DNA of 64,000 bases, taken from contig CACWNR010000009.1 in NCBI GenBank assembly GCA_902762355.1, forward strand, positions 290 to 64,289, in the 5' to 3' direction. The notes beneath the pieces were generated by a model. The model was given only the letters and a program-made list of their open reading frames with translations, was not told the origin of the DNA and made no database searches. Positions 1 to 64,000 of the stretch are shown in pieces. How positions within the stretch are numbered: the stretch's first letter is position 1; every line of letters starts with the position of its first letter. Source of the stretch: an uncultured Bacteroidales bacterium (GTDB lineage: Bacteria; Bacteroidota; Bacteroidia; Bacteroidales; Paludibacteraceae). Both the position numbers and the translations under genes were made by a program.

Positions 1-121
1 CTGAACTGACCAAATAATCTTGCAAAAAAAATTAAAAAACTATCACTTTTTTTCGTAAAGCACTGAAAATAGGCATTTTACATTTTTGGCGTTTTTTAGC
101 GCGAATTGAATAGCTGGACAC

Positions 122-150
122 AAAAATAGCCCCTTTCGCGAAAAGAGGCC
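122..150 (-). terminator. putative rho-independent terminator after the 459-aa lipoprotein gene
   Basis: On the minus strand, hairpin CCTCTTT-loop-AAAGGGG followed by CTATTTTT, just 3' of the stop at 179. Confidence 0.45.
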
Positions 151-178
151 ATTTATGCATATATATACGTGTGTATAT

Positions 179-1558
179 TTAAGGAACGCGTGCGTGTATA
201 CGCGCGGGCGCGTTTGTCTGCGTTTTATCCACGAGCGCCGCTCCGGTGAGATGGATCTCTGAACCGTTACGGGCATGTCCGTTGAGCGTCCAGCCTTCGT
301 CGGTAATGATCATCTCTCCATCTGTAATGAGCCATTCGGCAGTAGGATAAAAATAACCTTGGTTAAAATAAGACCGGTTGAGGAAATAGAAGATACTACC
401 GCCCAACTGCTGCGGATTATCGTTTCGGAAGCCGGCAATAACAGTTTCTGCCTCTTGTGTGGCATTGATGGGGAAGGTGCCGATAGGCAGTGCCGGACTA
501 TCGCTATATGCCGTGAGGAGATAGAGCTCTATAAACGGGATGCTCTTAACGCCGGAAACGGTTGCTGTCGTGCTCTTGTTATAGGCTTCAATGATCCAGC
601 GCGTGATGCCATAAGCCTCAAACTGGTCATAGTAAGCATTCGAAACCGTGAGGTTCTCCGCCTCTCTACCGGAGTATGTAGCCGGTCCGTCTGTCTCATT
701 GGGTTCGGGATAATAATCAGGAACAGCAACCGGCGTGATACCGCCATGGAGGATGTCTGCCCCACCCTTTGTTCCAGCCACGACCGGTTTCTCGGAAGCT
801 TGTACGACAACATTATCCTCCTCGGTGAGGAAAGCGACAACCATGCAGTTCTCCGGATTCCAAGTGCTCTTCAGTTTATACACAAAAGACTCCGTATAAC
901 GCTGGTTCCCCACCGTAATGGCATTGCCCATCGCGTTGGAGAGGAACGCGCGAGCCGCATTGGTATGACGGAACTCCTGCCAGCCTTCGAAGGTATTATA
1001 GTTATCTTGCTGCGAATCGATCATTCCGGACTCTTTGACCAGCACCGTGAGTTTGAGCGCGGGCGACTCTGTCTTGCAGATAGCACCGGTTACGACCACA
1101 CGTAACTCACGCGTTTCAGCATTGTATTCATTCTCGATATTGACCGATGCGTAGGTGGTTTTCTCAAACTGATCGGGATCGACAGAATACATATAGATCG
1201 GGTTGAAGATGATCATGTTTCCATCCACAGATTTCGTTTTGGACCGATCCACACAGGCCTGCGGCGCTGCATCCACACCGTAAGCAGAAGCAATCGTCTT
1301 ACTACCGGAGACTGTGAAATGGTCGGTTCCATAGGTATGGTGCATAACGAGCACATAGTTCGGATTCTCATCCATATACGCATGAACCTCATCCATGCCT
1401 CTGGGGCAATAACCACAACCCTGTCCGGTAAATTCCTCAATGAGGTGCGTTTTGGGGAAGGATTCAGGAATCGGATCGGGTTCGTTCTCTGATTTACAGC
1501 CAACAAAGCACAGTGTAGTCATTGCCATCGCAATGAGAGAGAGTTTGTACAGTTTCAT
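179..1558 (-). CDS. Omp28-related surface lipoprotein with thioredoxin-like CxxC
   Basis: Lipoprotein signal peptide (..LCFVGC). The motif EEFTGQGCGYCPRG is typical of Omp28-related thioredoxin-fold proteins of Bacteroidales. 4-nt overlap with the upstream ORF. Confidence 0.6.
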   Translation of the reverse strand: MKLYKLSLIAMAMTTLCFVGCKSENEPDPIPESFPKTHLIEEFTGQGCGYCPRGMDEVHAYMDENPNYVLVMHHTYGTDHFTVSGSKTIASAYGVDAAPQACVDRSKTKSVDGNMIIFNPIYMYSVDPDQFEKTTYASVNIENEYNAETRELRVVVTGAICKTESPALKLTVLVKESGMIDSQQDNYNTFEGWQEFRHTNAARAFLSNAMGNAITVGNQRYTESFVYKLKSTWNPENCMVVAFLTEEDNVVVQASEKPVVAGTKGGADILHGGITPVAVPDYYPEPNETDGPATYSGREAENLTVSNAYYDQFEAYGITRWIIEAYNKSTTATVSGVKSIPFIELYLLTAYSDSPALPIGTFPINATQEAETVIAGFRNDNPQQLGGSIFYFLNRSYFNQGYFYPTAEWLITDGEMIITDEGWTLNGHARNGSEIHLTGAALVDKTQTNAPARIHARVP

Positions 1559-2049
1559 AATAATTGGTATATTTGGTGATTACTAATGATATAGACATGT
1601 CCGTCCAGAAGGATCTTTTGAACTTCTGGTTTCTGATTTTTGATGGTTTCTATGCCTTGTGCGGAATAGATATAGTGCACGCGCAGTTCGCGTGATTCCT
1701 CACTATCGGCGAAATGATAGGTAATCTGCACGTCGGAGTTCGCAGTCGGATAATAATGGACATTCCAGTCGGTAGGTCCCTGCGGTGAGAGCTGGAGGAT
1801 CTGTTCGGTCTGACCGTTACCATAGAGACATTCTCCGCAGCAGAACTGATCGGTCAGCCCGCTTTGGGAACGGGTGATAGTCACATTGAGCGGACCATCC
1901 GCCATCAAGTCACCCTCCAGCGACATGACCGGTTTATCGGTCGTCAGATCGATTTCCGTCTCTGTTACCACGAGATCCAAGCCCTCTTCGGGAATCTCAC
2001 CGTAGCCGGCAAGATTAAGGATTAGTGCTAAAATCAAGAAAAGTTTCAT
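1555..2049 (-). CDS. small secreted hypothetical protein
   Basis: N-terminal hydrophobic signal. Overlaps both neighbours (operon packing). The C-terminal ..ILLDGHVYIISNHQIYQLL loosely resembles a sorting-tail motif. Confidence 0.45.
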   Translation of the reverse strand: MKLFLILALILNLAGYGEIPEEGLDLVVTETEIDLTTDKPVMSLEGDLMADGPLNVTITRSQSGLTDQFCCGECLYGNGQTEQILQLSPQGPTDWNVHYYPTANSDVQITYHFADSEESRELRVHYIYSAQGIETIKNQKPEVQKILLDGHVYIISNHQIYQLL

Positions 2050-2767
2050 AAGCTTGTAGTATATAATTATCGTTTATATCGTATAGAACAGCCACTACGG
2101 TGCAGTATGCAGGCCGACATCCGTCGGGAATGGGAAAAGTCGATTGGTCTGACACCGCGCGCAAGAGATGGCGATGGTAATAGTTCATGTTGATCGATCC
2201 GTCGGACATAGCTTGTACGCCGAGAACACTGTCCTCAACGAGCCAGTACGAGAGCTGGAGATTGTCCTTAGCGGTATATTGCGAGGTCATATGAATCTCG
2301 CGTTGGGTGCTATCGGCTTTCGCCGAGACAAAGAGGTACGGCGCCACGGTATCGGTCATGGTTTCATAGACCATTGTCGCCCATTGCTCCGAACCGGACA
2401 AATAAGATCCTTCGAAAAGGTCGAGGTCGATATTGCCCGCGGGGAAAGGTGTTGTAGATGTACCTTCGAGCAGTTGGTAAATACTGTCCGCAGCGGGACA
2501 GGTGTAGTCGTATTTGCCTTGGGTAAAGGGATTGGAGGCGGGGTGCATGGTCACGACGTAGAGTTGATCCGGATATGCCTCTTGGAGCGAGTGGGCAATC
2601 TCGGAAGCGGCGGGACAGTTGACACAGCGGAAGCCGGTGAACTCGATGAGCACATGCCGATGCTCGCTATTCGCGGGTAGCGGCACGGGGATGAGCCGAT
2701 CGGCTTCGTGGATCACTTCACAACTGCAAAGCGCCAAGGTTAATATGATATACAGATATCGTTTCAT
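2015..2767 (-). CDS. Omp28-related lipoprotein with CxxC (CVNC)
   Basis: Lipobox LALCSC. IEFTGFRCVNCPAA is a thioredoxin-like motif paralogous to the 459-aa protein. Confidence 0.6.
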   Translation of the reverse strand: MKRYLYIILTLALCSCEVIHEADRLIPVPLPANSEHRHVLIEFTGFRCVNCPAASEIAHSLQEAYPDQLYVVTMHPASNPFTQGKYDYTCPAADSIYQLLEGTSTTPFPAGNIDLDLFEGSYLSGSEQWATMVYETMTDTVAPYLFVSAKADSTQREIHMTSQYTAKDNLQLSYWLVEDSVLGVQAMSDGSINMNYYHRHLLRAVSDQSTFPIPDGCRPAYCTVVAVLYDINDNYILQAYETFLDFSTNP

Positions 2768-4443
2768 TACCAGTTGAAATTATAGCTAAGGGTCAGGCCA
2801 TGTTGCTTGGGCACATAGCGGCATACACCGCCGGCGCAGTTATAACCGTCTTTGGTTTTGCAATAGCCCAGTTGAAGGCGGTGAGCACCGTTGGTATACA
2901 CAGCCGCGACGGTATAGTAATGTTCGTTCATCGCTAAGGGTGCATGCCCGATATTATACATATATTCGCCGCTGAGGGTAAGGGCATGGAAGAGACTGAG
3001 TTCGTAAAGGGCAAAGATATACTGCCCTTCGTAATCAGGGGTGTAGAGATATTGCAGTTCGCCGCGCATCGACACTTTGTCATTCACGCGAAAACGTGCT
3101 TCGAGGACGGCTATCCCGGCACGCATAAAACCGCCTTCTCCCTCGACCACCGTGATATTCTCCGCCTGATACATGAGCATCGCATTGAGCCACCAGCGTT
3201 TGGAGAGGCGTTTATTGAGTTCGATATTGATATCGGTGTAATACTCTCCTTCGGAGCGGGGACTGACATCCCAACTACCGGGAGAAGCGAGTCCGCGGAT
3301 GTGCGCGGCAGAGAGAGCTAGGGTCGTGCCGTACCGACCTCCCATGCGTGTCTTACGCGCCCATGTGTAGCGGAGTTCTGTTTGGAACGCCCACTCTCCG
3401 TTCGCGTATTGGGTAGCGTACTGATTGAGCGCGGGAAGAGCGTAGGTATGCTGGCGTCCGAAGACAGGGAGCAGGTTGAGCCGTCCTTCGAGCCCTGACA
3501 TACCCGATCGCACGCGGGATGAGAAGAAGGACATGTTATAGGAGCGCTTGATCTGGGCGAGGACAGAGAGTCCTTTGCGCGAATAGCTGACCGAAGCCAG
3601 CATGGCATTGCCGGGATCGTAAGAGAAATTATTCTCTTCGCAAGGGTCATTGGCCTTGTGGGCGTACTCGAAGAGGACATCCCAGCCTTTGTACTGCCAC
3701 TCGGCACGCACATCGCCGGCACCGACCCAGCGCGGTAGGTTGTATATGAACAATCCCGCGTCAGTCATGGTATAAATAGAGTCAAACCGCTCGTATTTGC
3801 TGACATAAGAGGCTCCGAGCGAAAGGTTCATGTCCATCTCTTGCATTCGCTTGGACCACTGCTCGATATGCAGTTCGAGATCGGCACCGAGAACGGCATC
3901 ACGGGAGTAGTTCCATCCCCATGCACGATCGGAATAGCAGTTCCAATAGCGGCGTTGCTTACCGCCAAGAAGGGTGAGGTTGATGCCTTTATAGGGTTCG
4001 AGATCGAATTTCGCGCCGCGTAAAGCGCCATCGATACCAAGAAAACGATCCTCGTAGAGGTTGAGGATGAGTCCGGAGCCGAACTGCGCATAACAATCGC
4101 CGACGGTGATCTCGCCGAAGTCGAAAGTTGCTGCCACGCTCAAGTGCCCTACTCCATGGCCGGCAAAAGCCTCGTCAAAACCTGGCAAAGGCCACTGGTT
4201 CATCTCCAGACGCGTGGTAGCGCGGAGTTCGCGGAAATGGGCGCTATTGGAATCGTTGAGGTAATGAACGGACAAGTCCAGATAGGAGTTCGAGCCGTAA
4301 TGCCACTTGGGACTCCACTCCAATAGACCGTCATGCTGCACAGCGCCGCTGACATAAGTGGTGTCAGCGGCGAGTGCCTTGGGAACAACGAATAAGGAAC
4401 AAAGAACCAGGCTACTTAAGATATTTCGGCAGTTCCTCCTCAT
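2767..4443 (-). CDS. predicted outer-membrane beta-barrel protein (DUF6029-like by recollection)
   Basis: Signal peptide, alternating aromatic/Gly-rich strands, C-terminal ..SYNFNW. Overlaps tlpA-like and Omp28-like genes. Confidence 0.5.
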   Translation of the reverse strand: MRRNCRNILSSLVLCSLFVVPKALAADTTYVSGAVQHDGLLEWSPKWHYGSNSYLDLSVHYLNDSNSAHFRELRATTRLEMNQWPLPGFDEAFAGHGVGHLSVAATFDFGEITVGDCYAQFGSGLILNLYEDRFLGIDGALRGAKFDLEPYKGINLTLLGGKQRRYWNCYSDRAWGWNYSRDAVLGADLELHIEQWSKRMQEMDMNLSLGASYVSKYERFDSIYTMTDAGLFIYNLPRWVGAGDVRAEWQYKGWDVLFEYAHKANDPCEENNFSYDPGNAMLASVSYSRKGLSVLAQIKRSYNMSFFSSRVRSGMSGLEGRLNLLPVFGRQHTYALPALNQYATQYANGEWAFQTELRYTWARKTRMGGRYGTTLALSAAHIRGLASPGSWDVSPRSEGEYYTDINIELNKRLSKRWWLNAMLMYQAENITVVEGEGGFMRAGIAVLEARFRVNDKVSMRGELQYLYTPDYEGQYIFALYELSLFHALTLSGEYMYNIGHAPLAMNEHYYTVAAVYTNGAHRLQLGYCKTKDGYNCAGGVCRYVPKQHGLTLSYNFNW

Positions 4444-4882
4444 CCCCCTCCGTATAGCCTACGTGGTTATAGATGATCTCTCCTTGACGATTGAGCACAA
4501 ACATATGCGGGATATTCTGTACGTTCATGGCGCGTTTGAACGTGCCGTTCGGGTCTAAGAGCACATGATAACTCCAGCCGTTGCCATCCACAAGTGGCTT
4601 CACTTTATGGGAGTCCTGCGCCTGATCGACCGAGACAATATACATCTCCACGCCCAAGTCCTCATGCCAATCCTCGTAGAGATCATCGAGGGCTTTGAGT
4701 TCGCGCATACAGGGTTTACACCAGGTGGCAAAGAAAGAGATGATGACGGGCTTCCCTGTTTGCGCCAAGGAAGCCACGTTCACTGCGTGACCGTCTACAT
4801 CATGTATCGTCACCTCCGGGAGAACTGCCCATGCGGACAGGTTCGCCCAGAGTAAGAGTGCTATAAAAAGAATCTTTTTCAT
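4412..4882 (-). CDS. TlpA-family thiol:disulfide oxidoreductase
   Basis: Signal peptide plus FFATWCKPCMRE (WCxxC thioredoxin active site) and TlpA/ResA-like length. Confidence 0.85.
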   Translation of the reverse strand: MKKILFIALLLWANLSAWAVLPEVTIHDVDGHAVNVASLAQTGKPVIISFFATWCKPCMRELKALDDLYEDWHEDLGVEMYIVSVDQAQDSHKVKPLVDGNGWSYHVLLDPNGTFKRAMNVQNIPHMFVLNRQGEIIYNHVGYTEGDEEELPKYLK

Positions 4883-5613
4883 TTCTTTGCTGCAGTTTTC
4901 TTTGCTTTCGGAGCCTCTACAACAGGAGCTTCTTCTGCTTTCGGTGCCTCTGCAACAGGAGCCTTAGGAGCTTCAGCTTTGGGAGCTTCTTCGCCGAGGA
5001 TGTTACCTGTGGTCAGCTGTTTGTAGATAGAAGCCTCTACACCGTAGATAGCGGGAACCACGAAGATGATAATAACGACGTTGATGATCGTACCGATCGC
5101 CTCGAGCCAGTTTACATTGCCGATACCGAAGAGACCACCGATGATAGCTACCACGATACCCAGCGCGAAAGCAATCAGGAACTCCGCGCCGAAGATACGC
5201 CATTTATTGCCATAGGTCAGGCGATTCGACTCGCGGAGGGAATCGAGCGCAGACATGTCTTTGTCCACAAAGAGAACCGTCGCAAACGACCAAGCCACAG
5301 AGATTACCATGCCCGGGATACCCATAAACATGAAACCGACACCGATGGCACCCATCATAAGAGACATGAGGATAAAGAACTCACCCATGTTCTTGCGGTA
5401 CTTGCCGTCGAAGATGAAGAGCGGATTAACCATGTTGCCTTTTGCCAACTCTGCGGGCAGAGAAGACATAGCGATCGTCGTGCCGACGTTGAGGTACGGA
5501 ATCCAGATGGTAACGAGGTAGAGAACCGTTACGAGGATCAAGCTTACAAAGTTAACAAGCGCAATAGCCAAACCATCCTTGATGGTCGCCATAATGTTGA
5601 TTTTTTTGTCCAT
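4879..5613 (-). CDS. multi-pass membrane protein with Ala/Pro/Lys/Glu-rich repeat tail
   Basis: Several hydrophobic helices. C-terminal EAPKAEAPKAPVAEAPKAEEAPVVEAPKAKK is encoded by DNA repeats at about 4890-5000. Start moved to the ATG at 5613 (MDKKIN..), downstream of a -7 box at 5654-5661. Confidence 0.6.
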   Translation of the reverse strand: MDKKINIMATIKDGLAIALVNFVSLILVTVLYLVTIWIPYLNVGTTIAMSSLPAELAKGNMVNPLFIFDGKYRKNMGEFFILMSLMMGAIGVGFMFMGIPGMVISVAWSFATVLFVDKDMSALDSLRESNRLTYGNKWRIFGAEFLIAFALGIVVAIIGGLFGIGNVNWLEAIGTIINVVIIIFVVPAIYGVEASIYKQLTTGNILGEEAPKAEAPKAPVAEAPKAEEAPVVEAPKAKKTAAKK

Positions 5614-5653
5614 AATAATAAGTTTTTTAGGGGTTAAACATACCTTTGCGGCG

Positions 5654-5661
5654 CAAAGGTA
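5654..5661 (-). promoter_or_regulatory. Bacteroidetes -7 box TACCTTTG
   Basis: Minus-strand TACCTTTG about 40 nt upstream of the ATG at 5613. It is part of the perfect palindrome TACCTTTGCgGCGCAAAGGTA (5641-5661). Confidence 0.5.
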
Positions 5662-5742
5662 CGAAAAAAAAATGACATGTGCAAGTGCACACGCCATTTT
5701 TTATTAAATTAGGTCATTTTTACTTCTTAGCCGAAGGCACGA

Positions 5743-7662
5743 TTATTTCACTTCCTCGAAGTCAACGTCTTCAGCGGTAGGGCCGTTGGAGCCATTGTTG
5801 TCAGTAGGACCGTTGGTCGGGCCTTGTTGCGGGCCGGCTTGGCCTTGCTGTGCTTGCTGTTGAGCTGCGTACATCTCAGCAGAAGCGGCTTGGAAAGCGG
5901 ACATCAACTCGTTGTTGTACTTCTCGCAGGCATCGGCGTCACGTTTTGCGTAGGCGTCTTTGAGGTCAGCGAGAGCTTTCTCGATCGGTGCTTTCTTGTC
6001 AGCCGGGATCTTATCGCCGAGTTCAGCGAGTTGTTTCTCGGTCTGGAAGATCGTAGCGTCGGCCTTGTTGAGTTTGTCAGCCTGCTCTTTCGCCTTCTTA
6101 TCGGCCTCAGCGTTAGCTTCTGCCTCGGCTTTCATTCGCTTGATCTCGTCGTCAGACAGACCGGACGATGCTTCGATACGGATCTTCTGCTCCTTGCCGG
6201 TAGCTTTGTCCTTGGCAGTCACATTAAGGATACCGTTCGCATCGATATCGAAGGTCACTTCGATCTGCGGCTCGCCACGACGGGCAGGCATGATTCCATC
6301 GAGGTGGAAGATACCGATCTGCTTGTTCTGCGCCGCCATCGGACGCTCGCCTTGGAGCACTTTGATCTCAACGGAAGGCTGGTTATCCACAGCAGTCGTG
6401 AAGGTCTCGGTCTTCTTGGTCGGGATGGTGGTGTTGGCTTCGATCATCTTGGTCATGACACCGCCCATGGTCTCGATACCAAGGCTCAGCGGGGTTACAT
6501 CGAGCAGAAGGACATCCTTGACATCGCCTGTGAGGACACCGCCTTGGATCGCTGCACCTACGGCTACTACCTCGTCCGGGTTAACGCCCTTCGACGGAGC
6601 CTTACCGAAGAATTTCTGTACAGCATCCTGGATAGCCGGGATACGTGTCGAACCACCTACGAGGATGATCTCGTCGATATCGCTGGTCGTGAGGCCTGCG
6701 TTCTGCAGGGCAGTGCGGCACGGTGCGATGGTACGTTGGATCAGATCGTCGATCAGTTGCTCGAATTTAGCACGTGTCAGGGTCTTAACCAAGTGTGCGG
6801 GCACACCGTTTACCGGCATGATATACGGGAGGTTGATCTCCGTGGTCGTAGCAGACGAGAGCTCGATCTTAGCCTTTTCTGCTGCCTCTTTCAGACGCTG
6901 CATAGCCATCGGGTCTTTGCTGAGGTCAGCGCCGCCGTTCTCGTTCTTGAACTCCTGAACGAGCCAATCGATGATACGATGATCGAAATCGTCACCGCCG
7001 AGGTGGGTATCACCGTCGGTTGCTTTTACTTCGAACACGCCGTCGCCCAACTCGAGGACAGAAACATCGTGGGTACCACCACCGCAGTCGAAGACAACGA
7101 TCTTCATATCTTTGTTCGACTTGTCAAGGCCATAAGCCAGGGCAGCTGCGGTCGGCTCATTGACGATACGACGTACGTTGAGACCTGCGATCTCGCCAGC
7201 TTCCTTGGTAGCCTGACGTTGGCTGTCGTTGAAGTAAGCAGGCACTGTGATCACAGCTTCGGTAACCTCTTGACCGAGATAGTCCTCAGCGGTCTTCTTC
7301 ATCTTCTGAAGGATGATGGCGCTGATCTCCTGCGGGGTGTAGAGACGTCCGTCGATATCCACACGCGGGGTGTTGTTGTCGCCTTTGGTTACTTTATACG
7401 GAACGCGGGCGATCTCAGATTGCAAGCGATCGTAGGTCTCACCCATGAAACGCTTGATCGAATAGATAGTTTTGGTCGGGTTCGTAATGGCTTGACGTTT
7501 AGCAGGGTCACCTACTTTACGCTCACCGCCGTCGATGAATCCAACAACAGAAGGGGTTGTACGCTTACCTTCAGCGTTAGCAATGACGATAGGTTCGTTA
7601 CCCTCCATTACGGCTACACACGAGTTCGTGGTACCGAGGTCAATTCCAATAATCTTAGACAT
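5743..7662 (-). CDS. dnaK: molecular chaperone DnaK (Hsp70)
   Basis: [18 protein letters not shown].., DLGGGTFD-type motifs, full length 639 aa. Confidence 0.99.
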
Positions 7663-7695
7663 AGTATAGTTCCTTTCTTTAGTTAATTTCTGTTT

Positions 7696-7736
7696 TTAGG
7701 GTTCTAGGAGCCTAGGGATACTAGGAACCTAGTCAC
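7696..7736. repeat. tandem array, 8-mer CTAGGNNN x5
   Basis: ttagggtt ctaggagc ctagggata ctaggaac ctagtcac in the dnaK leader. Confidence 0.75.
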
Positions 7737-7763
7737 CCAAAGAATGACAAATACTATGCCACA

Positions 7764-7788
7764 TAAAAAAACCTGCCAATTTGGCAGG
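7764..7788 (-). terminator. rho-independent terminator of era
   Basis: Minus strand CCTGCCA-AAT-TGGCAGG followed by TTTTTTTAT, 3' of the era stop at 7826. Confidence 0.7.
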
Positions 7789-7825
7789 TCGAGAGGCTCG
7801 ACACCCGGATATTCCATGCGGCGTG

Positions 7826-8746
7826 TCATGTCAAATCGTAGCCGTAGTGCTTGAGGCGACCGGTGTTGGAGCGCCAATCGCGGTCCACTTTGACGTATAA
7901 TTGGAGGAAGACCTGTTTTTGGAAGAAGTCCTCTATCTCGCGGCGTGCCTGGCTCCCTACCCGCTTGAGGGCTGAGCCGGCTTTGCCGATGATGATGCCT
8001 TTTTGGCTATCGCGCTCGCAGTAGATAACCGCAGAGATACGAATGATCAGTTCTTCTTCAACGAACGACTCGACTTCCACTTCGACAGAGTACGGGATCT
8101 CTTTGTCGTAGTTCTGGAGGATCTTCTCGCGGATGATCTCGTTGACAAAGAACCGTTCGGACTTGTCGGTGAGTTGATCTTTGGGGAAGAACGGCGGTCC
8201 GACGGGAAGTGCCTCTTTGATGGCCTCGAAGAGTTGATCCACGCCAAAACGCTCTTGGGCAGAGATGGGGAAGATCTCAGCTTCCGGCAATTGAGCATGC
8301 CAGAAAGCAACGAGGTTCTCGAGGGTCTCCTGAGTCGTGAGGTCGATCTTATTTATTATAAGGAACACGCGCGTGCCTGAGGCTGCCATTCGCTTCACTT
8401 TCTCGAGGAAGTCGGCATTCCGTTCGGGGTTGTCTTGTACTTCGGTGACGTAGAGCAGCACATCGGCATCTACGAGGGCCGAGCGCGAGAACTCGAGCAT
8501 TTTCTCCTGCAAGCGATAATTAGGCGAAAGGACTCCCGGCGTGTCGGAATAGACCATCTGGAAGTCCTCGCCATTGACGATGCCCATGATACGGTGACGC
8601 GTGGTTTGCGCCTTGGATGTGATGATCGAGAGGCGCTCGCCAACGAGGGCGTTCATGAGCGTGGACTTGCCAACATTGGGGTTGCCCACAATGTTGACAA
8701 ATCCGCTTTTATGATTATTACATGATTGCGTCATAGAGCTCGTCAA
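7826..8746 (-). CDS. era: GTPase Era
   Basis: G1 motif GNPNVGKST, DTPG, NKID, and a C-terminal KH domain. Confidence 0.95.
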   Translation of the reverse strand: MTSSMTQSCNNHKSGFVNIVGNPNVGKSTLMNALVGERLSIITSKAQTTRHRIMGIVNGEDFQMVYSDTPGVLSPNYRLQEKMLEFSRSALVDADVLLYVTEVQDNPERNADFLEKVKRMAASGTRVFLIINKIDLTTQETLENLVAFWHAQLPEAEIFPISAQERFGVDQLFEAIKEALPVGPPFFPKDQLTDKSERFFVNEIIREKILQNYDKEIPYSVEVEVESFVEEELIIRISAVIYCERDSQKGIIIGKAGSALKRVGSQARREIEDFFQKQVFLQLYVKVDRDWRSNTGRLKHYGYDLT

Positions 8747-11630
8747 CCGAGTTGAAGATTTTAGCCGGTGAGAGTTTGGTTACCTTGCAACCCATCTTTG
8801 CCTCGATCTCCTTGAGGTTGATTTTCTTCGGATCGCCCATGAGGATGACAGTGACAGGTTTACCCTTGATGTTAGCCTCATAGAACTTCTCGATATCCTC
8901 GAAGGTTAGGTTGTCGATCGCAGCAGCATTGACCTTAGCAGGGTCATCCTTGTAACCGAGACGTTGCCAGTACTCGAAGGTCGAAGCCATACCACGCATG
9001 GACGGTTTAGCCGTTTGTCCGGCCTGCTTGAGAGCAGCCTTGAGGGCTACGAGGTTGGTCGAGTCTTTCGGCATGTCGGTGATGATATCCATGTACGCCT
9101 TGATAGCATCTACGACCTTGTCACTCTGGGTTCCGATGTAGCCGTAGAAATAGCACTCTTTACCCGGGAGTTGCGGTGTAGCATCCACACCGTAAGCGGT
9201 ATATGCCATGGAGCGTTTCTCACGGATCTCATACATGATCAAGCCCGTGAAACCGCCGGACATATACTGGTTGAAAGCGTCAGACTGTACATCCGAAGCG
9301 ATGTCGTACGGACGGCCGTTGATATAGAAATAGATATCAGCCTGCTGTACGTTGCTGTTCGGCAAGAAGAGAACAGTCGGTTTGTCATAGGACTGACGAT
9401 CCTGTACGAACGGCGAGTTCGACGGACGCATACCCTCTGTCAACGGCAGTTCGGGAACGAGTTTGTCCTCGGGCAGTGTACCGCAGTAATATACGTCAAG
9501 CGCATAAGTACGTGCGGAAGCAACGAGTTGCTGCACTTTGATTCCGTCGAGGTTCCAGATGTCGATGAACTTCACCTCATCTAAGTAGGCGGATTTCTTG
9601 CCATAGAGGGCATATTGCAGCAATGCAGACTTCTGCACGGCCGTACGTTTCTGACGACTGAGACGGCTAAAGAACTCGCCACCCTTGAGGTTGTCGAGCT
9701 GTTTCTGCTCAAGGTACGGCATGAGGAGCTGGCGGTTAACCAGATTCATGATCTTATCGAGGTTCTCGTCCTCACCGGATATGGAGATCGTGAAATACGA
9801 ATCGTTGCAACCATAGGAAACAGCACCGCCGAGTTCAGCGATCTGCTGGTCAAAGTCCTTACCTTCCGTAGCGGGGCTACCCATGATACCGGCATCTTCC
9901 ATGAGCGATGTAGCGTACGGAAGGAGCGGCATCTCGTGTGCTCCAACGCCGTAACGCAGGTTGAGCGTGAAGACGTCGTTCTTAGTATTCGGCGTATAAT
10001 GCAGCGTCACGTTCTCAGCAATCGTCGATACCTTCACATCGTTGAAGTTATTGAAGGTCTGCTTGAGTTGCTCGTTCGGCAGTTGTTTGAATGCCTTAGC
10101 ATACTGAGTTTCCTCGTGCGAAGGCTCTACCGGCTTGATATTCGGCTTCGGCAGGGTCTTGGGTTTCGGAGTCTTGGTATCCTCATCGAAGGAGATGGTC
10201 ATATACGGTGCATCGAAATATTTCTTTGCTACACGTACGATCTCTTCTTTGGTAAGCTTCTGGATACGCTCGTTCTCAGTGAAGATATCCTCTGTCGGCT
10301 TGTTGTAAACAAACGAGTACAACAGGCTGTTGATCTTGGACTCGGGGTTCTCTTCCTGTACCTTATAGGACTGCGCATAGAGGCGTTTCACGTTCGCAAT
10401 CATCGCGTCGTCGATCTCACCTCTCTTGATCTTCTCCAGTTCCTTCATGACGATGGCCTTGGTAGCCTTGTCGGACTCGAACTGCTGTTGGTTAGCATCA
10501 TAGTACGGGATAGCCGCTACGATGATACGTCCGGTATTACGACGAGAATCGCTGTAAGCGTACGAAGCGGTCACGTCACCCTTGGTGTTCACTTTATCGA
10601 GCAGACCGATCTGGCCGTTGTAAAGGAGCGCACACACGAAATCGAGTACTTCCTCGTCCGGGTCACCTTCTTTGACACCCTGGTAGATCCATGCCACCTC
10701 TGGGTTATAACCGAGGTTATAGTGCTTGGAGGGGTTGCCAGCGAACGAAACCTCCGGATACGACGGGCGCTCAGGCAGTGCCTTCGGCTGCAAACGACCG
10801 AAAGTCTCAGCAATCATCGGCTTCGTTTTCTCCGTCTCAAAGTCACCCACGATGATGAGCGCCATGTTGTTCGGCACATACCAAGTCTCATAGAACTCAA
10901 TCAGTTTGGACAGACGCGGGTTCTTGAGGTGCTCGGGCAGACCGATCACGTCACGCTCGTACGGCGAACCTTTGTAGATATCCGCCAGCAGTTGTTTCTG
11001 CACTTGAGAAGAAGGATCGTTGGCGTACATATTGTACTCCTCGAACACGTTCTCCAACTCAGCTTGGAACGTACGGAACACCGGATCAATAAGACGATCG
11101 GAGAAGATGGTTAACCAACGGTACATCTCAGCAGCAGGGAAAGAGTTGTGGTAGGCTGTGAGGTCATAGGAGGTGAAGGCATTGACGCCCTCTGCTCCGA
11201 TAAGATCGAGCAGTACAAAGAAGTCCTCGAGCGAAGAGATCTCTGCCTGACGCATAGAAGCCTCGTTGATCTGGGTAGCGAGTTGCTCGCGTACTTTCGG
11301 ATCCGTTGCCTCGCTATACTGGTCGTAGAGCGCAATGATCGAATCGTAGATCGGTTTCTCTTTCTCCCAATCGAGGGCACCGATTTTTTGTGTACCCTTG
11401 AACAACATGTGTTCGAGGTAGTGAGCAAGTCCGGTGTACTCAGCCGGTTCATCCACTGCACCTGCACGGACAGCGATGTAACCGGTTACATCCGGTGCAT
11501 CATGGTCTTCCCACAAGAGCACCGTGAGGCCATTGTCTAACTTGTACTCAGTCAGGCCCTCTCGGGTGAGGGCTGAGCTCATGGCGATGCTGCCTATCAG
11601 CAGCAGAGCGCTAAGTAAAATCTTTTTCAT
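8718..11630 (-). CDS. M16 (insulinase/pitrilysin) family zinc peptidase, secreted
   Basis: Signal peptide, inverted zinc motif HYLEHMLF (HxxEH), 970 aa with a duplicated M16 architecture. Confidence 0.9.
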   Translation of the reverse strand: MKKILLSALLLIGSIAMSSALTREGLTEYKLDNGLTVLLWEDHDAPDVTGYIAVRAGAVDEPAEYTGLAHYLEHMLFKGTQKIGALDWEKEKPIYDSIIALYDQYSEATDPKVREQLATQINEASMRQAEISSLEDFFVLLDLIGAEGVNAFTSYDLTAYHNSFPAAEMYRWLTIFSDRLIDPVFRTFQAELENVFEEYNMYANDPSSQVQKQLLADIYKGSPYERDVIGLPEHLKNPRLSKLIEFYETWYVPNNMALIIVGDFETEKTKPMIAETFGRLQPKALPERPSYPEVSFAGNPSKHYNLGYNPEVAWIYQGVKEGDPDEEVLDFVCALLYNGQIGLLDKVNTKGDVTASYAYSDSRRNTGRIIVAAIPYYDANQQQFESDKATKAIVMKELEKIKRGEIDDAMIANVKRLYAQSYKVQEENPESKINSLLYSFVYNKPTEDIFTENERIQKLTKEEIVRVAKKYFDAPYMTISFDEDTKTPKPKTLPKPNIKPVEPSHEETQYAKAFKQLPNEQLKQTFNNFNDVKVSTIAENVTLHYTPNTKNDVFTLNLRYGVGAHEMPLLPYATSLMEDAGIMGSPATEGKDFDQQIAELGGAVSYGCNDSYFTISISGEDENLDKIMNLVNRQLLMPYLEQKQLDNLKGGEFFSRLSRQKRTAVQKSALLQYALYGKKSAYLDEVKFIDIWNLDGIKVQQLVASARTYALDVYYCGTLPEDKLVPELPLTEGMRPSNSPFVQDRQSYDKPTVLFLPNSNVQQADIYFYINGRPYDIASDVQSDAFNQYMSGGFTGLIMYEIREKRSMAYTAYGVDATPQLPGKECYFYGYIGTQSDKVVDAIKAYMDIITDMPKDSTNLVALKAALKQAGQTAKPSMRGMASTFEYWQRLGYKDDPAKVNAAAIDNLTFEDIEKFYEANIKGKPVTVILMGDPKKINLKEIEAKMGCKVTKLSPAKIFNSVDELYDAIM

Positions 11631-11646
11631 TCTTTTAATTATTTAG

Positions 11647-12672
11647 TTACCATTCCAGTAATACTTTGCCACATTGACCGCTTACCATGACGTCGAAGCC
11701 TTGTTGGAAATCGCGGAAGTTATAGCGGTGGGTGATCACGGGCGAGAGATCGAGTCCACCGAGGAGCATCTGCTCCATCTGATACCAAGTCTCCCACATG
11801 CGACGTCCTGTAATACCTTTGATCGTAAGGGCGTTGAAGATGACATCCGACCAATTCACCTGGGTGTTCGAGGGGAGGATACCAAGTTGGGCGATGTTGG
11901 CTCCCTTGTACATATGCTCGATCATGTCGTTGAAGGCCGCGGGGGCACCGGACATCTCGAGTCCCACATCGAAACCACGAATACCGAGTTGGAACATAGC
12001 ATCTTCTATCGTTTCTCCTTTGGATCCATCGACAGTGAGGGTTGCACCCATTTTCTTGGCAATCTCCAATCGGAGAGGATTGATGTCAGTTACCACAATA
12101 TTTTTCGCGCCTGCATAACGGCATATACCTGCTGCCATCGTACCGATGAGACCTGCGCCGGTGATGAGGACATCTTCGCCCAGAAGCGGAAAAGCCAGGG
12201 CGGTATGGGTCGCGTTGCCGAAGGGATCCATAATAGCCGCAAAGTCATCGGGAATCTGCGGGTGTACGCGTACCACATTCGATTCGGGTACAGAGACATA
12301 TTCAGCAAAACAGCCGTCACGTCCCATGATACCGAGTGAGATCGTGTTCTCACACACATGCCCCATGCCGCGTCGGCAGTTACGACAATGTCCACAGACG
12401 ATATGTCCTTCGGCCGTAACGCGGTCGCCGATCTTGAAGTTCCGCACACCGGGGCCACAGTCAGCTACAATACCCACGAACTCATGTCCCATGGTGTAAG
12501 GCGGTTTGCAGTGCGCTTGAGACCACTCGTCCCATTTGTACATGTGCAAATCGGTACCGCAGATAGCGGCTTTCGTGACCTTGATGATCACGTCGTTCAC
12601 TCCCATCTCCGGCGTTGGGACATCTTCCATCCAGATACCCGGTTCGGCATATTTTTTAACTAATGCTTTCAT
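11647..12672 (-). CDS. tdh: L-threonine 3-dehydrogenase
   Basis: Near-colinear with E. coli Tdh (ICGTDLHMYKWDEWSQ.., GHIVCGHCRNCRRG). Confidence 0.93.
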   Translation of the reverse strand: MKALVKKYAEPGIWMEDVPTPEMGVNDVIIKVTKAAICGTDLHMYKWDEWSQAHCKPPYTMGHEFVGIVADCGPGVRNFKIGDRVTAEGHIVCGHCRNCRRGMGHVCENTISLGIMGRDGCFAEYVSVPESNVVRVHPQIPDDFAAIMDPFGNATHTALAFPLLGEDVLITGAGLIGTMAAGICRYAGAKNIVVTDINPLRLEIAKKMGATLTVDGSKGETIEDAMFQLGIRGFDVGLEMSGAPAAFNDMIEHMYKGANIAQLGILPSNTQVNWSDVIFNALTIKGITGRRMWETWYQMEQMLLGGLDLSPVITHRYNFRDFQQGFDVMVSGQCGKVLLEW

Positions 12673-12676
12673 AATG

Positions 12677-13867
12677 TTACTTTAATACAGCAAGTTTCGT
12701 GCCAATCTTCGTGAAGGCCGCGATACATTTGTCGAGTTGTTCGCGTGTGTGGGCTGCAGAAACCTGCACGCGGATACGTGCTTGGCCTTTCGGCACAACC
12801 GGATAATAGAAGCCCGTAACGTAGATGCCCTCTTTCTGCAGTTCGGCCGCAAACACCTGACTGAGTTTGGCGTCATAGAGCATCACGGCGCAGATAGCGG
12901 ACTGTGTGGGTTTGATATCGAAACCAGCCGCTTTCATCTTCTCTACGAAATACGCCGTGTTGGCATGGAGCCGATCCTGCAGTTCGTTGGAACGCGTGAG
13001 GATCTCGAAAGTCTTGATACCTGCCGCTGCAATCATCGGCGGGATCGAGTTCGAGAACAGATACGGACGCGAGCGCTGACGAAGGAGGTCGATGATCTCC
13101 TTGCGACCCGTAGTGAAACCGCCTACCGAGCCGCCAAACGCTTTGCCTAGCGTACCGGTAATAATCTCAATCTTACCGCGCATATCATACAGTTCTGTCA
13201 CACCATGTCCGGTCTTACCAACTACACCTGCGGAGTGCGACTCATCCACCATAACGAGTGCGTTGTACTTCTGCGCCAGTTCGTAGATCTTATCAAGCGG
13301 ACACACATTGCCGTCCATCGAGAAGACACCGTCGGTGGCGATGATACGGAAACGCTGTGCTTGCGCCTTTTTGAGTTGTTCCTCGAGGTCTGCCATATCG
13401 CCGTTCGCGTAGCGGTAACGCACAGCCTTGCAGAGGCGTACGCCATCGATGATCGATGCGTGGTTAAGGGCATCAGAGATAATGGCATCCTCTTCGGTCA
13501 ACAGCGGTTCAAACAAACCACCGTTCGCATCGAAGCATGCCGCATAGAGGATGGTATCTTCGGTACCGAAGAAGTCCGAAATAACACGCTCGAGCTCTTT
13601 GTGGGTATCCTGCGTTCCGCATATAAAACGTACGGAAGCCATGCCGTAACCACGCGCGTCCATGCGGGCTTTAGCAGCCTCGATGAGTTCCTTGTTATCG
13701 GCCAAGCCGAGGTAGTTGTTCGCACAGAAGTTGATCACTTCTTGCCCACCCTCTACGGCAATACCGGATGACTGCGGCGTGATAATCACGCGCTCGTTCT
13801 TATATAAACCTGCCTCCTTGATCTCATTCAAGGTCGATTGCAGATGTTTTTGAAAATCCTGATACAT
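12677..13867 (-). CDS. kbl: glycine C-acetyltransferase (2-amino-3-ketobutyrate CoA ligase)
   Basis: PLP aminotransferase class II, NFCANNYLGL.., adjacent to tdh. The ATG at 13867 is preferred over the TTG at 13876. Confidence 0.93.
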   Translation of the reverse strand: MYQDFQKHLQSTLNEIKEAGLYKNERVIITPQSSGIAVEGGQEVINFCANNYLGLADNKELIEAAKARMDARGYGMASVRFICGTQDTHKELERVISDFFGTEDTILYAACFDANGGLFEPLLTEEDAIISDALNHASIIDGVRLCKAVRYRYANGDMADLEEQLKKAQAQRFRIIATDGVFSMDGNVCPLDKIYELAQKYNALVMVDESHSAGVVGKTGHGVTELYDMRGKIEIITGTLGKAFGGSVGGFTTGRKEIIDLLRQRSRPYLFSNSIPPMIAAAGIKTFEILTRSNELQDRLHANTAYFVEKMKAAGFDIKPTQSAICAVMLYDAKLSQVFAAELQKEGIYVTGFYYPVVPKGQARIRVQVSAAHTREQLDKCIAAFTKIGTKLAVLK

Positions 13868-13871
13868 AATT

Positions 13872-13893
13872 ATCAATCATCAATCAAATGATC
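13872..13893. repeat. tandem array, 7-mer ATCAATC x2-3
   Basis: atcaatc atcaatc aaatgatc immediately upstream of the kbl ATG. Confidence 0.5.
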
Positions 13894-13928
13894 CCCTGCT
13901 CCAGTAATAAATTACCTTGAACAGGCTA

Positions 13929-15272
13929 TTAAATAATACCCTGTTCGAGCATTGCTGTTGCAACCTTCATAAATCCCGCTATATTAGCGCCTTTGACATA
14001 GTCAATGTGTCCATCGGCTTGGCGTCCGAACTTGACGCACTGCTCGTGGATGGACTCCATGATATGATGCAAGCGAGCATCTACCTCTTCGGCTTTCCAA
14101 CTGAGGTGCTCAGCATTCTGGGTCATCTCAAGACCGGAGGTAGCTACACCACCTGCGTTAACTGCCTTACCCGGCGCAAAGAGCACGCCGTTATTCTGGA
14201 AGAAATGGATAGCGCCCGGTTGGCATCCCATGTTCGATACCTCGCAGCAGCACCAGCAACCGTTTGCTTTGAGTTGCTTTGCATCGTCTTCGGAGAGTTC
14301 GTTCTGGAAGGCACACGGCAGGGCGATGTCGCACGGGATCGACCACGCTTTCTTGTCAGCCGTGAAAATGCACTCTTTCGGGAACTTATCCGCCATGTCT
14401 TGCACTTTATTGCGGTTGGAAGCACGCATAACGAGCATGTAGTCGATCATCTCTTTGGTGATACCGTTCTTGATGGCTACGACACCGTCCGGCCCACTGA
14501 TTGCAACCACTTTGGCACCGAGTTCAACAGCTTTCGTTGCCGCACCCCATGCTACGTTTCCGAAACCTGAGATAGCTACGGTCTTACCTTTGATATCCTT
14601 GCCGGCCTCGTGGAGGAGGTGTTGCGTGAAATAGAGGGCACCGAAGCCGGTAGCTTCAGGACGCAAGATGGAACCACCCCAAGTCATGCCTTTTCCGGTA
14701 AGCACACCGGTGTGGTACTCGCGCGCGAGTTTCTGGTACATACCATTGAGAAAACCTATCTCGCGGCCGCCTACGCCTACGTCACCTGCCGGGATATCCT
14801 GATCGGGGCCGATGCAGCGCCAGAGCTCGAGCATAAAGGCTTGACAGAAACGCATTATCTCGGCATCGGATTTACCAACCGGGTCAAAGTCCGAACCTCC
14901 TTTCGCACCACCCATCGGCAGGGTTGTCAGTGCATTTTTGAAAGTCTGCTCGAAGCCCAAGAACTTGAGCATGGACGGCGTCACGGCACGGTGGAAACGC
15001 AAACCGCCTTTGTACGGGCCGATAGCGCTATTGAACTGAACGCGGTAACCGAGGTTCGTTTGCACCTCACCCTGGTCATCGATCCACGTCACACGGAACG
15101 TGAAGATACGGTCGGGCTCTACCATCCGCTCCACGATCTTAGCTGCCTCAAACTCGGGGTGCTGATTGTACACCTCTTCAATCGACTCCAATACTTCTTG
15201 AACCGCCTGCAGGTACTCTGCTTCCCCCGGGTGCTTTGCAGCTAACTGCTGCATAATTGTTTGTACTTTCAT
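13929..15272 (-). CDS. gdhA: NADP-specific glutamate dehydrogenase
   Basis: 447 aa, GGAKGGSDFDP and GFGNVAWGAA motifs. Confidence 0.95.
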   Translation of the reverse strand: MKVQTIMQQLAAKHPGEAEYLQAVQEVLESIEEVYNQHPEFEAAKIVERMVEPDRIFTFRVTWIDDQGEVQTNLGYRVQFNSAIGPYKGGLRFHRAVTPSMLKFLGFEQTFKNALTTLPMGGAKGGSDFDPVGKSDAEIMRFCQAFMLELWRCIGPDQDIPAGDVGVGGREIGFLNGMYQKLAREYHTGVLTGKGMTWGGSILRPEATGFGALYFTQHLLHEAGKDIKGKTVAISGFGNVAWGAATKAVELGAKVVAISGPDGVVAIKNGITKEMIDYMLVMRASNRNKVQDMADKFPKECIFTADKKAWSIPCDIALPCAFQNELSEDDAKQLKANGCWCCCEVSNMGCQPGAIHFFQNNGVLFAPGKAVNAGGVATSGLEMTQNAEHLSWKAEEVDARLHHIMESIHEQCVKFGRQADGHIDYVKGANIAGFMKVATAMLEQGII

Positions 15273-15314
15273 TGTTTTATGTGTTTTTCTGGTTGTTTAA
15301 TTCAATTTTGCTCG

Positions 15315-15322
15315 CAAAATTA
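15315..15322 (-). promoter_or_regulatory. -7 box TAATTTTG for gdhA
   Basis: Minus-strand GTAATTTTGCGAGC about 45 nt upstream of the gdhA ATG. Confidence 0.5.
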
Positions 15323-15384
15323 CAAAAAAAAAATGACATACACAATAGTGTATGCCACTTTTCGTAATTTTTTCTCATTTTTTC

Positions 15385-17856
15385 TTAGTTTGCGCCCCCT
15401 ACTCCGCCGCCTCCACCGAGACGGTTGAGTTCGTCCATATCACCTACTTTACGGTGCTTATGCTGCTGATACTGACCGAACATCCAGGTGAGTGACAACA
15501 TCACCCGTTGCTGACGAACGGTATTCTTGTACCAACTGTGATAGCCGGCTCCTTGACTCATATCTTCGGTGCTGAAGGACAGCGAACGCGCGAGATCCTG
15601 GATATTGAGATTGAAGATCAAGCCCTTTGCCATGTACATCTTCCGTACACCGAAACTGAGGAAATACGTACTTCCCTGCTTGTTATAACCGGTCGTCATC
15701 GGCGATGACCAGTTACCGTCGAAGGTGAGCGTCCAGTCTTTGGGCAGGTAGGCAGAGAGTGTTCCGCCGGCATAGCCGTAATGACTGCGGTTCTCATAGA
15801 CAGGTTTGCCATCCGCTTGTTTCTCGTAGGATTTATTGATAAAATGCAGCCAACCGGCATTGACCGTAAGAGCAAGCCAAGCACCGTTCACTTTGTGTTC
15901 GTCATCGAACTTGGGCACGAGCGGCAGTTCGGTAAGCGATATATTACCACCATGGGTGGTGCAGGTACCGAAATTGATCCATTTTGAGTAGCCCATACCA
16001 TCGGGCATGATCGTCATCTTCGATGAGAACATATCCTGGGTGTGTGCGAAATTGAAGGTCATATTCAGGTACTGAGTCCACGAGAAATGCACCTCTACAT
16101 CGTTATTGAACTCAGGCTTCAGGTCTGTATTACCCATTTGGACAGAATAGGCATCGACATAACTCTTGAACGGATTCAACATCCAGTAGTTCGGTCGCTT
16201 GATACGGCGCGTGTAACTGGCGCTGACAGCAATCGGTTGTTGCAGTTTGCCCAGCGGTTTGCTTGTGTAGCCGACATAGACCGTCGGGAAGGGATCAAAA
16301 TAGGACTTATTGGTGATCGAGTCCGCCGATTTCCAATTTCCGTGGCTGTAGGTATATTCGCCACGCAGACCGAGCTTGACCGACCAATGTTCGCCAAACT
16401 GTTTTCCGACGGATATATACGCGGCTGCGACATGCTCATCGTAGATGAAGTCCGAAGGTGTGGTCGGAATGCGAACTCCGTCTATGATCGAATCCGTGGT
16501 CATATTGTTGTTCGTGGTCGAAAGACCGTACTTGACGCCGCACTCAATCATACCGGTATTCCAGAACTTGGTCTGAAAATCCAGTTTGGCACTGTAGATA
16601 TCCACGATCTGACGGCTATTGATATCGAGTCCGAGCGATTGGTAACCGTAGCCGGCAAGCGGCTTGCTATAATCCGTCTTCTGGTAATTGGTCGCGCCGT
16701 TATTATAGCGGTTATAGTCCACGTTCACCGTGATCTCGCGTTCCAGCGCCTCGTTGAACGTGTGCGTAAAGTTGAGGTTCGCTGTGTGTTGCGGTGCTTT
16801 CAGACGATTGCTCGAATTCGTGATACTGGTCGTCGTATCGGCAAGCATCTTATCAATCGTGTAAGCAGCGTTATCATCGGGAACGATACTCTGATTCACA
16901 TTCATGTACGGCACTTGCAGAATAAAACCGAGCGTGTTCACCGAGTCAATATACCAGTCGTTACCCACTTTGAGCATGTAATACTGGAATCTCACATCGT
17001 AATGCGAGTACGAATAGTTCTTGAGTAGCGGTGTCTCGCGGTAACTCTCAAAATCGATATCATTCTCGGCATAGACCTGCGTGAACTGGCCAAAAGTATA
17101 GGTTTTCTCGCCACGGTAGTTGAGCATGAGCGAGAACATCTCCTGACTCAGCCAGCGCTTGACATCGCTGAAATACATGCCACCATAACCGGCAGAAAGC
17201 ATTCCGTTGAGGCCTTTCATCATATTGCGTTTGGTCTTGATATTAATGATACCCCCTTGACCGCTTGCATCATATTTGGCTGAAGGATTGGAGATGATCT
17301 CGATCTTCTCGATCGTGTTGCCATCCGTTCCGTCAAGCATGGCTTTGAGTTGTTGTCCGCTGAGGTAGGAAGGCTTGCCATCGACATATATCTCCACAGA
17401 CTTACCGTTGACGGTGATGTTTCCGTCTTTATCAATACGAACACCCGGTGCACGGCGCAAGATATCGTTTCCGTTACTTCCTGCTGCCAGAGGCGATGCA
17501 CTCACATTGACCACCAGTTTGTCCATCTGGCGTTCAATAAGCGGTTTCTTAGCCTTCACTTCGACTTCCTCGAGCCGTTCAGTCTCTTCGCGGAGCACGA
17601 AGTTCGGTCCGCCAAACGCGGTATGATAACCTACGTACGATGCCTGAATGATATAGTTCGGCACGTTCACTTCGAGGGCATATTTACCATCATCATCGGT
17701 GATAGCACCGGTGAGCAAAGTCGAGTCTTGCGTCAGCACGGAGATGGTAACAAACGGCATAGGTTCGCCCTTGGTATCCTTGACATTACCACTGATTGTC
17801 TCGGCCGAAATAACCACCGAAATCATCATTAAGAATCCGAAAATAATCTTTCTCAT
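15385..17856 (-). CDS. TonB-dependent-receptor-like outer membrane beta-barrel protein with carboxypeptidase-regulatory-like N-domain
   Basis: Signal peptide, TISGNVKDTKGEPMPFVTISVL (CarbopepD_reg-like), plug-like region, long beta-barrel. Confidence 0.8.
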   Translation of the reverse strand: MRKIIFGFLMMISVVISAETISGNVKDTKGEPMPFVTISVLTQDSTLLTGAITDDDGKYALEVNVPNYIIQASYVGYHTAFGGPNFVLREETERLEEVEVKAKKPLIERQMDKLVVNVSASPLAAGSNGNDILRRAPGVRIDKDGNITVNGKSVEIYVDGKPSYLSGQQLKAMLDGTDGNTIEKIEIISNPSAKYDASGQGGIINIKTKRNMMKGLNGMLSAGYGGMYFSDVKRWLSQEMFSLMLNYRGEKTYTFGQFTQVYAENDIDFESYRETPLLKNYSYSHYDVRFQYYMLKVGNDWYIDSVNTLGFILQVPYMNVNQSIVPDDNAAYTIDKMLADTTTSITNSSNRLKAPQHTANLNFTHTFNEALEREITVNVDYNRYNNGATNYQKTDYSKPLAGYGYQSLGLDINSRQIVDIYSAKLDFQTKFWNTGMIECGVKYGLSTTNNNMTTDSIIDGVRIPTTPSDFIYDEHVAAAYISVGKQFGEHWSVKLGLRGEYTYSHGNWKSADSITNKSYFDPFPTVYVGYTSKPLGKLQQPIAVSASYTRRIKRPNYWMLNPFKSYVDAYSVQMGNTDLKPEFNNDVEVHFSWTQYLNMTFNFAHTQDMFSSKMTIMPDGMGYSKWINFGTCTTHGGNISLTELPLVPKFDDEHKVNGAWLALTVNAGWLHFINKSYEKQADGKPVYENRSHYGYAGGTLSAYLPKDWTLTFDGNWSSPMTTGYNKQGSTYFLSFGVRKMYMAKGLIFNLNIQDLARSLSFSTEDMSQGAGYHSWYKNTVRQQRVMLSLTWMFGQYQQHKHRKVGDMDELNRLGGGGGVGGAN

Positions 17857-17929
17857 TACGTGTCAGTTTTAAAATCCGGTGCTATATAAGGTCGCAGTGA
17901 CGGTGTGGGTTGTATAATTTGGAAGAACA

Positions 17930-19912
17930 TTACTTCTTTCTCAAATAAATGTAAAACGTCGTGCCCTTAGGAGATGTTTCGAACTCTATTCGTCCACCTG
18001 ATCCTTCGACGATATGCTTCGAGATGGCGAGTCCGAGACCGTTGCCATTGGACTTCGTGGTGAAGTTCGGTTGGAAGATTCGGGCTTGAATGTCTTCCGG
18101 TATGCCTGCGCCATCGTCGGAGATAGAAATTTGCACTTCTCGTTCTGAATAGGCAGCGTTCAGCACGACGATGATATCCGTCGGCGAAGCCTGAAGGGCA
18201 TTTTTAATGATATTGACGAACACTTGTGAAATCTGCTCTTTGTCTGCCCGTACGATGACACCCGAATCAGCACCGACATAGCGAACCGGAATCTGCTCAT
18301 CGTTCTCACGCTGCAGGGTAATGACATTCGACAGTTTCTCCGCTACATCCACTTCGGTCGTCACCACTTCGGGCTGCTTGGCAAAGGCAGAGAAGGACTG
18401 CGCTATATGCGCGAGGTTGTCAATTTCCGCCACAAGCATCTTGGTGGTCTTGTCGAAATACTCGTCGAAACTATCCGTACCACGCTTGAGTTGAAGCTTT
18501 TGAACCGACAGTTTCATCGGCGTGAGCGGATTGTTGATCTCGTGGGCTATCTGCCGCGCCATCGTCCGCCATGCGCCTTCGCGTTCCGAGTTCGCCAACT
18601 GTTCCGCACTCTCCTCTACCCGATCGACCAGCATATTATACCGCTCCACAAGTGCACCGAGTTCATCGTGATACGGATAGTCGATATGATTGTCGTTGGC
18701 TCCCATCTTAAACCGGCGCATTTTATCGGTAAGCATAGATATCGGCGATGTCATCGATTTGGCAGCCATAAAGGCAAAGAACAGCGCCAATAAGAGCACG
18801 ATGATATACGGCGGTAACAGGCGTGCTAACAAGGCATCCACCTCTTCATTCCGTTTCTGTTCGCTCAAGAAAGAAGGTACAGCGATGTAACCGATTGTGA
18901 CGAACGAACCGTTATGGAAGGGAATATACGATACCAAGTACGGATGGGAGGCTATCTGCTCGTAACAAACCACCGAATGTGCCTCTGTATAGAGGGCTTC
19001 CGGCGCCATGCGACGTGAGAGCACACCGTTATTGAAGAGTGCCGGCGAAGAAGAGGCTATCAGCTCGCCGTTCAGGCCGTACACGTGGATATCCTGATTC
19101 ATATCGTAGCCCAAATCATGCAGATCGACAGCCAAGCCCTGCGACTGCGATGAGGTGAGCGACACGTCCCAGTAATAGAGCGAACGCAAGTACGACTGAA
19201 TATACTCCGATCGCATCTGCAGATCGTGCCGCTGATGCTGTTCATAGTTCCGCTTCACGTACTCGATCGACATGAAAAAGACATAGATGAACACCGCCAA
19301 AACGGGCGTCAGAATGATATACATGATACGCGTGGAGAGGCGCATGTTCCGAATACCGCGATTGCGTATCAAACCGATAATACCGATGAGTATCACCAAA
19401 ATAAAGAGCGCGTGACAGAGGAAGAACGACAAGCGCGAACGGGCATAAGGTTGTTGGTCGTACGTCAACATCTCGCGAAACGAGAAGGTCTGCGAAGCGA
19501 TCGTATTGATGTCCGTAAAGTCCTCTAATTCCGTGTATTGCGTAGGAATAACCGTCAACACATTATACATCCCCGATTTCGTCCAACGCACCAATCCCTT
19601 GGCATTGCGGAAGGTCTGCTCACGCCACGTGTCGTACGAAAACAGATAGATATCGTCCGATGCCAAACGATTCGATGACCAATAGACCATCTGCTGGGCG
19701 TCGAAGACATAAAACAGGGTGTTCTTGCCTTCCGCGATCGCACGTATACTATCCAAGGATGCGTTATGCAGCAGCGCCTCGCACAAGACTGCAGTCTGCT
19801 GCTCTGCCTCTTGTTGCCGCTCCGCCAGCGACGCGCCGCGACATGCAGAGAGCAAGACTACCAATGCTAAAAACAATATGTTCCTAAACCATTTCGTCAT
19901 TTGCGACTGCAA
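17930..19912 (-). CDS. membrane sensor histidine kinase (NtrY-like)
   Basis: H-box AHEINNPLTPMKLS, HATPase N/G boxes (NGNGLGLAISKHIV), two TM regions. No response regulator is adjacent. Confidence 0.85.
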   Translation of the reverse strand: MQSQMTKWFRNILFLALVVLLSACRGASLAERQQEAEQQTAVLCEALLHNASLDSIRAIAEGKNTLFYVFDAQQMVYWSSNRLASDDIYLFSYDTWREQTFRNAKGLVRWTKSGMYNVLTVIPTQYTELEDFTDINTIASQTFSFREMLTYDQQPYARSRLSFFLCHALFILVILIGIIGLIRNRGIRNMRLSTRIMYIILTPVLAVFIYVFFMSIEYVKRNYEQHQRHDLQMRSEYIQSYLRSLYYWDVSLTSSQSQGLAVDLHDLGYDMNQDIHVYGLNGELIASSSPALFNNGVLSRRMAPEALYTEAHSVVCYEQIASHPYLVSYIPFHNGSFVTIGYIAVPSFLSEQKRNEEVDALLARLLPPYIIVLLLALFFAFMAAKSMTSPISMLTDKMRRFKMGANDNHIDYPYHDELGALVERYNMLVDRVEESAEQLANSEREGAWRTMARQIAHEINNPLTPMKLSVQKLQLKRGTDSFDEYFDKTTKMLVAEIDNLAHIAQSFSAFAKQPEVVTTEVDVAEKLSNVITLQRENDEQIPVRYVGADSGVIVRADKEQISQVFVNIIKNALQASPTDIIVVLNAAYSEREVQISISDDGAGIPEDIQARIFQPNFTTKSNGNGLGLAISKHIVEGSGGRIEFETSPKGTTFYIYLRKK

Positions 19913-19990
19913 AATTAGCTAAAATTTTCTAAATACACAAGTATTACGATTAAATTTTAACAAATTTTTTGACATATGCAAAAATTTTCG

Positions 19991-19998
19991 TATCTTTG
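19991..19998 (+). promoter_or_regulatory. -7 box TATCTTTG
   Basis: TATCTTTGCAGCC about 30 nt upstream of the ATG at 20027. Confidence 0.5.
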
Positions 19999-20026
19999 CA
20001 GCCGTTTTTGAGACAAGAGGTATTCT

Positions 20027-20755
20027 ATGATACAGATTTTAACGGCATTACTGCTGGGATTACTGACCATTTTAGACCCGTGTACGCTGATGACGAGTAT
20101 CACGGCCATCGGGTATATCGATAAGGAAATCAACAACAAACGGCTCGTGTTGACGAACGGTTTGATGTTCGTGCTGGGTAAGTTGGCGACCTACGTGCTG
20201 CTGAGTATTCCGTTCCTGATGGGCGCCCAGACAGAAGGAATACAGCACGTGCTGAGTCATTGGGGTGAGCCTATTCTAGCGGGCTTTATGCTGATCTGCG
20301 GTGTGGTACTGCTCTTTAGCGGTCACCATCATCACGAGCACGATCACGGGATCAGTAAATGGCTCAAAGAGACGGACAGCAAAGAGAGTTGGCTATGGTC
20401 GTTTATCCTCGGTATTTTCTTTGCGATCGCATTCTGTCCGCACCGACTCGTATATTTCTTGACGATGATCGATATCACGCTGACCTTGCCGAGCAGTTGG
20501 AACTGGTTAATGCCGATTGTGTTCGGTTTGGGAACAGGTCTGCCCATCATGCTGATTGCTTGGCTGGTTAGTTACAGCGCTGTCAGCATCGGTAATTTGA
20601 CCCAGAAGATGGGTACTTTCGAGAAATGGTTCCGGCATATCTGCGCAATATTGTTCCTGGTATTGGGCGTATATCTGACCATTCATTGCGTGATAGAGTA
20701 TCACGAACACGAACACGGTTGTTGCGACCATCCCCACTATGAGCTTCCGCTTTAA
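20027..20755 (+). CDS. DsbD_2/CcdA-like membrane protein with His-rich loops (putative metal or thiol transporter)
   Basis: Six hydrophobic helices, N-terminal DPC motif, GHHHHEHDHG loop and a C-terminal EYHEHEHGCCDHPH tail. Confidence 0.45.
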   Translation: MIQILTALLLGLLTILDPCTLMTSITAIGYIDKEINNKRLVLTNGLMFVLGKLATYVLLSIPFLMGAQTEGIQHVLSHWGEPILAGFMLICGVVLLFSGHHHHEHDHGISKWLKETDSKESWLWSFILGIFFAIAFCPHRLVYFLTMIDITLTLPSSWNWLMPIVFGLGTGLPIMLIAWLVSYSAVSIGNLTQKMGTFEKWFRHICAILFLVLGVYLTIHCVIEYHEHEHGCCDHPHYELPL

Positions 20756-21410
20756 GCAGTTCTTCATTGAGGACAGTAAATGCGCCATGAAGGTAGGAAC
20801 CGATGGCGTACTTCTTGGTGCGTGGGCGCCTACAGGTTCACGTATTCTCGATGTCGGAACGGGTAGCGGGTTGATTGCACGCATGTTGATGCAACGCTGT
20901 CCGGAAGCCGAAGTGGAAGGCATTGATATTGACGAAGCTGCAGTAGAGCAGGCATGTGAGAATGGGGTAAAGGCTTTTTGTGCGAGACTGCAAGAATGGC
21001 AGGGCATGTACGACCTCATCGTTTCTAACCCACCCTATTTTCAGAATAGTCTTAAGAACCCCGATGAGGGAAGAAAGACCGCACGACATACCGATACACT
21101 GAGTTATGCAGAACTGATTCATCACAGTACTAGATTATTGACCATGCACGGTCAATTAGCCCTTATCCTGCCTGCTGAAGCGGAGAACGAAGTACGGCAA
21201 CTGGCTGCTGCAGAGGACCTCTTCCTCACGCACGTTACGCGCGTATTTAGTAAGGAGTCGAAGCCGGCGAGGCGGGTATTACTTTGCTTTGCAAAATTGG
21301 AAATTAGAGATTGGAAATTGGAGAGTTTGGAAGACACCCTTGTTTTAGAAGACGAAAAAGGAGGCCGAAGCCTCCCTTATCAAAATCTCTGTCGCGATTT
21401 CTATCTTTGA
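20739..21410 (+). CDS. tRNA (adenine37-N6)-methyltransferase (TrmN6/YfiC-like)
   Basis: SAM motif ILDVGTGSGLIA, catalytic NPPY, FKQF N-terminus. 17-nt overlap with the upstream gene. Confidence 0.8.
   Translation: MSFRFKQFFIEDSKCAMKVGTDGVLLGAWAPTGSRILDVGTGSGLIARMLMQRCPEAEVEGIDIDEAAVEQACENGVKAFCARLQEWQGMYDLIVSNPPYFQNSLKNPDEGRKTARHTDTLSYAELIHHSTRLLTMHGQLALILPAEAENEVRQLAAAEDLFLTHVTRVFSKESKPARRVLLCFAKLEIRDWKLESLEDTLVLEDEKGGRSLPYQNLCRDFYL
21294..21328. repeat. tandem array, 7-mer AAATTGG x4-5, inside the methyltransferase CDS
   Basis: aaattgg aaattag agattgg aaattgg agagttt, encoding KLEIRDWKLESL. Confidence 0.75.
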
Positions 21411-22934
21411 TTATTTCGCTACATTAACTGCTCTAACCTCACGGATGACGGTCACCTTGACTTGTCCCGGATAGGTCATCTCGTCTTGGATACGTTTCGC
21501 GAGGTCGAACGAGAGCAGTTCAGTATCCTTATCGGAGATCTTGTCTGCGCCTACAATAACACGTAACTCACGACCGGCCTGGAGTGCGTACGTCTTCACT
21601 ACGCCCGGGAACGACATTGCGAGGTTCTCGAGGTCGTTCAAACGCTTCACATAACTCTCCACTATCTCACGACGGGCACCCGGACGGGCACCGGAGATAG
21701 CATCACACGCTTGTACGATCGGTGCGATAAGCGATTTCATCTCACACTCGTCATGGTGGGCACCGACGGCATTGCAGATATCAGGTTTCTCGCCGTATTT
21801 CTCACACAGTTTCATACCGAGCTCTGCGTGCGGCAGTTCGACATCGTCGTCCGACACCTTACCGATATCGTGCAACAGACCAGCCCGTTTGGCAGCCTTC
21901 ACGTTGAGTCCTAACTCGCCGGCCATTGCCGCACAGAGGTTAGCGGTCTCGCGGCTGTGTTGGAGCAAGTTCTGTCCGTAGGACGAACGGTATTTCATCT
22001 TACCTACCAGACGAATCAGTTCGGGATGCAAACCGTGAATACCAAGGTCGATAGTCGTACGTTTACCTACTTCAACGATCTCGTCTTCCACTTGTTTGGT
22101 CACTTTCGCAACCACCTCCTCGATACGTGCAGGGTGGATACGTCCGTCTTGAACGAGTTGGTGAAGCGCCAAACGCGCGATCTCACGACGTACAGGATCG
22201 TACGCAGAAAGGGTGATTGCTTCGGGGGTATCGTCTACGACGATCTCCACACCGGTAGCGGCCTCGAGTGCACGGATATTACGTCCTTCGCGACCGATGA
22301 TACGACCTTTGACTTCGTCATTCTCAATATGGAAGACAGATACAGTCGATTCAGCTGCGGTCTCGGAAGCCACACGCTGGATGGTCTGGATGATGATCTT
22401 CTTTGCCTCTTTGTTAGCCTCCAGACGGGCGTTGTCCATGATCTCATTGATGTACGACATCGCCGAAGTCTTGGCCTCGTCCTTGAGGGCTTCCACGAGT
22501 TGCTTTTTAGCCTCCTCAGCCGACATGCCGCTCAATTGCTCGAGTTGTTTTTCGGCCTGCTGATGCATTTTCTCTACTTCTTGCTGCTTATAGTCCAACG
22601 CCTGTTGACGCTGCTCTACCTGCTGCACTTTCTGATTTACTTCGTTGAGGGCTCGTTGTACATCTCCTTGACGCTGATTGAGCTGTTGCTCGCGTTGTTG
22701 CAAGCGTTGCTCTTGCTGCTGCAAGCGCTTGTCTTGCTCACGCACACTATTGTCGTGCTCCAACTTCAGGGCGATGAATTTCTCCTTAGCCTCAACAATC
22801 TTGTTTTTCTTCACCACTTCCGCCTCTTCGGTTGCTTTCCTTACCAGGTCAGCACCCATCAGACGAGCGATGAGGTAGTAGCCACCGGCTCCCACCAGGA
22901 GTCCGACTACTGCACAAATAATTGCTGTGATCAT
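21411..22934 (-). CDS. rny: ribonuclease Y
   Basis: N-terminal TM, coiled coil, KH domain ([12 protein letters not shown]), HD domain (HDIGK). Confidence 0.95.
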
Positions 22935-23221
22935 TTTGTTAGTTTTTCTGTTATTAATTGATTTAGCTCTTTGAGCTCTTTCTCTACGGGTGCGAGACTC
23001 TTCTCGCGGGCATCCGACTGCAGCGCCACCGCGATCTCAAGCGCCGTGTACATCCACAACTGCTCTGCCGAGGCATTCGGACGCAACTTGAGATAGTACT
23101 GATAACGCTTATTGAGCAACTCCGCCGCGAAACGATAGTTGGGTTCCTGATCGCGCGGTACATCGAGGCCCACCGTGTGGGCGTCGAGATGAAGGTTTAT
23201 ATGTTGCTTGTCGGACATCAT
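22931..23221 (-). CDS. zapA: cell division protein ZapA
   Basis: 96 aa located directly upstream of rny, as is typical in Bacteroidetes. ZapA-like N-terminus. Confidence 0.7.
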
Positions 23222-23493
23222 TTCTTTAATGCGGCTATAGCGCGATCGACTTGGGCAATAAGGGCGTTAAGCCGTTTAGTGGCCTCTTCGCTGTTCTCCG
23301 CCGACGTCATCGAGTTAACGACTGCCAAACGACGGTTCTTCTGCTGCAACTCGACCAGTTCGCTATGCGTACGAATCAGTTCCTGCCGCTGACGCTCGTT
23401 GTCTTCACGTAATTGCGCATTCTCCCGCTGTAACGCTTCATAGCGTTCCAGAAGAAGGCGCACATTTTGCGAAAGATCATCTAAAGCCTGCAT
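23218..23493 (-). CDS. coiled-coil protein (ZapB-like)
   Basis: 91 aa, heptad-rich (LERYEALQRENAQLREDNERQRQEL), overlaps zapA. Confidence 0.45.
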   Translation of the reverse strand: MQALDDLSQNVRLLLERYEALQRENAQLREDNERQRQELIRTHSELVELQQKNRRLAVVNSMTSAENSEEATKRLNALIAQVDRAIAALKK

Positions 23494-24713
23494 CAGAAAC
23501 TATAGCCTACGCCTATACCGAGAATACCTTTGAACTGCACGCGCTCTTTTTCAACGGGATTACCGCCTTCCTCGGCAGCGATCAGCGTGCCCGGATAGTA
23601 CTTGAGGCTCGTTTGAAGCGTTACCTGCAGACATTTGAGGAACTGATAACTCAGCGCTACATCCCAGTCTACATCGAACATTCCGAAGAAACGGTTGTTG
23701 TTCGAATAATCGAAGTAATAGCCCGCTTGATTATAATCATCCCTGCCTTTACCGGGGTTGTTCTCCAGCCATTTCTCATACACATTGAATCCCTTGCCTT
23801 GGTACGGGGTGAAGAGAGCCAGCGTCGTGCTGAGCTTGAAATCCTTGTAGGCATATGCAATAGAGCCCTTGAAGCTTAAACCGAACTCCGCACGGGCATT
23901 ACGGTATAACTTGTCACCGTTCTCGTCATACTTGACCGTTCCGTGCTCATCCTGAAGCATACTGCGCAAGTCCAGATGTTTGTCCATCAGCTCCTGATAA
24001 ACAGCCTGTGTCCAGTCGGCTTCCGTCTGCGAGGTGTTGCCCTCTAACCACATCTGTTTGGTATAACGCTCGTTCCATGTATTCCCGGTGTATGCCGTGG
24101 TAATACGCCCCGCAATAGGCGACAGGTATACCGAGAAATCCGCACCCTTCACGCTGTGCTTGTAGTCAATACCGACAGAGATGTCGGTGTACGAAGGTGC
24201 CAGCCATTTTGAGACGATCGGGTTATAGCCGTCCTGATATTGACGACCCAGCGCATACTGGCTCTGGAACGAACCGAGAACAGTCAGGTAGAAATCCTTA
24301 TGGAACTCCCATCCGAATTTCGTAGCGAGTTTGATATTATCGCTGGATTTCTGGAACGGATCCTCTTTCTGCTGAATCCATGTCAATCCAAAATCGGTGT
24401 CGAAATTCGTCTCCCATGCAATCGCATCCTTATGATAAAGTAAATGCAACTTGGCATATGCTATACCGTTCACATTATTCTTACCGCCGGCTGTCCAGTT
24501 CACGAGCCCTGTGGCAGCGGCGTTAAGGCCGACAATGCCATCAAACTTCCAGGCTTTCTCACCCGCTTCAAGTTTCTTCAGATCGTCACCTGCTTTAGCA
24601 GCTGCATCCGCGTTCTTGGTTACTTTGGCTTTATCCACCTCTTGCGCGGTCATTGTGAGCGCTGCCAAAAGGCATAACGCTACAGATAAAAATTTCTTTT
24701 GCATTGTATTCAA
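23493..24713 (-). CDS. DUF3078-like outer membrane beta-barrel protein
   Basis: Signal peptide, NWTAGGKNN motif, C-terminal ..GVGYSF. Confidence 0.6.
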   Translation of the reverse strand: MNTMQKKFLSVALCLLAALTMTAQEVDKAKVTKNADAAAKAGDDLKKLEAGEKAWKFDGIVGLNAAATGLVNWTAGGKNNVNGIAYAKLHLLYHKDAIAWETNFDTDFGLTWIQQKEDPFQKSSDNIKLATKFGWEFHKDFYLTVLGSFQSQYALGRQYQDGYNPIVSKWLAPSYTDISVGIDYKHSVKGADFSVYLSPIAGRITTAYTGNTWNERYTKQMWLEGNTSQTEADWTQAVYQELMDKHLDLRSMLQDEHGTVKYDENGDKLYRNARAEFGLSFKGSIAYAYKDFKLSTTLALFTPYQGKGFNVYEKWLENNPGKGRDDYNQAGYYFDYSNNNRFFGMFDVDWDVALSYQFLKCLQVTLQTSLKYYPGTLIAAEEGGNPVEKERVQFKGILGIGVGYSF

Positions 24714-24762
24714 TAAAATTGTTTGTTATACGTTTGTTGTTCGGTTTTCTAAAAAAACCGCA

Positions 24763-24770
24763 CAAAGGTA
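24763..24770 (-). promoter_or_regulatory. -7 box TACCTTTG
   Basis: Minus-strand GTACCTTTGTGCGG about 50 nt upstream of the ATG at 24713. Confidence 0.5.
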
Positions 24771-24887
24771 CTAAAAAAAAATCATATACGCAAATAAATA
24801 ATGTACGCGCGCGAAAAAATTTGCCATTTGTGTCAATTTTTACACATTTTTTTTGAATATCTGCACATACATGTGCAAAAAAAGCAG

Positions 24888-24895
24888 TAATTTTG
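24888..24895 (+). promoter_or_regulatory. -7 box TAATTTTG
   Basis: GCAGTAATTTTGCAGCG about 60 nt upstream of the ATG at 24954. Confidence 0.55.
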
Positions 24896-24953
24896 CAGCG
24901 TGATTTAATATCCCCTAATGTGGGCATATAAACGAAACTAAAAATACACAAAT

Positions 24954-27900
24954 ATGAGAAACATTAGATTGTTTACGTTAGCAATTGCTTTACTTTGTAC
25001 TTACAGCGTATTTGCTGCAACAGAGAAAAACCCCGTACCATCCAATTCTGATGTAGTTATTACCGGCACCAGTTATTCTATCCCTTCGACCTATGTTGCA
25101 GGAGCTGGAACTATGGTGTCTCCGATGGCAACAAAAGGCGTAAAGTTTCGTGCCAACCGCAATGCCTCCGGAGTAACTAATGGTGTTGAATTTACTGTCA
25201 CTTCCGGCTACACTATTTCGAGCATAGAATTCTGTGGTACAACCAATGATAACACGGCAACAGGCAGTGTTACTGGAGTATATATTGACGGGACCGACGA
25301 TGCTCATAAGTTGGCAAATACTCCCACCGTTACCATCCCCAACAAGAAAGCATCATCCGCTGCTACATTTACCATTAGCGGATTTAGTGCTACGCAAAAA
25401 GTCATTGTTGCGTTTAGTGGTGCCAACCAAATCAATTTGGAATACACCGTAACGTATTCTACCGGCGGTGGTGAAGAGCAGACAGAGGTTGCTGTAACGG
25501 GTGTTTCTCTCAATAAAACATCGACGACTATCGACGTGGGTAATTCAGAGACTTTGACGGCTACGGTGTCGCCCTCCGATGCTACCGATAAAAGTCTGAC
25601 TTGGACGACAAGTAACTCAGCCGTAGCAACCGTCAATAACGGTGTTGTCACTGCTGTTGCGGCCGGTACTGCAACGATTACCGCCAAATCGAATGCGGAT
25701 AACACGAAGTCTGCTTCTTGCACGGTGACAGTACCTACTCCTTCTTCGGATCCGGTGGCAGTAACAGGTGTCACCTTAAGCAAAACGGCTACTTCGCTCA
25801 ATGTAGGTGCTACGGAGACCTTAACTGCTACCGTTCAGCCAGCTAACGCTACAAATAAAGCGGTAAACTGGAGTAGTGACGCTCCCACAGTAGCAACGGT
25901 TTCCAATGGAACGATCACCGGTGTTAGTGCAGGTACGGCCCATATCACCGTCACAACGGTGGACGGCAACTTCTCTGAACAATGTACAGTAGCCGTTTCT
26001 GCTGCTTCAACGAATGTTGAAACTACTTTGGATTTACATGAGCCCGGCTTATACGAAGCAGATGAATTTGAAGGCGGATACGGACTTGCCTTAGCAACAT
26101 TGACCGAAGATAACGTAACTCGTGAATATGAGGTTTATTATCTATCCAACAACAATGGAGATTTCATCTCTGCCGGAAATCCGCAATATGACATTGATAA
26201 ATCACAAGCTCCCGGACATAAATTAGCGTCAGGCAATGGTGGTAGTGTAGATGCCGGTTGGGTTAAGACAATTGGCAGTGGTAACTTCACCAGCAAGGCA
26301 CCATTGAATATGGGCGAATTCCAGGCTGCAAATAGTAACTATATGAACATTAATGAGACCCACTATATTGAATTGCACATCAAAGGTTTCGATCAATTCT
26401 CTATGATTGCCAATGATAAAAGTACCGTTCAACCAAATAAAACGGGGCAGGACAATAAAGCGGGTGAACACTTGAAAATTTTTATTGATGACACCCCGCT
26501 TGAACGCGAAGCGTCAGATATGAAGACCGAGGATCCGTCCCTCTTCCGCTTCCCCATTTCCACAGGAGAGCACGTTATTAAGATTGCCGGTACAGGAAGT
26601 ACCAATAACCGTTTCCGTGCCTTCTCTCTCCGCGTAGCGCAAGAGCCGAGAACGAAATACGTTGATGGTAACGACAGTACACAGGAAGTACTGCAAACCA
26701 CAGCGCCGCAAGCGGTTTATTATTATACGAAGTATAATAGCCTTGGTGAGACACGTCTGGACTGGGATGGTGCACAAGGAACAGGCTTTACGTTGGAGAC
26801 CGTGGGTTCAAGTAAGGTAGGCGATACCTTGGCTTTGGGAGGAACGGCGCAATGCCCCGTAGGAGAGTATCATTATTTCGTAAAAACCTATTTCAACGGT
26901 GTAGAGACCAGTAGCGTACCGGGTAAGATCAAGGTAACATCGCTGATCAAGCCTAAAGGTGCAACAAGATGCGAGGCATACCAGAACGAGGCCATCGATG
27001 ATATCCGCTTCACCTACTATGCGCTCTCAGGAGATGATATCACGTTGACTTGGGAGAACAACAAGATTCCGGCAGGTATCAGCGGACACGGCGCTAACGG
27101 TACCTATATTATTTCCGGTACTCCGACTCAGGTAGATACGTTCGTTTATACCATTTCCGTTTTAGGCGGCAACAGCATATCCGATACCCTCTTTGTAGAT
27201 AAGTTGGATCTGGGTAACGATCCTATTCTGTACCTTTACAAGAACGATGGTGCCAAAGCAAAGGACGGTACCTACAAGTACCTGACTTCAGCTGGAGGCG
27301 GAAATAAGAATCTCGTTGCCCGCAAAGCAAAAGCAGATGGTAAGCGTTCAACAGACCAATACAGCAAGTATAAATGGATTTTGATCTCCGAAGATGTCGA
27401 TGCCAACAATGAAGAAGTATTGGCAATTGCCCGCGGAGAGGTGGATCTTCCCGTCCTCAACATGAAGTCCTTCACCTACGCTCCGGGTCGTTTGAACTGG
27501 GGAGAACCGGATAATGGTTCGTTGACAGATAGAGGTCGTTTCATTACCGTTTATCGCGATGACCACCCGATCTTCCAAGCGCTGAACAAGCATAAAGGCG
27601 ATAGTATCATGGTTCTGGATCCGGTGGAAGGCAAGGGTCTGATGCCTATTGATATCAATTATGGCGGTGTCTGTCTGGCAACTGCTTTGACCCGTGATAT
27701 CGACGACTACTACGGTGACGGCCCGGAAAGAACCATTATGCACGAGGTAGAGCGTTTGAACGGCAAGAAATACATCTGCTTCCCGATCGGTATGGAAGGC
27801 AGCAACCACTTGACCGCCGACGGCAAGAGACTGCTTAATCAAACGATCACCTACCTGCTCAGCAACGATGCTACGATTAAGGCTCCTTCGCTGGCTATTA

Positions 27901-28319
27901 CGCAATTCCGCATAGGTTCGTACGATGGTGTTATTGATGACGAGAACAGTGTCATCACACTCAATGTAAAGGAAGAGGATAGCGAACTGATGAAGGCTGC
28001 TGAACCGGTGATTACACTGGCAAGTCCCATGACGTTTGTTACGCCGAACTCCGGTGAAGCGGTGAACTTCATAGAAGCGCCCTACGGTATTCGTTATACC
28101 GTCAGCGATTACGTCACCAAGCGCAATTACAATGTGATCGTTCGTCTCTATAACCCGCAAGGCATCGACAATATCGAGGTGGGTACGTGGTTGAACATCT
28201 TTGATGTATATGGTCGCAAGGTAGCTACCACGAATCAAGACATCCGCACAATGGATCTGCCGCACGGCATGTATATCGTCGTTACGGAGAGTGGTCAAAC
28301 GATTAAGATAATGCGATAA
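24954..28319 (+). CDS. large secreted Big_2 (bacterial Ig-like) domain protein with T9SS C-terminal sorting domain
   Basis: Signal peptide, two tandem Big_2 repeats ([13 protein letters not shown] / [13 protein letters not shown]), C-terminal ..[33 protein letters not shown] Por-tail pattern. Confidence 0.8.
25488..25997 (+). repeat. tandem duplication encoding two Big_2 domains
   Basis: aa 179-260 and 268-348 of the 1121-aa protein are clear paralogous repeats. Confidence 0.8.
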
Positions 28320-28322
28320 TGC
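28307..28322. repeat. 8-mer GATAATGC x2 spanning the stop/start overlap
   Basis: gataatgc gataatgc. The second copy carries the TAATG stop-start overlap of the Big_2 gene and queF. Confidence 0.7.
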
Positions 28323-28795
28323 GTACAGAGAAAGAATTGGAAGGCGTGACGCTCTTGGGTAACCAAGGCACACACTACAGCGATAACTACAACCCGGAGG
28401 TACTCGAGACCTTCGAGAACAAACACCCGGAGAACGAGTATCTGGTGACCTTCAATTGTCCTGAGTTCACGACCCTGTGTCCCAAGACCGGACAACCGGA
28501 TTTCGGGCATATCTATATCAGCTATATCCCGCGGGAACGGATGGTGGAGAGCAAGAGCCTCAAACTCTACCTCTTCTCCTTCCGCAATCACGGCGATTTT
28601 CACGAGGACTGCGTGAATATTATCATGAAGGATCTTGTCAAACTGATGGATCCCAAGTATCTCGAGGTCACCGGTTGGTTCATGCCCCGCGGCGGAATCA
28701 GCATCTATCCTTTCGCCAACTACGCAGACAAAGAGCACGAACAACTCAAGCAACAACGTCTGCGCGAGCAGTTTACGCTAAACATTAAACACTAA
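28319..28795 (+). CDS. queF: NADPH-dependent 7-cyano-7-deazaguanine reductase
   Basis: Type I QueF: [11 protein letters not shown] catalytic Cys region, [18 protein letters not shown]. Confidence 0.93.
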
Positions 28796-28808
28796 ACCTT
28801 CAACATTA

Positions 28809-29462
28809 ATGAAAGATAGTCTGATCGTTCTTTCCGGTGGTCTGGACTCGACCACGATGCTCTACGAGTATCAGTATCGTATCGGCATGGCGGTGTCGTT
28901 TCACTACGGCTCCAACCATAACGACCGCGAATTGGAATTCGCCAAGATGCATTGCGAACGACTCGGCATTCCTCATCTGGTCATTCGTTTGCCCTTCATC
29001 AAGCAGTTCTTTAAGTCTTCGCTCTTAGAAGGCGCAGACGCTATTCCCGAAGGCAATTATGACGATGAGAACATGAAATCAACCGTCGTTCCGTTCCGTA
29101 ACGGAATCATGTTGTCGATTGCCGCCGGTATCGCAGAGAACAATAAGATGCAGTATATCATGTTGGCCAACCATGCCGGTGACCACACAATCTACCCGGA
29201 TTGCCGACCGGAGTTCGTGGAGGCCATGAATAATGCCGTTCATTTCGGTACATGGAACGGCGTACAACTACTGACGCCGTATACCCACCTCACGAAGGCA
29301 GAGATAGCCGCAAAAGGCAAAGACCTCAACCTCGACTATTCCGAGACCTGGAGCTGCTACAAAGGAGGAGAACACCACTGCGGTGTGTGCGGCACGTGTC
29401 GCGAGCGCAAAGAGGCATTAGCACAGGCCGGCATAAAGGATACAACAATCTATGATTGTTAA
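28809..29462 (+). CDS. queC: 7-cyano-7-deazaguanine synthase
   Basis: SGGLDSTT PP-loop, C-terminal zinc cluster CGVCGTCRERKEA. Confidence 0.93.
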   Translation: MKDSLIVLSGGLDSTTMLYEYQYRIGMAVSFHYGSNHNDRELEFAKMHCERLGIPHLVIRLPFIKQFFKSSLLEGADAIPEGNYDDENMKSTVVPFRNGIMLSIAAGIAENNKMQYIMLANHAGDHTIYPDCRPEFVEAMNNAVHFGTWNGVQLLTPYTHLTKAEIAAKGKDLNLDYSETWSCYKGGEHHCGVCGTCRERKEALAQAGIKDTTIYDC

Positions 29463-29484
29463 TTGGTAATTGTTAATTGCTTAT
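29457..29484. repeat. tandem array, 7-mer TTGNTAA x4
   Basis: ttgttaa ttggtaa ttgttaa ttgctta between the queC stop and the queD ATG. Confidence 0.8.
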
Positions 29485-29488
29485 TGGG

Positions 29489-29821
29489 ATGTATTACGTA
29501 GAAAAACGAATAGAGATATCGGCGGCGCATAACTTAATGCTGTCGTACGAGAGCAAGTGCGAGAACCTGCATGGCCACAACTGGATCATCGTGGTGTATT
29601 GCCGCGCCAAAGAACTGAACGCGGATGGCATGGTGACCGACTTCACGCATATAAAGAAAGTAGTAAAGAACACTTTCGATCACAAATACATCAACGAGAT
29701 ACTGGACGTCAACCCGTCGGCGGAGAACATCGCACGCTGGATCTGCGACCATGTAGAGAACTGCTACAAAGTGAGCGTTCAGGAGAGCGAAGGAAATACC
29801 GCTATTTACGAGAAAGACTAG
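29489..29821 (+). CDS. queD: 6-carboxytetrahydropterin synthase
   Basis: PTPS fold motifs: SAAH, CENLHGHNW, FDHKYIN. The ATG at 29489 is preferred over the TTG at 29477. Confidence 0.9.
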   Translation: MYYVEKRIEISAAHNLMLSYESKCENLHGHNWIIVVYCRAKELNADGMVTDFTHIKKVVKNTFDHKYINEILDVNPSAENIARWICDHVENCYKVSVQESEGNTAIYEKD

Positions 29822-29850
29822 AACTCTAGAATTCTAGATTTCTAGATATC
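29818..29850. repeat. tandem array, 8-mer CTAGANNT x4
   Basis: ctagaact ctagaatt ctagattt ctagatat between the queD stop and the queE ATG. Confidence 0.85.
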
Positions 29851-29855
29851 TGGTA

Positions 29856-30479
29856 ATGTATAAAGTTAACGAAATATTCTTTACCTTGCAGGGCGAGGGA
29901 GCACACAGCGGGATTCCTGCTGTGTTTGTTCGTTTTAGCGGTTGTAACCTCAAATGTCCGTGGTGTGACACGGAGTTTGCGGACTACACGGAGATGACGG
30001 CGGAGCAGATTGTGAAGGAGATGCTACATCTGTATGACGTACCCAACGAGCGCCGTAAGATGTGTGTGCTCACGGGCGGTGAACCGAGTCTGCAGGTGGA
30101 TAAAGAACTGATCGACGCACTCCATCAAGCGGGATTCTATATCTGTATTGAGACCAACGGCACACGTCCCCTACCCGACGGCATCGATTGGATCACCTGT
30201 TCGCCCAAAGAGGGCACGAAGCTCGCGCTAAAGAAAGTTAATGAAGTAAAGGTTGTCTTTACCGGCACGTACGATCCGGAGATCTGGCGCAAAAAATTAG
30301 AGGCGGAGCACTGGATGCTCCAACCTCTACGGTATAACGGCGAGTGGTTGCTGATCAGCGGAATAGACGATTTCGAGATCGACAGCAACGATAACTTGGA
30401 CGACACCGTTCGCTACATCCTCGCCCATCCTTTCTGGCGACTCAGCGTACAACTACATAAAATAGCAGGCCTCCGATAA
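29856..30479 (+). CDS. queE: 7-carboxy-7-deazaguanine synthase (radical SAM)
   Basis: F.TLQGEG, CNLKCPWCDT cluster motif. Confidence 0.9.
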   Translation: MYKVNEIFFTLQGEGAHSGIPAVFVRFSGCNLKCPWCDTEFADYTEMTAEQIVKEMLHLYDVPNERRKMCVLTGGEPSLQVDKELIDALHQAGFYICIETNGTRPLPDGIDWITCSPKEGTKLALKKVNEVKVVFTGTYDPEIWRKKLEAEHWMLQPLRYNGEWLLISGIDDFEIDSNDNLDDTVRYILAHPFWRLSVQLHKIAGLR

Positions 30480-30497
30480 GAAGCCTGCTATTATTTT
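30463..30497. terminator. bidirectional hairpin terminator between queE and the DJ-1 gene
   Basis: TAGCAGGC-12 nt-GCCTGCTA followed by TTATTTTT. The stem overlaps the queE stop. Confidence 0.65.
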
Positions 30498-30510
30498 TCA
30501 CTTCTCGCCA

Positions 30511-31038
30511 TTAATACTGCGCTGCATCGTAAACGGCATCAGCGGCATCAGAGCCTTTAATATGCTCGATGATACAGAAGGCGAAGTCGGAACTCAGACC
30601 GGGACCCTTCGCGGTGATAATATTCTTCGATTCAACCACCAGACCACCTACATAACTCTCGCCCAGAGCATCCTGGAAGCCCGGATAGCAAGTAGCCTGT
30701 TTGCCTTTGAGGATGCCGAGTTTACCGAGCACTGCCGGCGCTGCACAAATAGCCGAGATGGGTTTGTCGGCCTCGTTATGCGCTACTAACAAATCACACA
30801 ATGCGGAGCACTCACCGAGTTTCGTTTGTCCGCCCGGGAGAATGAGCATCTCAGCGTCCGAGAAATCGATACGCTCGATCAAGCCATCGGCCTCGACTGC
30901 GATGTTATGTGCACCGAGAACCATTGGATTGCCCGTTATGGAGACTGTTGTCACCGCGATGTTCGCGCGGCGTAATAAATCGATAGTCGTGATTGCTTCG
31001 ATTTCTTCGAAACCATTGTCTAAAAATAGATAATTCAT
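30511..31038 (-). CDS. DJ-1/PfpI family protein
   Basis: 175 aa, nucleophile elbow AICAAP, ThiJ/DJ-1 layout. Confidence 0.85.
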   Translation of the reverse strand: MNYLFLDNGFEEIEAITTIDLLRRANIAVTTVSITGNPMVLGAHNIAVEADGLIERIDFSDAEMLILPGGQTKLGECSALCDLLVAHNEADKPISAICAAPAVLGKLGILKGKQATCYPGFQDALGESYVGGLVVESKNIITAKGPGLSSDFAFCIIEHIKGSDAADAVYDAAQY

Positions 31039-31042
31039 AAAT

Positions 31043-31070
31043 CGATTAGCGATTAGTAATTAACGATTAG
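31043..31070. repeat. tandem array, 7-mer CGATTAG x4
   Basis: cgattag cgattag taattaa cgattag between the tonB stop and the DJ-1 start. Confidence 0.8.
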
Positions 31071-31831
31071 TTGAATTTGAAATTATAGGTGATTGTTCCG
31101 ATCTGATCATGGTCGCCCTCGGTGAACTTCGCCTTCTTGGCGGCATCGAGTGCGAGTTGTTGGGTTTGCTTGTCGGAGATGTTACCGCCCTTGATCGTGG
31201 CGCTGATCACATTTCCTGCCGCATTGACGCGGATCTCAATGATGACGCGTCCTTCCTGGTTGAAGGTGTTTGCCGGTTGAGGCAAGGTCCCCCGAATACC
31301 ACGTCCGGAGAGGCTCCATGAGTTACCTCCCGATGAACCGTGTCCTACAGGATTACCTTTTTGTCCTGCTCCCTGCGTATCTCCTCCGCCGGCACTGGTT
31401 CCGTCTGTCTTACCGAACAGATTACCCATTTGCTGGGCTCTTGCGATCGCCTCCGCCTCTTTCTGCTTACGTGCCCGTTCGGCTGCCTCGCGTTCCTCTT
31501 TTTCTTTGCGCGCACGCTCGAGCGCTAAGGTCTCTTCTTCCGAGACGATATGCTCAGGAGGCGAAGCGGGCGTCGGGCTCGTTGCTATTTCCGGCGCAGG
31601 AGAAGCGGGCGCCGCTGGCGCTGCCTCAGAGGGCTCTTCCGCATAAGCTGCCGCTGCAGCCTCTGCCGGTTCCTCCAATTCCTCCACTTCCGCGAATTCT
31701 ATCTCCACGCCTTCTGCCTGCTCCGGGGCTACTGCATTGAGGCGAATCAGCCACAACAGCAGAAAGACCAGCAGCATAAACAAAACCGTGCCGATAGTCG
31801 CTATGGTATGTCGTTGTTGTTTCTTAGTCAC
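31067..31831 (-). CDS. tonB: energy transducer TonB
   Basis: N-terminal TM, Pro/Ala/Glu-rich spacer, C-terminal TonB domain. Follows exbB-exbD. Confidence 0.8.
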   Translation of the reverse strand: MTKKQQRHTIATIGTVLFMLLVFLLLWLIRLNAVAPEQAEGVEIEFAEVEELEEPAEAAAAAYAEEPSEAAPAAPASPAPEIATSPTPASPPEHIVSEEETLALERARKEKEEREAAERARKQKEAEAIARAQQMGNLFGKTDGTSAGGGDTQGAGQKGNPVGHGSSGGNSWSLSGRGIRGTLPQPANTFNQEGRVIIEIRVNAAGNVISATIKGGNISDKQTQQLALDAAKKAKFTEGDHDQIGTITYNFKFN

Positions 31832-32238
31832 TGTTTCTTCGTCGCTACCACCAACTTAATCTGGTGTTCATTCGCAATATCCAGCACACGTACTACCTCT
31901 TTGTACGCTACATCCTCATCGGCATGCAGGGCGATGTACATCGTCGAGTCCGAAGCCTGAATGGTACTCAGGTACGCCTCCAGACTCTCCGGATCGATCT
32001 GAACCGGTTTCTCCTTGCCCAGCGCCACGAAATAATTGCCTAAGTTGTCTATGGACACCTTGGCTACCTGCGGCCGCGTCACTTTGGTCGCGCGCGAAGT
32101 CGGCAGGTTGATCTTGATATCATTCGGGGACGACATCGTAGATGCCATGACGAAGAAAAGGAGTAAGAGGAACACCAAGTCCGTCATGGAGCTCATCGCG
32201 AACGTCGCTTCTACCCTATTGCGTTTCTTTAGTGCCAT
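31828..32238 (-). CDS. exbD: biopolymer transporter ExbD
   Basis: 136 aa, single TM, ExbD/TolR pattern (MSSMTDLVFLLLLFF). Confidence 0.9.
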   Translation of the reverse strand: MALKKRNRVEATFAMSSMTDLVFLLLLFFVMASTMSSPNDIKINLPTSRATKVTRPQVAKVSIDNLGNYFVALGKEKPVQIDPESLEAYLSTIQASDSTMYIALHADEDVAYKEVVRVLDIANEHQIKLVVATKKQ

Positions 32239-32240
32239 AG

Positions 32241-32936
32241 TTATGCGGGCTCATTAAGAAGATCCATGAATTCGAGTGTACGGCTCTCGAGCAGACGAAC
32301 CACACGGTCAATGCGGGAAACGAGGTAGTTGTATGCAAACATCGCCAGAATACCTACGATCAAACCGCCGATGGTCGTTACCATGGCCTGATACATACCC
32401 GTCGAAAGAGCACTCATCTCGATCATTCCGCCCGAGGTCTGCGCCATGTTATAGAAGGTCTGAACCATACCGAGTACCGTTCCGAGGAAACCGAGCATCG
32501 GAGCACCGCCAGCGATAGTAGCCATGATCACAAGGCCTTTCTCCAGACGACCTACCTCGAGGTTTCCCACGTTCTCAACCGCTACCTGTACATCCTGCAT
32601 CGGACGACCGATACGCGTGATACCTTTCTCGATCATGTGTGCGGAGGGGGTGTCGGTCTGCTTGCACAGATTCAACGCCGAGTCAATCTTGCCCTCATGG
32701 ATATAATCGCGGATACGATCCATGAACGACTTGTCCTCGCGCGTAGCCTGCTTGATAACGACCAGACGGGCAATGAAAATATAACAAGCGATAGCCAGCA
32801 GGATAGCCAGGATGATCATGATCCAACCACCATACTGCGCCATTTCCCATAAGTTGATAGACGTGTCTTGAACAGGAGCTTCAGCCTCCATGATTGCCTC
32901 TTCGATAACGGCAACGGTGTCAATTTGTAAAAGCAT
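32241..32936 (-). CDS. exbB: MotA/TolQ/ExbB proton channel protein
   Basis: Three TMs, GGAPMLGFLGTVLGM signature. Confidence 0.9.
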   Translation of the reverse strand: MLLQIDTVAVIEEAIMEAEAPVQDTSINLWEMAQYGGWIMIILAILLAIACYIFIARLVVIKQATREDKSFMDRIRDYIHEGKIDSALNLCKQTDTPSAHMIEKGITRIGRPMQDVQVAVENVGNLEVGRLEKGLVIMATIAGGAPMLGFLGTVLGMVQTFYNMAQTSGGMIEMSALSTGMYQAMVTTIGGLIVGILAMFAYNYLVSRIDRVVRLLESRTLEFMDLLNEPA

Positions 32937-32937
32937 A

Positions 32938-33654
32938 TTATTTCTTAAGTAATTCTAAATATTCCTGAATTGTTTCTTGGATGCCCAGATAGAGCGAGTC
33001 GCAGATGATGGCGTGTCCAATCGACACTTCCGCTGTCCATGGGAAAGCCTTGATGAACGGCTTGAGGTTCTTGAGGTTGAGATCATGACCGGCGTTCATA
33101 CCCAGACCCAACTCGTGCGCTTTCTCTGCCGCAGGACGGTACTTCTCGATAGCGCGTTTCGGATCGCTCTCGAACAGCTCCGCATAGGGACCCGTATAGA
33201 GCTCCACACGGTCAGCGCCTGTACGCAGTGCGTACTCGACCATCACCGGATCCGGATCCACAAAAATGCTCACGCGGATACGATACGAGTGCAATTGGTT
33301 CACCACGCCCTTGAGGAAATTGAGGTTCCTGCGCGTGTCCCAGCCGTGGTTAGACGTCAACTGACTCGGATCGTCAGGCACCAGCGTCACCTGCGTCGGA
33401 CGGATATCCGTTACCAGCGCCAAGAACTCGTCCGTCGGATTACCCTCCACGTTCAGTTCGGTCGTCACCATCGACTTGAGTTGATACACATCTTCCTTGC
33501 GGATATGACGCTCATCGGGACGCGGATGAACCGTTATTCCTTGCGCTCCGAACAACTCGCAATCCACCGCAAAACGCTGCACATCAGGCAGATTACCGCC
33601 ACGCGCATTACGCAGCGTTGCGACCTTATTGATATTTACACTCAGTTTCGTCAT
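32938..33654 (-). CDS. pdxJ: pyridoxine 5'-phosphate synthase
   Basis: LSVNINKVATLRNARGG.. The ATG at 33654 is preferred because a -7 box lies at 33678-33685. Confidence 0.93.
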   Translation of the reverse strand: MTKLSVNINKVATLRNARGGNLPDVQRFAVDCELFGAQGITVHPRPDERHIRKEDVYQLKSMVTTELNVEGNPTDEFLALVTDIRPTQVTLVPDDPSQLTSNHGWDTRRNLNFLKGVVNQLHSYRIRVSIFVDPDPVMVEYALRTGADRVELYTGPYAELFESDPKRAIEKYRPAAEKAHELGLGMNAGHDLNLKNLKPFIKAFPWTAEVSIGHAIICDSLYLGIQETIQEYLELLKK

Positions 33655-33677
33655 GTCGAGTATTTTGAAAATCGCTG

Positions 33678-33685
33678 CAAAGATA
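33678..33685 (-). promoter_or_regulatory. -7 box TATCTTTG for pdxJ
   Basis: Minus-strand GTATCTTTGCAGCG about 25 nt upstream of the ATG at 33654. Confidence 0.5.
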
Positions 33686-33730
33686 CAACAAAAATTGCAT
33701 ATATGCAAGAAAAAACAAAAAAATCACAAT

Positions 33731-34078
33731 TTATTGTTCAAAGGGGTGTGCTTGTTTGTAATCGTGAATGAGCGAATTATATTTCCACGCACGGACAGTG
33801 GTGTAGGTTTTGCCGTTGGAGGCGATGTGGTTTGCTGCCTCGAAGTCGGCAGCCAGTTGCGCCTTGGCTTCCGGAGAGGTTAGGAGTTTGAGTTGGGAAT
33901 TGGCATATTTAAAGGCAGCAGAGTTCCATTTCTGGCGAGGAGACTGATTCTTTTGATAGTCTTCGTCACGTTCACGATAAAATTGTCTGCCATTTCGCAT
34001 GTAAAAATAACCTCTGTCGCGGTTATACGTCTTACCGTGGATCTGTTCGATACCTGAAGATGCTATTATTCTTGACAT
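33731..34078 (-). CDS. hypothetical small basic protein
   Basis: 115-aa ORF with its own -7 box (34245-34252) and a leader of about 160 nt. I recognise no family. Confidence 0.45.
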   Translation of the reverse strand: MSRIIASSGIEQIHGKTYNRDRGYFYMRNGRQFYRERDEDYQKNQSPRQKWNSAAFKYANSQLKLLTSPEAKAQLAADFEAANHIASNGKTYTTVRAWKYNSLIHDYKQAHPFEQ

Positions 34079-34180
34079 AAAAAAGATTGTTTTAAAAAGT
34101 ATATTATATATAAATATATAATATAGTATTGTACATAAATTTGGGCTTCTTTTCGGGTCGACGTGGGCTAAACGTAGGCT

Positions 34181-34224
34181 TTAACTGTCGCTTCACCGTC
34201 GCTTGACCGTCGTTTGACCGTCGT
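34181..34224. repeat. 11-bp phased tandem repeat x4 (TTGACCGTCGY)
   Basis: ttaactgtcgc ttcaccgtcgc ttgaccgtcgt ttgaccgtcgt. Weaker 11-bp phasing (GGGCT/AGGCT) extends back to about 34160. Confidence 0.8.
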
Positions 34225-34244
34225 TCAAAGTCCCTTTTTCGGGT

Positions 34245-34252
34245 GCAAAGGT
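34245..34252 (-). promoter_or_regulatory. -7 box TACCTTTG
   Basis: Minus-strand AGTACCTTTGCACC upstream of the repeat-containing leader of ORF 33731..34078. Confidence 0.5.
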
Positions 34253-34540
34253 ACTGCTTTTCTTTGATATATGCAAATAAAATCCACTCAAAATATCATT
34301 TTTTTTAAAAATTGCATTATCCCACAAATTTTTGGAGCCAAAACATGCACTATCCCCAAAATGTTTCGAAGCAAGATATACACTGAGCGTAAAATTGGTA
34401 GGAGAGAAATATTCTCTGAGCGCAAGATTTACATCATGTCCCTCTGTTGGATGACATCCAACTCAATGAACGATGTAACCGGAATCAGATTCCGGGCTAA
34501 TGAACGAACTATATTAAAAAAGTGACAAAAAAATGATTTT

Positions 34541-35536
34541 TTATGCTAATGTTGATACATATCCATCTATATATGGTCGATTGTTAGTAACAACAGCGAA
34601 AGCTATGCGGATAAGTTTATTAGCGACAGCAATGATAGCAGCTTTGCCGGATTTGCCTCTCTCGCGTAAACGTACGAATGTATCTCGACAAGCCGCATTA
34701 CACTTTATAGATGCAACCGCGACAATATACAATTGACTGCGTAGATGTGTATCTCCGTTACGATTAATGTGACCTTTGAAATTAACTGACGTACCTGATT
34801 GCTGGTAGGTGGGACAAAGTCCTAGGAACCGCGAGATCTGTTTAGCACTGCTAAAGTACGTAAAGCCTCCTGTTGCCATTATGAGTGCAGAAGCGATATT
34901 TTCGCCGATTCCCTTAATGGACGTGAGTAACTCCATTTGGCGCTTAAACTCCTTGTTAGATAGATGGGTAATCTCGTCTTCTAACTTAGAAATTTGCTTA
35001 CGCAGGAACTTAATGGTTTGCTCGGTTGCAACTTTAGCCGTAGGGTCTTGCTTGGGTAGAACCGACAAGGAGTGCTGTAGATTGATCATCATCGTAAGTT
35101 GCTTCTTAAGTTGCCGAAGGACAGTGCGTTTCTGCTTTAGCTGAATGATGCTCTCTGACGGGATTTTATAGGGCGCTGGCTCCATTTTCTCACCATACAT
35201 AGCAATCAGTTTAGCATCGATCTCGTCTGTCTTGGTAGTGGACAACATGGCACGAGCAAAATGCTTAATCTTCTGCGGGTTCTCCATGCTAACGGTAATA
35301 TTAGCCTGTTGAAGCAGATAGAGGAGAAGCATACTATAGTTGCCGGTTGCCTCCATCACACAATGACATTCAGCCGGAAGCGATTGAATGAACTTACGCA
35401 CACCACTAGTGGTGTTAGGGAACTTTTGGGTTTTGTAATCTCCCTTAGTCGGATAGGCTGCTACGAACGAATCCTTGCTTACGTCAATACCAATGTAGGT
35501 CATAATGCTATTTGATTTATTGCGCTGATTAAACAT
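34541..35536 (-). CDS. IS110-family transposase/recombinase
   Basis: YIGIDVSKDSF (DEDD RuvC-like N-domain), C-terminal Transposase_20-like ..SIKGIGENIASALI..GLCPTYQQSG. Alternative start at ATG 35503. Confidence 0.9.
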   Translation of the reverse strand: MFNQRNKSNSIMTYIGIDVSKDSFVAAYPTKGDYKTQKFPNTTSGVRKFIQSLPAECHCVMEATGNYSMLLLYLLQQANITVSMENPQKIKHFARAMLSTTKTDEIDAKLIAMYGEKMEPAPYKIPSESIIQLKQKRTVLRQLKKQLTMMINLQHSLSVLPKQDPTAKVATEQTIKFLRKQISKLEDEITHLSNKEFKRQMELLTSIKGIGENIASALIMATGGFTYFSSAKQISRFLGLCPTYQQSGTSVNFKGHINRNGDTHLRSQLYIVAVASIKCNAACRDTFVRLRERGKSGKAAIIAVANKLIRIAFAVVTNNRPYIDGYVSTLA

Positions 35537-35690
35537 CGATACATCTGAACACTATCGTTGCAAATGCGGGGTCTGTGCCCTAATGAACTATCCAGTTTTT
35601 AGATGTATAAAGTATGGGGGCAAAACGTCCATTACGGTCTTGTGACAAACAAAGGATCGGCCTTACTCCATACTTTAGATGTCAAATCGG
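35504..35690 (-). ncRNA. candidate IS110 bridge RNA / structured 5' leader
   Basis: The -7 box at 35694-35701 predicts a leader of about 185 nt. A 10-bp stem (35608-35617 with 35668-35677) and a 6-bp stem (35541-35546 with 35601-35606) each enclose about 50-55 nt. ACATCTAAA occurs twice. Confidence 0.35.
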
Positions 35691-35693
35691 CTG

Positions 35694-35701
35694 CAAAGGT
35701 A
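35694..35701 (-). promoter_or_regulatory. -7 box TACCTTTG inside the IS110 element
   Basis: Minus-strand TACCTTTGCAGCC with an upstream TTTG at about 35725. Confidence 0.5.
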
Positions 35702-35739
35702 CAAAAAATATTTTGAATATACAACAAAGGACAGTTAGT

Positions 35740-35969
35740 GTTGGCAGGATGTGGCGGAGCGGTATCCTGCCAACACGGAACACCGGAATCCCGAAGGGAG
35801 AGCGGGCTATCCGATTGCCCTGCAATGGAAGAAAAATATTGCGGTGATACAATCACCGCGAAATGGACATACATTATGAACCAGAATACAATTTCTGGAA
35901 ATGGAAGAAGGTGGGATGTCGGAATTATATTCCGACGCAATAGACAAAGCTATGCCGATTGACAATCGG
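35740..35969. repeat. cluster of REP-like short hairpins
   Basis: Stems at 35740-35774 (11 bp), 35841-35859 (8 bp), 35881-35898 (6 bp), 35918-35936 (8 bp, CGGAAT tat ATTCCG) and 35955-35969 (6 bp). Confidence 0.7.
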
Positions 35970-35980
35970 TGGAATACAAA

Positions 35981-36009
35981 GAAAAACACCACGCTTTGCA
36001 GGCGTGGTG
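35981..36009 (-). terminator. rho-independent terminator of the island cassette
   Basis: Minus strand CACCACGC-CTGCAAA-GCGTGGTG followed by TTTTTC, 25 nt after the stop at 36034. Confidence 0.75.
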
Positions 36010-36033
36010 TGAAGTTAAATCGTCGTTGAGGAA

Positions 36034-36720
36034 TTACCAATCTTCCTCGCTGTCAGTGTTCTTAGGAGCGTAATGCTCGTTTAACCACGTAAGATAATAT
36101 GACGGATAACTCATCGTCTTTGCAAGCACATTGATCATTGCCTTTGCATGGACGTCTCTATCGTTTTTAGAGAAGTTCTTATAGTGCATAAACGGGTCTA
36201 AACGAGTGAGAGAATAGTTGAATAACTGATTCCCTATATGATAAGTCAAGTATGGTACATTAACTTTCATCTTCACTCTGTCGTCTTTGAACTTGAAATC
36301 AAAGATGATGTCTGCATCGAAGAAATATGTTGAGAGCATTACCTGTTGATATGCCAAATTTTGGTAATGTCCTTGAAAGAAAATGGACTTTTCTGTGCTT
36401 CCTTGTACTACGTTCGCACGGACGGTAGGAGTGAATTTGAAATAGTACTGCAAGAAATCCAGCGTCACATCTTTTATCTTTGCAATATCCAAGGTGTCGG
36501 ACGATTTAATTACAAACTCATACTCTATTTCTCCTTTCTCGTTGATACGATACGCGGCACTATCCACAATTGATTTTGCCCACGCTACATCCGAAGGATG
36601 ATTTTGCATAACACGGTTCCATTGTGCGATAGTTTCAGAAATCTTATCGCACGTGAATTGTTGTGCAAAACAACTGATACTTAGCCAACTAAGGCACAAG
36701 ATAAAAAATGTTCTTTTCAT
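36034..36720 (-). CDS. secreted hypothetical protein (DUF4468-like by pattern only)
   Basis: Signal peptide MKRTFFILCLSWLSISCFAQ, AT-rich codon usage, last gene of a 3-gene cassette. Confidence 0.55.
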   Translation of the reverse strand: MKRTFFILCLSWLSISCFAQQFTCDKISETIAQWNRVMQNHPSDVAWAKSIVDSAAYRINEKGEIEYEFVIKSSDTLDIAKIKDVTLDFLQYYFKFTPTVRANVVQGSTEKSIFFQGHYQNLAYQQVMLSTYFFDADIIFDFKFKDDRVKMKVNVPYLTYHIGNQLFNYSLTRLDPFMHYKNFSKNDRDVHAKAMINVLAKTMSYPSYYLTWLNEHYAPKNTDSEEDW

Positions 36721-36725
36721 TATCG

Positions 36726-37406
36726 TTAATTTTCTGTTATTCCTTTCATCATAAAATTCAGAAATTCACTCCCTAGGCGGCTTCGTTTATATAAACGCAC
36801 ACGTTCAGGATTACGGAATCGAATGTTTCCCCGTCTTCTACTGGCCATTTTCATGTATTCTTCACCATCAATCTCATCAACGAGACCAAGATATTTGAGA
36901 TTCAATAGATGCACAGGAATTATATCTGAATTATACTTACTTCCTATTTTCTCAACTAGTTGTCTCTCGTATATATAATTCTCAACGGCATTAAGAATGT
37001 ATATACTAAAATAATCTAATCGGTCCAGATAATTTGCAAATATTAGTTTGTTGCTGCAATTCAAACTATCAGGATGGATGCAAGCAGCTAAAAATGTAGC
37101 ATATAGTTTGCGTTTCTGTGCATTGAATTCATCTTTCGACTTTTGTAGTATCGGCAAAATATCATCCGTAAATGTTTGTATGTCAATATATGGCTTTATT
37201 CCTATTTGTCTCTCAATGCAATCTATTTTCAAATTTAACTCATTTAGAACCTCAATAATATTATTAACTTGTGAAGTGTTAATACCATCGCAGAAAGCAG
37301 TTATAGTAGCAGCTATAGGATTGGGATTGGCAACAAACTTTAACAACTGAATTGATATAAATTCAGCTCCAGTTGTTTTTGAAACTCTAATCTCTCCCAT
37401 AATCAA
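36726..37406 (-). CDS. hypothetical cytoplasmic protein (weak Abi-alpha-like feel)
   Basis: 226-aa ORF with no signal peptide, AT-rich, 6 nt from the downstream gene and 15 nt from the upstream gene. Confidence 0.5.
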   Translation of the reverse strand: MIMGEIRVSKTTGAEFISIQLLKFVANPNPIAATITAFCDGINTSQVNNIIEVLNELNLKIDCIERQIGIKPYIDIQTFTDDILPILQKSKDEFNAQKRKLYATFLAACIHPDSLNCSNKLIFANYLDRLDYFSIYILNAVENYIYERQLVEKIGSKYNSDIIPVHLLNLKYLGLVDEIDGEEYMKMASRRRGNIRFRNPERVRLYKRSRLGSEFLNFMMKGITEN

Positions 37407-37420
37407 AATATATCCGTGAT

Positions 37421-38215
37421 TTAGTCTTTGTAATCAATAATCATTTTAATCAGTTCCAGCTTGTCTGGTTCGATCTCTAAAATTTTCTTAATCATAGGCT
37501 TTATTTTCCAATGTCTCAATTTTCGTTCTATTCCTAATTGTTTCTTCTTTATCGTTTCTTCGTTAACATATTGCTCAGATTGATCCACCCAACGCAAATT
37601 TGTCGCGTCATTATTAAGCGGGTTACTATCTATATGGTCAACTTGTTGCTTGTTTTCAGGATTTGGAATAAAAGCTTGTGCTACTAATCTATGTACAGCA
37701 TAATGATGATTGTTTCCTTCCGTATCCGTAAGAAGAATATATCTATACCCATGAGCCATATGCCCATATATGATTTGATTTGTCACCTTTACATATATTC
37801 TCCCTCTATTACTCACTTGATGAGTATTATATCCTTCAATATCTTTCCACTCCTCTCCTTCAAGAGATGCTTTAATTTTAGGAAGTTTTCCTCCATAGTA
37901 ATCACGAAGATAATCGCGAACGGTATCTACCCCACGATTATATTTTTCCGCAATTTCTTTTATGGTTAATCCACTTTCATATTCTTGTTTAAATGATAAT
38001 ATCTCTTTTTCTCCCAAACGTTTTTGCTTTTTGTTTCTCACCTTGCCTTCTTCACGCAATCTTTTTGCAACAATATCAGTAGCGATAAAACTTAATCCAA
38101 GTTTATCACGAATGATCACATGGGCTAAATAGCTGATATTATTTTCCCATGTATCAATAAAAAACTGCTCTTGTTCTTCTGTGAGAACGATAGGTGTTTT
38201 CCTTTCTGGTCTCAT
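37421..38215 (-). CDS. HTH + NUMOD4 + HNH_3 homing-type endonuclease
   Basis: EEWKDIEGYNTHQVSNRGRI (NUMOD4); HRLVAQAFIPNPENKQQVDHIDSNPLNNDATNLRW (HNH_3); N-terminal LTIKEIAEKYNRGVDTVRDYL is HTH-like. Confidence 0.8.
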   Translation of the reverse strand: MRPERKTPIVLTEEQEQFFIDTWENNISYLAHVIIRDKLGLSFIATDIVAKRLREEGKVRNKKQKRLGEKEILSFKQEYESGLTIKEIAEKYNRGVDTVRDYLRDYYGGKLPKIKASLEGEEWKDIEGYNTHQVSNRGRIYVKVTNQIIYGHMAHGYRYILLTDTEGNNHHYAVHRLVAQAFIPNPENKQQVDHIDSNPLNNDATNLRWVDQSEQYVNEETIKKKQLGIERKLRHWKIKPMIKKILEIEPDKLELIKMIIDYKD

Positions 38216-38266
38216 ATCATTAATTATTAAATAATCGCTTGAAGAAAGAGAATAAGCCTGTTAAAA

Positions 38267-38512
38267 TTATTTTTTTAGATAATGTCTTAATTGTATAATA
38301 TCTATACCAGGAGGTAATGTCATTTCAAAAGACAGATTGTGCTCCGCTAGCCATTGTTCTATTTCCTCGATAGATTTCTGACCCATTGAGCGAGCGGCTC
38401 TCAGATCATTACGTCTACATTGTACAAGATCCCAAACGGTATTAATATTAGCATAGTATAATCCACGTTCTGTACGTGTAGAGAAATGCAGTGCACTATT
38501 TGTGTCTATTAG
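38267..38512 (-). pseudogene. stand-alone RNA polymerase alpha C-terminal-domain-like ORF lacking an ATG/GTG/TTG start
   Basis: Open frame LIDTNSALHFSTRTERGLYYANINTVWDLVQCRRNDLRAARSMGQKSIEEIEQWLAEHNLSFEMTL.. aligns position-for-position with E. coli alpha-CTD ([46 protein letters not shown]). The frame opens right after a stop at 38513-38515. Confidence 0.55.
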
Positions 38513-38631
38513 TCAATCGAGGCTCTGCAAAGCCCAACAACAAGTAATATACACGAATAGTCCACGCTGAACACGTGGAACTTTCGCTTCTTACTATCTT
38601 GTTGTTTGTGAAACTTGCAGATTTCGATTGG
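38513..38631. other. nested-stem structured element (unknown RNA or DNA structure)
   Basis: Four nested stems: 38514-38520/38624-38630 (7 bp), 38525-38530/38615-38620 (6 bp), 38536-38544/38598-38606 (9 bp) and the inner hairpin 38561-38566/38574-38579 (6 bp). Confidence 0.5.
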
Positions 38632-38744
38632 CAAGATAAAAAGCTAAAGTTCAATATTTTCAATATATCTGCGCAACACTTTGCGCTTATCCTTCCTGTT
38701 TAACGTCGGGAAGCGACGGCCGGTTTTTACGCTGGCGGGGCAGC

Positions 38745-38757
38745 GAGGGGTTATTTA
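38745..38757. repeat. left arm of the perfect 13-bp inverted repeat GAGGGGTTATTTA
   Basis: Exact reverse complement of 39178-39190. Confidence 0.85.
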
Positions 38758-38945
38758 TCGTTATAGTGCTCCTCTAATTGAATGACGAGCACGTAAACAT
38801 ATTCATCGTAAATGTCGTAAATAATACCGCGTACATCATAGACTCGCAAAGTATTGTTCCATTTCTGCTTTACTATTGCACCGAATCGTTTCACCACGTT
38901 CGGATTCTTTCCGCGCTGCGTTAATACGACGACGCAAGGCGGGAG
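38751..38945 (-). pseudogene. RelE/ParE-like toxin remnant (no start codon, overlaps the antitoxin-like ORF out of frame)
   Basis: Frame reads ..NTLRVYDVRGIIYDIYDEYVYVLVIQLEEHYNDK*, resembling the C-terminal RVGDYRIIY.I.DE.VYVL.I core of RelE/ParE toxins. The frame is open only from 38945. Confidence 0.35.
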
Positions 38946-39069
38946 TTATCTCCTGCCGAGCCTCTTCTTCTGCAACATCTTTGCGCGTGAAAGTCCAGCC
39001 CATGGTTCGTACCATTTGCTCAAACCAACCTATTTGAGCAGTCGGAACTTGTAATGTCACTGTTGCCAT
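38836..39069 (-). CDS. putative antitoxin-like small protein
   Basis: 77 aa with a -7 box at 39096-39103. N-terminal MATVTLQVP..GW and C-terminal ..EMEQYFASL resemble small Bacteroidetes antitoxin partners. Assigned mainly by context. Confidence 0.4.
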   Translation of the reverse strand: MATVTLQVPTAQIGWFEQMVRTMGWTFTRKDVAEEEARQEITPALRRRINAARKESERGETIRCNSKAEMEQYFASL

Positions 39070-39095
39070 AATGGTATTATTTTTATTTTACGCTG

Positions 39096-39103
39096 CAAAA
39101 TTA
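39096..39103 (-). promoter_or_regulatory. -7 box TAATTTTG
   Basis: Minus-strand GTAATTTTGCAGCG about 27 nt upstream of the ATG at 39069. Confidence 0.5.
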
Positions 39104-39155
39104 CATAAAATATTTGATATATGCAAATAAATTTGCACAATTCAAAAAAAAGCAG

Positions 39156-39163
39156 TAAATTTG
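39156..39163 (+). promoter_or_regulatory. -7 box TAAATTTG (nadK promoter candidate)
   Basis: GCAGTAAATTTGCAGCC. A second TAAATTTG lies at 39128-39135. Confidence 0.45.
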
Positions 39164-39177
39164 CAGCCGCAAATGAG

Positions 39178-39190
39178 TAAATAACCCCTC
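39178..39190. repeat. right arm of the perfect 13-bp inverted repeat
   Basis: TAAATAACCCCTC is the reverse complement of 38745-38757. Confidence 0.85.
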
Positions 39191-39340
39191 TAGGCTTAGA
39201 GGAGCTCCCGCTTGATTCCATAACGATGACTTCGTGAGTCCGAGTTAAGAGCGAGGGCATGACGCGGAGCGTCCTTCCGCTTTCGGAAGGAGCGGCTTCC
39301 GCCTAGGATGGTTTCCTGGGTGAGTCATAGCCAGCAGCGA

Positions 39341-40234
39341 ATGACGATAGCTATTTTTGGAAATGCAATGAAATCGCGTACCTTGACAGAGGTACGACAC
39401 ATACTGGACTTTATGGCCGAGAAGGGCATCAATGTCCTGTTATCGCAAGAGTTACGGCAAGAATTAGACCTGCGTGAGTATCCGGGCTTCCCGGAGAACT
39501 GGGACGGTGAGACCCAGCCGGAGAACGTGTATGGCGAGCCGATAGACTTTGCGCTGTCTGTAGGCGGTGATGGTACCTTCCTTACCAGTGCAGCAGCCAT
39601 CGGAAACAAGAACATCCCTATTCTGGGTGTCAACTGCGGTCATTTGGGTTTCCTGGCAGAAGTGCAGACTGACGATTTGGATGAGATTCTCAAGCAGCTC
39701 ATCGAAGGACAATACACCATTGAGCGTCGTACATTGCTGAATGTGACGATATTGGACAAAGACGGTATTGCCCGTGAGGGGTTAATCATGTCTCCGAACG
39801 CGCTGAACGAGATCGCTATCCTCAAGCAAGGTCTGACAAACATGTTGACCATCGAGACGAAGATCAACGGCGAGTTATTGCACACCTATCATTCCGACGG
39901 ACTCGTCATCGCGACGCCTACCGGAAGTACAGCGTATAACCTCTCTATCGGTGGCCCGCTGCTCGTGCCGCAGAGCCGTGGCATCATCCTCACGCCTATC
40001 GCGCCGCACAGCCTGACTGTTCGTCCGATCGTTATTCTGGACGAATGGAAGATCGACATCAAGGTAAGTAGCCGTTATGACGCGTATATGGTGTCGGTCG
40101 ATGGTCGCAGTCAGAGTCTGAGTACCGACCTGAGCCTGCATATCGAGCGCGCGCCGTACACCACGAAGGTCGTGCAGATAGGCGATAACGGATTCTTGAA
40201 ATCTCTTCGGAATAAACTCAATTGGGGAAAATGA
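39341..40234 (+). CDS. nadK: NAD+ kinase
   Basis: GGDGTFL, NCGHLGFL, DGLVIATPTGSTAYNLS motifs. The ATG at 39341 (MTIAIFG) is preferred. Confidence 0.9.
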   Translation: MTIAIFGNAMKSRTLTEVRHILDFMAEKGINVLLSQELRQELDLREYPGFPENWDGETQPENVYGEPIDFALSVGGDGTFLTSAAAIGNKNIPILGVNCGHLGFLAEVQTDDLDEILKQLIEGQYTIERRTLLNVTILDKDGIAREGLIMSPNALNEIAILKQGLTNMLTIETKINGELLHTYHSDGLVIATPTGSTAYNLSIGGPLLVPQSRGIILTPIAPHSLTVRPIVILDEWKIDIKVSSRYDAYMVSVDGRSQSLSTDLSLHIERAPYTTKVVQIGDNGFLKSLRNKLNWGK

Positions 40235-41163
40235 TGCTGGATTTTATTACTTGGGACGTTGACCCGATATTGATTCATTTCGGGGACGGAGGTATTCGTT
40301 GGTACGGTCTGTTATGGGCGATCGGTCTGTATATATGCTGGATCGTGAACGAACGGATGTACAAGCACGAGAACTGCCCGGCAGAATGGGCGGATTACAT
40401 GTTCTTTTACATGGCGGCAGGCGTGATCATCGGCGCACGAATAGGACATTGTTGGTTCTATGAATGGCATCAATACGGTCAACCCTGGCACCTGTTCGGA
40501 TGGGAGTTCACCTACCGCAATCCGTATATCGAGAACCCGTTGCGTTTGCTTAAGATCTGGGAAGGCGGACTAAGCAGTCACGGCGGTGCGATTGGTCTGA
40601 TCATCGCCGCTTTTCTGCTTAACAAGAACAAGATGGCGCGCTATCCGCAGTTTGGTACGTCCTGGCTCTGGATCCTCGATCGCCTGTGTATTGGCGTCTG
40701 CTTCACGGCGATGCTCATTCGTCTGGGTAACCTCTTCAACAGCGAGATTTACGGCGGTCCGACCGATCTGCCGTGGGGCTTCATCTTCGTGCGCGACGGA
40801 CAAACGGTGCCGTGTCACCCCACGCAGATTTACGAGATGCTGTACTGCTTCGCCGCGCTGTGCGTGGTGTGGCCGCTGTATTGGTATACGGAAGCCCGCC
40901 GACGCGAAGGACTGCTGCTCGGAATCTTCTTCGAGATTATCTTCGTTACCCGCTTCCTGCTGGAGTTTATCAAGAACGATCAGGAAGCATTCGAAGCCGG
41001 ACATATACTGAACATGGGACAGTTGTTAAGCTTACCGTTCATCCTCCTCGGCATATTCCTTATTATACGCGCGTACAAGAGACCACTCTCGCCTGTAGTG
41101 GACAAACAACCCGAGAGCCTTGAGCCGAAATACAGAAATCAAAATGACAAAAAAAGATCTTAG
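40231..41163 (+). CDS. lgt: prolipoprotein diacylglyceryl transferase
   Basis: IRWYGLLWAIGL.., multi-TM, LWGFIF-like core. ATGA overlap with the nadK stop. Confidence 0.88.
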   Translation: MMLDFITWDVDPILIHFGDGGIRWYGLLWAIGLYICWIVNERMYKHENCPAEWADYMFFYMAAGVIIGARIGHCWFYEWHQYGQPWHLFGWEFTYRNPYIENPLRLLKIWEGGLSSHGGAIGLIIAAFLLNKNKMARYPQFGTSWLWILDRLCIGVCFTAMLIRLGNLFNSEIYGGPTDLPWGFIFVRDGQTVPCHPTQIYEMLYCFAALCVVWPLYWYTEARRREGLLLGIFFEIIFVTRFLLEFIKNDQEAFEAGHILNMGQLLSLPFILLGIFLIIRAYKRPLSPVVDKQPESLEPKYRNQNDKKRS

Positions 41164-42055
41164 AATAGTTTATTTAGGTACGCCGGAATTTGCGGTAGCG
41201 AGCCTGAAGGCGCTGGTAGAAGGCGGTTATAACATCGTGGCGGTTGTTACGATGCCGGACAAACCTGCCGGTCGTGGACACCAACTGCAGTTCTCTGACG
41301 TCAAGAAATATGCCCTCGAAGTGGGACTGCCCGTTCTCCAACCGGAGAAACTCAAAGACGAAGCCTTCGTGGAAGAGTTACGTTCGTACAAGGCGGACTT
41401 ACAGATTGTGGTGGCTTTCCGCATGTTACCGGAGATCGTATGGGCGATGCCGCGTCTGGGTACATTTAACATACACGGTTCGTTACTCCCCCATTATCGC
41501 GGTGCAGCGCCGATTAACTGGGCAGTGATAAACGGAGAGAAAGAAACAGGGCTGACTACCTTCATGCTTAAGCATGAGATCGACACGGGCAACATGATTC
41601 TGCAAGAGCGGATACCTATCGGTGAGGATGAAAATGTCGGTTCGGTTCATGACCGCCTGATGGAATTGAGCAAAAGTATGGTACTGCGCACCGTAGATCT
41701 GATCATCGATTGTGAGAACAAGGGTATCGAAGTACCGACCACTCCTCAACCGGAGATTGCCGAGTTACGCCCTGCGCCGAAGATCTTCAAAGAAGACTGC
41801 GAGATTAAGTTCAACGAGAAAACGGCGCAAGAGGTACATAATTTCGTGCGTGGTTTGAGTCCCTACCCCGCTGCGTGGGCGAACCTTACCATCAACGGGC
41901 AGGAGTTTGAGAACGTCAAGATCTATTCGGTCGAGGTATCCGATAAGGGAGCGCTCGTAGTGCCATGCAAAGAAGGCGCAGTGAGCATTCTGGAACTGCA
42001 AGTGCCCGGCAAGAAACGAATGGACATCAAGTCTTTCCTCAATGGATTACATTAA
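41144..42055 (+). CDS. fmt: methionyl-tRNA formyltransferase
   Basis: RIVYLGTPEFAV.., HGSLLPHYRGAAPINWA. Confidence 0.93.
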   Translation: MTKKDLRIVYLGTPEFAVASLKALVEGGYNIVAVVTMPDKPAGRGHQLQFSDVKKYALEVGLPVLQPEKLKDEAFVEELRSYKADLQIVVAFRMLPEIVWAMPRLGTFNIHGSLLPHYRGAAPINWAVINGEKETGLTTFMLKHEIDTGNMILQERIPIGEDENVGSVHDRLMELSKSMVLRTVDLIIDCENKGIEVPTTPQPEIAELRPAPKIFKEDCEIKFNEKTAQEVHNFVRGLSPYPAAWANLTINGQEFENVKIYSVEVSDKGALVVPCKEGAVSILELQVPGKKRMDIKSFLNGLH

Positions 42056-42590
42056 ACTCATCGACAAGTACTACGGCAATTATCCGGAGTTACGCAACGT
42101 CTTGGTGACACATAGCCGCCAAGTAGCGGATCGTGCGCTGAAGATCGTCGATGCCCATCCCGAGTGGACGGAAAAAGGACTGGTAGATCGGCAATTTGTC
42201 GAGGAAGCGGCGATGTTACACGATATCGGAATCATCTTCTGCGATGCCCCGAAAATTTTCTGCAACGGTCCGCATAAGTATATCGAGCACGGCTATTTAG
42301 GCGCCGAGCTATTGCGCAAAGAGGGTCTGCCCAAGCATGCCTTGGTAGCAGAGCGTCACACAGGTGCGGGGATCACCATTGAGCAGGTAGAACGCGAAGA
42401 ACTGCCTATTCCCGAGCGGGATTACTGCCCGCAGAGCCTCGAAGAGAAGATCATCTGTTACGCCGATAAGTTCTATTCAAAAAGCCACCTCGGCGAAGAA
42501 GTGGCTTTAGACAAAATCAAGTATAACATATGGAAATACGGTCACGAAGGTTTTATGCGCTGGCAAGCGCTGGAGAAACTCTGTTCGTAA
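42042..42590 (+). CDS. HD-domain phosphohydrolase
   Basis: H..HD motif (MLHDIG), 182 aa. Confidence 0.75.
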   Translation: MDYIKLIDKYYGNYPELRNVLVTHSRQVADRALKIVDAHPEWTEKGLVDRQFVEEAAMLHDIGIIFCDAPKIFCNGPHKYIEHGYLGAELLRKEGLPKHALVAERHTGAGITIEQVEREELPIPERDYCPQSLEEKIICYADKFYSKSHLGEEVALDKIKYNIWKYGHEGFMRWQALEKLCS

Positions 42591-42602
42591 CACTTCCCTT
42601 TC

Positions 42603-43250
42603 TTAGAAATGCACACCTAAACCGGCTTTGATAAACGATTCGTACCCCACGTTCGTTTCCACGTATCCGTACACCTGCCAAATACCGAAGGCTACACCTA
42701 TCGGTGTGATATTTACAGCCGGCAACCATGTACCCTGTGGCTGTTGTTTGTCCCCCGTATAATCCGGTTCATAACGTGTATTGGCAAAATGCGCTCCTAC
42801 ACCTACGTCTGCACCTGAATAGAGTTGTACATGCGGACGATTCAGATAAGTGAATTGCACACTGGCTACAAGCGAGACGGTGTTGTTACGCGTGACACCT
42901 TTCTTCTTAGCATCTTCTGCCTTACTCTCATAGATATCATACGCATCAATCTCCCAGTTTAACTTACCACCTACACGGCAATACCAGTTAACCTGATAAT
43001 AATACTGCAGACCATAGTTACCGAAATAATCCCAATTACGAGAATGCCCTGCAGCGGCAGGAATCCATGCAAAGAGTTGCTTACAACACCAGAATCCGCT
43101 GACCCAACCGGCACTAATCTGCAGCGTGTTGCGCTGATTCCGCCAATGCTCTGTCTTTACTTCCTGTGTCCCTTCTGCGACGACTTCTTGAGCCATTACA
43201 GAAGCGCAACCAAGCATTGCTACCATCAAAAAAATAACTATTCTTTTCAT
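42603..43250 (-). CDS. small outer membrane beta-barrel protein
   Basis: Signal peptide, aromatic-rich strands, terminal ..GLGVHF. Confidence 0.6.
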   Translation of the reverse strand: MKRIVIFLMVAMLGCASVMAQEVVAEGTQEVKTEHWRNQRNTLQISAGWVSGFWCCKQLFAWIPAAAGHSRNWDYFGNYGLQYYYQVNWYCRVGGKLNWEIDAYDIYESKAEDAKKKGVTRNNTVSLVASVQFTYLNRPHVQLYSGADVGVGAHFANTRYEPDYTGDKQQPQGTWLPAVNITPIGVAFGIWQVYGYVETNVGYESFIKAGLGVHF

Positions 43251-43259
43251 AACTTATTA

Positions 43260-44468
43260 TTAGTAGAACTTATGGGCGAAGCCGATAGAGAGTAACTCGC
43301 GGAACTGAATCTTCGCCTTCGTATCCCCCTCCAAAATAACGGAAGTATCGTATCTCGGGTGCAGCGTCAGGCGCGCCGAGAGCCATCGATTGATGATAAA
43401 ATCGCAGTTAACCTCGAGGTCTAATTCGACGTCGTGGTAATTGGTGTATAGATAGAACTTCGTCTCCAACGCCACCTCACGCACAGGTTTCCACAGATAC
43501 TCCACGCGCACGGACGAACCGATATTATGCTGGGTCCGCTGTCCTTCTTTCAAACCGAAATCGGTCGCTTTCACGCGCGCCGTGTCGGCTATATGAATAA
43601 CCTTGTAGGAGATCGGTGACACCGAGATAGAGAGGCCTTTGACGGGCTTGTAGTCAATACCGAAAGCCGCATTGAAACGGAAGGGCGAGAAGGGCGCAGA
43701 CTTCAGCTCCATCGAATTGGACTTATAGGTCGGGAACAATCGCGTGTCGATCTCCGCAGAGAGGGATGTAAACCATTTCGGCACGATTCGTAAGTTCGCT
43801 TTGGAGTAAATCTTAAACTGATCGTCCGTGGTATTCATCTTGTGCAAACTGTCCGCTGAGACCGTTGAACCGCCTATACGCCATTCGCCGAAATTCTCCC
43901 ATGTAAACCGCTCGCTGATGTAACTGATCTGACCTTTGGCGATGCCTAACGCAGCAAAAGAAGATGATCCGCCCTGATACCAGTTGTCGGTGACGTAGTT
44001 CTGCGTTATCTGCGCCATGAGCGTGGCTTCTCTACGCCAAGGCGAACGCATTTCGCGGATTGCACGGAGCACGTCATTGCGGTCTTCCACCTCATCCTTG
44101 ACCCATGATTTCTCAATAACGATCGTGGGTATGCGACTCATCGATTGCACTTCCAATGAGGCGTTCAAGGTACGCAACGAGTCCACTTCCCGCATTTCCC
44201 GTTCAATCGAATCGAGTCGCTGTAATTCCGCTAAAGTCAGCGTATCCACGGTATCGTTGGCATGGAGCATCTCCGCTTGCTGATTCACCAGATCCAACAG
44301 GTACGCGTCCATCGAAGCGGTGTTCTGCTGCTCCGCCAACTTGAACGTGTCCGTATAGACTTGTTGCGCTGCCAGATTAGTGACAGCGCAAACAATAAAT
44401 AATATGAGAATTTTTGATTTCAGATTTTTGATTTTTGATTTAAACGCCGGCTGCGCCGAGTTTGCCAT
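43260..44468 (-). CDS. DUF3078-like outer membrane protein
   Basis: NWYQGGSSS motif, terminal ..GFAHKFY. Start set at ATG 44468 ([24 protein letters not shown]..), which overlaps the secA 3' end by 29 nt. Confidence 0.6.
44412..44439. repeat. tandem array, 7-mer TTTTGAT x4
   Basis: ttttgat ttcagat ttttgat ttttgat abutting the secA stop. Encodes [11 protein letters not shown] on the minus strand. Confidence 0.85.
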
Positions 44469-47400
44469 GACATTGTTTGTACTTCTTACCGCTTCCACAC
44501 GGACACGGATCATTCGGGCGCGGTTTCTTGTCCGCGATGATCGGTCCCTGATGAACCTGTTCGCGGGTGTCGCGACCGGCGGCAGCTGCTGCACCCGAAG
44601 CCTGTGCCGCTTGTTGTACGGCATCTTTCTGCGAACGATAACGGCTGTAGTCCGTTCGACGCTGCTGCTGTGCCTGCTGCACATGATCGGGTTCCTGTTG
44701 GTGGATCTGACCACGGAGCAGAATAGCGATCGCACGGCGGTTGAGGGCATCGAGCATCTCTTTGAAGATGTGGAAGGACTCCAACTTGTATATCAACAGC
44801 GGGTCTTTCTGCTCGTACGATGCGTTCTGTACGCTCTGCTTGAGGTCGTCCAACTGACGAAGATGCTCTTTCCATTCGTCGTCGATCACAAAGAGCAACA
44901 TTCGTTTCTCGAACTCCTTCACTACCTCTTTGCAATGCGTCTCAGCAGCCGCTTTGAGGTTCACGGCGATGTTATACACTTTCTTGCCGTCCGTAATCGG
45001 AATCAAGATGTTCTCGTACATCTGCCCCTTGGTCTCATAGATCTGTTGGATCACCGGATCAGCCACGGTCATCAACTTATCCATGCGGCGCTTGAAACTC
45101 TCCAGCGCAGCCTCAGCCAGTTGTTCGCTCAGCAAATCCCGCTTGCCGTGGCTGAAGGTATCCTCATCGAACGGCACTTCAATCGCGAAGGTCTGCATCA
45201 CGTCGAACTTAAGACCTTCGTAGTCGTTTGCTGCACGAGCATCAGCAAAGATGTTCTCTGCCGTCTCGTAGATCATGTTCGTGATATCCACGCCGATACG
45301 CTCTCCCATCAGGGCGTGACGACGCTTCGCGTAAATCAAGTTACGCTGCTGATTCATCACGTCATCGTACTCAATCAAACGCTTACGGATACCGAAGTTA
45401 TTCTCTTCGACCTTCTTCTGCGCGCGCTCGATGGAACTCGAGATCATGTTATGCTCGATCATCTCGCCTTCCTGGAAGCCCATTCGGTCCATTACAGACG
45501 CGATACGCTCGGAGCCGAACATTCGCATCAGGTCATCCTCAAGCGAGACATAGAAAACAGAACTACCCGGGTCTCCTTGACGACCGGCACGACCACGTAA
45601 CTGACGATCCACACGACGGCTCTCGTGACGCTCCGTACCGATGATAGCCAGACCACCGGCCTCTTTGACCTCGGGTGTCAACTTGATATCCGTACCACGA
45701 CCGGCCATGTTGGTGGCGATCGTTACTACACCCGGACGACCGGCCTCAGCTACGATCTGCGCCTCTTGCTGGTGTAACTTCGCGTTGAGGACGTTATGTT
45801 TGATCTTACGGAGCGTCAACATGCGGCTCAAGAGCTCGGAGATCTCGACACTCGTCGTACCTACCAACGCAGGACGACCTTGGTTAACCATCTCCACGAT
45901 CTCGTCAATGACAGCATTGTATTTCTCGCGTTTGGTGCGGTAGATACGGTCGTTCATATCGATACGCGCGATCGGTTTGTTAGTCGGGATAACGACTACA
46001 TCGAGCTTGTAGATATTCCAGAACTCACCTGCCTCTGTCTCCGCTGTACCGGTCATACCGGAGAGCTTGTTGTACATGCGGAAGTAGTTCTGCAGCGTGA
46101 TGGTAGCAAAAGTCTGGGTAGCACCCTCCACCTTCACGTTCTCCTTTGCCTCCACGGCCTGATGCAAACCGTCAGACCAGCGACGACCTTCCATAATACG
46201 GCCGGTCTGCTCATCGACAATCTTCACCTCGCCGCCATCGATGATATAATCGACATCTTTCTCAAAGAGCGTATAGGCCTTGAGCAACTGATGCACGGTG
46301 TGAACGCGCTCCGACTTGATCGAATAGTTAGTGAGGATATCGTCTTTCTTCTGCTGTTTCTCGTCGGGCGTCAGACCGGTCTCGTGCTCGAGTTCCGCCA
46401 TCTCACTTCCCACATCAGGCAACACGAAGAAATTCGGATCGTCGGTTGTACCGGTCAGGGCATCAATACCCTTGTCGGTCAACTCGATGGACTTGTTCTT
46501 CTCATCGATGACGAAATAGAGCTCATCCGTCGCGATATGCATGTTTTTCTCGTTCTCCTGCAGATAGAACTCCTCTGTCTTCTGCAACCGCACTTTGATA
46601 CCCGGCTCGGAGAGGTACTTAATCAAGGCTTTGCTCTTCGGCATTCCCTTGAACGTACGGAACAGCGCCAACTCACCGGCTTCGCGCACTTTCTCGTCCT
46701 CCGATCCCATCTTCGCTTTCGCTTCCGCGAGCAGGCTGGTGGTCAAGGTCGTCTGCTGACGAACGAGGTTCGCCACACGGTCTTTGTACTCATCGAACAT
46801 CTGATCCTCGCCGCGCGGCACAGGTCCACTGATGATGAGCGGCGTACGGGCATCATCGATCAAGACAGAGTCCACCTCATCGACGATAGCGAAGTTATGT
46901 CCGCGTTGTACGAGATCGAGCGGCGAGATGGCCATATTATCACGCAGGTAGTCAAAACCGAACTCGTTATTCGTACCAAACGTGATATCGCAAGCATAAG
47001 CCTTACGACGCTCATCGCTATTGGGTTTATGCTTATCGATACAATCGACGGTCAAGCCGAGGAACATATAGATCGGACCATTCCATTCCGAGTCACGTTT
47101 CGCCAAATAGTCATTGACGGTCACTACGTGCACACCTTCGTGGGTCAGGGCGTTCAGATAAACAGGCAAGGTAGCCACGAGGGTCTTACCTTCACCGGTT
47201 GCCATCTCGGCAATCGATCCGCGCTGCTCTTTGTCGTTCTTAACCGCACCGTGGAGAACCACACCACCGAACAACTGCACGTCATAGTGGATCATGTCCC
47301 ACTTGATCTCGTTACCGCCGGCCATCCAGTGGTTGACGTAGATCGCTTTGTCGCCTTCGATGGTCACGAAATCAAAACGCGGATCGGCTGCGAGGTTTTT

Positions 47401-47805
47401 ATCCATCTCGGTTGCCGTCACTTCAATCGTATCGTTCTCGGCAAAACGACGGGCTGTCGATTTGACAATCGCAAAAGCCTCCGGAAGCATCTCGGTCAAC
47501 TTAACCTCGTATATCTCGCGGATCTCTTTCTCCAGCTTATCGACTTCGTTGTAGATCTTCTCACGCTTCTCAATAGGCGTACCTTCGATGGAAGCCTTCA
47601 ACTCCGCAATACGGTTCTTCTTCTCTTTCACCGCCTCTTGGAGCGCGTCCATCAAGGCCTGCGAGTGTGCACGAAGTTCATCGTGCGAGAGCGCGTCAAT
47701 ACGCTCGTATTCCGCTTTAATCTTGTCCACGTACGGCTGAATAGCGCGCATATCTTTCTGCGCCTTGTTGCCGAATAGTTTCGTAATAACTTCTAAAAAA
47801 TTCAT
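44440..47805 (-). CDS. secA: preprotein translocase ATPase SecA
   Basis: 1121 aa, [13 protein letters not shown] Walker A, C-terminal zinc motif [14 protein letters not shown]. Confidence 0.99.
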
Positions 47806-47837
47806 ATCTTGTTTCAGTATTTACACAAAATGCGCTG

Positions 47838-47845
47838 CAAAAGTA
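47838..47845 (-). promoter_or_regulatory. -7 box TACTTTTG for secA
   Basis: Minus-strand GTACTTTTGCAGCG about 33 nt upstream of the secA ATG. Confidence 0.5.
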
Positions 47846-47950
47846 CAAAAAAAAATCCATATATACAAGAACAAAATGCGTACCACGCGTTTTTTTCTGC
47901 CAAAATGACAGATTCTTGCGCGCGCACTTGCGTATATGAAAACTTTTTTG

Positions 47951-47958
47951 TAATTTTG
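47951..47958 (+). promoter_or_regulatory. -7 box TAATTTTG
   Basis: About 32 nt upstream of the ATG at 47990. Confidence 0.5.
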
Positions 47959-47989
47959 TGGCCGAATTAGTTTGCATAAATATGGACTT

Positions 47990-48910
47990 ATGAAAAATAT
48001 AGCATTTATCATCAATCCCGTATCGGGGAGTAAGGAGACGCAAAACGCGAAGCGTAAGTTGCCGAAACTGATCATGCAGACGCTGGATGCGGAGCAGTGG
48101 TTGCCGAACATCGTGTTCACGGAGCGTCCGGGTCATGCTACAGAGATGGCGTACCAGTTTGCCCGCATGGGCTTTGACGCCGTGGTGGCTGTCGGCGGTG
48201 ACGGCACGGTGAATGAAGTAGCACGTGGCCTGGTGAAAGGGAATGGCCGCATGGCGAATGGCGAACGGGCTACTGCACTCGGCATCATCCCGATGGGTAG
48301 CGGAAACGGTTTTGCCCGTCACCTCAATATCCCCATCAAGCCGCAGAAGGCGCTGGAGATGATCAACCACAGCGAGCCTATCTCCGTGGACTACGGTTTG
48401 GCAAACGGCAAGCTGTTCGTCAGCACCTGTGGCACGGGTTTTGATGCCGTGATAGCAGATCATTTTGCGGGCAGTAACAAACGCGGGTTTGCGACCTATT
48501 TCCAGAATATCATCAAGGACGTGTTCTCGTATCACCCGCAGACCTATCATATCGTCGGCGACGGTTTGGACGTGACACACAAAGCCTTCCTGATCACGTT
48601 CGCCAATGCCAACCAATGGGGCTACGAAGCGATGATTGCGCCGAAAGCAAGTCTGCAGGATGGCAAGATGGATATTATGATGATGTCGAGCAACGCGCTG
48701 TTGGGTAGTGCGAGTCTGGCGTTACGTCTGTTCACGGGCAGCATCGATGACAGCCATTTCATGGACACAATCCGCGCGAAAGAAGTGACGCTCGAGCGCG
48801 AGGAGGCAGCGCCGTTCCATATTGACGGCGATCCCGTGGAGATGGAGAAAGATATACACATCAAAATCGTTGCCGACGGAATGCGCGTGCTTGTAGAAAA
48901 AAGATTCTAA
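47990..48910 (+). CDS. diacylglycerol-kinase-family lipid kinase (YegS-like)
   Basis: [21 protein letters not shown] motifs. Confidence 0.85.
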
Positions 48911-48912
48911 AA

Positions 48913-49347
48913 ATGACATTAAAAATCATCAATAAGAGTACGAATCCGCTGCCGAAATATGAGAGTGAACAGGCGGCGGGAATGGATATACGGTGTAACA
49001 TCGCGGAGCCGATTATCTTGGCACCCATGGAGCGGAAATTGATTCCGACAGGTTTGTTCATTGAGTTGCCGGCGGGCTATGAGGCACAGATTCGTCCGCG
49101 TAGCGGTTTGGCACTCAAACGTGGTCTGACAGTATTGAACACCCCGGGTACGATTGACGCGGACTACCGTGGAGAGGTAGGCGTGATACTGATCAACCTC
49201 AGTGGTGAACCGCAAACGATTGAACCGGGTGAGCGTATATGCCAGATGGTCATCGCCAAACATGAGACACCGGAGGTAGTGGAAGTAGAAGCGTTGAGCG
49301 ACACGGAGCGTGGCGCAGGAGGATTCGGACATTCCGGTCGTAAATGA
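48913..49347 (+). CDS. dut: dUTP diphosphatase
   Basis: [27 protein letters not shown] motifs. Confidence 0.95.
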
Positions 49348-50189
49348 GAAGAGCATTCTATATAGTATTATTGCTACTGTTTCTCGTTCCGCTACATGCG
49401 GAGCAAGATGAGCAGTTCATGTACTATTGGTACGCGGCGAAAGAGGCGATACAGAACGAGCAGTATCCGGAGGCGTACGTGTTGCTCCAGTTCTGCGATG
49501 AGTTGAAACCGAACGACGTACAGACGCTCTATTACTTAGGAGTCATGCACGAGGCGCTTAAGCACGAGCAGGAAGCCAAAGTATATTACGAGCGGGCGTA
49601 TAAATTAGTGGGAAAGGGAAAGATGCCGGAAGACCTGCCGGAACGGTTAAAGATAATTTACATCCACGAGGAGCAGTGGGACAAAGCCATTCAAATGCAG
49701 GACGCCATCGATAAGATCAACGGCTACGACGGCTACAGCGCGATCACCCGATACCGGATCTACGCACTGGCCAACCAACCGAAGAAAGCCATCAAGGCCG
49801 TAGACGATTACCTCAAGACCGACCCCGACAATATCCGGTTTCTGATGTTCCGAATCGACCTGACAGAACAGACGAACGGCAAGAAAAAAACGCTTTATGC
49901 GTTGTATGAGCGGGTATTGGAACTCGATCCATACAACACGATGGTACTCAATAACTACGCCTATCATCTGGCGACCCACGGCGGGGACTTGACCAAAGCC
50001 GAACAGATGAGTGCGATCACGATTCGCGAAGAACCGAACAACCCGACGTTCTTGGATACCTACGGTTGGATCATGCACCTCAAAGGACAAGACGAGTTGG
50101 CGAAGTTCTACCTGAGCAAAGCACTGTGGAACGTGACCAGCGAGGCAAATAGAGAAGTAATAAAGAAACATCTTGAAGCGATTAAATAA
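49344..50189 (+). CDS. TPR-repeat protein
   Basis: Signal peptide, repeated A..Y..AL TPR-like helices. Confidence 0.65.
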
Positions 50190-50730
50190 CATAGTATTGT
50201 TGCTGGCGGTACTGGTGCTGGTGGGCTGCGGAACAAAAAAGAAAATCACCAATCACCAATCACCAATCACCGATCAGGCTCCTGCCTGGCACACCTGCCT
50301 GATACAAGGAGCGAACGCGACCGTGAGCACAAATGAAGACCGTCTCAGCGCGAGTGTGACCATGCAGACCGTGCGGGACTCGATGCTCGTCATCAGCGTG
50401 ATGCCGTTGCTGGGCATGGAGATGATGAGGTTGGAGGCGACACCCACAGAGTTGATCGCGATCGATAAAATCCACGGCCGCTATGCCAAAGCAACGTTCG
50501 CGGACTTGAACCGTCGACTGACGCCGAGTCTTAACTGGGACATCCTGCAGCAACTATGCGCTGCGGAGTTACCCACGGGCAGCGAACGGGCGCGCCTATT
50601 ATACGCGTTCGGCAACGAGACCATCGAACTCGTGATCGACTACCCGCCACGCAGATTAGACGTACCGGTGCGCGTAAAGAACCAACCGCTCAAGAATTAC
50701 ACAGAAGTAGATATCAGTAAATGGCTATGA
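50173..50730 (+). CDS. DUF4292-like (LolB-like) lipoprotein
   Basis: Lipobox LVGCG; beta-rich body. Confidence 0.55.
   Translation: MKRLNNIVLLLAVLVLVGCGTKKKITNHQSPITDQAPAWHTCLIQGANATVSTNEDRLSASVTMQTVRDSMLVISVMPLLGMEMMRLEATPTELIAIDKIHGRYAKATFADLNRRLTPSLNWDILQQLCAAELPTGSERARLLYAFGNETIELVIDYPPRRLDVPVRVKNQPLKNYTEVDISKWL
50244..50271. repeat. perfect tandem array, 7-mer AATCACC x4, inside a CDS
   Basis: aatcacc x4 exact, directly after the lipobox codons. Encodes ITNHQSPIT. Confidence 0.9.
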
Positions 50731-51935
50731 TAAAGGTGAAAGGTGAAAGGATAAAGGTGAAAGGAGAAAGACTGCTCGTCTTTCTTATAGCCATGCTCCT
50801 CTGTCTCCCTGCCTTCGGCGAGAGTGTGAAGGACTTGCAGAAGAAGCAGAAAAAACTGCAGCAGGAGATCGAGCAAACGAACAAGATGCTCAAGCAGACG
50901 AAGAAAGACGAGAAGGCGACGCTCAATAAGTTGAATCTGATCGGTCAGAACATCAAGAATCAGAAACAACTCATTCGCACGCTGGACAACGAGATCACGG
51001 CACTCAACCGCGAGATGACGCAGTTGAGTAACACGCGTGACTCGTTACAGGTCGTGCTGGAGCGCTATAAAGCGGACTACGCTCAGATGGTTCGTCAGAG
51101 CCATTACGCCCGAATGCAACAATCGCCGTTATTGTTCCTGTTGAGCAGCGACAGTTTTCAGCAACTTGCCCGCCGTGCGCGGTACTTACAGGAGTTCGCA
51201 CATTTCCGTCAACAACAAGTGCGTCGTATAGAGAACACCCAGGCGGAGATCGACATACAGAACGATTTGTTGCAAGCCAATAAGGCTGACAAACAGACGG
51301 CTTTGAGTACGCGCAAACGTGAGCAGGAGAACCTCAAACGCGATGAGCGGAAGCAGCAGAACATGCTCAACCAACTCAAGTCCAAAGAGAAAGACCTGAG
51401 CAAGCAACTCAAGCAGAAACAGAAGAAAGTGGATGAACTGAACCGCAAGATCGATGAGATGGTTCGTAAGCAGACCGAGAAAGCGTCCAAGACCACGCTC
51501 ACCAAAGAGCAACAACTGATTGCCGGCGGATTCGAGGCCAACAAAGGACGGTTGCCGTGGCCGGTGGAGAAAGGCATGATCAGCGGACATTTCGGCAAGC
51601 AACAACACCCCGTTTATTCGCAAGTCGTGACGGACAACAAAGGTATCTACCTGCAGACTGTCGCCAATGCCAAGGCGCGTGCTGTCTATAAAGGCGAGGT
51701 GACAAGTTGTTTCATGGTGGCCGGCACGTACGCCGTAATCATCCAACACGGTAATTACCGTACCGTCTATTCGAACCTCAGCAAACTGAGTGTCAAGCAA
51801 GGCGACAAAGTAGAGACCAAACAAACCATCGGAACGATCTACACCGACGCCGAACAAGATCAGAAAACGGAACTCTATTTCCAAATATATCAAGACAGAA
51901 ACATTTTAAATCCTGAATTATGGATAGCAAAATAA
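50721..51935 (+). CDS. M23 peptidase-domain murein hydrolase activator (EnvC-like)
   Basis: Long coiled coil followed by a C-terminal M23/LytM domain (GIYLQT..VIIQHGNYRTVYSNL). Confidence 0.85.
   Translation: MAMIKVKGERIKVKGERLLVFLIAMLLCLPAFGESVKDLQKKQKKLQQEIEQTNKMLKQTKKDEKATLNKLNLIGQNIKNQKQLIRTLDNEITALNREMTQLSNTRDSLQVVLERYKADYAQMVRQSHYARMQQSPLLFLLSSDSFQQLARRARYLQEFAHFRQQQVRRIENTQAEIDIQNDLLQANKADKQTALSTRKREQENLKRDERKQQNMLNQLKSKEKDLSKQLKQKQKKVDELNRKIDEMVRKQTEKASKTTLTKEQQLIAGGFEANKGRLPWPVEKGMISGHFGKQQHPVYSQVVTDNKGIYLQTVANAKARAVYKGEVTSCFMVAGTYAVIIQHGNYRTVYSNLSKLSVKQGDKVETKQTIGTIYTDAEQDQKTELYFQIYQDRNILNPELWIAK
50732..50770. repeat. tandem array, 7-mer AAAGGTG x5
   Basis: aaaggtg aaaggtg aaaggat aaaggtg aaaggag at the stop/start junction. 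Encodes IKVKGERIKVKGER. Confidence 0.9.
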
Positions 51936-52486
51936 TCATACAGCGAAGCGGTCTTACAGCAAAGCGGTCTTACAGGCGATTCATCGCCGGTCTTACAGTG
52001 CTAACGGTCATAGCGCTATGCGCTACATCCTGCAAGAAGAACAACTGGACGGAATGGAAGGTGCAGAACGAGTTATGGTTGGAGCAGAAAGCGCAGGAAG
52101 CGGGCGTGGTCAAGACGAGCAGCGGTTTGCTCTATAAGATCATCGCCGACCCTACGCCCAATGACGCGCAGCCGAACTACAACAGTTATGTCACCTGCGA
52201 TTATTCGGTCAAACTGATTAACGGATACCAGGTGGATGGCGGTACTCATATATCGTTCTCTCTAACTAACACCATCCCGGGCTTTAGCGAAGGATGCCAT
52301 AAGATCCATAACAACGGCGATATAGAACTCTATATCCCGGCGTACCTGAGCTACGACTACACGAAATATCAATCCGACGAATACGATGAGGCGGAAGGAA
52401 CCGGTACCGAAGGTACATCCAGTTATATACCGCCCTACTCGACCCTCATCTATACGATCCATCTATGCGGCGTTTCGGGCAATTAA
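51920..52486 (+). CDS. FKBP-type peptidyl-prolyl isomerase lipoprotein
   Basis: Lipobox ALCATSC, FKBP core (VTCDYSVKLINGYQVDG..IPGFSEG). Confidence 0.8.
   Translation: MDSKIIIQRSGLTAKRSYRRFIAGLTVLTVIALCATSCKKNNWTEWKVQNELWLEQKAQEAGVVKTSSGLLYKIIADPTPNDAQPNYNSYVTCDYSVKLINGYQVDGGTHISFSLTNTIPGFSEGCHKIHNNGDIELYIPAYLSYDYTKYQSDEYDEAEGTGTEGTSSYIPPYSTLIYTIHLCGVSGN
51940..52035 (+). repeat. copy 1 of the 96-bp lipoprotein signal-peptide module
   Basis: About 88 percent identical by eye to 58444-58540. Contains an internal 16-mer AGCNAAGCGGTCTTAC x2. Confidence 0.85.
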
Positions 52487-52488
52487 AG

Positions 52489-52983
52489 ATGAAAGGTTAT
52501 AGGTTAAAGGTTATAGGGGTTTGCCTTATGGCACTTATCCTCGCTTCCTGTGAAGACACCACGTTCCGTTCGAGTGTGCCTACCTACCCCGTGAATGTGG
52601 TGATCAACATGGATCTGGGGTCGTTTGTACATTTCCAAAATCAGGTGCAAGGCGAGCATATAGACGTGCTGCCAGACGGTTTTTATTACAATGACGAGTG
52701 GGTTCTTCCGCTCGGCACCAATGCCTGCGGGTACGGCGGCGTATTGGTATACGTGAGCGTGAACGGCTACGATGCCTATGACTTGGCTTGTCCTTATTGC
52801 GCGAGCAAAGGACACTGCTCCACCTGCATAATAGACGGCATGTTCGCTAAATGTACGGAGTGTGGCGAGGAGTACGACGTGGCGTCCGGAACCGCTGCAC
52901 CGCAGAATGGACTCATTCGTGAGACCCTCCGACGACTCAAAGTGATCCGTTCGGGTAACACACTAACCATCACACACCTATGA
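52489..52983 (+). CDS. Cys-rich lipoprotein (CxxC..CxxC, Rieske-like feel)
   Basis: Lipobox LILASC; CPYC and CTEC pairs. Confidence 0.5.
   Translation: MKGYRLKVIGVCLMALILASCEDTTFRSSVPTYPVNVVINMDLGSFVHFQNQVQGEHIDVLPDGFYYNDEWVLPLGTNACGYGGVLVYVSVNGYDAYDLACPYCASKGHCSTCIIDGMFAKCTECGEEYDVASGTAAPQNGLIRETLRRLKVIRSGNTLTITHL
52493..52520. repeat. tandem array, 7-mer WAGGTTA x4
   Basis: aaggtta taggtta aaggtta taggggt just after the ATG at 52489. Confidence 0.85.
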
Positions 52984-53366
52984 TAACAGCACAAGACCTC
53001 ATATCCATCGGAGTCCTCAAACGGACGCACTACAAAGACCTGCCGGAATTTGTTTTCGTACAGCGCGACGGTTTGTTCGTGCCCTTCCGCTCGGAGAACA
53101 TCGCCGACATCAAGGGCGAAGAAGGGTTTGTGTTACGAAGCGAGATACAGACGAACGAAGACGAGATGGCATGGGTGGATTTTGAAGGATGGACGCTGCA
53201 GGAAGGTGATCAGACGATAGGCAAGATCGTGCGCGTAGATGACAGCACGATGAATATTTTCGCAGAACTCGAAGACGGACGAATGATACCGTTGCACGAA
53301 GATTTCATTACCGAGATAGACGAAGATGCCAAGATTCTTCGCGTCCATTTACCGTTTGCGCTATGA
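52980..53366 (+). CDS. RimM-like PRC-barrel protein
   Basis: IGVLKRTH.. N-terminus and C-terminal G.IV.VDD....F.E...G..IPLHEDFI.EID...K.L.V.LP pattern. Short and divergent. Confidence 0.4.
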   Translation: MITAQDLISIGVLKRTHYKDLPEFVFVQRDGLFVPFRSENIADIKGEEGFVLRSEIQTNEDEMAWVDFEGWTLQEGDQTIGKIVRVDDSTMNIFAELEDGRMIPLHEDFITEIDEDAKILRVHLPFAL

Positions 53367-53926
53367 GTAAAAAACTGACCACAGCCGAGATGGGTCGCAT
53401 GAACGTGGACCAATACCGCGAGGCGGACAAACTGCCGCTGGTCGTGGTGCTCGATAACGTGCGCAGTCAGCATAACGTGGGTGCGGTCTTTCGCACCGCC
53501 GACGCCATGCGCATAGAACGCGTGGTGCTCTGCGGTATCTGTTGCTGCCCACCGAATCAGGAGATTCACAAGACCGCCCTCGGCGCCGAAGAATCCGTCG
53601 AATGGCAGTATTACAAAGAGACGCTCGATGCCGTCAAAGACCTACAGGCACAAGGTTATACCGTTTATGCCGTTGAGCAGGCCCATGACTCGATCACACT
53701 CGAAGAGGCGGCGGAACAAATGGTAAATGGTAAATGGTCAAATGGTAAATTGGCTGTGATACTCGGACACGAAGTGTTTGGAGTACAACAGGCCGTTGTA
53801 GATAACTGCAGTCAATGCATAGAGATACCCCAATACGGAACGAAGCACTCAATGAACGTGTCGGTAACGGCAGGCATTGTGATGTACCGCTTAGCCTCCT
53901 CGCTCCGGCTCGCGACAAAGAAGTAG
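53363..53926 (+). CDS. TrmH/SpoU-family RNA 2'-O-methyltransferase
   Basis: LDNVRSQHNVGAVFRTADA, ILGHEVFGV, SMNVSVTAGIVMY motifs. Confidence 0.85.
   Translation: MSKKLTTAEMGRMNVDQYREADKLPLVVVLDNVRSQHNVGAVFRTADAMRIERVVLCGICCCPPNQEIHKTALGAEESVEWQYYKETLDAVKDLQAQGYTVYAVEQAHDSITLEEAAEQMVNGKWSNGKLAVILGHEVFGVQQAVVDNCSQCIEIPQYGTKHSMNVSVTAGIVMYRLASSLRLATKK
53718..53753. repeat. tandem array, 7-mer AAATGGT x5, in-frame 36-nt block inside the TrmH-family methyltransferase gene
   Basis: aaatggt aaatggt aaatggt caaatggt aaattgg, encoding QMVNGKWSNGKL. Confidence 0.9.
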
Positions 53927-54681
53927 CCGTTGCGGCGATACAGGCCGGTGCGGACGCCATCTATATCGGTGCACCTGCTTACGGTGCGCGACAGGCGGCC
54001 GGCAACTCGCTGGAGGACTTGGCAGAAGTGGTTCGCTATGCTCACACCTACGGTGTACAGGTACTTGTCACACTCAACACCCTACTCCATGATGAGGAGT
54101 ACGCAGACGCGGTCGCGCTCGCGCACGCGTTATATAAAATAGGTGTCGATGCCCTTATCATTCAGGATCTGCACCTGCTCGATTGCGATCTTCCGCCTAT
54201 CCGTTTGCACGCTTCCACGCAATGCGACAACCGTACACCCGAACACGTAGCCCACCTGCTGGACTTGGGTTTCAAACGGGTCGTACTGGCACGCGAACTC
54301 AGTATTGACGAGATACGCGCTATCCATGAAGCCGTGCCCGATATCGAATTGGAGGCCTTCGTGCATGGCGCTTTGTGTGTTTCGTACTCGGGGCGGTGCT
54401 ATATATCCGAAGTACTCGCTAACCGCAGTGCCAACCGTGGGGCGTGTGCGCAGTTCTGCCGCATGGCGTACGATGTGTTGGACGAATCGATGAATGAGGT
54501 GTTGAACGATGCCGGTCAACCGATTCATCAGCAGCACGTGCTGTCCCTACAAGACCTGGATCGCTCGGCTTATCTGAACGAACTCATCGATGCCGGTGTG
54601 ACGACCTTCAAGATCGAAGGCCGCCTCAAAGATGCCGATTACGTGACCAATATCACAGCTTACTATCGCGAGAAATTGGAT

Positions 54682-54714
54682 TCCATCATCCCATCATTCC
54701 ACCATTCCATCATT
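54682..54714. repeat. tandem array, 8-mer CCATCATT x4 inside the U32 gene
   Basis: tccatcat cccatcat tccaccat tccatcat, encoding SIIPSFHHSII. Confidence 0.85.
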
Positions 54715-55123
54715 CGTTCCTTTGTTCCCGATCCGTCCAAGACGTTTCACCGTGGAGCCACCGATTATTTCCTTCATGGCCGCACACGTCCTATGGCCAA
54801 CTGGAACACCCCCAAATCAACCGGTGAGTACGTAGGTGAGGTACTTGAAGCCCGCGGAAACACCTTGCGCGTTCGCCTCAAAGAAGGCGTTGTGCTCCAT
54901 AACGGAGACGGTCTCACGATAGGCAGTGAAGGCTTCTCGGTCAACGGTGTGGAAGGAAATATCATCAAGATCAATAAAACTATCACCAATAACCCATCAC
55001 CGATAATCTTTGCCCCGCTATACCGCAATCTCGACACCGAGTTTACGAAGAATCTGCATAGCGAGCGGCGTATTCCCGTCGATATCGTCTTCCGCGAGAC
55101 CAAAGAAGGATTTGAGTTGGCTT

Positions 55124-55158
55124 ATCATTCTATCATCTCATCATTCCATCATTCATTC
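55124..55158. repeat. tandem array, 8-mer ATCATTCN x4 inside the U32 gene
   Basis: atcattct atcatctc atcattcc atcattca, encoding HSIISSFHHSF. Confidence 0.85.
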
Positions 55159-55489
55159 TCATATCCGCACGAACCGGCGAAGAATGAAGCGAAAGCACTC
55201 GATACGATCCGCACGCAGTTATCCAAATTGGGTGACACACCGTACATCGCCCGTGAGATAACGCTTGATACCAAGCCCTATTTCATACCCATTAGCATTT
55301 TGAACGAATGGAGACGCAATACGATCATCTGATGACTTGCCGCTACTGCCTGCTGTTCGAACTCGGGCACTGTAGAAAAACGGCTCCTTATCCGAGAGAT
55401 AAGGAACCGCGTTACTTGCGTCTGCGCACCGGTAAGATCTTGCGTCTTACCTTCGATTGCAAAAACTGTCAGATGTTAGTGGACGAAGC

Positions 55490-56359
55490 TTAACCCTTCA
55501 CCGCCTTAAAACTCATATCGAGGCTCTTGTAGCTGTGGGTCAACGCACCTACGGACACAAAGTCCACGCCCTGAATCGCGTAGTCACGGAGCGTATCAAT
55601 CGTGATGCCACCACTCGACTCAATCTCCATATGACGACCGGCTTTCTTCTCCCACGCACGGATCAGATCCACCGCCTCTTTCGTCTTCGCAGGCGTGAAA
55701 TTATCGAGCATGATACGATCCGGGATATTGGTTGCCAAGGCCTCGTTGATCTCATCGAAATTACGCACCTCGATCTCAATCTTGAGGTTCTTTCCCTTCT
55801 CCTTACAATAATCACGTGCTCGCGTAAGGGCGTTCGTGATACCGCCTGCGAAGTCCACGTGGTTGTCCTTCAGCAGAATCATATCGAAGAGGCCGATACG
55901 GTGGTTCATGCCGCCGCCTAAAGCTACCGCTTCTTTCTCCAGATAACGGAGTCCCGGTGTGGTCTTACGGGTATCCAGCACATGACAACCCGTGTCCTCA
56001 ATCAGACTCTGGTACTTATGTGCCGTGGTCGCTACTCCCGACATTCGTTGCATGATATTGAGCATCGTGCGCTCGATCTGCAGAAGACTCAACTCCTTGC
56101 CATAGACCTTAAACGCCACATCGCCCGGTTTAACATGATCGCCATCGTGCAAAAACTGCTCAAAGCGGCACTCGGGATCGAAATAATTGATGATCTCCTT
56201 CGCCACCTCAACGCCGGCGAGCACACCCGTGTCCTTGATAATGAGTTGCTGGCAACCCATCTGAGTCGGCGGAATACAACTGAGCGAGGTGTGGTCACCA
56301 TCGCGGATATCCTCTTCAAACCAAATAGCAATAAGCTTACGAAGTTCTTGTTTTTCCAT
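55490..56359 (-). CDS. nadC: nicotinate-nucleotide diphosphorylase (carboxylating)
   Basis: QPRTase motifs (DTRKTTPGLR, MILLKDNH, LDN). ATG at 56359. Confidence 0.93.
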   Translation of the reverse strand: MEKQELRKLIAIWFEEDIRDGDHTSLSCIPPTQMGCQQLIIKDTGVLAGVEVAKEIINYFDPECRFEQFLHDGDHVKPGDVAFKVYGKELSLLQIERTMLNIMQRMSGVATTAHKYQSLIEDTGCHVLDTRKTTPGLRYLEKEAVALGGGMNHRIGLFDMILLKDNHVDFAGGITNALTRARDYCKEKGKNLKIEIEVRNFDEINEALATNIPDRIMLDNFTPAKTKEAVDLIRAWEKKAGRHMEIESSGGITIDTLRDYAIQGVDFVSVGALTHSYKSLDMSFKAVKG

Positions 56360-56379
56360 AATTTTCACGATTTACGGCA

Positions 56380-56387
56380 CAAAATTA
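56380..56387 (-). promoter_or_regulatory. -7 box TAATTTTG for nadC
   Basis: Minus-strand GTAATTTTGTGCCG about 21 nt upstream of the ATG. Confidence 0.5.
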
Positions 56388-56419
56388 CACTTTTTTTTGC
56401 ATATATACAAATTTTTTAC

Positions 56420-56427
56420 TAAATTTG
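56420..56427 (+). promoter_or_regulatory. -7 box TAAATTTG
   Basis: TAAATTTGCAGCG about 11 nt upstream of the ATG at 56438. Confidence 0.5.
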
Positions 56428-56437
56428 CAGCGTGAAA

Positions 56438-57088
56438 ATGAAATTTTACATATTCATTCTCCTTTGCGGCATAGCCACCTCGGCTTTTGCAGAGGACAAA
56501 ATGGCTTACCTCGACCGCCGAAATGAAATCCGTATCGGCTGGGGCGACCAGCTCTTCGAGACGCTGATGTGGCATAAGCCATTATCGGTTGTACAAACGA
56601 TGCCCGCCACCTATGAGCAGGTCTATCACGAGAACTTCAAGTACTACCAGCATCTCTGGATCGAGTACCAATGGCGCTTCAACCACTGGTTCTCTCTGGG
56701 CGGTATGCTCGACGGTAGCGGCGTGAGTTGGGATAACGTGACCCGCAACGGCAAAGGACAAGAAGTTGCGAGACAAGGCGGAGAACATTTCTACAACCTC
56801 GTGATCATGCCGACCGTCCGCTTCACGTACTACCACCATGAGTACGTCAATCTCTTTTCCGGACTCGGTTTCGGTATGGATATCAACGGCGGAACGGAGA
56901 CGAACGCCAAGGGATGGCACACGGACGTAGGAGCGGCGGTTAACATCACCGTCTTCGGCGTCAGCGCTAACTACGACCGCTGGTTCGCCACAGTGGAGTT
57001 CGGTGGCTTATATGCCCTCAAGAATGCCAATACCATCTTCATGGCCAGTTCACGAATAATCAATGTCAGTATAGGTGCGCGGTTCTAA
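56438..57088 (+). CDS. small outer membrane beta-barrel protein
   Basis: Signal peptide, terminal ..SIGARF. Confidence 0.6.
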   Translation: MKFYIFILLCGIATSAFAEDKMAYLDRRNEIRIGWGDQLFETLMWHKPLSVVQTMPATYEQVYHENFKYYQHLWIEYQWRFNHWFSLGGMLDGSGVSWDNVTRNGKGQEVARQGGEHFYNLVIMPTVRFTYYHHEYVNLFSGLGFGMDINGGTETNAKGWHTDVGAAVNITVFGVSANYDRWFATVEFGGLYALKNANTIFMASSRIINVSIGARF

Positions 57089-58438
57089 ATGAAATCATAC
57101 ATTATACATCATACATCATACATCGTGCTATTGTTTACAATAGCACTCTCTTCTTGCCACTTCCGCGAGCAGGAGTTCGTGGACTTCGCCAATATCGAGG
57201 CGGCAAAGGGTTTATCCTTCAAGGTGATCGGGCAACATGAGACCAATCTTGAAGAAGGCCTGCCTACCAATTGTTACCTGCCCGACGGTAGCAGCGTGAA
57301 TGAGTGGTCGGAGGAGTCGGAAGAATCAACCGAATCCGCTAGCCCGGCTATCCGTAAGACCAGTAGTGTCACCGGTACAGCCATCGTGCAGGAGTTGCTT
57401 CGGTACGGTAACCAGTGTCACGTCACGGAGATAGCGGGTACCTACCCCAGCATCGATCTGAACTGGGACACGGTCATCCTCTCCGGTAAGGTCATGCTCC
57501 CCCGCGGACAACGTCCCAAACGACTCATCCTCGTCAGTCACTATACCGTTTGCTCCAATGCCGAAGCACCCTCTAACTGCTTCTCGCTCGAGGGTATTCT
57601 CGTCAAGCAAGGCTACGGTCTGATCATCCCCGATTACATGGGCTACGGCGTCACGGCGAATGAAGTGCACCCGTACCTCGTCATGGATCTCACGGCGCGG
57701 AACGTACTCGACATGTACCTCGCTGTCAAACCCTGGCTCAAAGCGGTCGACATGGAACCCGAGCACGATGAACTCATCCTCATGGGATATAGCCAGGGCG
57801 GCGCGAACACGATGGCGGTTGAGCACCTCATCGAGACCGAATACTGGGCAGACGAAGACCCCGATCAGATCAAGATCCACCGTGTCTTTGCCGGAGGTGG
57901 TCCGTATGATGTGAAGGCGACCTACGAGCGTTTCGTCAATACCGATACCGCCAGCTATCCGGTCGCTGTACCACTCGTTGTACAAGGCATGATCAAGGGC
58001 AACAACCTCAATATCGACATGCGCGATCTGATGCAGGATTGGCTCTACGACCACCTCGATGATTGGATCAACTCCAAGAAATACACCTCCGGTCAGATCA
58101 ATAAACTCATCGGCACCAAAGTGACGCATGAACTGCTCACGCCCAAAGCGCTGGATCAGACCTCGTGGGAGGTGTCGGAACTCCAGAAAGCCATGGTCGC
58201 TAACTCCATCACGTCCTTCAACTGGCTTCCGGAAGCAGCCATTTATATGTGCCATTCCATCGACGATGAGACCGTTCCATTTGCCAATGCCTCCAATGCC
58301 AAGGCCAAATGGCACATGGCGAATATAACCTATAACTTCGGCCATTACGGCGGACATGTCATGACCTGTCTCCGCTTTATCGGTTCCGTCCAAGAACTCC
58401 TCAAGCAGGAAGAGGAAGAAAGGAAGCAATATGAGTAA
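57089..58438 (+). CDS. alpha/beta-hydrolase lipoprotein (lipase-like)
   Basis: Lipobox ALSSC, nucleophile elbow GYSQGG, later D and H candidates (SIDDETVPF, GGH). Confidence 0.7.
   Translation: MKSYIIHHTSYIVLLFTIALSSCHFREQEFVDFANIEAAKGLSFKVIGQHETNLEEGLPTNCYLPDGSSVNEWSEESEESTESASPAIRKTSSVTGTAIVQELLRYGNQCHVTEIAGTYPSIDLNWDTVILSGKVMLPRGQRPKRLILVSHYTVCSNAEAPSNCFSLEGILVKQGYGLIIPDYMGYGVTANEVHPYLVMDLTARNVLDMYLAVKPWLKAVDMEPEHDELILMGYSQGGANTMAVEHLIETEYWADEDPDQIKIHRVFAGGGPYDVKATYERFVNTDTASYPVAVPLVVQGMIKGNNLNIDMRDLMQDWLYDHLDDWINSKKYTSGQINKLIGTKVTHELLTPKALDQTSWEVSELQKAMVANSITSFNWLPEAAIYMCHSIDDETVPFANASNAKAKWHMANITYNFGHYGGHVMTCLRFIGSVQELLKQEEEERKQYE
57094..57128. repeat. tandem array, 7-mer ATCATAC x5
   Basis: atcatac attatac atcatac atcatac atcgtgc right after the ATG at 57089. 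Encodes SYIIHHTSYI. Confidence 0.9.
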
Positions 58439-59378
58439 GTCTTACAGCGATAGCGGTCTAACAGCAAAGCGGTCTAACAGGCTGTTTACAGCCGGTCTTA
58501 TAGTGCTAACGGTCGTAGCGCTTTGCGCTACATCCTGCAACCCCGACGCCAGTTGGACTACCAAAGATGTGACGATACAGATTGCACCTTATACCGTCTC
58601 CGCCGGTTATATAGAGTGCGCTTTCACGCCCAACGAAGACGCCTATTACCTCGTAGCTTGTGTACCTGCGCGCAAAGGATACGATCCTTTGGATCCGAAG
58701 AACCAGAAACAGTTCATGAACCTGGCGCTCGACTCCGCCGATATCGAATACAAAGAATGGCGGCATGACTTGTGGGAGGAAGGCGAATTTAACGTCGCAC
58801 CCTTCGCCAGCCATAGTCTGCAGTACGGAAACATCGTCAAGTTCTTCACGAACCTCAAACCCTCTACCGACTACTGGATCTATGCTTTTGTAGTCGATCC
58901 GGTTAAAGAGCAGCCAGCCGGCAAACTGTACCTCAAGACCATCAGCACCCCGGATACCAGCGTAGTCGATGTGCATTTTGAGTACCGCGTCAAAGGCCTT
59001 TGGGACTTTATCTACCCGCTTAACCCGGATGACAAGATCAATAGCCACTTCCCCTATCTTGCTGCCACGGTTGACAGCCTCACGCTCGCGGTGTCCTTCG
59101 AAGGTATATCTCCGGAAGATTTCTTCAATGACTATTTCACAGATATCGCTAAGGACAATCGAACGGACGAAGTGCGGTATGGTGTCAATGTGGTCAAGAA
59201 TGACGGTAGCGGAAAGAGTATCCCGTTCGTAGAAGGACACACTTTCTACACCGCCATCGTCAGCTTTGACGGATTTATCGGCAATAATGTCATCTATAAG
59301 TTCACCTGGACGGGAGAGGATTTCGAAGCCTATTTCACCGATGAAAATTCAATTGTTAATTACGGGGAAGACGACTGA
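58431..59378 (+). CDS. hypothetical lipoprotein
   Basis: Lipobox ALCATSC. The N-terminus is paralogous to the FKBP gene N-terminus. No family recognised. Confidence 0.55.
   Translation: MSKSYSDSGLTAKRSNRLFTAGLIVLTVVALCATSCNPDASWTTKDVTIQIAPYTVSAGYIECAFTPNEDAYYLVACVPARKGYDPLDPKNQKQFMNLALDSADIEYKEWRHDLWEEGEFNVAPFASHSLQYGNIVKFFTNLKPSTDYWIYAFVVDPVKEQPAGKLYLKTISTPDTSVVDVHFEYRVKGLWDFIYPLNPDDKINSHFPYLAATVDSLTLAVSFEGISPEDFFNDYFTDIAKDNRTDEVRYGVNVVKNDGSGKSIPFVEGHTFYTAIVSFDGFIGNNVIYKFTWTGEDFEAYFTDENSIVNYGEDD
58444..58540 (+). repeat. copy 2 of the 96-bp lipoprotein signal-peptide module
   Basis: Aligns with 51940-52035 in the same reading frame. Confidence 0.85.
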
Positions 59379-59811
59379 TCCGCGAATCCAATCCCTTATC
59401 GACGACTACCAGCAACGGCTCAAACACTATCTGCCGTTCGAGCTCGTTGTCCTGCCGGATCTGAAGAACGCCAAGTCGCTCACGGAAGAGCAAGTCAAAC
59501 TCGCCGAAGGCGAAGCACTTCTGGCGCGTCTCAACCCGTCCATGGATGTCATCCTTCTCGACGAGCACGGCAAAGAGTTTCGTTCGATTGAGTTCGCCGA
59601 TTACCTCCAGAAGAAGATGTCCTCCGGTCGGGATCTGGCACTCGTAATCGGTGGTCCTTACGGTTTCTCACAAGCCGTTTATGACCGTGCTAACGGCAAA
59701 CTGTCCCTCAGCCAGATGACTTTCTCCCACCAGATGATACGAATAATGGCCATCGAGCAGATCTACCGCGCAATGACCATTCTTCGCAACGAGCCTTACC
59801 ACCATGAATAA
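59341..59811 (+). CDS. rlmH: 23S rRNA (pseudouridine1915-N3)-methyltransferase
   Basis: MKIQLLITGKT.., LVIGGPYGFS, SPOUT knot, C-terminal ..NEPYHHE. 38-nt overlap with the upstream gene. Confidence 0.93.
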   Translation: MKIQLLITGKTTDPRIQSLIDDYQQRLKHYLPFELVVLPDLKNAKSLTEEQVKLAEGEALLARLNPSMDVILLDEHGKEFRSIEFADYLQKKMSSGRDLALVIGGPYGFSQAVYDRANGKLSLSQMTFSHQMIRIMAIEQIYRAMTILRNEPYHHE

Positions 59812-59991
59812 GAGGTAAGATATTTTTGAAATTTTATTTATGTTTTTGGTATAATTATTAATTGGGCTCTGCAAGAGTGAAGCTTTGGACAAGCAAGTTA
59901 TTGTAAATTTATTTATGAATAAGTTGATTGTACAAAGGTTTGAGGGTACGTAGTACCACCATTAATAATTATACATTTTTTTTGTTTTTTT

Positions 59992-61017
59992 CTACCTCAC
60001 CCGTATCTTCTGTCCGATCTGGAGCACTTTCGTCTCCTTAATCTTATTCAGCGCACAAAGTTTCTTGACCGTCGTACCGTATTTTTTTGCGATACCGCTC
60101 AGCGTGTCGCCTTGACGCACCTTATGGTACTTCATCGCGGCAGCCTCAGCACGCGCCTGTTTCATAGCCTTGATGCCGATCACGTACTCTTCGCTGTTAC
60201 GCAACTGACCCGTCGCGAAATTAACCACACTCTCCGGGTTCATCGCTTCGCCCAGATAACGGATCTCCCAGTGCAGGTGACTACCTGTCGAACGACCTGT
60301 GTTACCGCCCAGACCTAACACATAGCCTGCCGGAACCATCTCGTACTCGTCCACCATCGGACGGCTCAGGTGACCATAGACCGTCTCCAGACCGTTGTCA
60401 TGACGAACGACTACGAAATAACCGTATCCTCTCGGATCCCAGCCTACGATACGCACCTGACCGCCCCATGCCGAACGAATACTATCGCCCACTTGCACCT
60501 TGATATCCGTACCCTTGTGCATTCGGCTTCGGCGCCAACCGAACGGACTCGTCACGTAGCCCGGAGCCGGCAGTACAAAGCCCGCCATCGGGATATGAAC
60601 GTCGTTCTTCAAGCTATCAAACAGCGTTCCGTACGGGTTCACACGCTCGTCTGTCCAGATGAAATAATAGAGGCTATCCGCAGGGTGATGATTGATGAGG
60701 TTGGTATCGAGCATGAACTGCGGTGCGATCTTATACACCACGTCGCCGTCCTTCGTCTTTACCACGATCTTCTGCGGCAGCAAGTCCAAGTCGCAGCCCA
60801 GAATCAACGTATCATGCGAGAACAAACCTGCCAGACATTCCGGCAACTGACTTGCCCGAACGTCGATATCGTCCAATTCCTCCAACTCATCGCCGCTGTC
60901 TGCGGACGTCGTGTCAATAGGCGTATTCAGCCCTAAGTCTTCGGTGAAGACATTATCTGCCTTTAATGAAAGCACAGACAGTGCCAGCAGAATCCACAAA
61001 GATGTAATATACCGCAT
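59992..61017 (-). CDS. M23 metallopeptidase with C-terminal LysM domain
   Basis: HKGTDI and GSHLHWEI M23 motifs; LysM YHKVRQGDTLSGIAKKYGTTVKKLCALN. Confidence 0.88.
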   Translation of the reverse strand: MRYITSLWILLALSVLSLKADNVFTEDLGLNTPIDTTSADSGDELEELDDIDVRASQLPECLAGLFSHDTLILGCDLDLLPQKIVVKTKDGDVVYKIAPQFMLDTNLINHHPADSLYYFIWTDERVNPYGTLFDSLKNDVHIPMAGFVLPAPGYVTSPFGWRRSRMHKGTDIKVQVGDSIRSAWGGQVRIVGWDPRGYGYFVVVRHDNGLETVYGHLSRPMVDEYEMVPAGYVLGLGGNTGRSTGSHLHWEIRYLGEAMNPESVVNFATGQLRNSEEYVIGIKAMKQARAEAAAMKYHKVRQGDTLSGIAKKYGTTVKKLCALNKIKETKVLQIGQKIRVR

Positions 61018-62603
61018 ACAATTGCTAATCCAACTAAAATACTACAAATAGCGATCAACCACTTCTTCCAAGCGGTCATGCCTTTCTTTACCTTCGGTAA
61101 CTTCACGATCGGGAATGCCACCTGCTCGGTCAGCGTACGTCCGAACGGTACACTGATGATCGCGTCAGCGTTGATTGCCCAGCCGTTCGCGTTCAGAACC
61201 GGTGCCAGATTACGACGACGCAGTTTGAGGTACGCCATGATCATACTCGGGCCACTAATCACGAGCAAGATACAAACGAACACGATCACGTATTGCCACC
61301 AGTGGAAACCACTCATGCCTTCTGCTACGCTCACCAGCGCTGCACCGATCATGCCTAAGGCCATACCGATGGCAGCAAAGATACCGGCGAACTTAGCAAT
61401 ATCGAACGCTTGTTGCTTCTCTGCATTCGGATCGGTAGCCGCGTCAGCCTTTGCCGTCAGATCACCAAATGCTTTTGCGTCTTTCTCGGCAGCGGACTTA
61501 TTGATCTTCTCTTCGATCCACTTGGAGAACTTACGATACGGTGTCCAGAACGCCTGACGAATCGAGATCGGGTTGTCGATGATCTTCGTCACCGTTGCAT
61601 CGTAGTCGAGGCCGTCGTTATCGTAGAACACGGCGTTCTTGCCGATACTCAAGTTGCTCACCTCACCTTGCGTCATAGCCGCTACGATCTGTGCCGTCTT
61701 GCCGGTCTTCTGGTTCACGCAGTTGCAATAAATCAGGTACATACCGCTCAACGGTGCCTGAGCATCGTGTTTCGCCATGTCGTGCACACGGATACACAAC
61801 TTGCACGCACGCTGATCAATAATGAGTGTACCGGCCTCGAACGAAGCCACGGTAGCATCATCACGATCATAGAAATCCTCCAGTGTCACGAAGTTACGCA
61901 ACAGCCGGTAGAAATCGCGGTGGATCAACAGCAATTTGCGCAGCGGCATAAACTCTGCCTTAGCGGCAGCAAGTGCATCGGCATTCGCCGTCTCAGCAGC
62001 CGCTTTAGCTGCTTCCCAGTCCGCAATCTGCTTGCCCATCTCGAGGAATTTCTTCTCTGTCATACCGGGTTTCGGTGCATCTTCCGGAATAAGCGCCAGA
62101 CCCAATTTCTGCAGTTTCTCCTGCTCAAAATAAGCGGTGTACTCCGCACTCTTCTCCTTATAAGCCGCAATCACATCTGCCTCTAACGGTGCCGCCGGAA
62201 TAGCCTGCTCCTCGATGGTCACAGCATCAATAGCTGCCTGCACAGCCGCAAGGCTTATCTTGCCGTTTTCCTGTAACCTGTCACCTATAACCCGTAGCCC
62301 CTCGTCGGCGATGTTCTCCACATCGATGACGTCGCTCTGCTCGAACAAACTCTTCGGTTCTTTCAACGCCGCGCACAAGTAATTCGCCGTAGCGATCACC
62401 TCTTCCACACGCAGTTTGCCGTCGCCGTCAAGGTCCATCAGACTCAACGAATCGGAACTGATCTCCAAGCCTGTGGTCGGACAACTCAGTACCGTCCACA
62501 TCTTCTTATCCAACTCGCCTAAATGGCGGATATCCTCCGCCGATTGAATACGTACGCGGGTCACACCACCCACATTCGCAAAACTCCAGTTATAACCAGC
62601 CAT
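60963..62603 (-). CDS. uncharacterised protein with an EF-hand-like loop and a C-terminal multi-TM anchor
   Basis: DLDGDGKLRVEEV calcium-loop pattern, a large soluble region, then 3-4 hydrophobic helices and a Cys-rich end. ATG at 62603, downstream of the -7 box at 62642-62649. Confidence 0.6.
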   Translation of the reverse strand: MAGYNWSFANVGGVTRVRIQSAEDIRHLGELDKKMWTVLSCPTTGLEISSDSLSLMDLDGDGKLRVEEVIATANYLCAALKEPKSLFEQSDVIDVENIADEGLRVIGDRLQENGKISLAAVQAAIDAVTIEEQAIPAAPLEADVIAAYKEKSAEYTAYFEQEKLQKLGLALIPEDAPKPGMTEKKFLEMGKQIADWEAAKAAAETANADALAAAKAEFMPLRKLLLIHRDFYRLLRNFVTLEDFYDRDDATVASFEAGTLIIDQRACKLCIRVHDMAKHDAQAPLSGMYLIYCNCVNQKTGKTAQIVAAMTQGEVSNLSIGKNAVFYDNDGLDYDATVTKIIDNPISIRQAFWTPYRKFSKWIEEKINKSAAEKDAKAFGDLTAKADAATDPNAEKQQAFDIAKFAGIFAAIGMALGMIGAALVSVAEGMSGFHWWQYVIVFVCILLVISGPSMIMAYLKLRRRNLAPVLNANGWAINADAIISVPFGRTLTEQVAFPIVKLPKVKKGMTAWKKWLIAICSILVGLAIVCGILHLCGFCWHCLCFH

Positions 62604-62641
62604 AATATATAGTTTATTGATCAATTTTCACAAAATCGCTG

Positions 62642-62649
62642 CAAAATTA
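62642..62649 (-). promoter_or_regulatory. -7 box TAATTTTG
   Basis: Minus-strand GTAATTTTGCAGCG about 39 nt upstream of the ATG at 62603. Confidence 0.5.
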
Positions 62650-62681
62650 CAAAAAAATTTGCACATATCCAAAAAAAATCG

Positions 62682-62689
62682 TACCTTTG
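62682..62689 (+). promoter_or_regulatory. -7 box TACCTTTG for rpsA
   Basis: CGTACCTTTGCACGC about 95 nt upstream of the rpsA ATG. Confidence 0.5.
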
Positions 62690-62784
62690 CACGCTTTTTT
62701 CGCTGAGATAGTGAAAAGAGGCTAACTGAAGTTTAATTTTTAACGCTTGGTAAGCCAAGGCTGAGCCAAGCACATTCTACCACA

Positions 62785-64000
62785 ATGGCAGAAAATCTTT
62801 CTCTCCAGAACTTCGACTGGGATGCCTATGAAGCACAACAGCAAGGCACAAAAAACGAAGAAGAAATCCAAAAGTATAATGACACCCTGAGCGCCATCAA
62901 GGACAACGAAGTCGTTGAGGGTACCGTCATCAGTATCAACAAACGCGAAGTCGTTGTTAACGTAGGCTACAAGTCGGACGGTATCGTTCCGGCTTCTGAG
63001 TTCCGTTACAACCCCGAGCTTAAGGTAGGCGACAAAGTAGAAGTCTACATCAAGAGCCAGGAGGACAAGAAGGGCCAACTCGTGCTCTCCCACAACGAGG
63101 CACGCACCGCTCGCGCTTGGGACCGCGTTAACGAGGCTTACAACGCAGGTGAGATCGTTACCGGTTACATCAAATGGCGTTCGAAAGGCGGCATGATCGT
63201 AGACGTTCTCGGTATGGAAGCTTTCCTCCCGGGTAGCCAGATCGACGTGAAGCCGGTTCGCGATTACGACATCCTCGTCGGCAAGACGATGGAGTTCAAG
63301 ATCGTCAAACTCAATCCGGAATTCCGCAACGTCGTTGTTTCCCACAAAGCACTCATCGAGGCTGAACTCGAGGCTCAAAAGGCTGAGATCGTCGGCAAAC
63401 TCGAGAAGGGTCAGGTACTCGAAGGTACGGTTAAGAACATCACCAACTACGGTGTCTTCATCGACCTCCTCAAGGTTGGCGACAAGGTTCACGGTAAGGT
63501 AGTCGTTATGGCTGATTACGGCGCATTCGTGGAGATCGCCGAAGGCGTAGAAGGCCTCGTTCACGTATCCGAGATGAGCTGGAGCCAGCACCTCCGTTCC
63601 GCTAACGACTTCCTGAAAGTCGGCGACGAAGTAGATGCTGTCATCCTCACTCTCGACCGCGCTGAGCGTAAGATGAGCCTCGGTATCAAGCAACTCAAGG
63701 CTGATCCGTGGGCTAACGTGGAGACCAAGTACGCAGTTGGTACCCGTCACTGGGCTAAGGTTCGTAACTTCACCAACTTCGGTGTCTTTGTAGAGATCGA
63801 GGAAGGCGTTGACGGCCTCATCCACATCAGCGACCTCAGCTGGACCAAGAAGATCAAACACCCGAATGAGTTCACTCAGATCGGTGCACAGATCGAGGTT
63901 GTCGTACTCGACATCGACGTAGCTAACCGTCGTCTGAGCCTGGGCCACAAGCAGCTCGAGGAGAATCCTTGGGAAGAGCTCGAGGCTAAGTTCGGCGTTG
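62785..64000 (+). CDS. rpsA: 30S ribosomal protein S1 (3'-truncated by the window end)
   Basis: My translation from the ATG at 62785: MAENLSLQNFDWDAYEAQ..VVEGTVISINKREVVVNVGYKSDGIVPASEF.., with repeated S1 domains. It is not in the ORF track because no stop lies in the window. Confidence 0.95.
   Translation, partial: MAENLSLQNFDWDAYEAQQQGTKNEEEIQKYNDTLSAIKDNEVVEGTVISINKREVVVNVGYKSDGIVPASEFRYNPELKVGDKVEVYIKSQEDKKGQLVLSHNEARTARAWDRVNEAYNAGEIVTGYIKWRSKGGMIVDVLGMEAFLPGSQIDVKPVRDYDILVGKTMEFKIVKLNPEFRNVVVSHKALIEAELEAQKAEIVGKLEKGQVLEGTVKNITNYGVFIDLLKVGDKVHGKVVVMADYGAFVEIAEGVEGLVHVSEMSWSQHLRSANDFLKVGDEVDAVILTLDRAERKMSLGIKQLKADPWANVETKYAVGTRHWAKVRNFTNFGVFVEIEEGVDGLIHISDLSWTKKIKHPNEFTQIGAQIEVVVLDIDVANRRLSLGHKQLEENPWEELEAKFGV

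Follow-up and report, generated by a model that had tools for sequence, protein, structure and literature searches.

Short-period tandem arrays at gene junctions and within genes of uncultured rumen Paludibacteraceae: excess, turnover and unit sharing between neighboring sites

A 64,000-nucleotide stretch of DNA from an uncultured Bacteroidales bacterium (hereafter the window) carries arrays about 30 bases long, built from 7- or 8-base tandem units, at gene junctions, at gene starts and inside conserved genes. How do such arrays arise, and what decides where they persist? An initial annotation had listed 15 of them and judged their number hard to ascribe to chance. Using TRF, we found 12 period-7 and 3 period-8 non-redundant arrays of at least three copies in the window, against 0.08 (maximum 1) and 0.08, respectively, in 100 dinucleotide-preserving shuffles; periods 4-6 and 9-15 give 0-1 array each. 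Counting only perfect runs of at least 2.5 copies across the window and 80 related loci yields 266 at period 7, compared with 0 in shuffles and 5-32 at periods 5, 6 and 8-11. These counts confirm that the arrays are real, far above chance and specific to periods 7 and 8. Twelve of the listed positions hold at least three TRF copies (21294, 29455, 29818, 31043, 44410, 50244, 50732, 52494, 53718, 54680, 55123 and 57094); two arrays are shorter (13868-13886 and 28307-28323), the repeat at 7696 is not called at score 30 and was read by eye only, and three further arrays had been overlooked (28779, 48241 and 62270). The arrays described below at 21294, 29818, 48241, 53718, 54680, 55123 and 62270, and the longer repeats at 51939 and 58439, were defined by TRF, and all others except 7696 by TRF combined with reading of the sequence.

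At stop/start junctions, the arrays are built on or around the codons that end and begin translation. Between a Big_2 protein gene and queF, the TAATG stop/start overlap is duplicated (GATAATGC, 2.1 copies, 28307-28323, plus strand), unchanged in nine strain loci. The queF-queC junction holds 4.4 copies of TAAACAT (28779-28809, plus strand), which place TAA in all three frames, the third TAA being the queF stop; two extra units (+14 nt) are present in L103 and L106, whose QueC proteins are 99% and 97% identical. At queC-queD, 4.7 units of TAATTGG/TAATTGT (29455-29487, plus strand) start with the queC stop codon; strain L100 and its relatives L103 and L111 have an AATGATG array of equal length here, and other relatives have TAAGatg alone. 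The queD-queE junction carries four copies of a CTAGAATT-type octamer (29818-29851, plus strand) built on the queD stop codon TAG. A homologous CTAG-N4 array occupies this junction in relatives with QueC 84-97% identical, and in seven strains (95-97.5% identity) the two genes overlap as GATTAGTG, a TAG/GTG overlap without an array. The overlap kept intact in these strains and the two-unit gain at queF-queC both show local duplication at work at junctions, in line with the local slippage raised earlier as one possibility.

Four copies of CGATTAG (31043-31071, minus strand; sense CTAATCG, which includes TAA) separate a TonB_C gene (31067-31831) from a DJ-1/PfpI gene (30511-31038), with equal unit number in eight strain loci and a 1-nt deletion in L100. 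Immediately past the secA stop codon, ahead of a DUF3078 gene, lie 4.6 copies of ATTTTTG (44410-44441, minus strand; sense CAAAAAT), and in six of ten strain loci this junction has a different sequence, 16 nt shorter. A few nucleotides upstream of an ATG, between genes for a glutamate dehydrogenase (13929-15272) and an aminotransferase (12677-13876), 2.7 copies of AATCATC (13868-13886, minus strand; sense TGATTGA) supply TGA, TGA and TAA across the three frames. The weakest member of the set, 35-70 nt upstream of dnaK (5743-7662, minus strand), is a CTAGG core that returns in degenerate form four to five times at 8-9-nt intervals (7696-7732, minus strand). A CTAG-N4 architecture is common to this repeat and the array at 29818.

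Further arrays lie in the first codons of genes for secreted proteins and lipoproteins. Directly behind the lipobox Cys of a DUF4292 lipoprotein (50173-50730), 4.7 in-frame copies of AATCACC (50244-50276, plus strand) have equal length in ten strain loci, six of which read AATCACA through a point change. An M23 peptidase gene has 5.6 copies of AAAGGTG with a 21-nt super-period (50732-50770, plus strand), coding for MIKVKGERIKVKGER, the charged n-region of its signal peptide, and followed by the 8-bp inverted repeat AGAAAGAC-TGCTC-GTCTTTCT; this array is missing entirely in four of ten strain loci, where the protein reads MAIKRNIF, and has an additional 21-nt block in L045. In a lipoprotein n-region (gene 52465-52983), AGGTTAT is repeated 3.4 times (52494-52517, plus strand); L001 has one more unit (+7 nt) and a new or shifted start codon, and L002 has a single copy, or proto-unit. 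The n-region of a LIP-family secreted protein (57089-58438) contains 4.4 copies of ATCATAC (57094-57124, plus strand), followed by the 9-bp inverted repeat GTGCTATTG-TTTA-CAATAGCAC and replaced by an AAATATC array in five of ten strain loci.

Other arrays run in-frame through conserved genes. In a diacylglycerol-kinase-like gene (47972-48910), 3.4 copies of GAATGGC (48241-48265, plus strand) correspond in orthologues either to no insert (28 nt between anchors) or to 46-61 nt containing GTGAAAG, CAGCCGT, GGTTACG or GTCGAAA units, with all length differences multiples of 3. A SpoU methylase gene (53363-53926) has 4.6 copies of AAATGGT with a 15-nt super-period (53718-53750, plus strand). The orthologous genes either lack an insert here, with 45 nt between anchors, or hold different units that keep the AAAT core in phase, mostly as an insert of 27 nt. 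A U32 peptidase gene holds two arrays, 4.5 copies of ATTCCATC (54680-54715, plus strand) and, 443 nt downstream in the DUF3656 part, four copies of the same unit as (T/C)ATCATTC (55123-55156, plus strand); at the first site, orthologues have other arrays, a REP-like hairpin or a 16-mer repeat. In a 553-aa ORF (60963-62624), 3.9 copies of CCTGTAA (62270-62296, minus strand; sense TTACAGG) fall in a region of equal length among orthologues, with the repeat only in L001 and L030. Apart from these groups, a methyltransferase ORF (20739-21410) contains, toward its 3' end, 4.1 copies of AAATTGG (21294-21324, plus strand), better fitted by period 14; strains at ~96.5% identity have AGATTTG units at this place. 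The initial annotation's view that arrays within genes stay in-frame is upheld by orthologue comparison, in which alleles at sites within genes differ in length by multiples of 3.

Across 1.47 Mb from 80 related species loci (uncultured rumen 'Paludibacteraceae', ~20 kb per genome), we counted 548 period-7 and 101 period-8 arrays, or ~4.4 per 10 kb, along with 22 of period 6 and 34 of period 9. Relatives range in density from 0 to 9.7 per 10 kb, a spread that is over-dispersed (p = 7e-10) and shows no relation to GC, and four distant relatives (L066, L069, L076 and L080) have a single array in 78 kb. On the best reading, this lineage is an extreme case of the long-SSR excess (5-11-nt units) known from some other prokaryotes. 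The initial annotation knew of no described mechanism; however, heptanucleotide SSR excess in certain prokaryotes, among repeats termed LSSR5-11, has been published together with a proposed cause, slippage related to the footprint length of the polymerase on DNA (Mrázek, Guo and Shah, 2007, PNAS 104:8472, as summarized in PMC4679880 and PMC4692102), and start-codon heptamer repeats with three-frame stops have been reported as well, including in Bacteroidetes (PMC4679880). According to these summaries, LSSR5-11 resemble the present arrays in lying far above expectation, in the dominance of heptamers, in their many loci and units, in their sporadic taxonomic spread and in carrying no evidence for a phase-variation role. 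The lineage and the very high density are new here. Further, multiple-of-3 units are the likeliest within coding regions in that work (Mrázek, as summarized in PMC4679880), whereas in the present lineage a third of the arrays with 7/8-nt units sit in-frame within housekeeping genes and others form signal peptides; and the short-range unit reuse and shared imperfections described below, absent from both summaries, point to copying. This extreme case could help to trace the cause of a heptamer-repeat excess that is known but unexplained.

Gene boundaries and their vicinity account for ~30% of the sequence and for about 66% of 664 arrays, the rest being in-frame in housekeeping genes or forming signal peptides; because genes were called with a home-made caller, the N-terminal and boundary classes are approximate. 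The previously noted bias toward junctions and gene starts therefore holds. Repetition of the upstream stop at +7/8, two or more times, marks 48 of 121 junction spacers, compared with 2-3.5% in shuffles, and 65% of spacers have stops in all three frames, compared with 33%. Sense-strand units are A/T-rich and C-poor, and they are strongly oriented (AAAGGTG, for example, 34:2). In signal peptides, A-rich arrays encode n-regions and T-rich arrays encode h-regions, and N-terminal coding arrays show a 21-nt super-period.

The arrays are stable among strains and turn over between species. At 16 heptamer/octamer sites, each compared in seven to nine strains at 95-97.5% identity, we found no ±1-unit differences, so the copy-number heterogeneity that the initial annotation proposed to look for is absent among strains at these sites. 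The exact unit occurs in array-less or shorter alleles at 6 of 39 sites, compared with 1.2% in controls. Proto-units are present at 11 of the 39; at the other 28 the array-less allele has none, and local duplication alone is therefore insufficient. Homologous recombination importing diverged alleles was also seen among strain loci.

Where else, then, could units come from? Units that are locus-specific and not copies of one repeat, as first described, are indeed what this one window shows, but across the lineage the arrays draw on a shared vocabulary: 148 of 1172 unit classes are used, where composition predicts 370. Same-unit pairs within loci number 114, against 35 ± 6 under permutation, and sharing decays with distance, from 11% of pairs less than 0.5 kb apart to 1.8% beyond 8 kb (background 1.5%). 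This sharing persists inside each context class, and any shared flank accompanies only 4 of 74 same-unit pairs. Imperfections are shared too. Exact stretches of at least 21 nt that include an imperfection link 19 of 105 within-locus same-unit pairs, compared with 1.7 expected; one variant unit recurs at nine of ten independent AAAGTCG sites; and identical imperfect 30-36-mers occur at unrelated sites and across genomes. A unit-order permutation test gives only a small effect (longest shared substring 15.9 versus 15.3 nt). Some shared variants could be mutational hot spots, such as GTCGAAA to GTCAAAA, a CpG transition, or could be selected, such as AAAGGTT, which avoids an in-frame TGA. Shared imperfections could also stem from gene conversion between existing arrays, from homologous recombination importing diverged alleles or from a dedicated enzyme.

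The explanation that we favor, with moderate confidence, is that the arrays are a lineage-wide population of heptamer, less often octamer, repeats in rumen 'Paludibacteraceae' Bacteroidales, which short-range copying or conversion spreads, slippage grows and selection filters. Two routes would seed an array: a local 7-8-mer, as a rule one that contains the junction stop codon, is duplicated in tandem, or an array already present up to a few kb away acts as donor for short-range copying or gene conversion. The latter, which some enzyme would have to carry out and which is probably template switching from a few bases of microhomology (a stop codon, for instance), would account for neighboring sites sharing units and imperfections but no flanks. 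Replication slippage would then gain or lose one or more units, with survival in coding sequence limited to changes in multiples of 3 nt. The 7-nt period itself was probably set by slippage, and the preference for 7 over 6 or 9 might follow from the polymerase-footprint idea cited above. Selection would spare arrays only at harmless places (junctions, signal peptides and protein loops): units behind a stop codon carry the stop and therefore terminate translation in any frame, arrays before or around a start codon would be tolerated, A-rich and T-rich units would suit the composition of charged n-regions and hydrophobic h-regions, respectively, and enzyme surface loops would keep arrays in-frame. 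The arrays would probably have no function of their own.

A dedicated copy-and-paste system, in which ~30-nt non-autonomous mini-elements are mobilized in trans by a lineage-specific enzyme (a template-switching polymerase, reverse transcriptase or integrase), is possible but doubtful. It would fit the identical imperfect 30-36-mers in different genomes, the sharp density variation among close relatives, as for a gained or lost determinant, and the fact that a REP-like hairpin, a 16-mer family and ~47-nt inserts within arrays target the same sites. It also recalls the very small dispersed repeats of cyanobacteria, reportedly described by Elhai in 2008, and the Rickettsia palindromic elements that Ogata is said to have found inserted in-frame in genes in 2000, both of which are likewise tiny, non-coding and present at many sites, including in-frame positions in conserved proteins. 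Unlike those elements, the arrays have no palindromic ends or fixed sequence and consist internally of a 7-nt tandem repeat; the lineage's separate hairpin and 16-mer elements are the closer match. Further, we found no terminal inverted repeats, target-site duplications or conserved ends, dozens of unit families would require one sequence-independent enzyme for which no candidate gene was found, and the unit-wise copy changes indicate that ordinary slippage acts too.

Could slippage suffice by itself? If the replication or repair machinery of this lineage slips in 7-nt steps, arrays might grow independently from a local 7-8-mer at each site and be removed by selection where harmful, with no transfer between sites. 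Copy-number steps of 7, 14 and 21 nt between relatives, the proto-units, the period-14 and period-21 super-structure and the published slippage hypothesis (Mrázek 2007, via PMC4679880) all speak for this. We nevertheless consider it unlikely: it leaves unexplained the restricted shared vocabulary and the distance-dependent reuse without shared flanks, it is strained by identical imperfect 21-33-mers at unrelated sites of one genome, and where genes overlap, as in GATTAGTG, nothing nearby could have supplied the bases of the unit outside the stop codon.

The stop-codon phasing raises the possibility of a function in mRNA. TAACTGA heptamer direct repeats, present in Beggiatoaceae, Cyanobacteria and five Bacteroidetes including Paludibacter propionicigenes, occur in sets of two to six forward copies that either closely precede a start codon or cover the stop of the gene before it; they carry stops in all three frames and are therefore tolerated only at ORF ends, with occasional in-gene copies and no known mechanism (MacGregor, 2015, PMC4679880). 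Junction and start placement, orientation, three-frame stops and some in-gene copies are common to both systems, but theirs uses one specific heptamer and ours ~150 unit classes, and here arrays also lie in-frame within genes, with strain- and species-level evidence for turnover and neighbor-site copying. No TAACTGA direct repeats were found in ~1.5 Mb of lineage sequence. A cis-acting role like that proposed for TAACTGA (PMC4679880) would make the arrays either platforms for a single-strand RNA-binding protein (S1, cold-shock or CsrA-like) or three-frame stop insulators that uncouple or tune the translation of neighboring cistrons where Shine-Dalgarno pairing is rarely used. Sense orientation and phasing on the real stop codon suit this reading, as do the retention of some array at each que junction by most relatives, the persistence of the CTAG-N4 array over its range of QueC identity and the concentration of unit sharing in co-directional gene runs (7.0% versus 2.5%, p = 0.006). 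However, the tolerance filter alone would leave the same orientation and stop content, a single, very tolerant binder would have to accept dozens of unrelated units, a third of arrays run in-frame through genes and others encode signal peptides, close relatives and strains manage with overlapping genes and no array, and the arrays show no deficit of structure relative to shuffles. Taken together, the two versions are improbable, and the same in-gene placement, overlaps and structure leave the earlier idea of a leader for translation without Shine-Dalgarno pairing unsupported.

Contingency loci, hypermutable tracts whose frameshifts turn genes on and off, share with the arrays a unit length not divisible by 3 and a position near gene 5' ends, many of them here in surface or secreted protein genes; because strains show no ±1-unit differences at the 16 sites, the arrays are not phase-variable tracts, and with short, imperfect arrays, in-frame lengths and mostly housekeeping hosts (secA, queCDEF, SpoU, U32 peptidase, dnaK), this very improbable reading is essentially refuted at strain scale. 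An assembly or binning artefact, conceivable in that every genome is a MAG or metagenome contig, is refuted, because near-identical strains assembled independently, from other samples and with other assemblers (NODE_, k141_/k119_, scaffold and NCBI GCA contig types; Logan contigs), carry the same arrays, with ORFs open through them at lengths that are multiples of 3.

Other heptamer families are known, namely GGGAATC in Xanthomonas, GGGGA(C/T)T in Nostoc and the cyanobacterial STRR heptamers (PMC4692102). As in our lineage, one heptamer is reiterated at many intergenic loci per genome, and length and sequence differ between related species at the same intergenic positions; those repeats, by contrast, are G-rich, G-quadruplex-prone and limited to one or few units per genome, whereas ours are A/T-rich with many families. 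The STRR heptamers were reportedly described by Mazel in 1990.

Longer repeats also occur in the window. A 16-mer, TACAGCRAAGCGGTCT, is repeated 2.3 times at an FKBP gene start (51939-51975, plus strand) and is missing in seven strain loci; its family is dispersed, shares its types of site with the heptamer arrays and is found elsewhere in L006, L013 and L017. Small inserts of ~47 nt lie inside heptamer arrays in L128 and L150. At the start of a 315-aa ORF, a 16/17-mer, GTCTAACAGCGAAAGCG, is repeated 2.5 times (58439-58480, plus strand), and four strain loci have an AAAGGTG heptamer array there instead.

The initial annotation reported at least 15 arrays of 7- or 8-nt units in the window, and most of them are recovered by Tandem Repeats Finder (TRF): 12 of the 15 listed coordinates carry an array of at least three copies. 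The arrays at 13868 and 28307 are present and short (2.7 and 2.1 copies), the one at 7696 is not called by TRF and is visible by eye as a degenerate CTAGG core recurring every 8–9 nt upstream of dnaK, and the list was incomplete, having missed 28779, 48241 and 62270. With identical TRF settings, 100 dinucleotide-preserving shuffles of the window gave 0.08 arrays per shuffle at period 7 and 0.08 at period 8, against 12 and 3 observed, while each remaining period between 4 and 15 yielded zero or one array in the window. The excess over shuffled expectation is thus confirmed, and it concerns periods 7 and 8 specifically. A detector of perfect runs, independent of TRF scoring, agrees: the window and related loci together contain 266 perfect period-7 runs of at least 2.5 copies, versus none in shuffles, and 5–32 such runs at periods 5, 6 and 8–11. 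Iterations of 5–11-nt units are here both longer and more common than composition predicts, as in genomes with an excess of long SSRs of this unit size (LSSR5-11).

Assembly error is ruled out as the origin of the arrays, since independent assemblies, from different samples and assemblers, carry identical ones. A known RNA family is likewise rejected, as no Rfam family matches at its gathering score anywhere in the window, and the window's 7–8-nt units, head to tail and spacer-free, do not resemble CRISPR repeats, which are 23–50 nt long and alternate with unique spacers of comparable length. In every context, the median length of TRF-detected arrays is 31–32 nt. We dropped the idea that a characteristic length of ~31 nt marks a fixed-size insertion, because the TRF score threshold shapes the short side of the distribution and perfect-run lengths fall monotonically; detection accounts for at least part of the apparent length. 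A +27-nt peak in allele length differences reflects repeated counting of the same sites.

Scanning species-representative genomes with the window's U32 peptidase yielded 80 related loci, all belonging to MAGs of uncultured Bacteroidales from rumen or gut that carry the label Paludibacteraceae, the best match having 88% protein identity. Across these loci (1.47 Mb), TRF finds 548 arrays of period 7 and 101 of period 8, and 22, 34, 14 and 36 of periods 6, 9, 10 and 11, respectively, so that the heptamer is the dominant unit length, again as in LSSR5-11 genomes. The excess is lineage-wide over the ~20 kb examined per genome: the 74 related-species loci of at least 10 kb have a mean of 4.4 arrays per 10 kb, which extrapolates, roughly, to 1000 arrays per genome if genomes are ~2.5 Mb, an assumed size. 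Over the same orthologous region density varies between 0 and 9.7 per 10 kb and is strongly over-dispersed (chi-square 171, 73 df, p = 7e-10); no relation to GC content was found among loci, and the distant relatives L066, L069, L076 and L080 have one array in 78 kb total. Array neighbours are ordinary housekeeping genes, including dnaK, secA, queF/C/D/E and the genes for dUTPase, a SpoU methylase, a RimM-like protein, U32 and M23 peptidases, an FKBP protein and RNase Y, among others.

Gene calls, made with a self-trained ORF caller, are approximate (91% coding). By these calls, 308 of 664 arrays lie between genes or across a gene boundary, 124 fall in the first 30 codons of a called ORF, and 232 lie deeper in genes (9 of those in the last 20 codons); about 66% of arrays thus occupy boundary regions that make up about 30% of the sequence. 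At in-gene sites, orthologous alleles differ in length by multiples of 3 nt, which indicates that these arrays are translated. The described bias toward stop/start junctions and the in-frame blocks in conserved genes are therefore both borne out. Growth in steps of 21 nt is supported for N-terminal coding arrays and finds no support among internal ones, and was rejected as a rule for all coding arrays.

Boundary arrays are C-poor on the sense strand (4–9% C versus 18% in array-free spacers), and their common units contain TGA, TAA, TAG or ATG. Units are strongly biased in strand relative to the gene, with AAAGGTG found 34 times in sense and 2 times in antisense orientation and AAAGTCG at 15:0. 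A further 80 metagenome loci span the que operon, whose three junctions all vary from gene overlap or a minimal 4-nt spacer (GATTAgtg, TAAGatg) to arrays built from a wide variety of units. In 48 of 121 que spacers the true upstream stop reappears two or more times at +7/+8, versus 2–3.5% in shuffles, and every one of the three frames contains a stop in 65% of que spacers, versus 33% in shuffles. Because the arrays are not less structured than shuffles, the proposal that they generate spacers or leaders is unsupported in its unstructured-leader form, which we rejected.

In secreted proteins and lipoproteins, the signal peptide itself is composed of an array, as at 50732, 52494 and 57094 in the window. 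A-rich units provide the charged n-region (AAAGGTG encodes KVKGER), and T-rich units the hydrophobic h-region (CCTTTGT encodes LVLCPL, ATTCCTT encodes LIPYSL). In many cases the n-region and h-region arrays come close to being each other's reverse complement, with a small palindrome between them (GACTAATCnTATTAGTC; TGAAAGG...CCTTTCA), at 50732–50815 and 57094–57160 in the window and, among the related-species loci, for example in L005 (7755 and 15679), L009 (7003), L032 (7018), L010 (17932) and L006 (3866). In L005, two different lipoprotein genes 8 kb apart have ~65 nt of signal-peptide DNA in common. Across all arrays, inverted copies of at least 10 nt within 60 nt are enriched (2.3% versus 0.4%) but rare, and fold-back (quasi-palindrome) copying was rejected as the main source of arrays.

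For comparison among strains, we used 20 loci from other samples and assemblers, obtained through two exact-protein look-ups; three of these (L082, L089, L091) hardly differ from the window, and the others are 95.1–97.5% identical. At 16 heptamer or octamer sites, each compared in 7–10 strain loci, no ±1-unit differences were found, and point changes within arrays accrue at about the flank rate. The copy-number heterogeneity proposed as a check is therefore not seen at this scale, and contingency-type hypermutability is excluded on this timescale. Nor do arrays switch a host gene by frameshift as contingency tracts do: in-gene arrays keep the ORF open, and their lengths differ by 3n.

Comparison of orthologous junctions across strains instead reveals the presence or absence of whole arrays. 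The 50732 array is absent in four strains, the CTAG-type array at 29818 (queD|queE) in seven, with GATTAGTG as the contrasting form of that junction, and a 16-mer at 51939 in seven. At other sites one repeat is swapped for another: an ATCATAC array for an AAATATC array at 57094, TAATTGG for AATGATG at 29455, and a 16-mer repeat for an AAAGGTG heptamer array at 58439 in four strain loci. At several such sites one flank is diverged beyond the rest of the locus, which suggests that homologous recombination has exchanged diverged alleles.

Turnover is also found between species. Anchoring by flanks placed 658 arrays at 327 sites, and the 36 sites with at least three arrays hold a mean of 8.8 arrays in 5.6 different unit classes; a single orthologous position can carry different heptamers, no insert, or a REP-like hairpin or 16-mer repeat. 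At 52494, L001 has an additional 7 nt that move the start codon into the array and L002 has a single proto-copy, while L103 and L106 have +14 nt at queF|queC and L045 carries an extra 21-nt block. Length changes by whole units, the mark of slippage in LSSR5-11, are thus found between relatives, and none among strains at 95–97.5% identity. Among 39 array-less or shorter alleles, 6 contain the exact unit (1.2% in controls) and 5 more contain it with one mismatch (12.7% in controls), and the other 28 show nothing above control.

The initial annotation regarded the units as locus-specific, a description that fails at the scale of the lineage. Seven-mer arrays occupy 148 of 1172 rotation/strand classes where composition predicts 370, the top class, AAAGGTG, has 36 members versus 9 expected, and nearby arrays share units. 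Within loci we counted 114 same-class pairs, versus 35 ± 6 when classes were permuted among genomes; within-genome reuse is thus about 3 times the permutation expectation, despite which each 20-kb locus contains several different units. Sharing declines with distance, from 11% for pairs less than 0.5 kb apart (~7 times background) to 7–8% at 0.5–2 kb, 3.8% at 4–8 kb and 1.8% beyond 8 kb, against a background of 1.5% overall, and it is higher in co-directional gene runs than across strand switches (7.0% versus 2.5%, p = 0.006). Paralogy does not explain this dependence, because a flank of at least 10 nt is shared in 4 of 74 same-unit pairs. Clustering of similar contexts was also rejected as a cause, since sharing persists within each context class, at 6.6% versus 2.0% for in-gene arrays and 13.4% versus 2.2% for boundary arrays.

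Arrays also share their imperfections. The variant AAAGTCA is present at 9 of 10 independent AAAGTCG sites, and identical irregular 30–36-mers occur at different genes and in different genomes. Exact matches of at least 21 nt that include an imperfection link 19 of 105 within-locus same-unit pairs, versus 1.7 expected under random substitution (300 simulations, maximum 5 pairs); hot spots of mutation, or selection, may account for some of the shared variants. Permuting unit order had a small effect, too weak to serve as proof of whole-array copying, its place being taken by the shared-imperfection test; we therefore make no claim that whole arrays always move as blocks. By that test the arrays include dispersed copies related by descent, as do REP, MITE and RPE elements, and gene conversion would look alike. 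The conserved sequence with inverted-repeat or hairpin ends that marks such elements was not found: shared flanks are confined to the 4 of 74 pairs, and only 2.3% of arrays have a nearby reverse-complement copy.

An excess of heptanucleotide repeats has been noted in scattered prokaryotic lineages since about 1990. According to the summaries in PMC4679880 and PMC4692102, Mrázek et al. (2007) quantified an excess of long SSRs with 5–11-nt units, heptamers being the most abundant, and proposed a link to how much DNA the polymerase holds. A slippage proposal therefore exists where the initial annotation knew of no described mechanism, and the portions of this literature available to us (PMC4679880, PMC4692102) name none beyond it. 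The present lineage has the defining features of a heptamer-rich LSSR genome. Repeats of the cyanobacterial STRR type are characterised by one heptamer, or a few, recurring throughout a genome. Other known units include GGGAATC in Xanthomonas and GGGGA(C/T)T in Nostoc (Rehm 2015, PMC4692102), and TAACTGA, which is repeated 2–6 times immediately before start codons or across the preceding stop codon in Beggiatoaceae, Cyanobacteria and five Bacteroidetes including Paludibacter (MacGregor 2015, PMC4679880). Since TAACTGA repeats place a stop in each of the three frames, ORF ends are the only positions where they are tolerated; binding of S1, Csp or CsrA has been proposed for them (PMC4679880). 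The arrays studied here resemble that system in being forward-oriented, in abutting starts or lying over the upstream stop, and in their three-frame stops. They do not belong to the TAACTGA family, since no direct repeats of TAACTGA or its reverse complement with at least two copies occur in the window and 80 loci. As far as the available sources describe the other heptamer cases, this lineage differs from them in its ~150 unit families, large in-frame coding fraction, repeat-built signal peptides and signs of copying between nearby sites. Among the papers available to us, we found no account of heptamer repeats in this lineage. Overall, the initial observation stands and its interpretation is supported in part, the locus-specific units and the leader idea having fallen away.

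The data are consistent with a model in which arrays would be seeded by tandem duplication of a local 7–8-mer, or by copying or conversion over a short distance from a neighbouring array, slippage would add or remove units, and selection would retain only harmless arrays. Such selection would give rise to the junction bias, stop-bearing units, in-frame lengths and strand bias, and to a unit composition that matches the n- and h-regions of signal peptides. The excess of the arrays, their distribution, stability, turnover and phasing, and the sharing of units are observed; beyond these, copying would proceed by template switching, slippage would set the 7-nt period, and the arrays would presumably have no function of their own. 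We consider it unlikely that a dedicated, lineage-restricted process copies or writes heptamer tracts of ~30 nt a few kb away, anchored by a few bases (a stop codon, for example) and with no need of transposon-like ends, its activity gained and lost among close species. A polymerase that switches templates, an integrase, or a reverse transcriptase working on operon transcripts would be the candidate agents; if real, the process would continuously remodel junctions, signal peptides and protein loops genome-wide.

The arrays reveal a mutational process that feeds protein evolution, whole signal peptides and enzyme loops being made up of 7-nt repeats. A specialist would be surprised by how dense the arrays are, by their coding inserts and by the copying over short distances. 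Hundreds of MAGs are public, density over the same genes runs from 0 to ~10 per 10 kb among close relatives, many sites have array-bearing and array-free alleles, and there are signs of short-distance copying; a gene-association search for the factor behind the arrays and site-by-site reconstruction of origins are therefore feasible, and why heptamer repeats proliferate is directly testable through natural variation among MAGs. Arrays also mislead gene callers, since they move start codons and change the length of ORFs from strain to strain.

Several other small elements accompany the arrays. A dispersed 16–24-nt repeat family, GTCTAACAGCGAAGCG (in reverse complement GACCGCTTCGCTGTTAGAC, after which AAAGACA heptamers frequently come), occurs in the window at 51939–51975 and 58439–58480 and in L006, L009, L013, L016, L017, L019 and L033; it uses the same types of site as heptamer arrays (gene starts, signal-peptide n-regions and in-frame loops) in either orientation, and some strains have it where others lack it. 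A REP-like palindromic insert of 30–50 nt (e.g., CCCATCTCCCTCCCTTGAGGGGAGGGATGGGGAGAGG or CTCTCCCCTTGTGGGGAGAG), resembling the in-frame palindromic elements of Rickettsia, lies in frame in the U32 peptidase gene of L008, L009, L012, L013, L020, L022 and L032, at sites orthologous to 54680/55123, and at the queF|queC junction of L126, L128, L131, L133, L134 and L136. At queC|queD, a conserved element that starts with TAATTAAAAACCTCTTCGGCAAAGAGGGGTCCCC and ends with GATTGCCGAACGCG has long and short forms (133–137 nt in L117, L122 and L144, 64 nt in L135 and 36 nt in L157) and is a candidate for either a structured small RNA or a miniature mobile element. Unique inserts lie inside heptamer arrays at queC|queD (L150 and L128) and at queD|queE (L150): in L150 an insert of ~47 nt occurs twice within a TGAGAGT array, and in L128 a central unique segment has arrays in inverted orientation on either side. 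Heptamer arrays may themselves be targets of other small elements.

Octamer arrays of the form CTAG-N4 occur in the window at 7696–7732, upstream of dnaK, and at 29818–29851, as well as at queD|queE of L106, L108, L119, L126, L133 and L176–L178 and at queC|queD of L165. The N4 is often self-complementary (GATC, AATT, ATAT, GGCC), making the array partly its own reverse complement; among relatives with QueC 84–97% identical, the TAG core is mostly retained and N4 drifts.

The window also contains a low-GC island (34100–39300; GC 0.40–0.46 versus ~0.51 elsewhere) with a TA-rich tract (34100–34125), 3.8 copies of the 11-mer GTCGCTTCACC (34187–34227), an IS110-family transposase (34541–35536), an HNH_3 protein (37421–38215) and unannotated ORFs; other strains have genes for an LRR protein and a YoeB toxin in its place. 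Finally, the longest U32 peptidase ORF (53815–55332) overlaps the SpoU methylase gene (53363–53926) by 112 nt, and at strain loci the gene calls give either a 505-aa peptidase and no SpoU gene, or a 434-aa peptidase together with SpoU; of the two peptidase starts, that of the shorter form is probably genuine.

Follow-up and report, generated by a model that had tools for sequence, protein, structure and literature searches.

Where conserved core genes flank a hotspot of recombination or integration, bacteria may carry genomic islets. Free-standing HNH homing endonucleases (NUMOD4/HNH_3, I-HmuI-like) are known from phages, as is the intronless homing of the seg and mob genes of T4. In 2024 Durrant et al. 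described the architecture of IS110-group elements with a bridge RNA in IS621 (PMC11208160). Abi-alpha (PF14337, formerly DUF4393) is an abortive-infection gene of an E. faecalis prophage (PMC6356687).

The window analysed here, a 64-kb stretch of DNA, contains parts that resemble these systems, Abi-alpha at most remotely, between the core genes pdxJ and nadK, which are divergently transcribed, each with its own promoter still adjoining it. The variable interval (33692 to 39340, 5,649 bp) has a G+C content of 39.1% versus 50.7% in the rest of the window (z = −8.5 relative to 236 same-size windows outside it; mean 0.506, sd 0.0136, minimum 0.468), and its AT-rich core (36034-38262, 34.8% G+C) is the lowest 2.2-kb stretch of the 64 kb. 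An earlier note on this DNA had proposed an AT-rich accessory island at this place and had counted 20 G+C in 36721-36780; the count was exact and the G+C scan confirmed the deviation. The GC3 of the HNH gene and o226 is 0.26, that of exbB, pdxJ, nadK and lgt 0.61-0.66; the same AT-rich genes are also low in G+C (29-35%) in their other hosts. The features are:

32938-33654, minus: pdxJ, strong Pfam match
33701-34279, minus: o115 module, resident, multi-copy in the clade
33731-34078, minus: ORF o115 (115 aa), inside the module
34095-34130, minus: AT palindrome in the o115 leader
34184-34227, minus: four 11-nt tandem repeats in the o115 leader
34246-34253, minus: −7 box of the o115 promoter, inside the module
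34279-38689, no strand: window-specific foreign cargo, 4.4 kb
34504-35725, minus: intact IS110-group insertion sequence, 1,222 bp with the duplicated GT core counted, ends fixed by more than 30 related copies
34504-34540, minus: IS110 right end (RE), 37 nt
34541-35536, minus: IS110 DEDD transposase/recombinase, 331 aa (320 aa from M12; PF01548, 2e-24; PF02371, 5.8e-21)
35537-35690, minus: predicted bridge RNA within the 189-nt left end (consensus structure and guide matching)
35694-35701, minus: −7 box of the bridge-RNA promoter, Bacteroidetes-type (TAnnTTTG)
35726-36033, minus: hairpin-rich non-coding spacer, contiguous with 34279-34503 before the IS110 insertion
35986-36010, minus: intrinsic terminator of the o228 gene (terminator scan)
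36034-36720, minus: o228, 228 aa, predicted to be exported, signal peptide, DUF4468/TBP-like fold
36726-37400, minus: o226, 224 aa, N-terminal helical half and C-terminal winged-helix-like half (model and fold searches)
37421-38215, minus: HNH homing-type endonuclease, 264 aa, with an HTH at the N-terminus followed by NUMOD4 and HNH_3 (Pfam)
37425-38262, minus: HNH unit, 838 bp, with near-identical tracts in other genomes
38216-38262, minus: 47-bp 3′-end remnant of a DUF723/RNase_T (DEDDh exonuclease) gene, its frame ending in GLFSFFKRLFNN and a stop
38270-38512, minus: fragment of an RNA polymerase alpha C-terminal-domain paralogue (PF03118, RNA_pol_A_CTD, E 9.6e-11)
38751-38839, minus: yoeB toxin remnant, a 21-aa stub after a 185-bp internal deletion and frameshift
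38836-39069, minus: o77, 77 aa, intact gene in antitoxin position, now an orphan
39096-39103, minus: −7 box of the o77 promoter (promoter motif)
39169-39340, plus: extra nadK leader, 172 nt, between the nadK promoter (−7 box 39156-39163) and the start
39264-39313: REP-like hairpin, 50 nt, multi-copy, within the nadK leader
39341, plus: most likely start of nadK, strong Pfam match

In the nearest species representative (L001) the alignment with the window runs to 33691 and resumes at 39341. About 108 bp lie in between there, an empty site such as the earlier note proposed to look for. The pdxJ-nadK spacing is about 110-175 bp, or more narrowly about 134-174 bp, in 9 of 16 same-genus loci; another 5 are contig breaks or have changed synteny, and the number of occupied sites is therefore uncertain. 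In this comparison, which is one between genomes (metagenome assemblies throughout) rather than between strains of this species, gene content at the site varied within the genus: there is no cargo in some genomes, and in others there are cargoes without relation to one another, a BspA-type LRR gene in L008, DUF3791/DUF3990 genes in L009 and yoeB-LRR_5 in L159. Homology to this last, sister genome ends at 34278 and restarts at 38690, the breaks being sharp (identity 90% over 34026-34278, 100% over 38690-38827 and 94% over 38826-39168), and the LRR_5 gene region occupies there the place of 34279-38689. The cargo of the window consists of the intact IS110, the start-less alpha-CTD fragment, the 47-bp exonuclease stub and the AT-rich run of three intact genes (HNH, o226, o228). 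The truly foreign part of the island is 34279-38689. The island is not one unit: the interval consists of at least six independent modules, and two of these (o115 and toxin-antitoxin) are resident. No housekeeping gene is among them (ORF list and Pfam), as had been claimed.

The o115 module is common to the window and L159 at the same site. About 580 bp of it are kept at 70-90% identity in most of 50 loci found, some genomes having two or more of them, beside dnaK, pfkA and other genes; the leader is kept in most of 36 aligned copies. The protein has no match in Pfam, PHROG, NCBIfam or PADLOC. On the nadK side, L159 and L161 have an intact 91-aa YoeB toxin (PF06769) after the same antitoxin, the two genes overlapping by 4 bp there and in L160 and L162. 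In the window, positions 9245-9429 of L159 are missing from the alignment, and the decayed toxin-antitoxin-like pair suspected from the letters turned out to be this yoeB with its 185-bp deletion beside intact o77, whose family comprises 52 clusters and which has no Pfam match. The nadK leader, only about 28 bp in L159, harbors a REP-like hairpin whose core recurs 38 times in related metagenome-assembled genomes, with several copies in each and 87-100% identity (most at least 94%); the fold z-score is −2.9 on one strand and −3.2 on the other.

The exonuclease remnant is identical in frame to the C-terminus of a 544-aa protein in L145 and its nucleotide identity, 100%, stops at 38262. The alpha-CTD fragment scores 41.7 bits (cut-off 23.8) over profile positions 18-67 of 67; a start codon is absent, as had been noticed before, and a stop precedes the frame.

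The IS110 element, also recognized earlier, matches NF033542 (IS110 family RNA-guided transposase) with 229 bits (cut-off 140) and is single-copy within the 64 kb. More than 30 related copies, each of about 1,222 bp and in unrelated flanks, define the left end GTTGTATATT... and the right end ...TATAGTTCGT; on the plus strand the GT core is AC, at 34504-34505 and at 35724-35725. The bridge-RNA consensus of 18 copies has two stem-loops with compensatory changes in 6 of 25 pairs. Its predicted target-binding loop contains the guides TCCTTTGT and AATGGAC, its predicted donor-binding loop GGATAGTTCAT and GCAACGATAG. Guides and flanks matched at 153 of 192 positions, as compared with 77 ± 9.7 in shuffled pairings (none of 10,000 shuffles was as high). 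The target guides of the present copy match both its flanks (6/7 and 4/5 positions), which indicates a simple insertion into pre-existing DNA. When the spacer is rejoined across the insertion site (300 nt) it folds with z = −2.76; it has no match in Rfam. The 'hairpin clusters' and the 'structured element' of the earlier note are present, but they are several distinct features: repeated Bacteroidetes promoter motifs, the intrinsic terminator, the o115 leader, the bridge RNA, the spacer and the REP-like hairpin.

The HNH endonuclease, whose presence had likewise been read correctly, matches PHROG 59 (1.3e-31) and the PADLOC HEase model (1.6e-24) and is 35-49% identical to phage HNH endonucleases. 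The HNH unit is 99.4-99.5% identical in L259-L266, where the downstream gene is unrelated (230 aa), and about 99% identical in L145-L148 from 38262 down to about 37110, 290 nt into o226. An HNH-less allele also exists: L155 is 84-99% identical to L259 across o228 and the exonuclease gene and unrelated beyond. With near-identical copies before unrelated genes, the unit behaves as a recently mobile gene. We infer from these alignments a free-standing homing-type endonuclease whose usual home would be the 3′ end of DUF723/RNase_T genes; gene conversion would have brought it in recently, along with the 5′ third of o226. The identity pattern could also stem from ordinary recombination between islands.

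The o226 family is small and mosaic (33 clusters; only 59 representatives among 1.84 billion proteins), and its genes usually lie just downstream of restriction or nuclease genes. Remote members match Abi_alpha over its full length, the best with 26.3 and 24.5 bits, below the gathering score of 29; o226 itself has no match to Abi_alpha or any other Pfam family. A remote link to Abi-alpha is possible, and o226 would bind DNA as an accessory to nuclease or defence genes. The o228 family comprises 18 clusters, and its members elsewhere lie upstream of DUF723/RNase_T genes; the AlphaFold2 model of o228 (pLDDT 73.7) gave in Foldseek 4e6f (DUF4468) as best match (E 3.9e-4), then 4jhy. The 500 bp before the HNH gene contain no canonical TAnnTTTG promoter; the three intact AT-rich genes may still be expressed via read-through from the antitoxin promoter.

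We propose that the interval is very probably a strain-variable, recombination-tolerant spot between two divergent core genes, into which unrelated cargo was swapped and then decayed. The ancestral state in the genus is the gap of about 110-175 bp. One sub-lineage carries the resident o77-yoeB pair on the nadK side and an o115 copy on the pdxJ side, and between these shared flanks lie the LRR-protein gene in the sister genome and the 4.4 kb of AT-rich foreign DNA here. The latter is a reshuffled piece of the accessory modules that circulate among rumen Bacteroidales, whose canonical order is o228-like gene, DUF723/RNase_T exonuclease, HNH, variable genes. Here the exonuclease gene is cut to 47 bp, the alpha-CTD gene has lost its start and yoeB lacks 185 bp; IS110 sits at a site matched by its own guides. 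Following DNA transfer, the shared flanks presumably allowed cargo to be exchanged through homologous recombination, because no other machinery (integrase, attachment repeats) is present.

That HNH, o226 and o228 work together as a single operon, such as an anti-phage system with the endonuclease as effector, the winged-helix Abi-alpha-like protein as sensor or regulator and the exported protein as accessory, for whose protection of the cell the island is kept, is the most serious alternative, though an unlikely one. All three ORFs are intact and read in one direction; they are separated by 20 and 5 bp and end in a terminator, and o226 relatives directly follow HNH, GmrSD-HNH and two type IIG restriction enzymes in defence-type neighbourhoods (T5orf172, AbiH, Fic, restriction-modification genes); the HEase and remote Abi_alpha matches point the same way. 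The genes do not co-travel, however: o228 relatives adjoin o226 relatives in none of six other o226 contexts examined, and in L259-L266 a 99.5%-identical HNH gene precedes the unrelated 230-aa gene. Moreover, neither o226 nor o228 matches a PADLOC system model, the Abi_alpha scores lie under the Pfam threshold and a promoter motif is absent upstream. The 'HNH cassette' of the earlier note is not a conserved three-gene system, its genes occurring separately elsewhere.

A decayed single integrative element (prophage, integrative mobilisable or conjugative), inserted site-specifically over the whole 5.6 kb, would explain the low G+C, the HNH endonuclease of phage type and the pseudogene fragments, and yet it is improbable. 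Scans of all ORFs (Pfam, NCBIfam, PHROG, PADLOC) turned up the IS110 transposase and the HNH endonuclease alone, and no integrase; no tRNA gene and no direct or attachment repeats bound the interval, and the PHROG scan gave no phage structural or replication genes within it. Both ends of the interval are common to the sister genome with its different cargo, and each cargo gene has its own distribution and identity pattern. Slightly less probable still is delivery of the cargo by IS110 as an expanded or composite RNA-guided element with passenger genes, a notion prompted by the intact IS110 inside the island and by expansion of IS110 into large cargo-carrying elements, as reported in a 2026 preprint (10.64898/2026.08.14.744561). 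The ends are exactly those of the more than 30 related copies, the flanks match the element's own guides, there is one copy only in the 64 kb, and the cargo genes occur elsewhere without IS110. An assembly chimera or contaminant DNA joined to the core contig, to which the abrupt G+C change and the insertion sequence could have given rise, is hardly credible: a contig of a second assembly from another sample (L149) is 100% identical over 5,801 bp, with the core flanks on both sides, the Logan contig L150 is 100% identical over 35590-39260 (3.7 kb), and both junction-proximal modules recur in L159. These identities mean that the region is not an assembly artefact.

The strain-variable spot is thus an ordinary mosaic accessory locus of known kinds of parts, a patchwork of selfish and decayed genes and not one new system. 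Of the strain-specific or novel biology predicted for it, the strain-specific part holds and the novel part is weakly supported, with modest leads and two genes worth follow-up.

Like IS621 (PMC11208160), the IS110 element has DEDD and Tnp domains, a long left end and a short right end, a 2-bp core at each junction and a predicted two-loop left-end RNA, and it lacks terminal inverted repeats, the guides of one loop matching the target flanks and those of the other the element ends. It differs in its core (GT, not CT), its Bacteroidetes-type internal promoter and its host clade (rumen Paludibacteraceae). Like Abi-alpha (PMC6356687), o226 is a single-domain, mostly helical protein of similar size (about 220-270 aa) from a family found in defence or prophage neighbourhoods, with remote members aligning to the whole Pfam model; unlike it, o226 gives no direct match, has Bacteroidales hosts and typically lies directly after a nuclease gene. 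The o77-yoeB pair resembles YefM/YoeB type II modules in the 4-bp overlap of a small antitoxin-position gene with a PF06769 gene in relatives and in having its own promoter; o77 is in no Pfam family and not YefM/Phd by sequence, and the toxin of the window is destroyed, its antitoxin left an orphan.

The HNH gene shares with phage free-standing homing endonucleases the NUMOD4 and HNH_3 domains, a polymorphic presence at one gene junction, near-identity across diverged backgrounds and an identity tract that runs into the neighbouring gene and decays, resembling co-conversion. Unlike these, the putative nuclease is chromosomal, in bacterial accessory islands, has an N-terminal HTH region and, in this window, is severed from its usual upstream neighbour. 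With genomic islets the interval has in common the conserved core flanks, sites empty in some relatives and filled with unrelated cargo in others, a deviant base composition, defence-type, toxin-antitoxin and insertion-sequence content, and pseudogene decay. It differs from them in being small (5.6 kb), without integrase, tRNA gene or direct repeats, and in that the o115 and toxin-antitoxin modules are resident and serve as inner flanks for cargo exchange.

The interval between pdxJ (PF03740, E = 4e-94) and nadK (PF01513 and PF20143; Pfam) is a small, strain-variable and multi-layered accessory region, and the site is empty in most relatives. Relatives were taken from pdxJ-based loci of 80 species representatives, which placed the window in the rumen Paludibacteraceae. 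The closest representative, RUG14367 (L001), has flanks with nucleotide identities of 92.6% and 87.5%; its alignment ends at window position 33691 and starts again at 39341, and about 108 bp lie between the two parts. Nine of the 16 same-genus loci with a pdxJ of at least 85% identity likewise have pdxJ and nadK adjacent, at a spacing of 134-174 bp; two of the 16 have other inserts and the remaining five are contig ends or show changed synteny. The divergent adjacency of pdxJ and nadK is also found in many loci of Prevotellaceae and Bacteroidaceae. An insert at locus L008 encodes a 1,205-aa BspA-type LRR protein, that at L009 a DUF3791/DUF3990 pair and one ORF without assignment, and a sister genome reached via the antitoxin (L159) has the antitoxin gene o77, an intact yoeB toxin gene and a gene for a 503-aa LRR_5 protein; the alternative cargoes have no sequence in common with one another or with the cargo of the window.

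The island (33692-39340) has a G+C content of 39.1%, the whole window 49.7% and the remainder 50.7%, which corresponds to z = -8.5 when the island is compared with 236 windows of the same size outside it (mean 0.506, sd 0.0136, minimum 0.468). The core at 36034-38262 contains 34.8% G+C, and no 2.2-kb stretch within the 64 kb is lower. GC3 is 0.26 in the HNH endonuclease gene and in the neighboring o226, 0.39-0.47 in the other island genes and 0.61-0.66 in exbB, pdxJ, nadK and lgt. The HNH gene, o226 and o228 are AT-rich in every host examined. The earlier note, made from the sequence alone, had described the interval as an AT-rich accessory island; its count of 20 G+C in 36721-36780 was exact on recount, and its right-hand boundary agrees with the start of nadK, which most likely lies at 39341, because the homology to relatives begins there and the frame reads MTIAIFGN. 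That note had proposed a search for empty sites and had named two findings that would speak against an island, namely the same gene content throughout the genus and no compositional deviation. Neither was encountered, because the sites are empty or differently filled and the composition deviates.

In the locus, a resident small-gene module, a yoeB pair in decay and a REP-like repeat are joined with foreign cargo; the cargo comprises three intact AT-rich genes, fragments of pseudogenes and an intact IS110 element of the bridge-RNA kind. The features are as follows:

33701-34279: o115 unit of about 580 bp, with the ORF o115 (115 aa) at 33731-34078, minus strand
34095-34130: AT palindrome of about 30 nt in the o115 leader, about 25 nt before the ATG
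34184-34227: tandem 11-nt repeats (CGACGGTCAAn) in the o115 leader, one helical turn apart, four here and three to five across the leaders of the family
34504-35725: IS110 element, with the transposase gene at 34541-35536
35986-36010: canonical terminator, just after o228
36034-36720, minus strand: o228, intact, with signal peptide
36726-37400, minus strand: o226, intact, likely start the ATG at 37400
37421-38215: HNH endonuclease gene, intact
38216-38262: 3' end of an exonuclease gene
38270-38512: alpha-CTD frame
38836-39069, minus strand: o77, antitoxin gene, intact
39264-39313: 50-nt hairpin GCGGAGCGTCCTTCCGCTTTCGGAAGGAGCGGCnTCCGCCTAGGATGGT, -22.7 kcal/mol
33678-33685, 34246-34253, 35694-35701 and 39096-39103 (minus strand), 39156-39163 (plus strand): promoter blocks TTTG...TAnnTTTGCA

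An assembly artefact was ruled out, since all of the 5,801 bp compared are 100% identical in a 62-kb contig of another assembly (L149), and window 35590-39260 is matched by a Logan contig (L150).

Comparison with L159 shows which stretches of the interval are resident and which are foreign. Toward nadK, 38826-39168, with a promoter, o77 and the beginning of the toxin gene (14 nt), is 94% identical to the sister genome, and 38690-38827, which holds the 3' end of the toxin gene plus 60 bp, is 100% identical; the common pdxJ side comprises 34026-34278 (90%) and 33600-33820 (95%). The 4.4 kb at 34279-38689 are specific to the window genome, L159 having about 1.9 kb with the LRR_5 gene instead. Scans with Pfam, NCBIfam, PHROG and PADLOC revealed no integrase in the island, a tRNA scan no tRNA gene in the 64-kb window, and direct repeats were not found at the boundaries. 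A single integrative element was rejected on these grounds, and because all three hallmarks are missing we infer that cargo would have been exchanged via homologous recombination in the shared flanks. Within the 64 kb, the other copies of island parts were just short promoter-motif repeats. The long repeats D1, D2 and I1 from the repeat finder, considered as element ends, were rejected as shared promoter motifs (TAnnTTTG with TTTG upstream); five near-identical promoter blocks of the Bacteroidetes type precede pdxJ, o115, the IS110 bridge RNA and transposase gene, o77 and nadK.

The resident module next to pdxJ, the o115 unit, is repeated in the clade: most of the 50 loci found have it at a nucleotide identity of 70-90%, some genomes carrying two or more copies, and the copies adjoin differing housekeeping genes, e.g. 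dnaK and pfkA. The ORF had no match in any library searched, nor in phage and plasmid collections (tblastn). Its leader, which has a Bacteroidetes-type promoter besides the 11-nt repeats and the AT palindrome, is kept in most of 36 aligned copies and looks like a dedicated regulatory region for a putative factor. Leaders of this type are found at 34079-34279 of the window and upstream of o115 homologues at loci L171-L215. The leader accounts for part of the hairpin clusters that the earlier note had placed in the island.

On the nadK side, o77 belongs to a family of 52 clusters that has no Pfam match, and a tblastn search of plasmids with o77 gave none either. At four loci (L159-L162) o77 and a 91-aa gene matching PF06769 (YoeB toxin) share 4 bp; this toxin gene is intact in L159 and L161, with the small antitoxin gene upstream. 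In the window 185 bp of yoeB are gone (L159 9245-9429), the frame shifts after codon 5 and stops after 21 codons, the old C-terminal 29 codons persist out of frame, and no intact PF06769 gene is present. The decayed toxin-antitoxin-like pair claimed earlier was thus correctly recognized, because yoeB is deleted and frameshifted while o77 is intact, an orphan antitoxin beside a dead toxin gene. L159 has at the same site its own 205-bp deletion inside o115 (L159 11463-11866); since each genome has a deletion of its own, different resident genes, o115 in L159 and yoeB in the window, decayed independently.

The distance from promoter to start codon at nadK is 172 nt in the window versus about 28 nt in L159. 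The 50-nt hairpin at 39264-39313 is a REP-like repeat, and it is probably what had been noted before as a structured element. Related MAGs of Paludibacteraceae carry its 24-nt core at 38 sites (L221-L258), several per genome and sometimes in tandem, and the whole unit is 87-100% identical among the copies, most of them being at least 94% identical. Tandems of four copies about 63-101 nt apart are found in L257 and of two copies in L244. The high conservation of the hairpin between species points to either recent mobility or strong selection; a transposase partner was not identified for it.

The transposase of the IS110 element matches PF01548 (E = 2e-24), PF02371 (E = 5.8e-21) and the NCBIfam model NF033542, "IS110 family RNA-guided transposase," with 229 bits (cut-off 140). 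Nucleotide comparison of 59 related loci, more than 30 copies of which fix the ends, placed the two boundaries at 34504 and 35725; on the strand of the transposase the left end is GTTGTATATT... and the right end ...TATAGTTCGT. Both junctions carry a GT core, the flanks are unrelated in every copy, and terminal inverted repeats are absent. The predicted donor is TATAGTTC-GT-TGTATATT and the predicted target GTCCTTT-GT-TCATTAG. From an alignment of 18 left ends two stem-loops were obtained, with compensatory changes at 6 of the 25 pairs; loop 1 contains variable segments and loop 2 conserved segments that match the element ends, so that the donor guides, as read from the sequence, agree with the ends of IS110. 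Guides and flanks agreed at 153 of 192 positions in 16 copies, as compared with 77 ± 9.7 when re-paired at random, and none of 10,000 shuffles reached 153. The left guide of the window copy, TCCTTTGT, is the same as left flank plus core, and its right guide AATGGAC pairs with GTTCATT except for one G-T wobble. Because the predicted guides of this copy match its own flanks, the element would have been inserted via the bridge-RNA mechanism into pre-existing cargo DNA. The earlier claim of an IS110 element is borne out by transposase domains, ends and predicted bridge RNA alike.

The possibility that the IS110 element had carried the cargo was considered and rejected. The element contains an internal TAnnTTTG promoter, whose upstream TTTG comes partly from the target flank. 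Its relatives (L081-L139) include more than 15 natural copies whose flanks are intact; these have a GT core and their guide/target pairs differ, L103 and L104 for instance by one compensating base in the guide as well as in the target. The targets of several copies are short hairpins that precede ATAAGAAC-like sequences, and many contigs end exactly at the ends of the element. When the DNA split by the insertion is rejoined, a 735-bp non-coding stretch with several hairpins is obtained, in which no convincing ORF was found; a 300-nt part of it gave a moderate folding signal (z = -2.76), and a search of 32000-41000 against Rfam yielded no match at E values up to 0.1.

The HNH gene encodes a protein with an N-terminal HTH, an HNH_3 domain (PF13392, 1.1e-10) and a NUMOD4 domain (PF07463, 2.3e-5), both exceeding the cut-offs, which confirms the endonuclease that the earlier note had predicted. 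The protein matches PHROG 59 and the HEase model of PADLOC, and its identity to HNH endonucleases of phages amounts to 35-49%. Upstream of it, 38216-38262 encodes ...GLFSFFKRLFNN followed by a stop, and this is exactly the C-terminal end of a DUF723/RNase_T (DEDDh) protein of 544 aa whose gene elsewhere precedes the same HNH gene; because just its C-terminus stands here, the exonuclease gene is truncated in the window. The adjoining alpha-CTD frame, reported before as an ORF without a start, indeed has no start codon and a stop just upstream; it matches PF03118 above threshold (E = 9.6e-11, profile positions 18-67) and has 39% identity with the C-terminus of a genuine RpoA.

The stretch 38262-37425 (838 bp) is 99.4-99.5% identical to eight contigs (L259-L266), in which an unrelated 230-aa gene follows the HNH gene. 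At four other loci (L145-L148) the identity is about 99% through the first 290 nt of o226, then 55-60%, and is gone after o226. A near-identical HNH unit thus occurs in three downstream contexts. The canonical module of about 4.6 kb consists of an o228 homologue, the DUF723/RNase_T gene, the HNH gene, the 230-aa gene and a 140-aa gene; in rumen metagenomes it stands in different chromosomal contexts with an identity of about 100% (L259 3400-8000; L260, L261, L266). In an HNH-less version (L155-L158) an identity of 84-99% extends through the exonuclease gene to a point about 40-140 bp short of its stop. Among the module variants the first gene is swapped or the HNH gene is absent, and the module exonuclease partially matches the PADLOC candidate PDC-S48. 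Such patterns are expected of a homing-type endonuclease gene that is free-standing and co-converts the sequence beside it; ordinary recombination among islands may also have produced them.

Downstream lies o226, whose family forms 33 clusters at 90% identity; among 1.84 billion representatives a profile search picked up only 59 members, nearly all of 210-250 aa. Its alleles are mosaic, some having a C-terminal half in common with P0004 and a different N-terminal half, and in the window allele the motif with the highest conservation, KRKLYATF..ACIHPD, is where the crossover lies. Confidence in the AlphaFold2 model is restricted to the C-terminal half (the N-terminal 56 residues have low confidence), and this half resembled MarR, PadR and winged-helix proteins weakly (Foldseek against PDB and BFVD, E at least 0.015). 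The profile search against PDB sequences and tblastn against phages found nothing. Abi-alpha is a single-gene abortive-infection protein from an E. faecalis prophage (PMC6356687). o226 did not match Abi_alpha (PF14337); the remote family members P0125, P0122 and P0121 align across the whole model with 26.3, 24.5 and 16.2 bits at a threshold of 29. In four of six distinct contexts, the window not counted, the o226 gene lies at most 25 bp downstream of a nuclease gene, these being HNH, GmrSD_N-HNH and two different type IIG restriction-modification enzymes; in the fifth a TnpB insertion lies upstream, and the sixth (L168) has no called gene immediately before it. Neighbors include T5orf172, AbiH, Fic and restriction-modification genes. 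T5orf172/MUG113-type genes flank the family in L144 (8683-9048, by motif reading) and L163 (332-988, Pfam), which reinforces its defense-island setting.

o228 has no Pfam match; its AlphaFold2 model (pLDDT 73.7) tentatively resembles Bacteroides DUF4468/TBP-like proteins (Foldseek; best 4e6f, E = 3.9e-4; 4e6f and 4jhy together 3.9e-4 to 2.7e-3, TM-score 0.40-0.56). Elsewhere it stands upstream of DUF723/RNase_T or RNase_T-BRCT genes and not beside relatives of o226. A 245-aa gene upstream of o228 in L151, considered as an o226 analogue, was unsupported (BLASTP E = 0.81). Since HNH, o226 and o228 each keep other neighbors elsewhere, they have become adjacent here through rearrangement and do not form a conserved system. 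No TAnnTTTG promoter is present within 500 bp upstream of the HNH gene, so that expression of the three genes would need read-through from the antitoxin promoter. The island contains no complete PADLOC v2 defense system, the HEase model matching the HNH gene only, and for o115, o226, o228 and o77 nothing useful was found in PADLOC, PHROG and NCBIfam.

The earlier note had expected strain-specific or novel biology at this locus. Its observation and most of its interpretation stand, the site being strain-variable; the novel part comes down to two leads, both unproven. The o226 family may be a rare winged-helix family of 220-240 aa, remotely Abi-alpha-like, whose halves are reshuffled between alleles and which would act as a new accessory of nuclease defense. 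The 0.84-kb HNH unit may be a homing endonuclease that spreads between bacterial chromosomes, targets the 3' ends of DUF723/RNase_T exonuclease genes in accessory islands and drags neighboring sequence along. Jointly, we consider these readings rather unlikely. Were the HNH gene homing, it would do so within defense islands, not phage genomes. If o226 were an Abi-like nuclease partner, or HNH homed among chromosomal exonuclease genes, a new defense-island component would be at hand, and this would also suggest a mechanism that helps to shuffle defense islands in gut Bacteroidales.

The locus shows in exemplary fashion how small accessory loci of bacteria are put together: by a cargo swap between resident inner flanks, by toxin decay that leaves an orphan antitoxin, by an IS110 element landing at a site that matches its own guides, and with a near-identical HNH gene common to other genomes. 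It should be of use in annotating genomes of rumen Paludibacteraceae, and it comes with more than 15 naturally occurring pairs of bridge RNA and target that have a GT core. Every piece of the island belongs to, or resembles, a known kind. The IS110 group is characterized by a long left end with the bridge RNA, a short right end and a short core (PMC11208160), and the element in the window has this layout, its left end being 189 nt and its right end 37 nt long.

Follow-up and report, generated by a model that had tools for sequence, protein, structure and literature searches.

Bridge recombinases are under development as programmable tools for DNA insertion, excision, and inversion, and to our knowledge those characterised so far come from Enterobacteria. 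In the IS1111 group, the seekRNA or bridge RNA is encoded in a long right end, and the sub-terminal inverted repeats are long (7-17 bp). The bridge recombinase and bridge RNA of IS621 from E. coli were described by Durrant et al. 2024 (PMC11208160) and Hiraizumi et al. 2024 (PMC11208158). The promoter of IS621 is formed at a junction, with the -35 element in the right end and the -10 element in the left end (PMC13626964). This system poses a chicken-and-egg problem, in that the bridge RNA is needed before circularisation (PMC13626964). Here, we describe a locus on the minus strand of a 64,000-nucleotide stretch of DNA (the window) from an uncultured bacterium of the Bacteroidales. The locus is very probably an intact IS110-group insertion sequence with a bridge RNA encoded in its left end. 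The element is a fresh example of a mechanism described in 2024, and the mechanism itself was already known.

Element boundaries, insertion site, and recombinase

About 45 homologous copies, located in varied contexts in other genomes, share exactly the same limits, at positions 35725 and 34504. The whole element is therefore 1222 bp long (34504 to 35725, minus strand, with the GT core counted at both junctions), and the span of 34496 to 35739 given in the first-pass annotation overshoots these ends by 8 nt and 14 nt, respectively. Read along the minus strand, the left end begins GTTGTATATT at 35725 and the right end finishes with ATATAGTTCGT at 34504. The noncoding ends measure 222 nt on the left and 37 nt on the right (34504 to 34540, terminating in AATATAGTTC-GT). 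Terminal inverted repeats are absent from the element; a short inverted repeat of at most 6 bp, AATATA ... TATATT, is present in the left and right ends beside the donor sequence. Alignment of the copies placed the core dinucleotide GT at both junctions (left copy, 35724 to 35725; right copy, 34504 to 34505), and it occurs once in the empty site: the corresponding locus of a related genome (L089) reads TCCTTTGTTCATTAG uninterrupted, with a single GT. In a sister clade the core is AT, with matching changes in the guides.

The element is inserted into TCCTTT-GT-TCATTA (TCCTTTGTTCATTA; minus strand, left half at 35726 to 35731, right half at 34498 to 34503), a short intergenic linker between two REP-like hairpins. 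Both hairpins are host DNA outside the element: a GC-rich hairpin upstream of the insertion (35738 to 35776, minus strand) and a REP-like hairpin, CCGGAAT-CTG-ATTCCGG, downstream (34479 to 34495, minus strand). A multicopy REP target was considered and rejected because the genome contains only one other exact 14-nt target, within a SusD-like coding region, and because allowing up to 2 mismatches gave 20 sites, compared with 12 for the reversed control. For the annotation of this genome the result is an ordinary one, namely, one mobile element between REP-like hairpins in an intergenic region. With only one full copy in the host assembly (76% complete), recent activity in this host is no more than a possibility. 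The exact 19-mer ATATAGTTCGTTGTATATT, representing a circle or tandem junction, gave 3 matches in the genome contigs, all attributable to chance and with no IS homology around them (expectation by our own estimate, ~4), and a 23-nt degenerate query for the circle junction gave 0 matches in metagenome contigs. These two junction searches carry small weight either way.

The recombinase gene (34541 to 35503, minus strand) encodes 320 aa plus a stop codon. Its assignment to the IS110 family in the first-pass annotation was corroborated by the Pfam domains DEDD_Tnp_IS110 (PF01548) and Transposase_20 (PF02371) and by NCBIfam model NF033542, "IS110 family RNA-guided transposase" (229.5 bits; cut-off, 140). 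At the N-terminus is a DEDD RuvC-like domain, and at the C-terminus a Tnp domain with the catalytic serine. The protein matches the solved ISCro4 and IS621 recombinases with E values of about 1e-32, and all five catalytic residues are aligned: D7, E51, D93, D96, and S236-G237 correspond to D14, E, D105, D108, and S244-G245 of ISCro4, which in turn correspond to D11, E60, D102, D105, and S241-G242 of IS621 (PMC11208158). The start codon is the ATG at 35503 (MTYIGIDVSK..., the family N-terminus). An in-frame ATG upstream at 35536, which would give a 331-aa ORF, was rejected as the start, as homologues align only from residue 10-12. With the start at 35503, the leader is ~185 nt long, the length originally proposed.

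Leader RNA and its predicted promoter

The predicted bridge RNA extends over ~170 nt (35521 to 35692, minus strand). Both of its ends are sequence-based predictions, the transcription start being set just 3′ of the -7 box and the 3′ end at the end of the closing helix. The fold of the leader has two internal loops, both enclosed by stems and both containing an inner hairpin (single-sequence fold, z = -3.1). The 10-bp and 6-bp stems and the repeated motif reported in the first pass were all recovered. The target-binding loop module (35608 to 35677, minus strand) is bounded by the 10-bp outer stem (TAAAGTATGG at 35677-35668 with CCATACTTTA at 35617-35608), followed by an inner stem (GGC at 35660-35662 with GCC at 35619-35621), and five pairs across these two stems show compensatory changes; its inner hairpin (35639 to 35648, minus strand; helix 3) covaries in 3/3 pairs. 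The donor-binding loop module (35541 to 35606, minus strand) has a 6-bp outer stem (ACATCT at 35606-35601 with AGATGT at 35546-35541), an inner stem (CUG at 35593-35595 with UAG at 35552-35554), and an inner hairpin, UAGGGC...ACCCCG (35567 to 35582, minus strand; helix 6), which is 99% paired and contains an invariant U·G. In this module, pairs 92/161 and 106/148 covary and pair 107/147 is an invariant G·U.

Comparison of 37 distinct homologous copies supported this structure. Its 27 pairs in 6 helices were 98% paired across the copies, compared with 36-53% in controls with slid partners. Compensatory changes on both sides were found in 10/27 pairs, and the covariation score was 0.263 versus 0.103 for shuffled alignments (0/500 shuffles as high), although many of the compensatory changes separate just two clades, so the cell counts overstate the number of independent events. 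Because the fold includes invariant G·U pairs, the strand is fixed and an RNA is favoured. A two-base pairing between the donor guides proposed by RNAalifold (columns 112-113 with 140-141) was omitted as incidental. A scan of 33500 to 36800 against Rfam 15 at E values up to 10 returned nothing relevant, only chance matches such as mir-31 and RybB; no Rfam 15 model thus detects the leader RNA.

Both modules are enclosed by a closing helix, in which a 5′ arm (CCGAUUUGACAUC, 35678 to 35690, minus strand) pairs with a 3′ arm (CGAUGUUUAAUCAGCGCA, 35521 to 35538, minus strand) that finishes ~18 nt upstream of the start codon. This helix is present in 38/38 distinct copies (mean z = -3.4 versus shuffles), and the copies' own pairs average -9.4 kcal/mol compared with about -6 for cross-clade combinations. 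The duplicated motif ACATCTAAA (35682-35674 and 35606-35598, minus strand) finds its place in this architecture, the two ACATC motifs serving as 5′ arms in a nested pair of helices, namely the outer closing helix and the donor-loop stem.

A host-type promoter probably drives this RNA. The -7 box predicted in the first pass at 35694 to 35701 on the minus strand is indeed there (TACCTTTG, Bacteroidetes type, TAnnTTTG), and a -33-like TTG, within a GTTG at 35722 to 35725 (minus strand) that joins the core to bases 1 and 2 of the right donor, is located 20 nt upstream of it. In left-end coordinates the TTG occupies nt 2-4 and TAnnTTTG nt 25-32, and the latter was found in 28/29 distinct left-end heads, starting at about nt 23-25. 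Dozens of promoter-like sites in this genus look similar to the -7 stretch, and 11/12 genome occurrences of the 16-mer TTTGTAyCTTTGCA (the element's own included) have a TTG 18-21 nt upstream of the TA. These observations suggest that the candidate Bacteroidetes promoter is complete within the left end. A junction promoter with a -33 element contributed by the right end was rejected, since the one TTTG in the right end is too distant from the -7 box (44 nt). A genuine internal promoter would bear on how bridge RNA is produced before circularisation in IS110 elements.

Guide segments and the DNA they match

Guide segments were read in the strand sense defined for IS621 (PMC11208160). In the first loop, the left target guide UCCUUUGU (35649 to 35656, minus strand) is the same 8-mer as TCCTTT plus GT at 35731-35724 (8/8), and the right target guide UAAUGGAC (35627 to 35634, minus strand) is the complement of GT-TCATTA, with 7 Watson-Crick pairs and 1 G·T. 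In the second loop, the left donor guide AUAGUUCAU (35583 to 35591, minus strand), AUAGUUC(AU), matches the right-end terminus ATAGTTC(GT), with a mismatch to the first core base in this copy where relatives carry GU, and the right donor guide GCAAC (35557 to 35561, minus strand) is complementary to the left-end terminus GTTG(T). Loop 1 thus matches the flanking target and loop 2 the element ends, as foreseen in the first-pass annotation. Its suggestion that guides pair with the CGGAAT hairpins was not upheld, however, the matched sequence being the linker TCCTTT-GT-TCATTA beside them.

Guide segments follow their insertion sites across the lineage. Among 33 guide pairs from ~30 independent insertion sites, the left target guide matched the left flank plus core at 7.47/9 positions, compared with 5.43 when shuffled within core groups (32 distinct pairs), and the right target guide matched the core plus right flank at 6.90/9, compared with 4.42 (30 distinct pairs). 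On the left and on the right alike, 0/5000 shuffles attained the observed match. The match of left guide to site is poor (5-6/9) in several relatives (L023, L028, L032, L033, L072, and L074). Hypervariability within the left end is confined to two patches, one on each side of loop 1. In the AT-core sister clade, each of the four guides is altered to match: left and right target guides end in AU, the right donor guide is GCAAU with a left end that begins ATTG, and the left donor guide is ACAGUUC with a right end of ACAGTTC. A G lies directly 3′ of both right guides, and C is the final base of the left donor in every copy; the base just left of the core is C in 26/37 distinct sites, and the preceding base is T in 28/37. 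This pattern could reflect handshake pairing, but because the same bases occur in the donor it is equally readable as an extended shared core.

The covarying fold, the guide-to-DNA matches, and the tracking of flanks by guides at ~30 sites together support the candidate bridge RNA named in the first pass, and they bear directly on other readings of the left end. It is very improbable that the leader is an ordinary structured 5′ untranslated region, such as a translational attenuator, with no role in site choice and only coincidental matches to the flanks. The absence of a terminator between the RNA and the ATG does mean that the RNA is cotranscribed with the gene, and with the 3′ arm of the closing helix so close to the start codon (~18 nt) the fold could affect translation too. 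However, such a leader predicts neither of the associations that were found: the sides of loop 1 track the flanks at ~30 independent sites, in the strand senses of a bridge RNA and beyond every one of the 5000 shuffles, and loop 2 changes together with the element ends between clades. We find it scarcely credible that the left end acts as DNA, through recombinase-binding sites or sub-terminal repeats, with the RNA fold as a by-product. The G·U and U·G pairs that never vary would become A·C mismatches in duplex DNA or on the other strand; compensatory changes occur in all six helices, and the guide segments are set 70-170 nt in from the end, away from the termini. What such a role would account for is the inverted repeat AATATA ... 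TATATT beside the donor sequence at both ends, short sub-terminal repeats being known in IS110 elements (PMC11208160).

The element may also encode a real bridge RNA and yet, in the present copy, be a fixed and inactive relic, which we consider unlikely. The intact ORF with all catalytic residues kept, the guides that still fit their own flanks (8/8 and 7/8 plus a wobble), the intact promoter boxes, and the occurrence of close relatives (76-87% identical) at many different sites in sister genomes all speak against a relic. The single full copy in the assembly, the failure to find the circle junction in genome or metagenome contigs, and the location of the one other exact 14-nt target in a coding region are what a relic would explain.

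On the preferred reading, that of an intact element with a bridge RNA, we propose that the RNA would be transcribed from the promoter inside the left end and that the same RNA would form the 5′ leader of the recombinase mRNA. Of the two modules enclosed by the 5′/3′ helix, module 1 would bind the target and module 2 the donor, with AUAGUUC(AU) and GCAAC recognising the joined right-end/left-end junction of an excised circle. By analogy with IS621, a recombinase tetramer holding both loops would then swap strands at the GT core, and strand exchange would insert the circle into TCCTTT-GT-TCATTA. The circular intermediate and the activity of the element are accordingly parts of the model, from which we also predict that the RNA is expressed, that it is bound by the recombinase, and that it is required for recombination.

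Comparison with described bridge recombinase systems

The lineage offers a compact, 320-aa recombinase and an RNA ~170 nt long, a predicted native Bacteroidetes promoter and native function in Bacteroidales, cores other than CT, and 33 natural guide pairs with their target sites as a data set for reading targeting rules. It is found in the cultured strains Xylanibacter ruminicola D31d, X. brevis ATCC 19188, Prevotella dentasini JCM 15908, and Bacteroides gallinarum DSM 18171, so the predictions are directly testable.

With the IS1111 group the element shares the recombinase family and the RNA-guided logic, but its right end is 37 nt long without a structured RNA, its RNA lies in the left end, and its repeat is at most 6 bp. 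ISPpu9 and ISPpu10 of Pseudomonas putida (PMC12288879; bioRxiv 10.64898/2026.03.19.712850) also belong to the IS110 family, and their insertion sites are repetitive extragenic palindromic or conserved intergenic sequences; here, in contrast, the host does not have multiple copies of the exact 14-nt target. ISCro4/IS622 (structure 9t56; bioRxiv 10.1101/2025.05.14.653916) provides the best solved-structure match (E = 1.5e-32, residues 3-311), although it comes from a distant enterobacterial host; the comparison covers the protein.

The resemblance to IS621 extends from protein to RNA to target. Both recombinases combine a DEDD RuvC-like domain with a Tnp domain carrying the catalytic Ser-Gly, and in both elements a long left end encodes an RNA 5′ of the gene. 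The target-binding loop precedes the donor-binding loop, and each loop is laid out as stem, left guide, inner hairpin, and right guide. Pairing is with the bottom strand for left guides and the top strand for right guides, with the core included in all four pairings, and the target is within REP-like intergenic DNA. The G that follows the right target guide on its 3′ side is able to pair with C, the final base of the left donor, in the manner of a handshake guide.

Differences from IS621 are also apparent. Protein identity is just ~30% (E about 1e-32), the core is CT in IS621 but GT in this element and AT in its sister clade, and, compared with IS621, the right target guide runs without a break over 7-8 nt. 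IS621 has a 5′ stem-loop, whereas here a 5′/3′ closing helix surrounds both modules; the ~13 nt between the predicted start and the target-loop stem are paired with the 3′ tail, which leaves no room for a 5′ stem-loop. We tentatively raise the possibility, short of an even chance in our judgment, that the lineage is a distinct sub-type defined by (i) a constitutive host-type promoter, (ii) a closing helix in place of the 5′ stem-loop, (iii) at least 33 natural reprogrammings, and (iv) GT and AT cores. In such a sub-type, guide RNA and recombinase mRNA leader would be linked through the closing helix. IS621 rebuilds a sigma-70 promoter across the right-end/left-end junction (PMC13626964), whereas the -33 and -7 elements predicted here are complete within the left end; with a -33 element made up of the core and right-donor sequence, expression in such a sub-type, unlike that in IS621, need not await circularisation.

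Element boundaries, recombinase gene and insertion site

The host assembly (36 contigs, 76% complete) contains one full copy of the element, which we compared with ~45 homologous copies (65 to 87% DNA identity) from related Paludibacteraceae, Prevotella/Xylanibacter, Bacteroides, and Phocaeicola genomes, mostly rumen and gut assemblies. In all contexts similarity was bounded by GTTGTATATT on the left (window 35725) and ...ATATAGTTCGT on the right (window 34504). The element therefore spans 1222 bp including a GT at each junction, with noncoding ends of 222 nt (left) and 37 nt (right). The first-pass annotation, which placed an IS110-family element at 34496-35739, was correct about its presence but overshot these ends by 14 nt and 8 nt.

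Its family assignment also stands: the single long ORF (34541-35536, minus strand) carries the Pfam domains of IS110 recombinases, DEDD_Tnp_IS110 and Transposase_20, and is assigned to NF033542, "IS110 family RNA-guided transposase" (229.5 bits; cut-off, 140). Among solved structures, its closest relatives are the bridge recombinases of ISCro4 and IS621 (E ~1e-32). Homologue alignments start only at residue 10-12 of this ORF and the family N terminus, MTYIGIDVSK, starts at ATG 35503, which rules out ATG 35536 as the gene start and gives a recombinase of 320 amino acids. Residues D7, E51, D93, D96, and S236-G237 align with those corresponding to the IS621 active site (D11, E60, D102, D105, and S241-G242; PMC11208158). 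Given this frame and these residues, the recombinase gene looks intact. Eleven extra codons in the mechanical ORF call (35536 rather than 35503) overlap the 3′ arm of the helix closing the leader RNA (see below), and automatic annotation may mis-start the gene.

In a related genome the site is uninterrupted (locus L089; ...cgTCCTTTGTTCATTAGtcccgaatctgattcggg...), which indicates TCCTTT-GT-TCATTA as the target, its GT core present once. A REP-like hairpin lies on either side of it, and the window has the same layout (hairpins at 35776-35738 and 34495-34479). The exact 14-nt target, TCCTTTGTTCATTA, has one other copy in the host genome (G000 C3:260425-260438; L108:1501-1514, minus strand), unoccupied and inside an apparent SusD-like coding region, so a multicopy target in the host is ruled out. 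Public contigs yielded no circle or tandem junction of the element.

REP-like units form an array in the intergenic DNA surrounding the element (35874-35948 and 34446-34508). Each consists of a short TTGTNNATT-like linker and then a hairpin whose sequence varies (e.g., GTCGGAAT-ATA-ATTCCGAC or CCGGAAT-CTG-ATTCCGG). Such units also occur at G000 C7:61250-61324, G010 C2:105799-105983, and L089:330-450, and their order sometimes differs elsewhere in the host and sister genomes. The right flanks of copies L079, L031, L042, and L081 contain short GC hairpins in repeats (gcccttagggctaagaa and tcgagccccttgggcgagataagaac are examples), so other guide variants, too, may be directed to REP-like repeats.

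Two host contigs (G000 C13:1-92 and C18:1-94; loci L004 and L003) start with the last 92 to 94 bases of a second IS110 element, 99% identical to that of L032 (RUG337) and ~79% identical to the window's element. Its flanks (GT-TAATA...) are consistent with the right target guide of the L032 element. The assembly thus broke at a second relative with different programming, present in the host in two or more copies. Near-identical copies of the Bacteroidales element in the window are also present on contigs that were binned as Ruminococcus, Oscillospiraceae, Alistipes, Caryophanon, and Faecalimonas (L023, L030, L036, L043, and L048); the contig with L023 is 31 kb and the other four only 1 to 6 kb. 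These are more likely mis-binned repeat contigs than transfers into Firmicutes.

Fold and guides of the leader RNA

The first-pass annotation had proposed a bridge RNA in the leader, and the sequence features it named were all found where it placed them. Folded alone, the leader sequence gave z = −3.1, and RNAalifold on the left ends of 37 distinct copies gave two modules, each with an outer stem, an inner stem, an internal loop, and an inner hairpin. In a 27-pair version of this fold, 98% of cells were paired across the 37 copies (36 to 53% with the 3′ partners slid), and the covariation score was 0.263 versus 0.103 when shuffled (0/500 shuffles as high). Both sides had changed at 10 of the 27 pairs. 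Because many of these double changes distinguish only two clades, cell counts overstate the number of independent events; even so, pairs 20/88, 34/77, and 51/58 each show at least three pair types. Some G·U and U·G pairs are invariant, which identifies the strand that is transcribed and favors an RNA structure over a DNA structure.

Within the aligned left ends, hypervariability is confined to the two sides of the first internal loop. Its 5′ side, the left target guide UCCUUUGU (35656-35649, minus strand), is identical to the left flank plus core (35731-35724), and its 3′ side, the right target guide UAAUGGAC (35634-35627, minus strand), complements the core plus right flank, GT-TCATTA, with one G·T wobble. 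These senses are those defined for the IS621 target guides (PMC11208160). Among the copies, which carry 33 distinct guide pairs, guides tracked flanks: matches averaged 7.47/9 for the left guide (5.43 shuffled; 32 distinct pairs) and 6.90/9 for the right (4.42 shuffled; 30 distinct pairs), values reached by 0/5000 shuffles within core groups in either case. Off-target insertion, or guide drift since insertion, may explain why several relatives occupy sites that poorly match their own left guide.

Conserved element ends predict a conserved second loop, and this is what the alignment shows. The left donor guide AUAGUUC(AU) (35591-35583, minus strand) matches the right-end terminus ATAGTTC(GT), and the right donor guide GCAAC (35561-35557, minus strand) complements the left-end terminus GTTG. 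Compensation can be tested in the Prevotella/Bacteroides clade. Its elements start with ATTG and end in ACAGTTC-AT or ATAGTTC-AT; the right donor guide is GCAAU, the left donor guide tracks the right end (ACAGUUC or AUAGUUC), left target guides end in AU (UU in L056 and L059), and right target guides end in AU. Core and all four guides therefore covary. Together with the fold covariation and guide-flank tracking, this supports the proposed interpretation: on every point that sequence can address, the leader RNA is a bridge RNA.

Predicted promoter and closing helix, and comparison with IS621

The box TAnnTTTG occurs at left-end nt 23-25 in 28/29 distinct left-end heads; a TTG 18 to 20 nt upstream comprises the second core base and first two right-donor bases. 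This head closely resembles host promoter-like sites: TTTGTAyCTTTGCA occurs 12 times in the host genome, the element's own included, with a TTG at that spacing in 11/12 and an ORF within 300 nt after 11/12 (median, 28 nt; random positions, 58%, a weak control). The right end has no promoter box at a usable distance, and the promoter thus appears complete within the integrated copy. Across the genus, dozens to ~100 sites resemble the head (35684-35724), with an extended consensus of roughly TTTGCATATNT-N9-TTTTTTGTAyCTTTGCA that the left end copies almost exactly and that could be used to model promoters when these genomes are annotated.

The first ~13 nt of the predicted RNA (CCGAUUUGACAUC) form a helix with the tail that follows the donor module (CGAUGUUUAAUCAGCGCA, 35538-35521) in 38/38 distinct copies (mean z = −3.4 versus shuffled tails), averaging −9.4 kcal/mol for own 5′/3′ pairs and about −6 across clades. 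This accounts for the duplicated ACATC/GATGT motifs, of which one pair encloses the donor module and the other encloses the RNA as a whole. Since this helix ends ~18 nt before the ATG with no terminator, the bridge RNA is the recombinase mRNA leader, later processed or not.

Bridge RNAs are predicted in 85.7% of IS110 elements (PMC11208160) and the NCBI family name is already "RNA-guided"; the element is therefore a well-documented addition to the known bridge-RNA elements. A search of published papers turned up no description of native Bacteroidales bridge RNAs. The core is GT or AT, compared with CT in IS621, and the RNA leaves no room for an IS621-type 5′ stem-loop. The IS621 promoter is reassembled at the right-end/left-end junction, the integrated copy relying on read-through (PMC13626964), whereas the promoter predicted here lies complete inside the left end. 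Two features, the closing helix and the internal promoter, may mark a subtype distinct from IS621.
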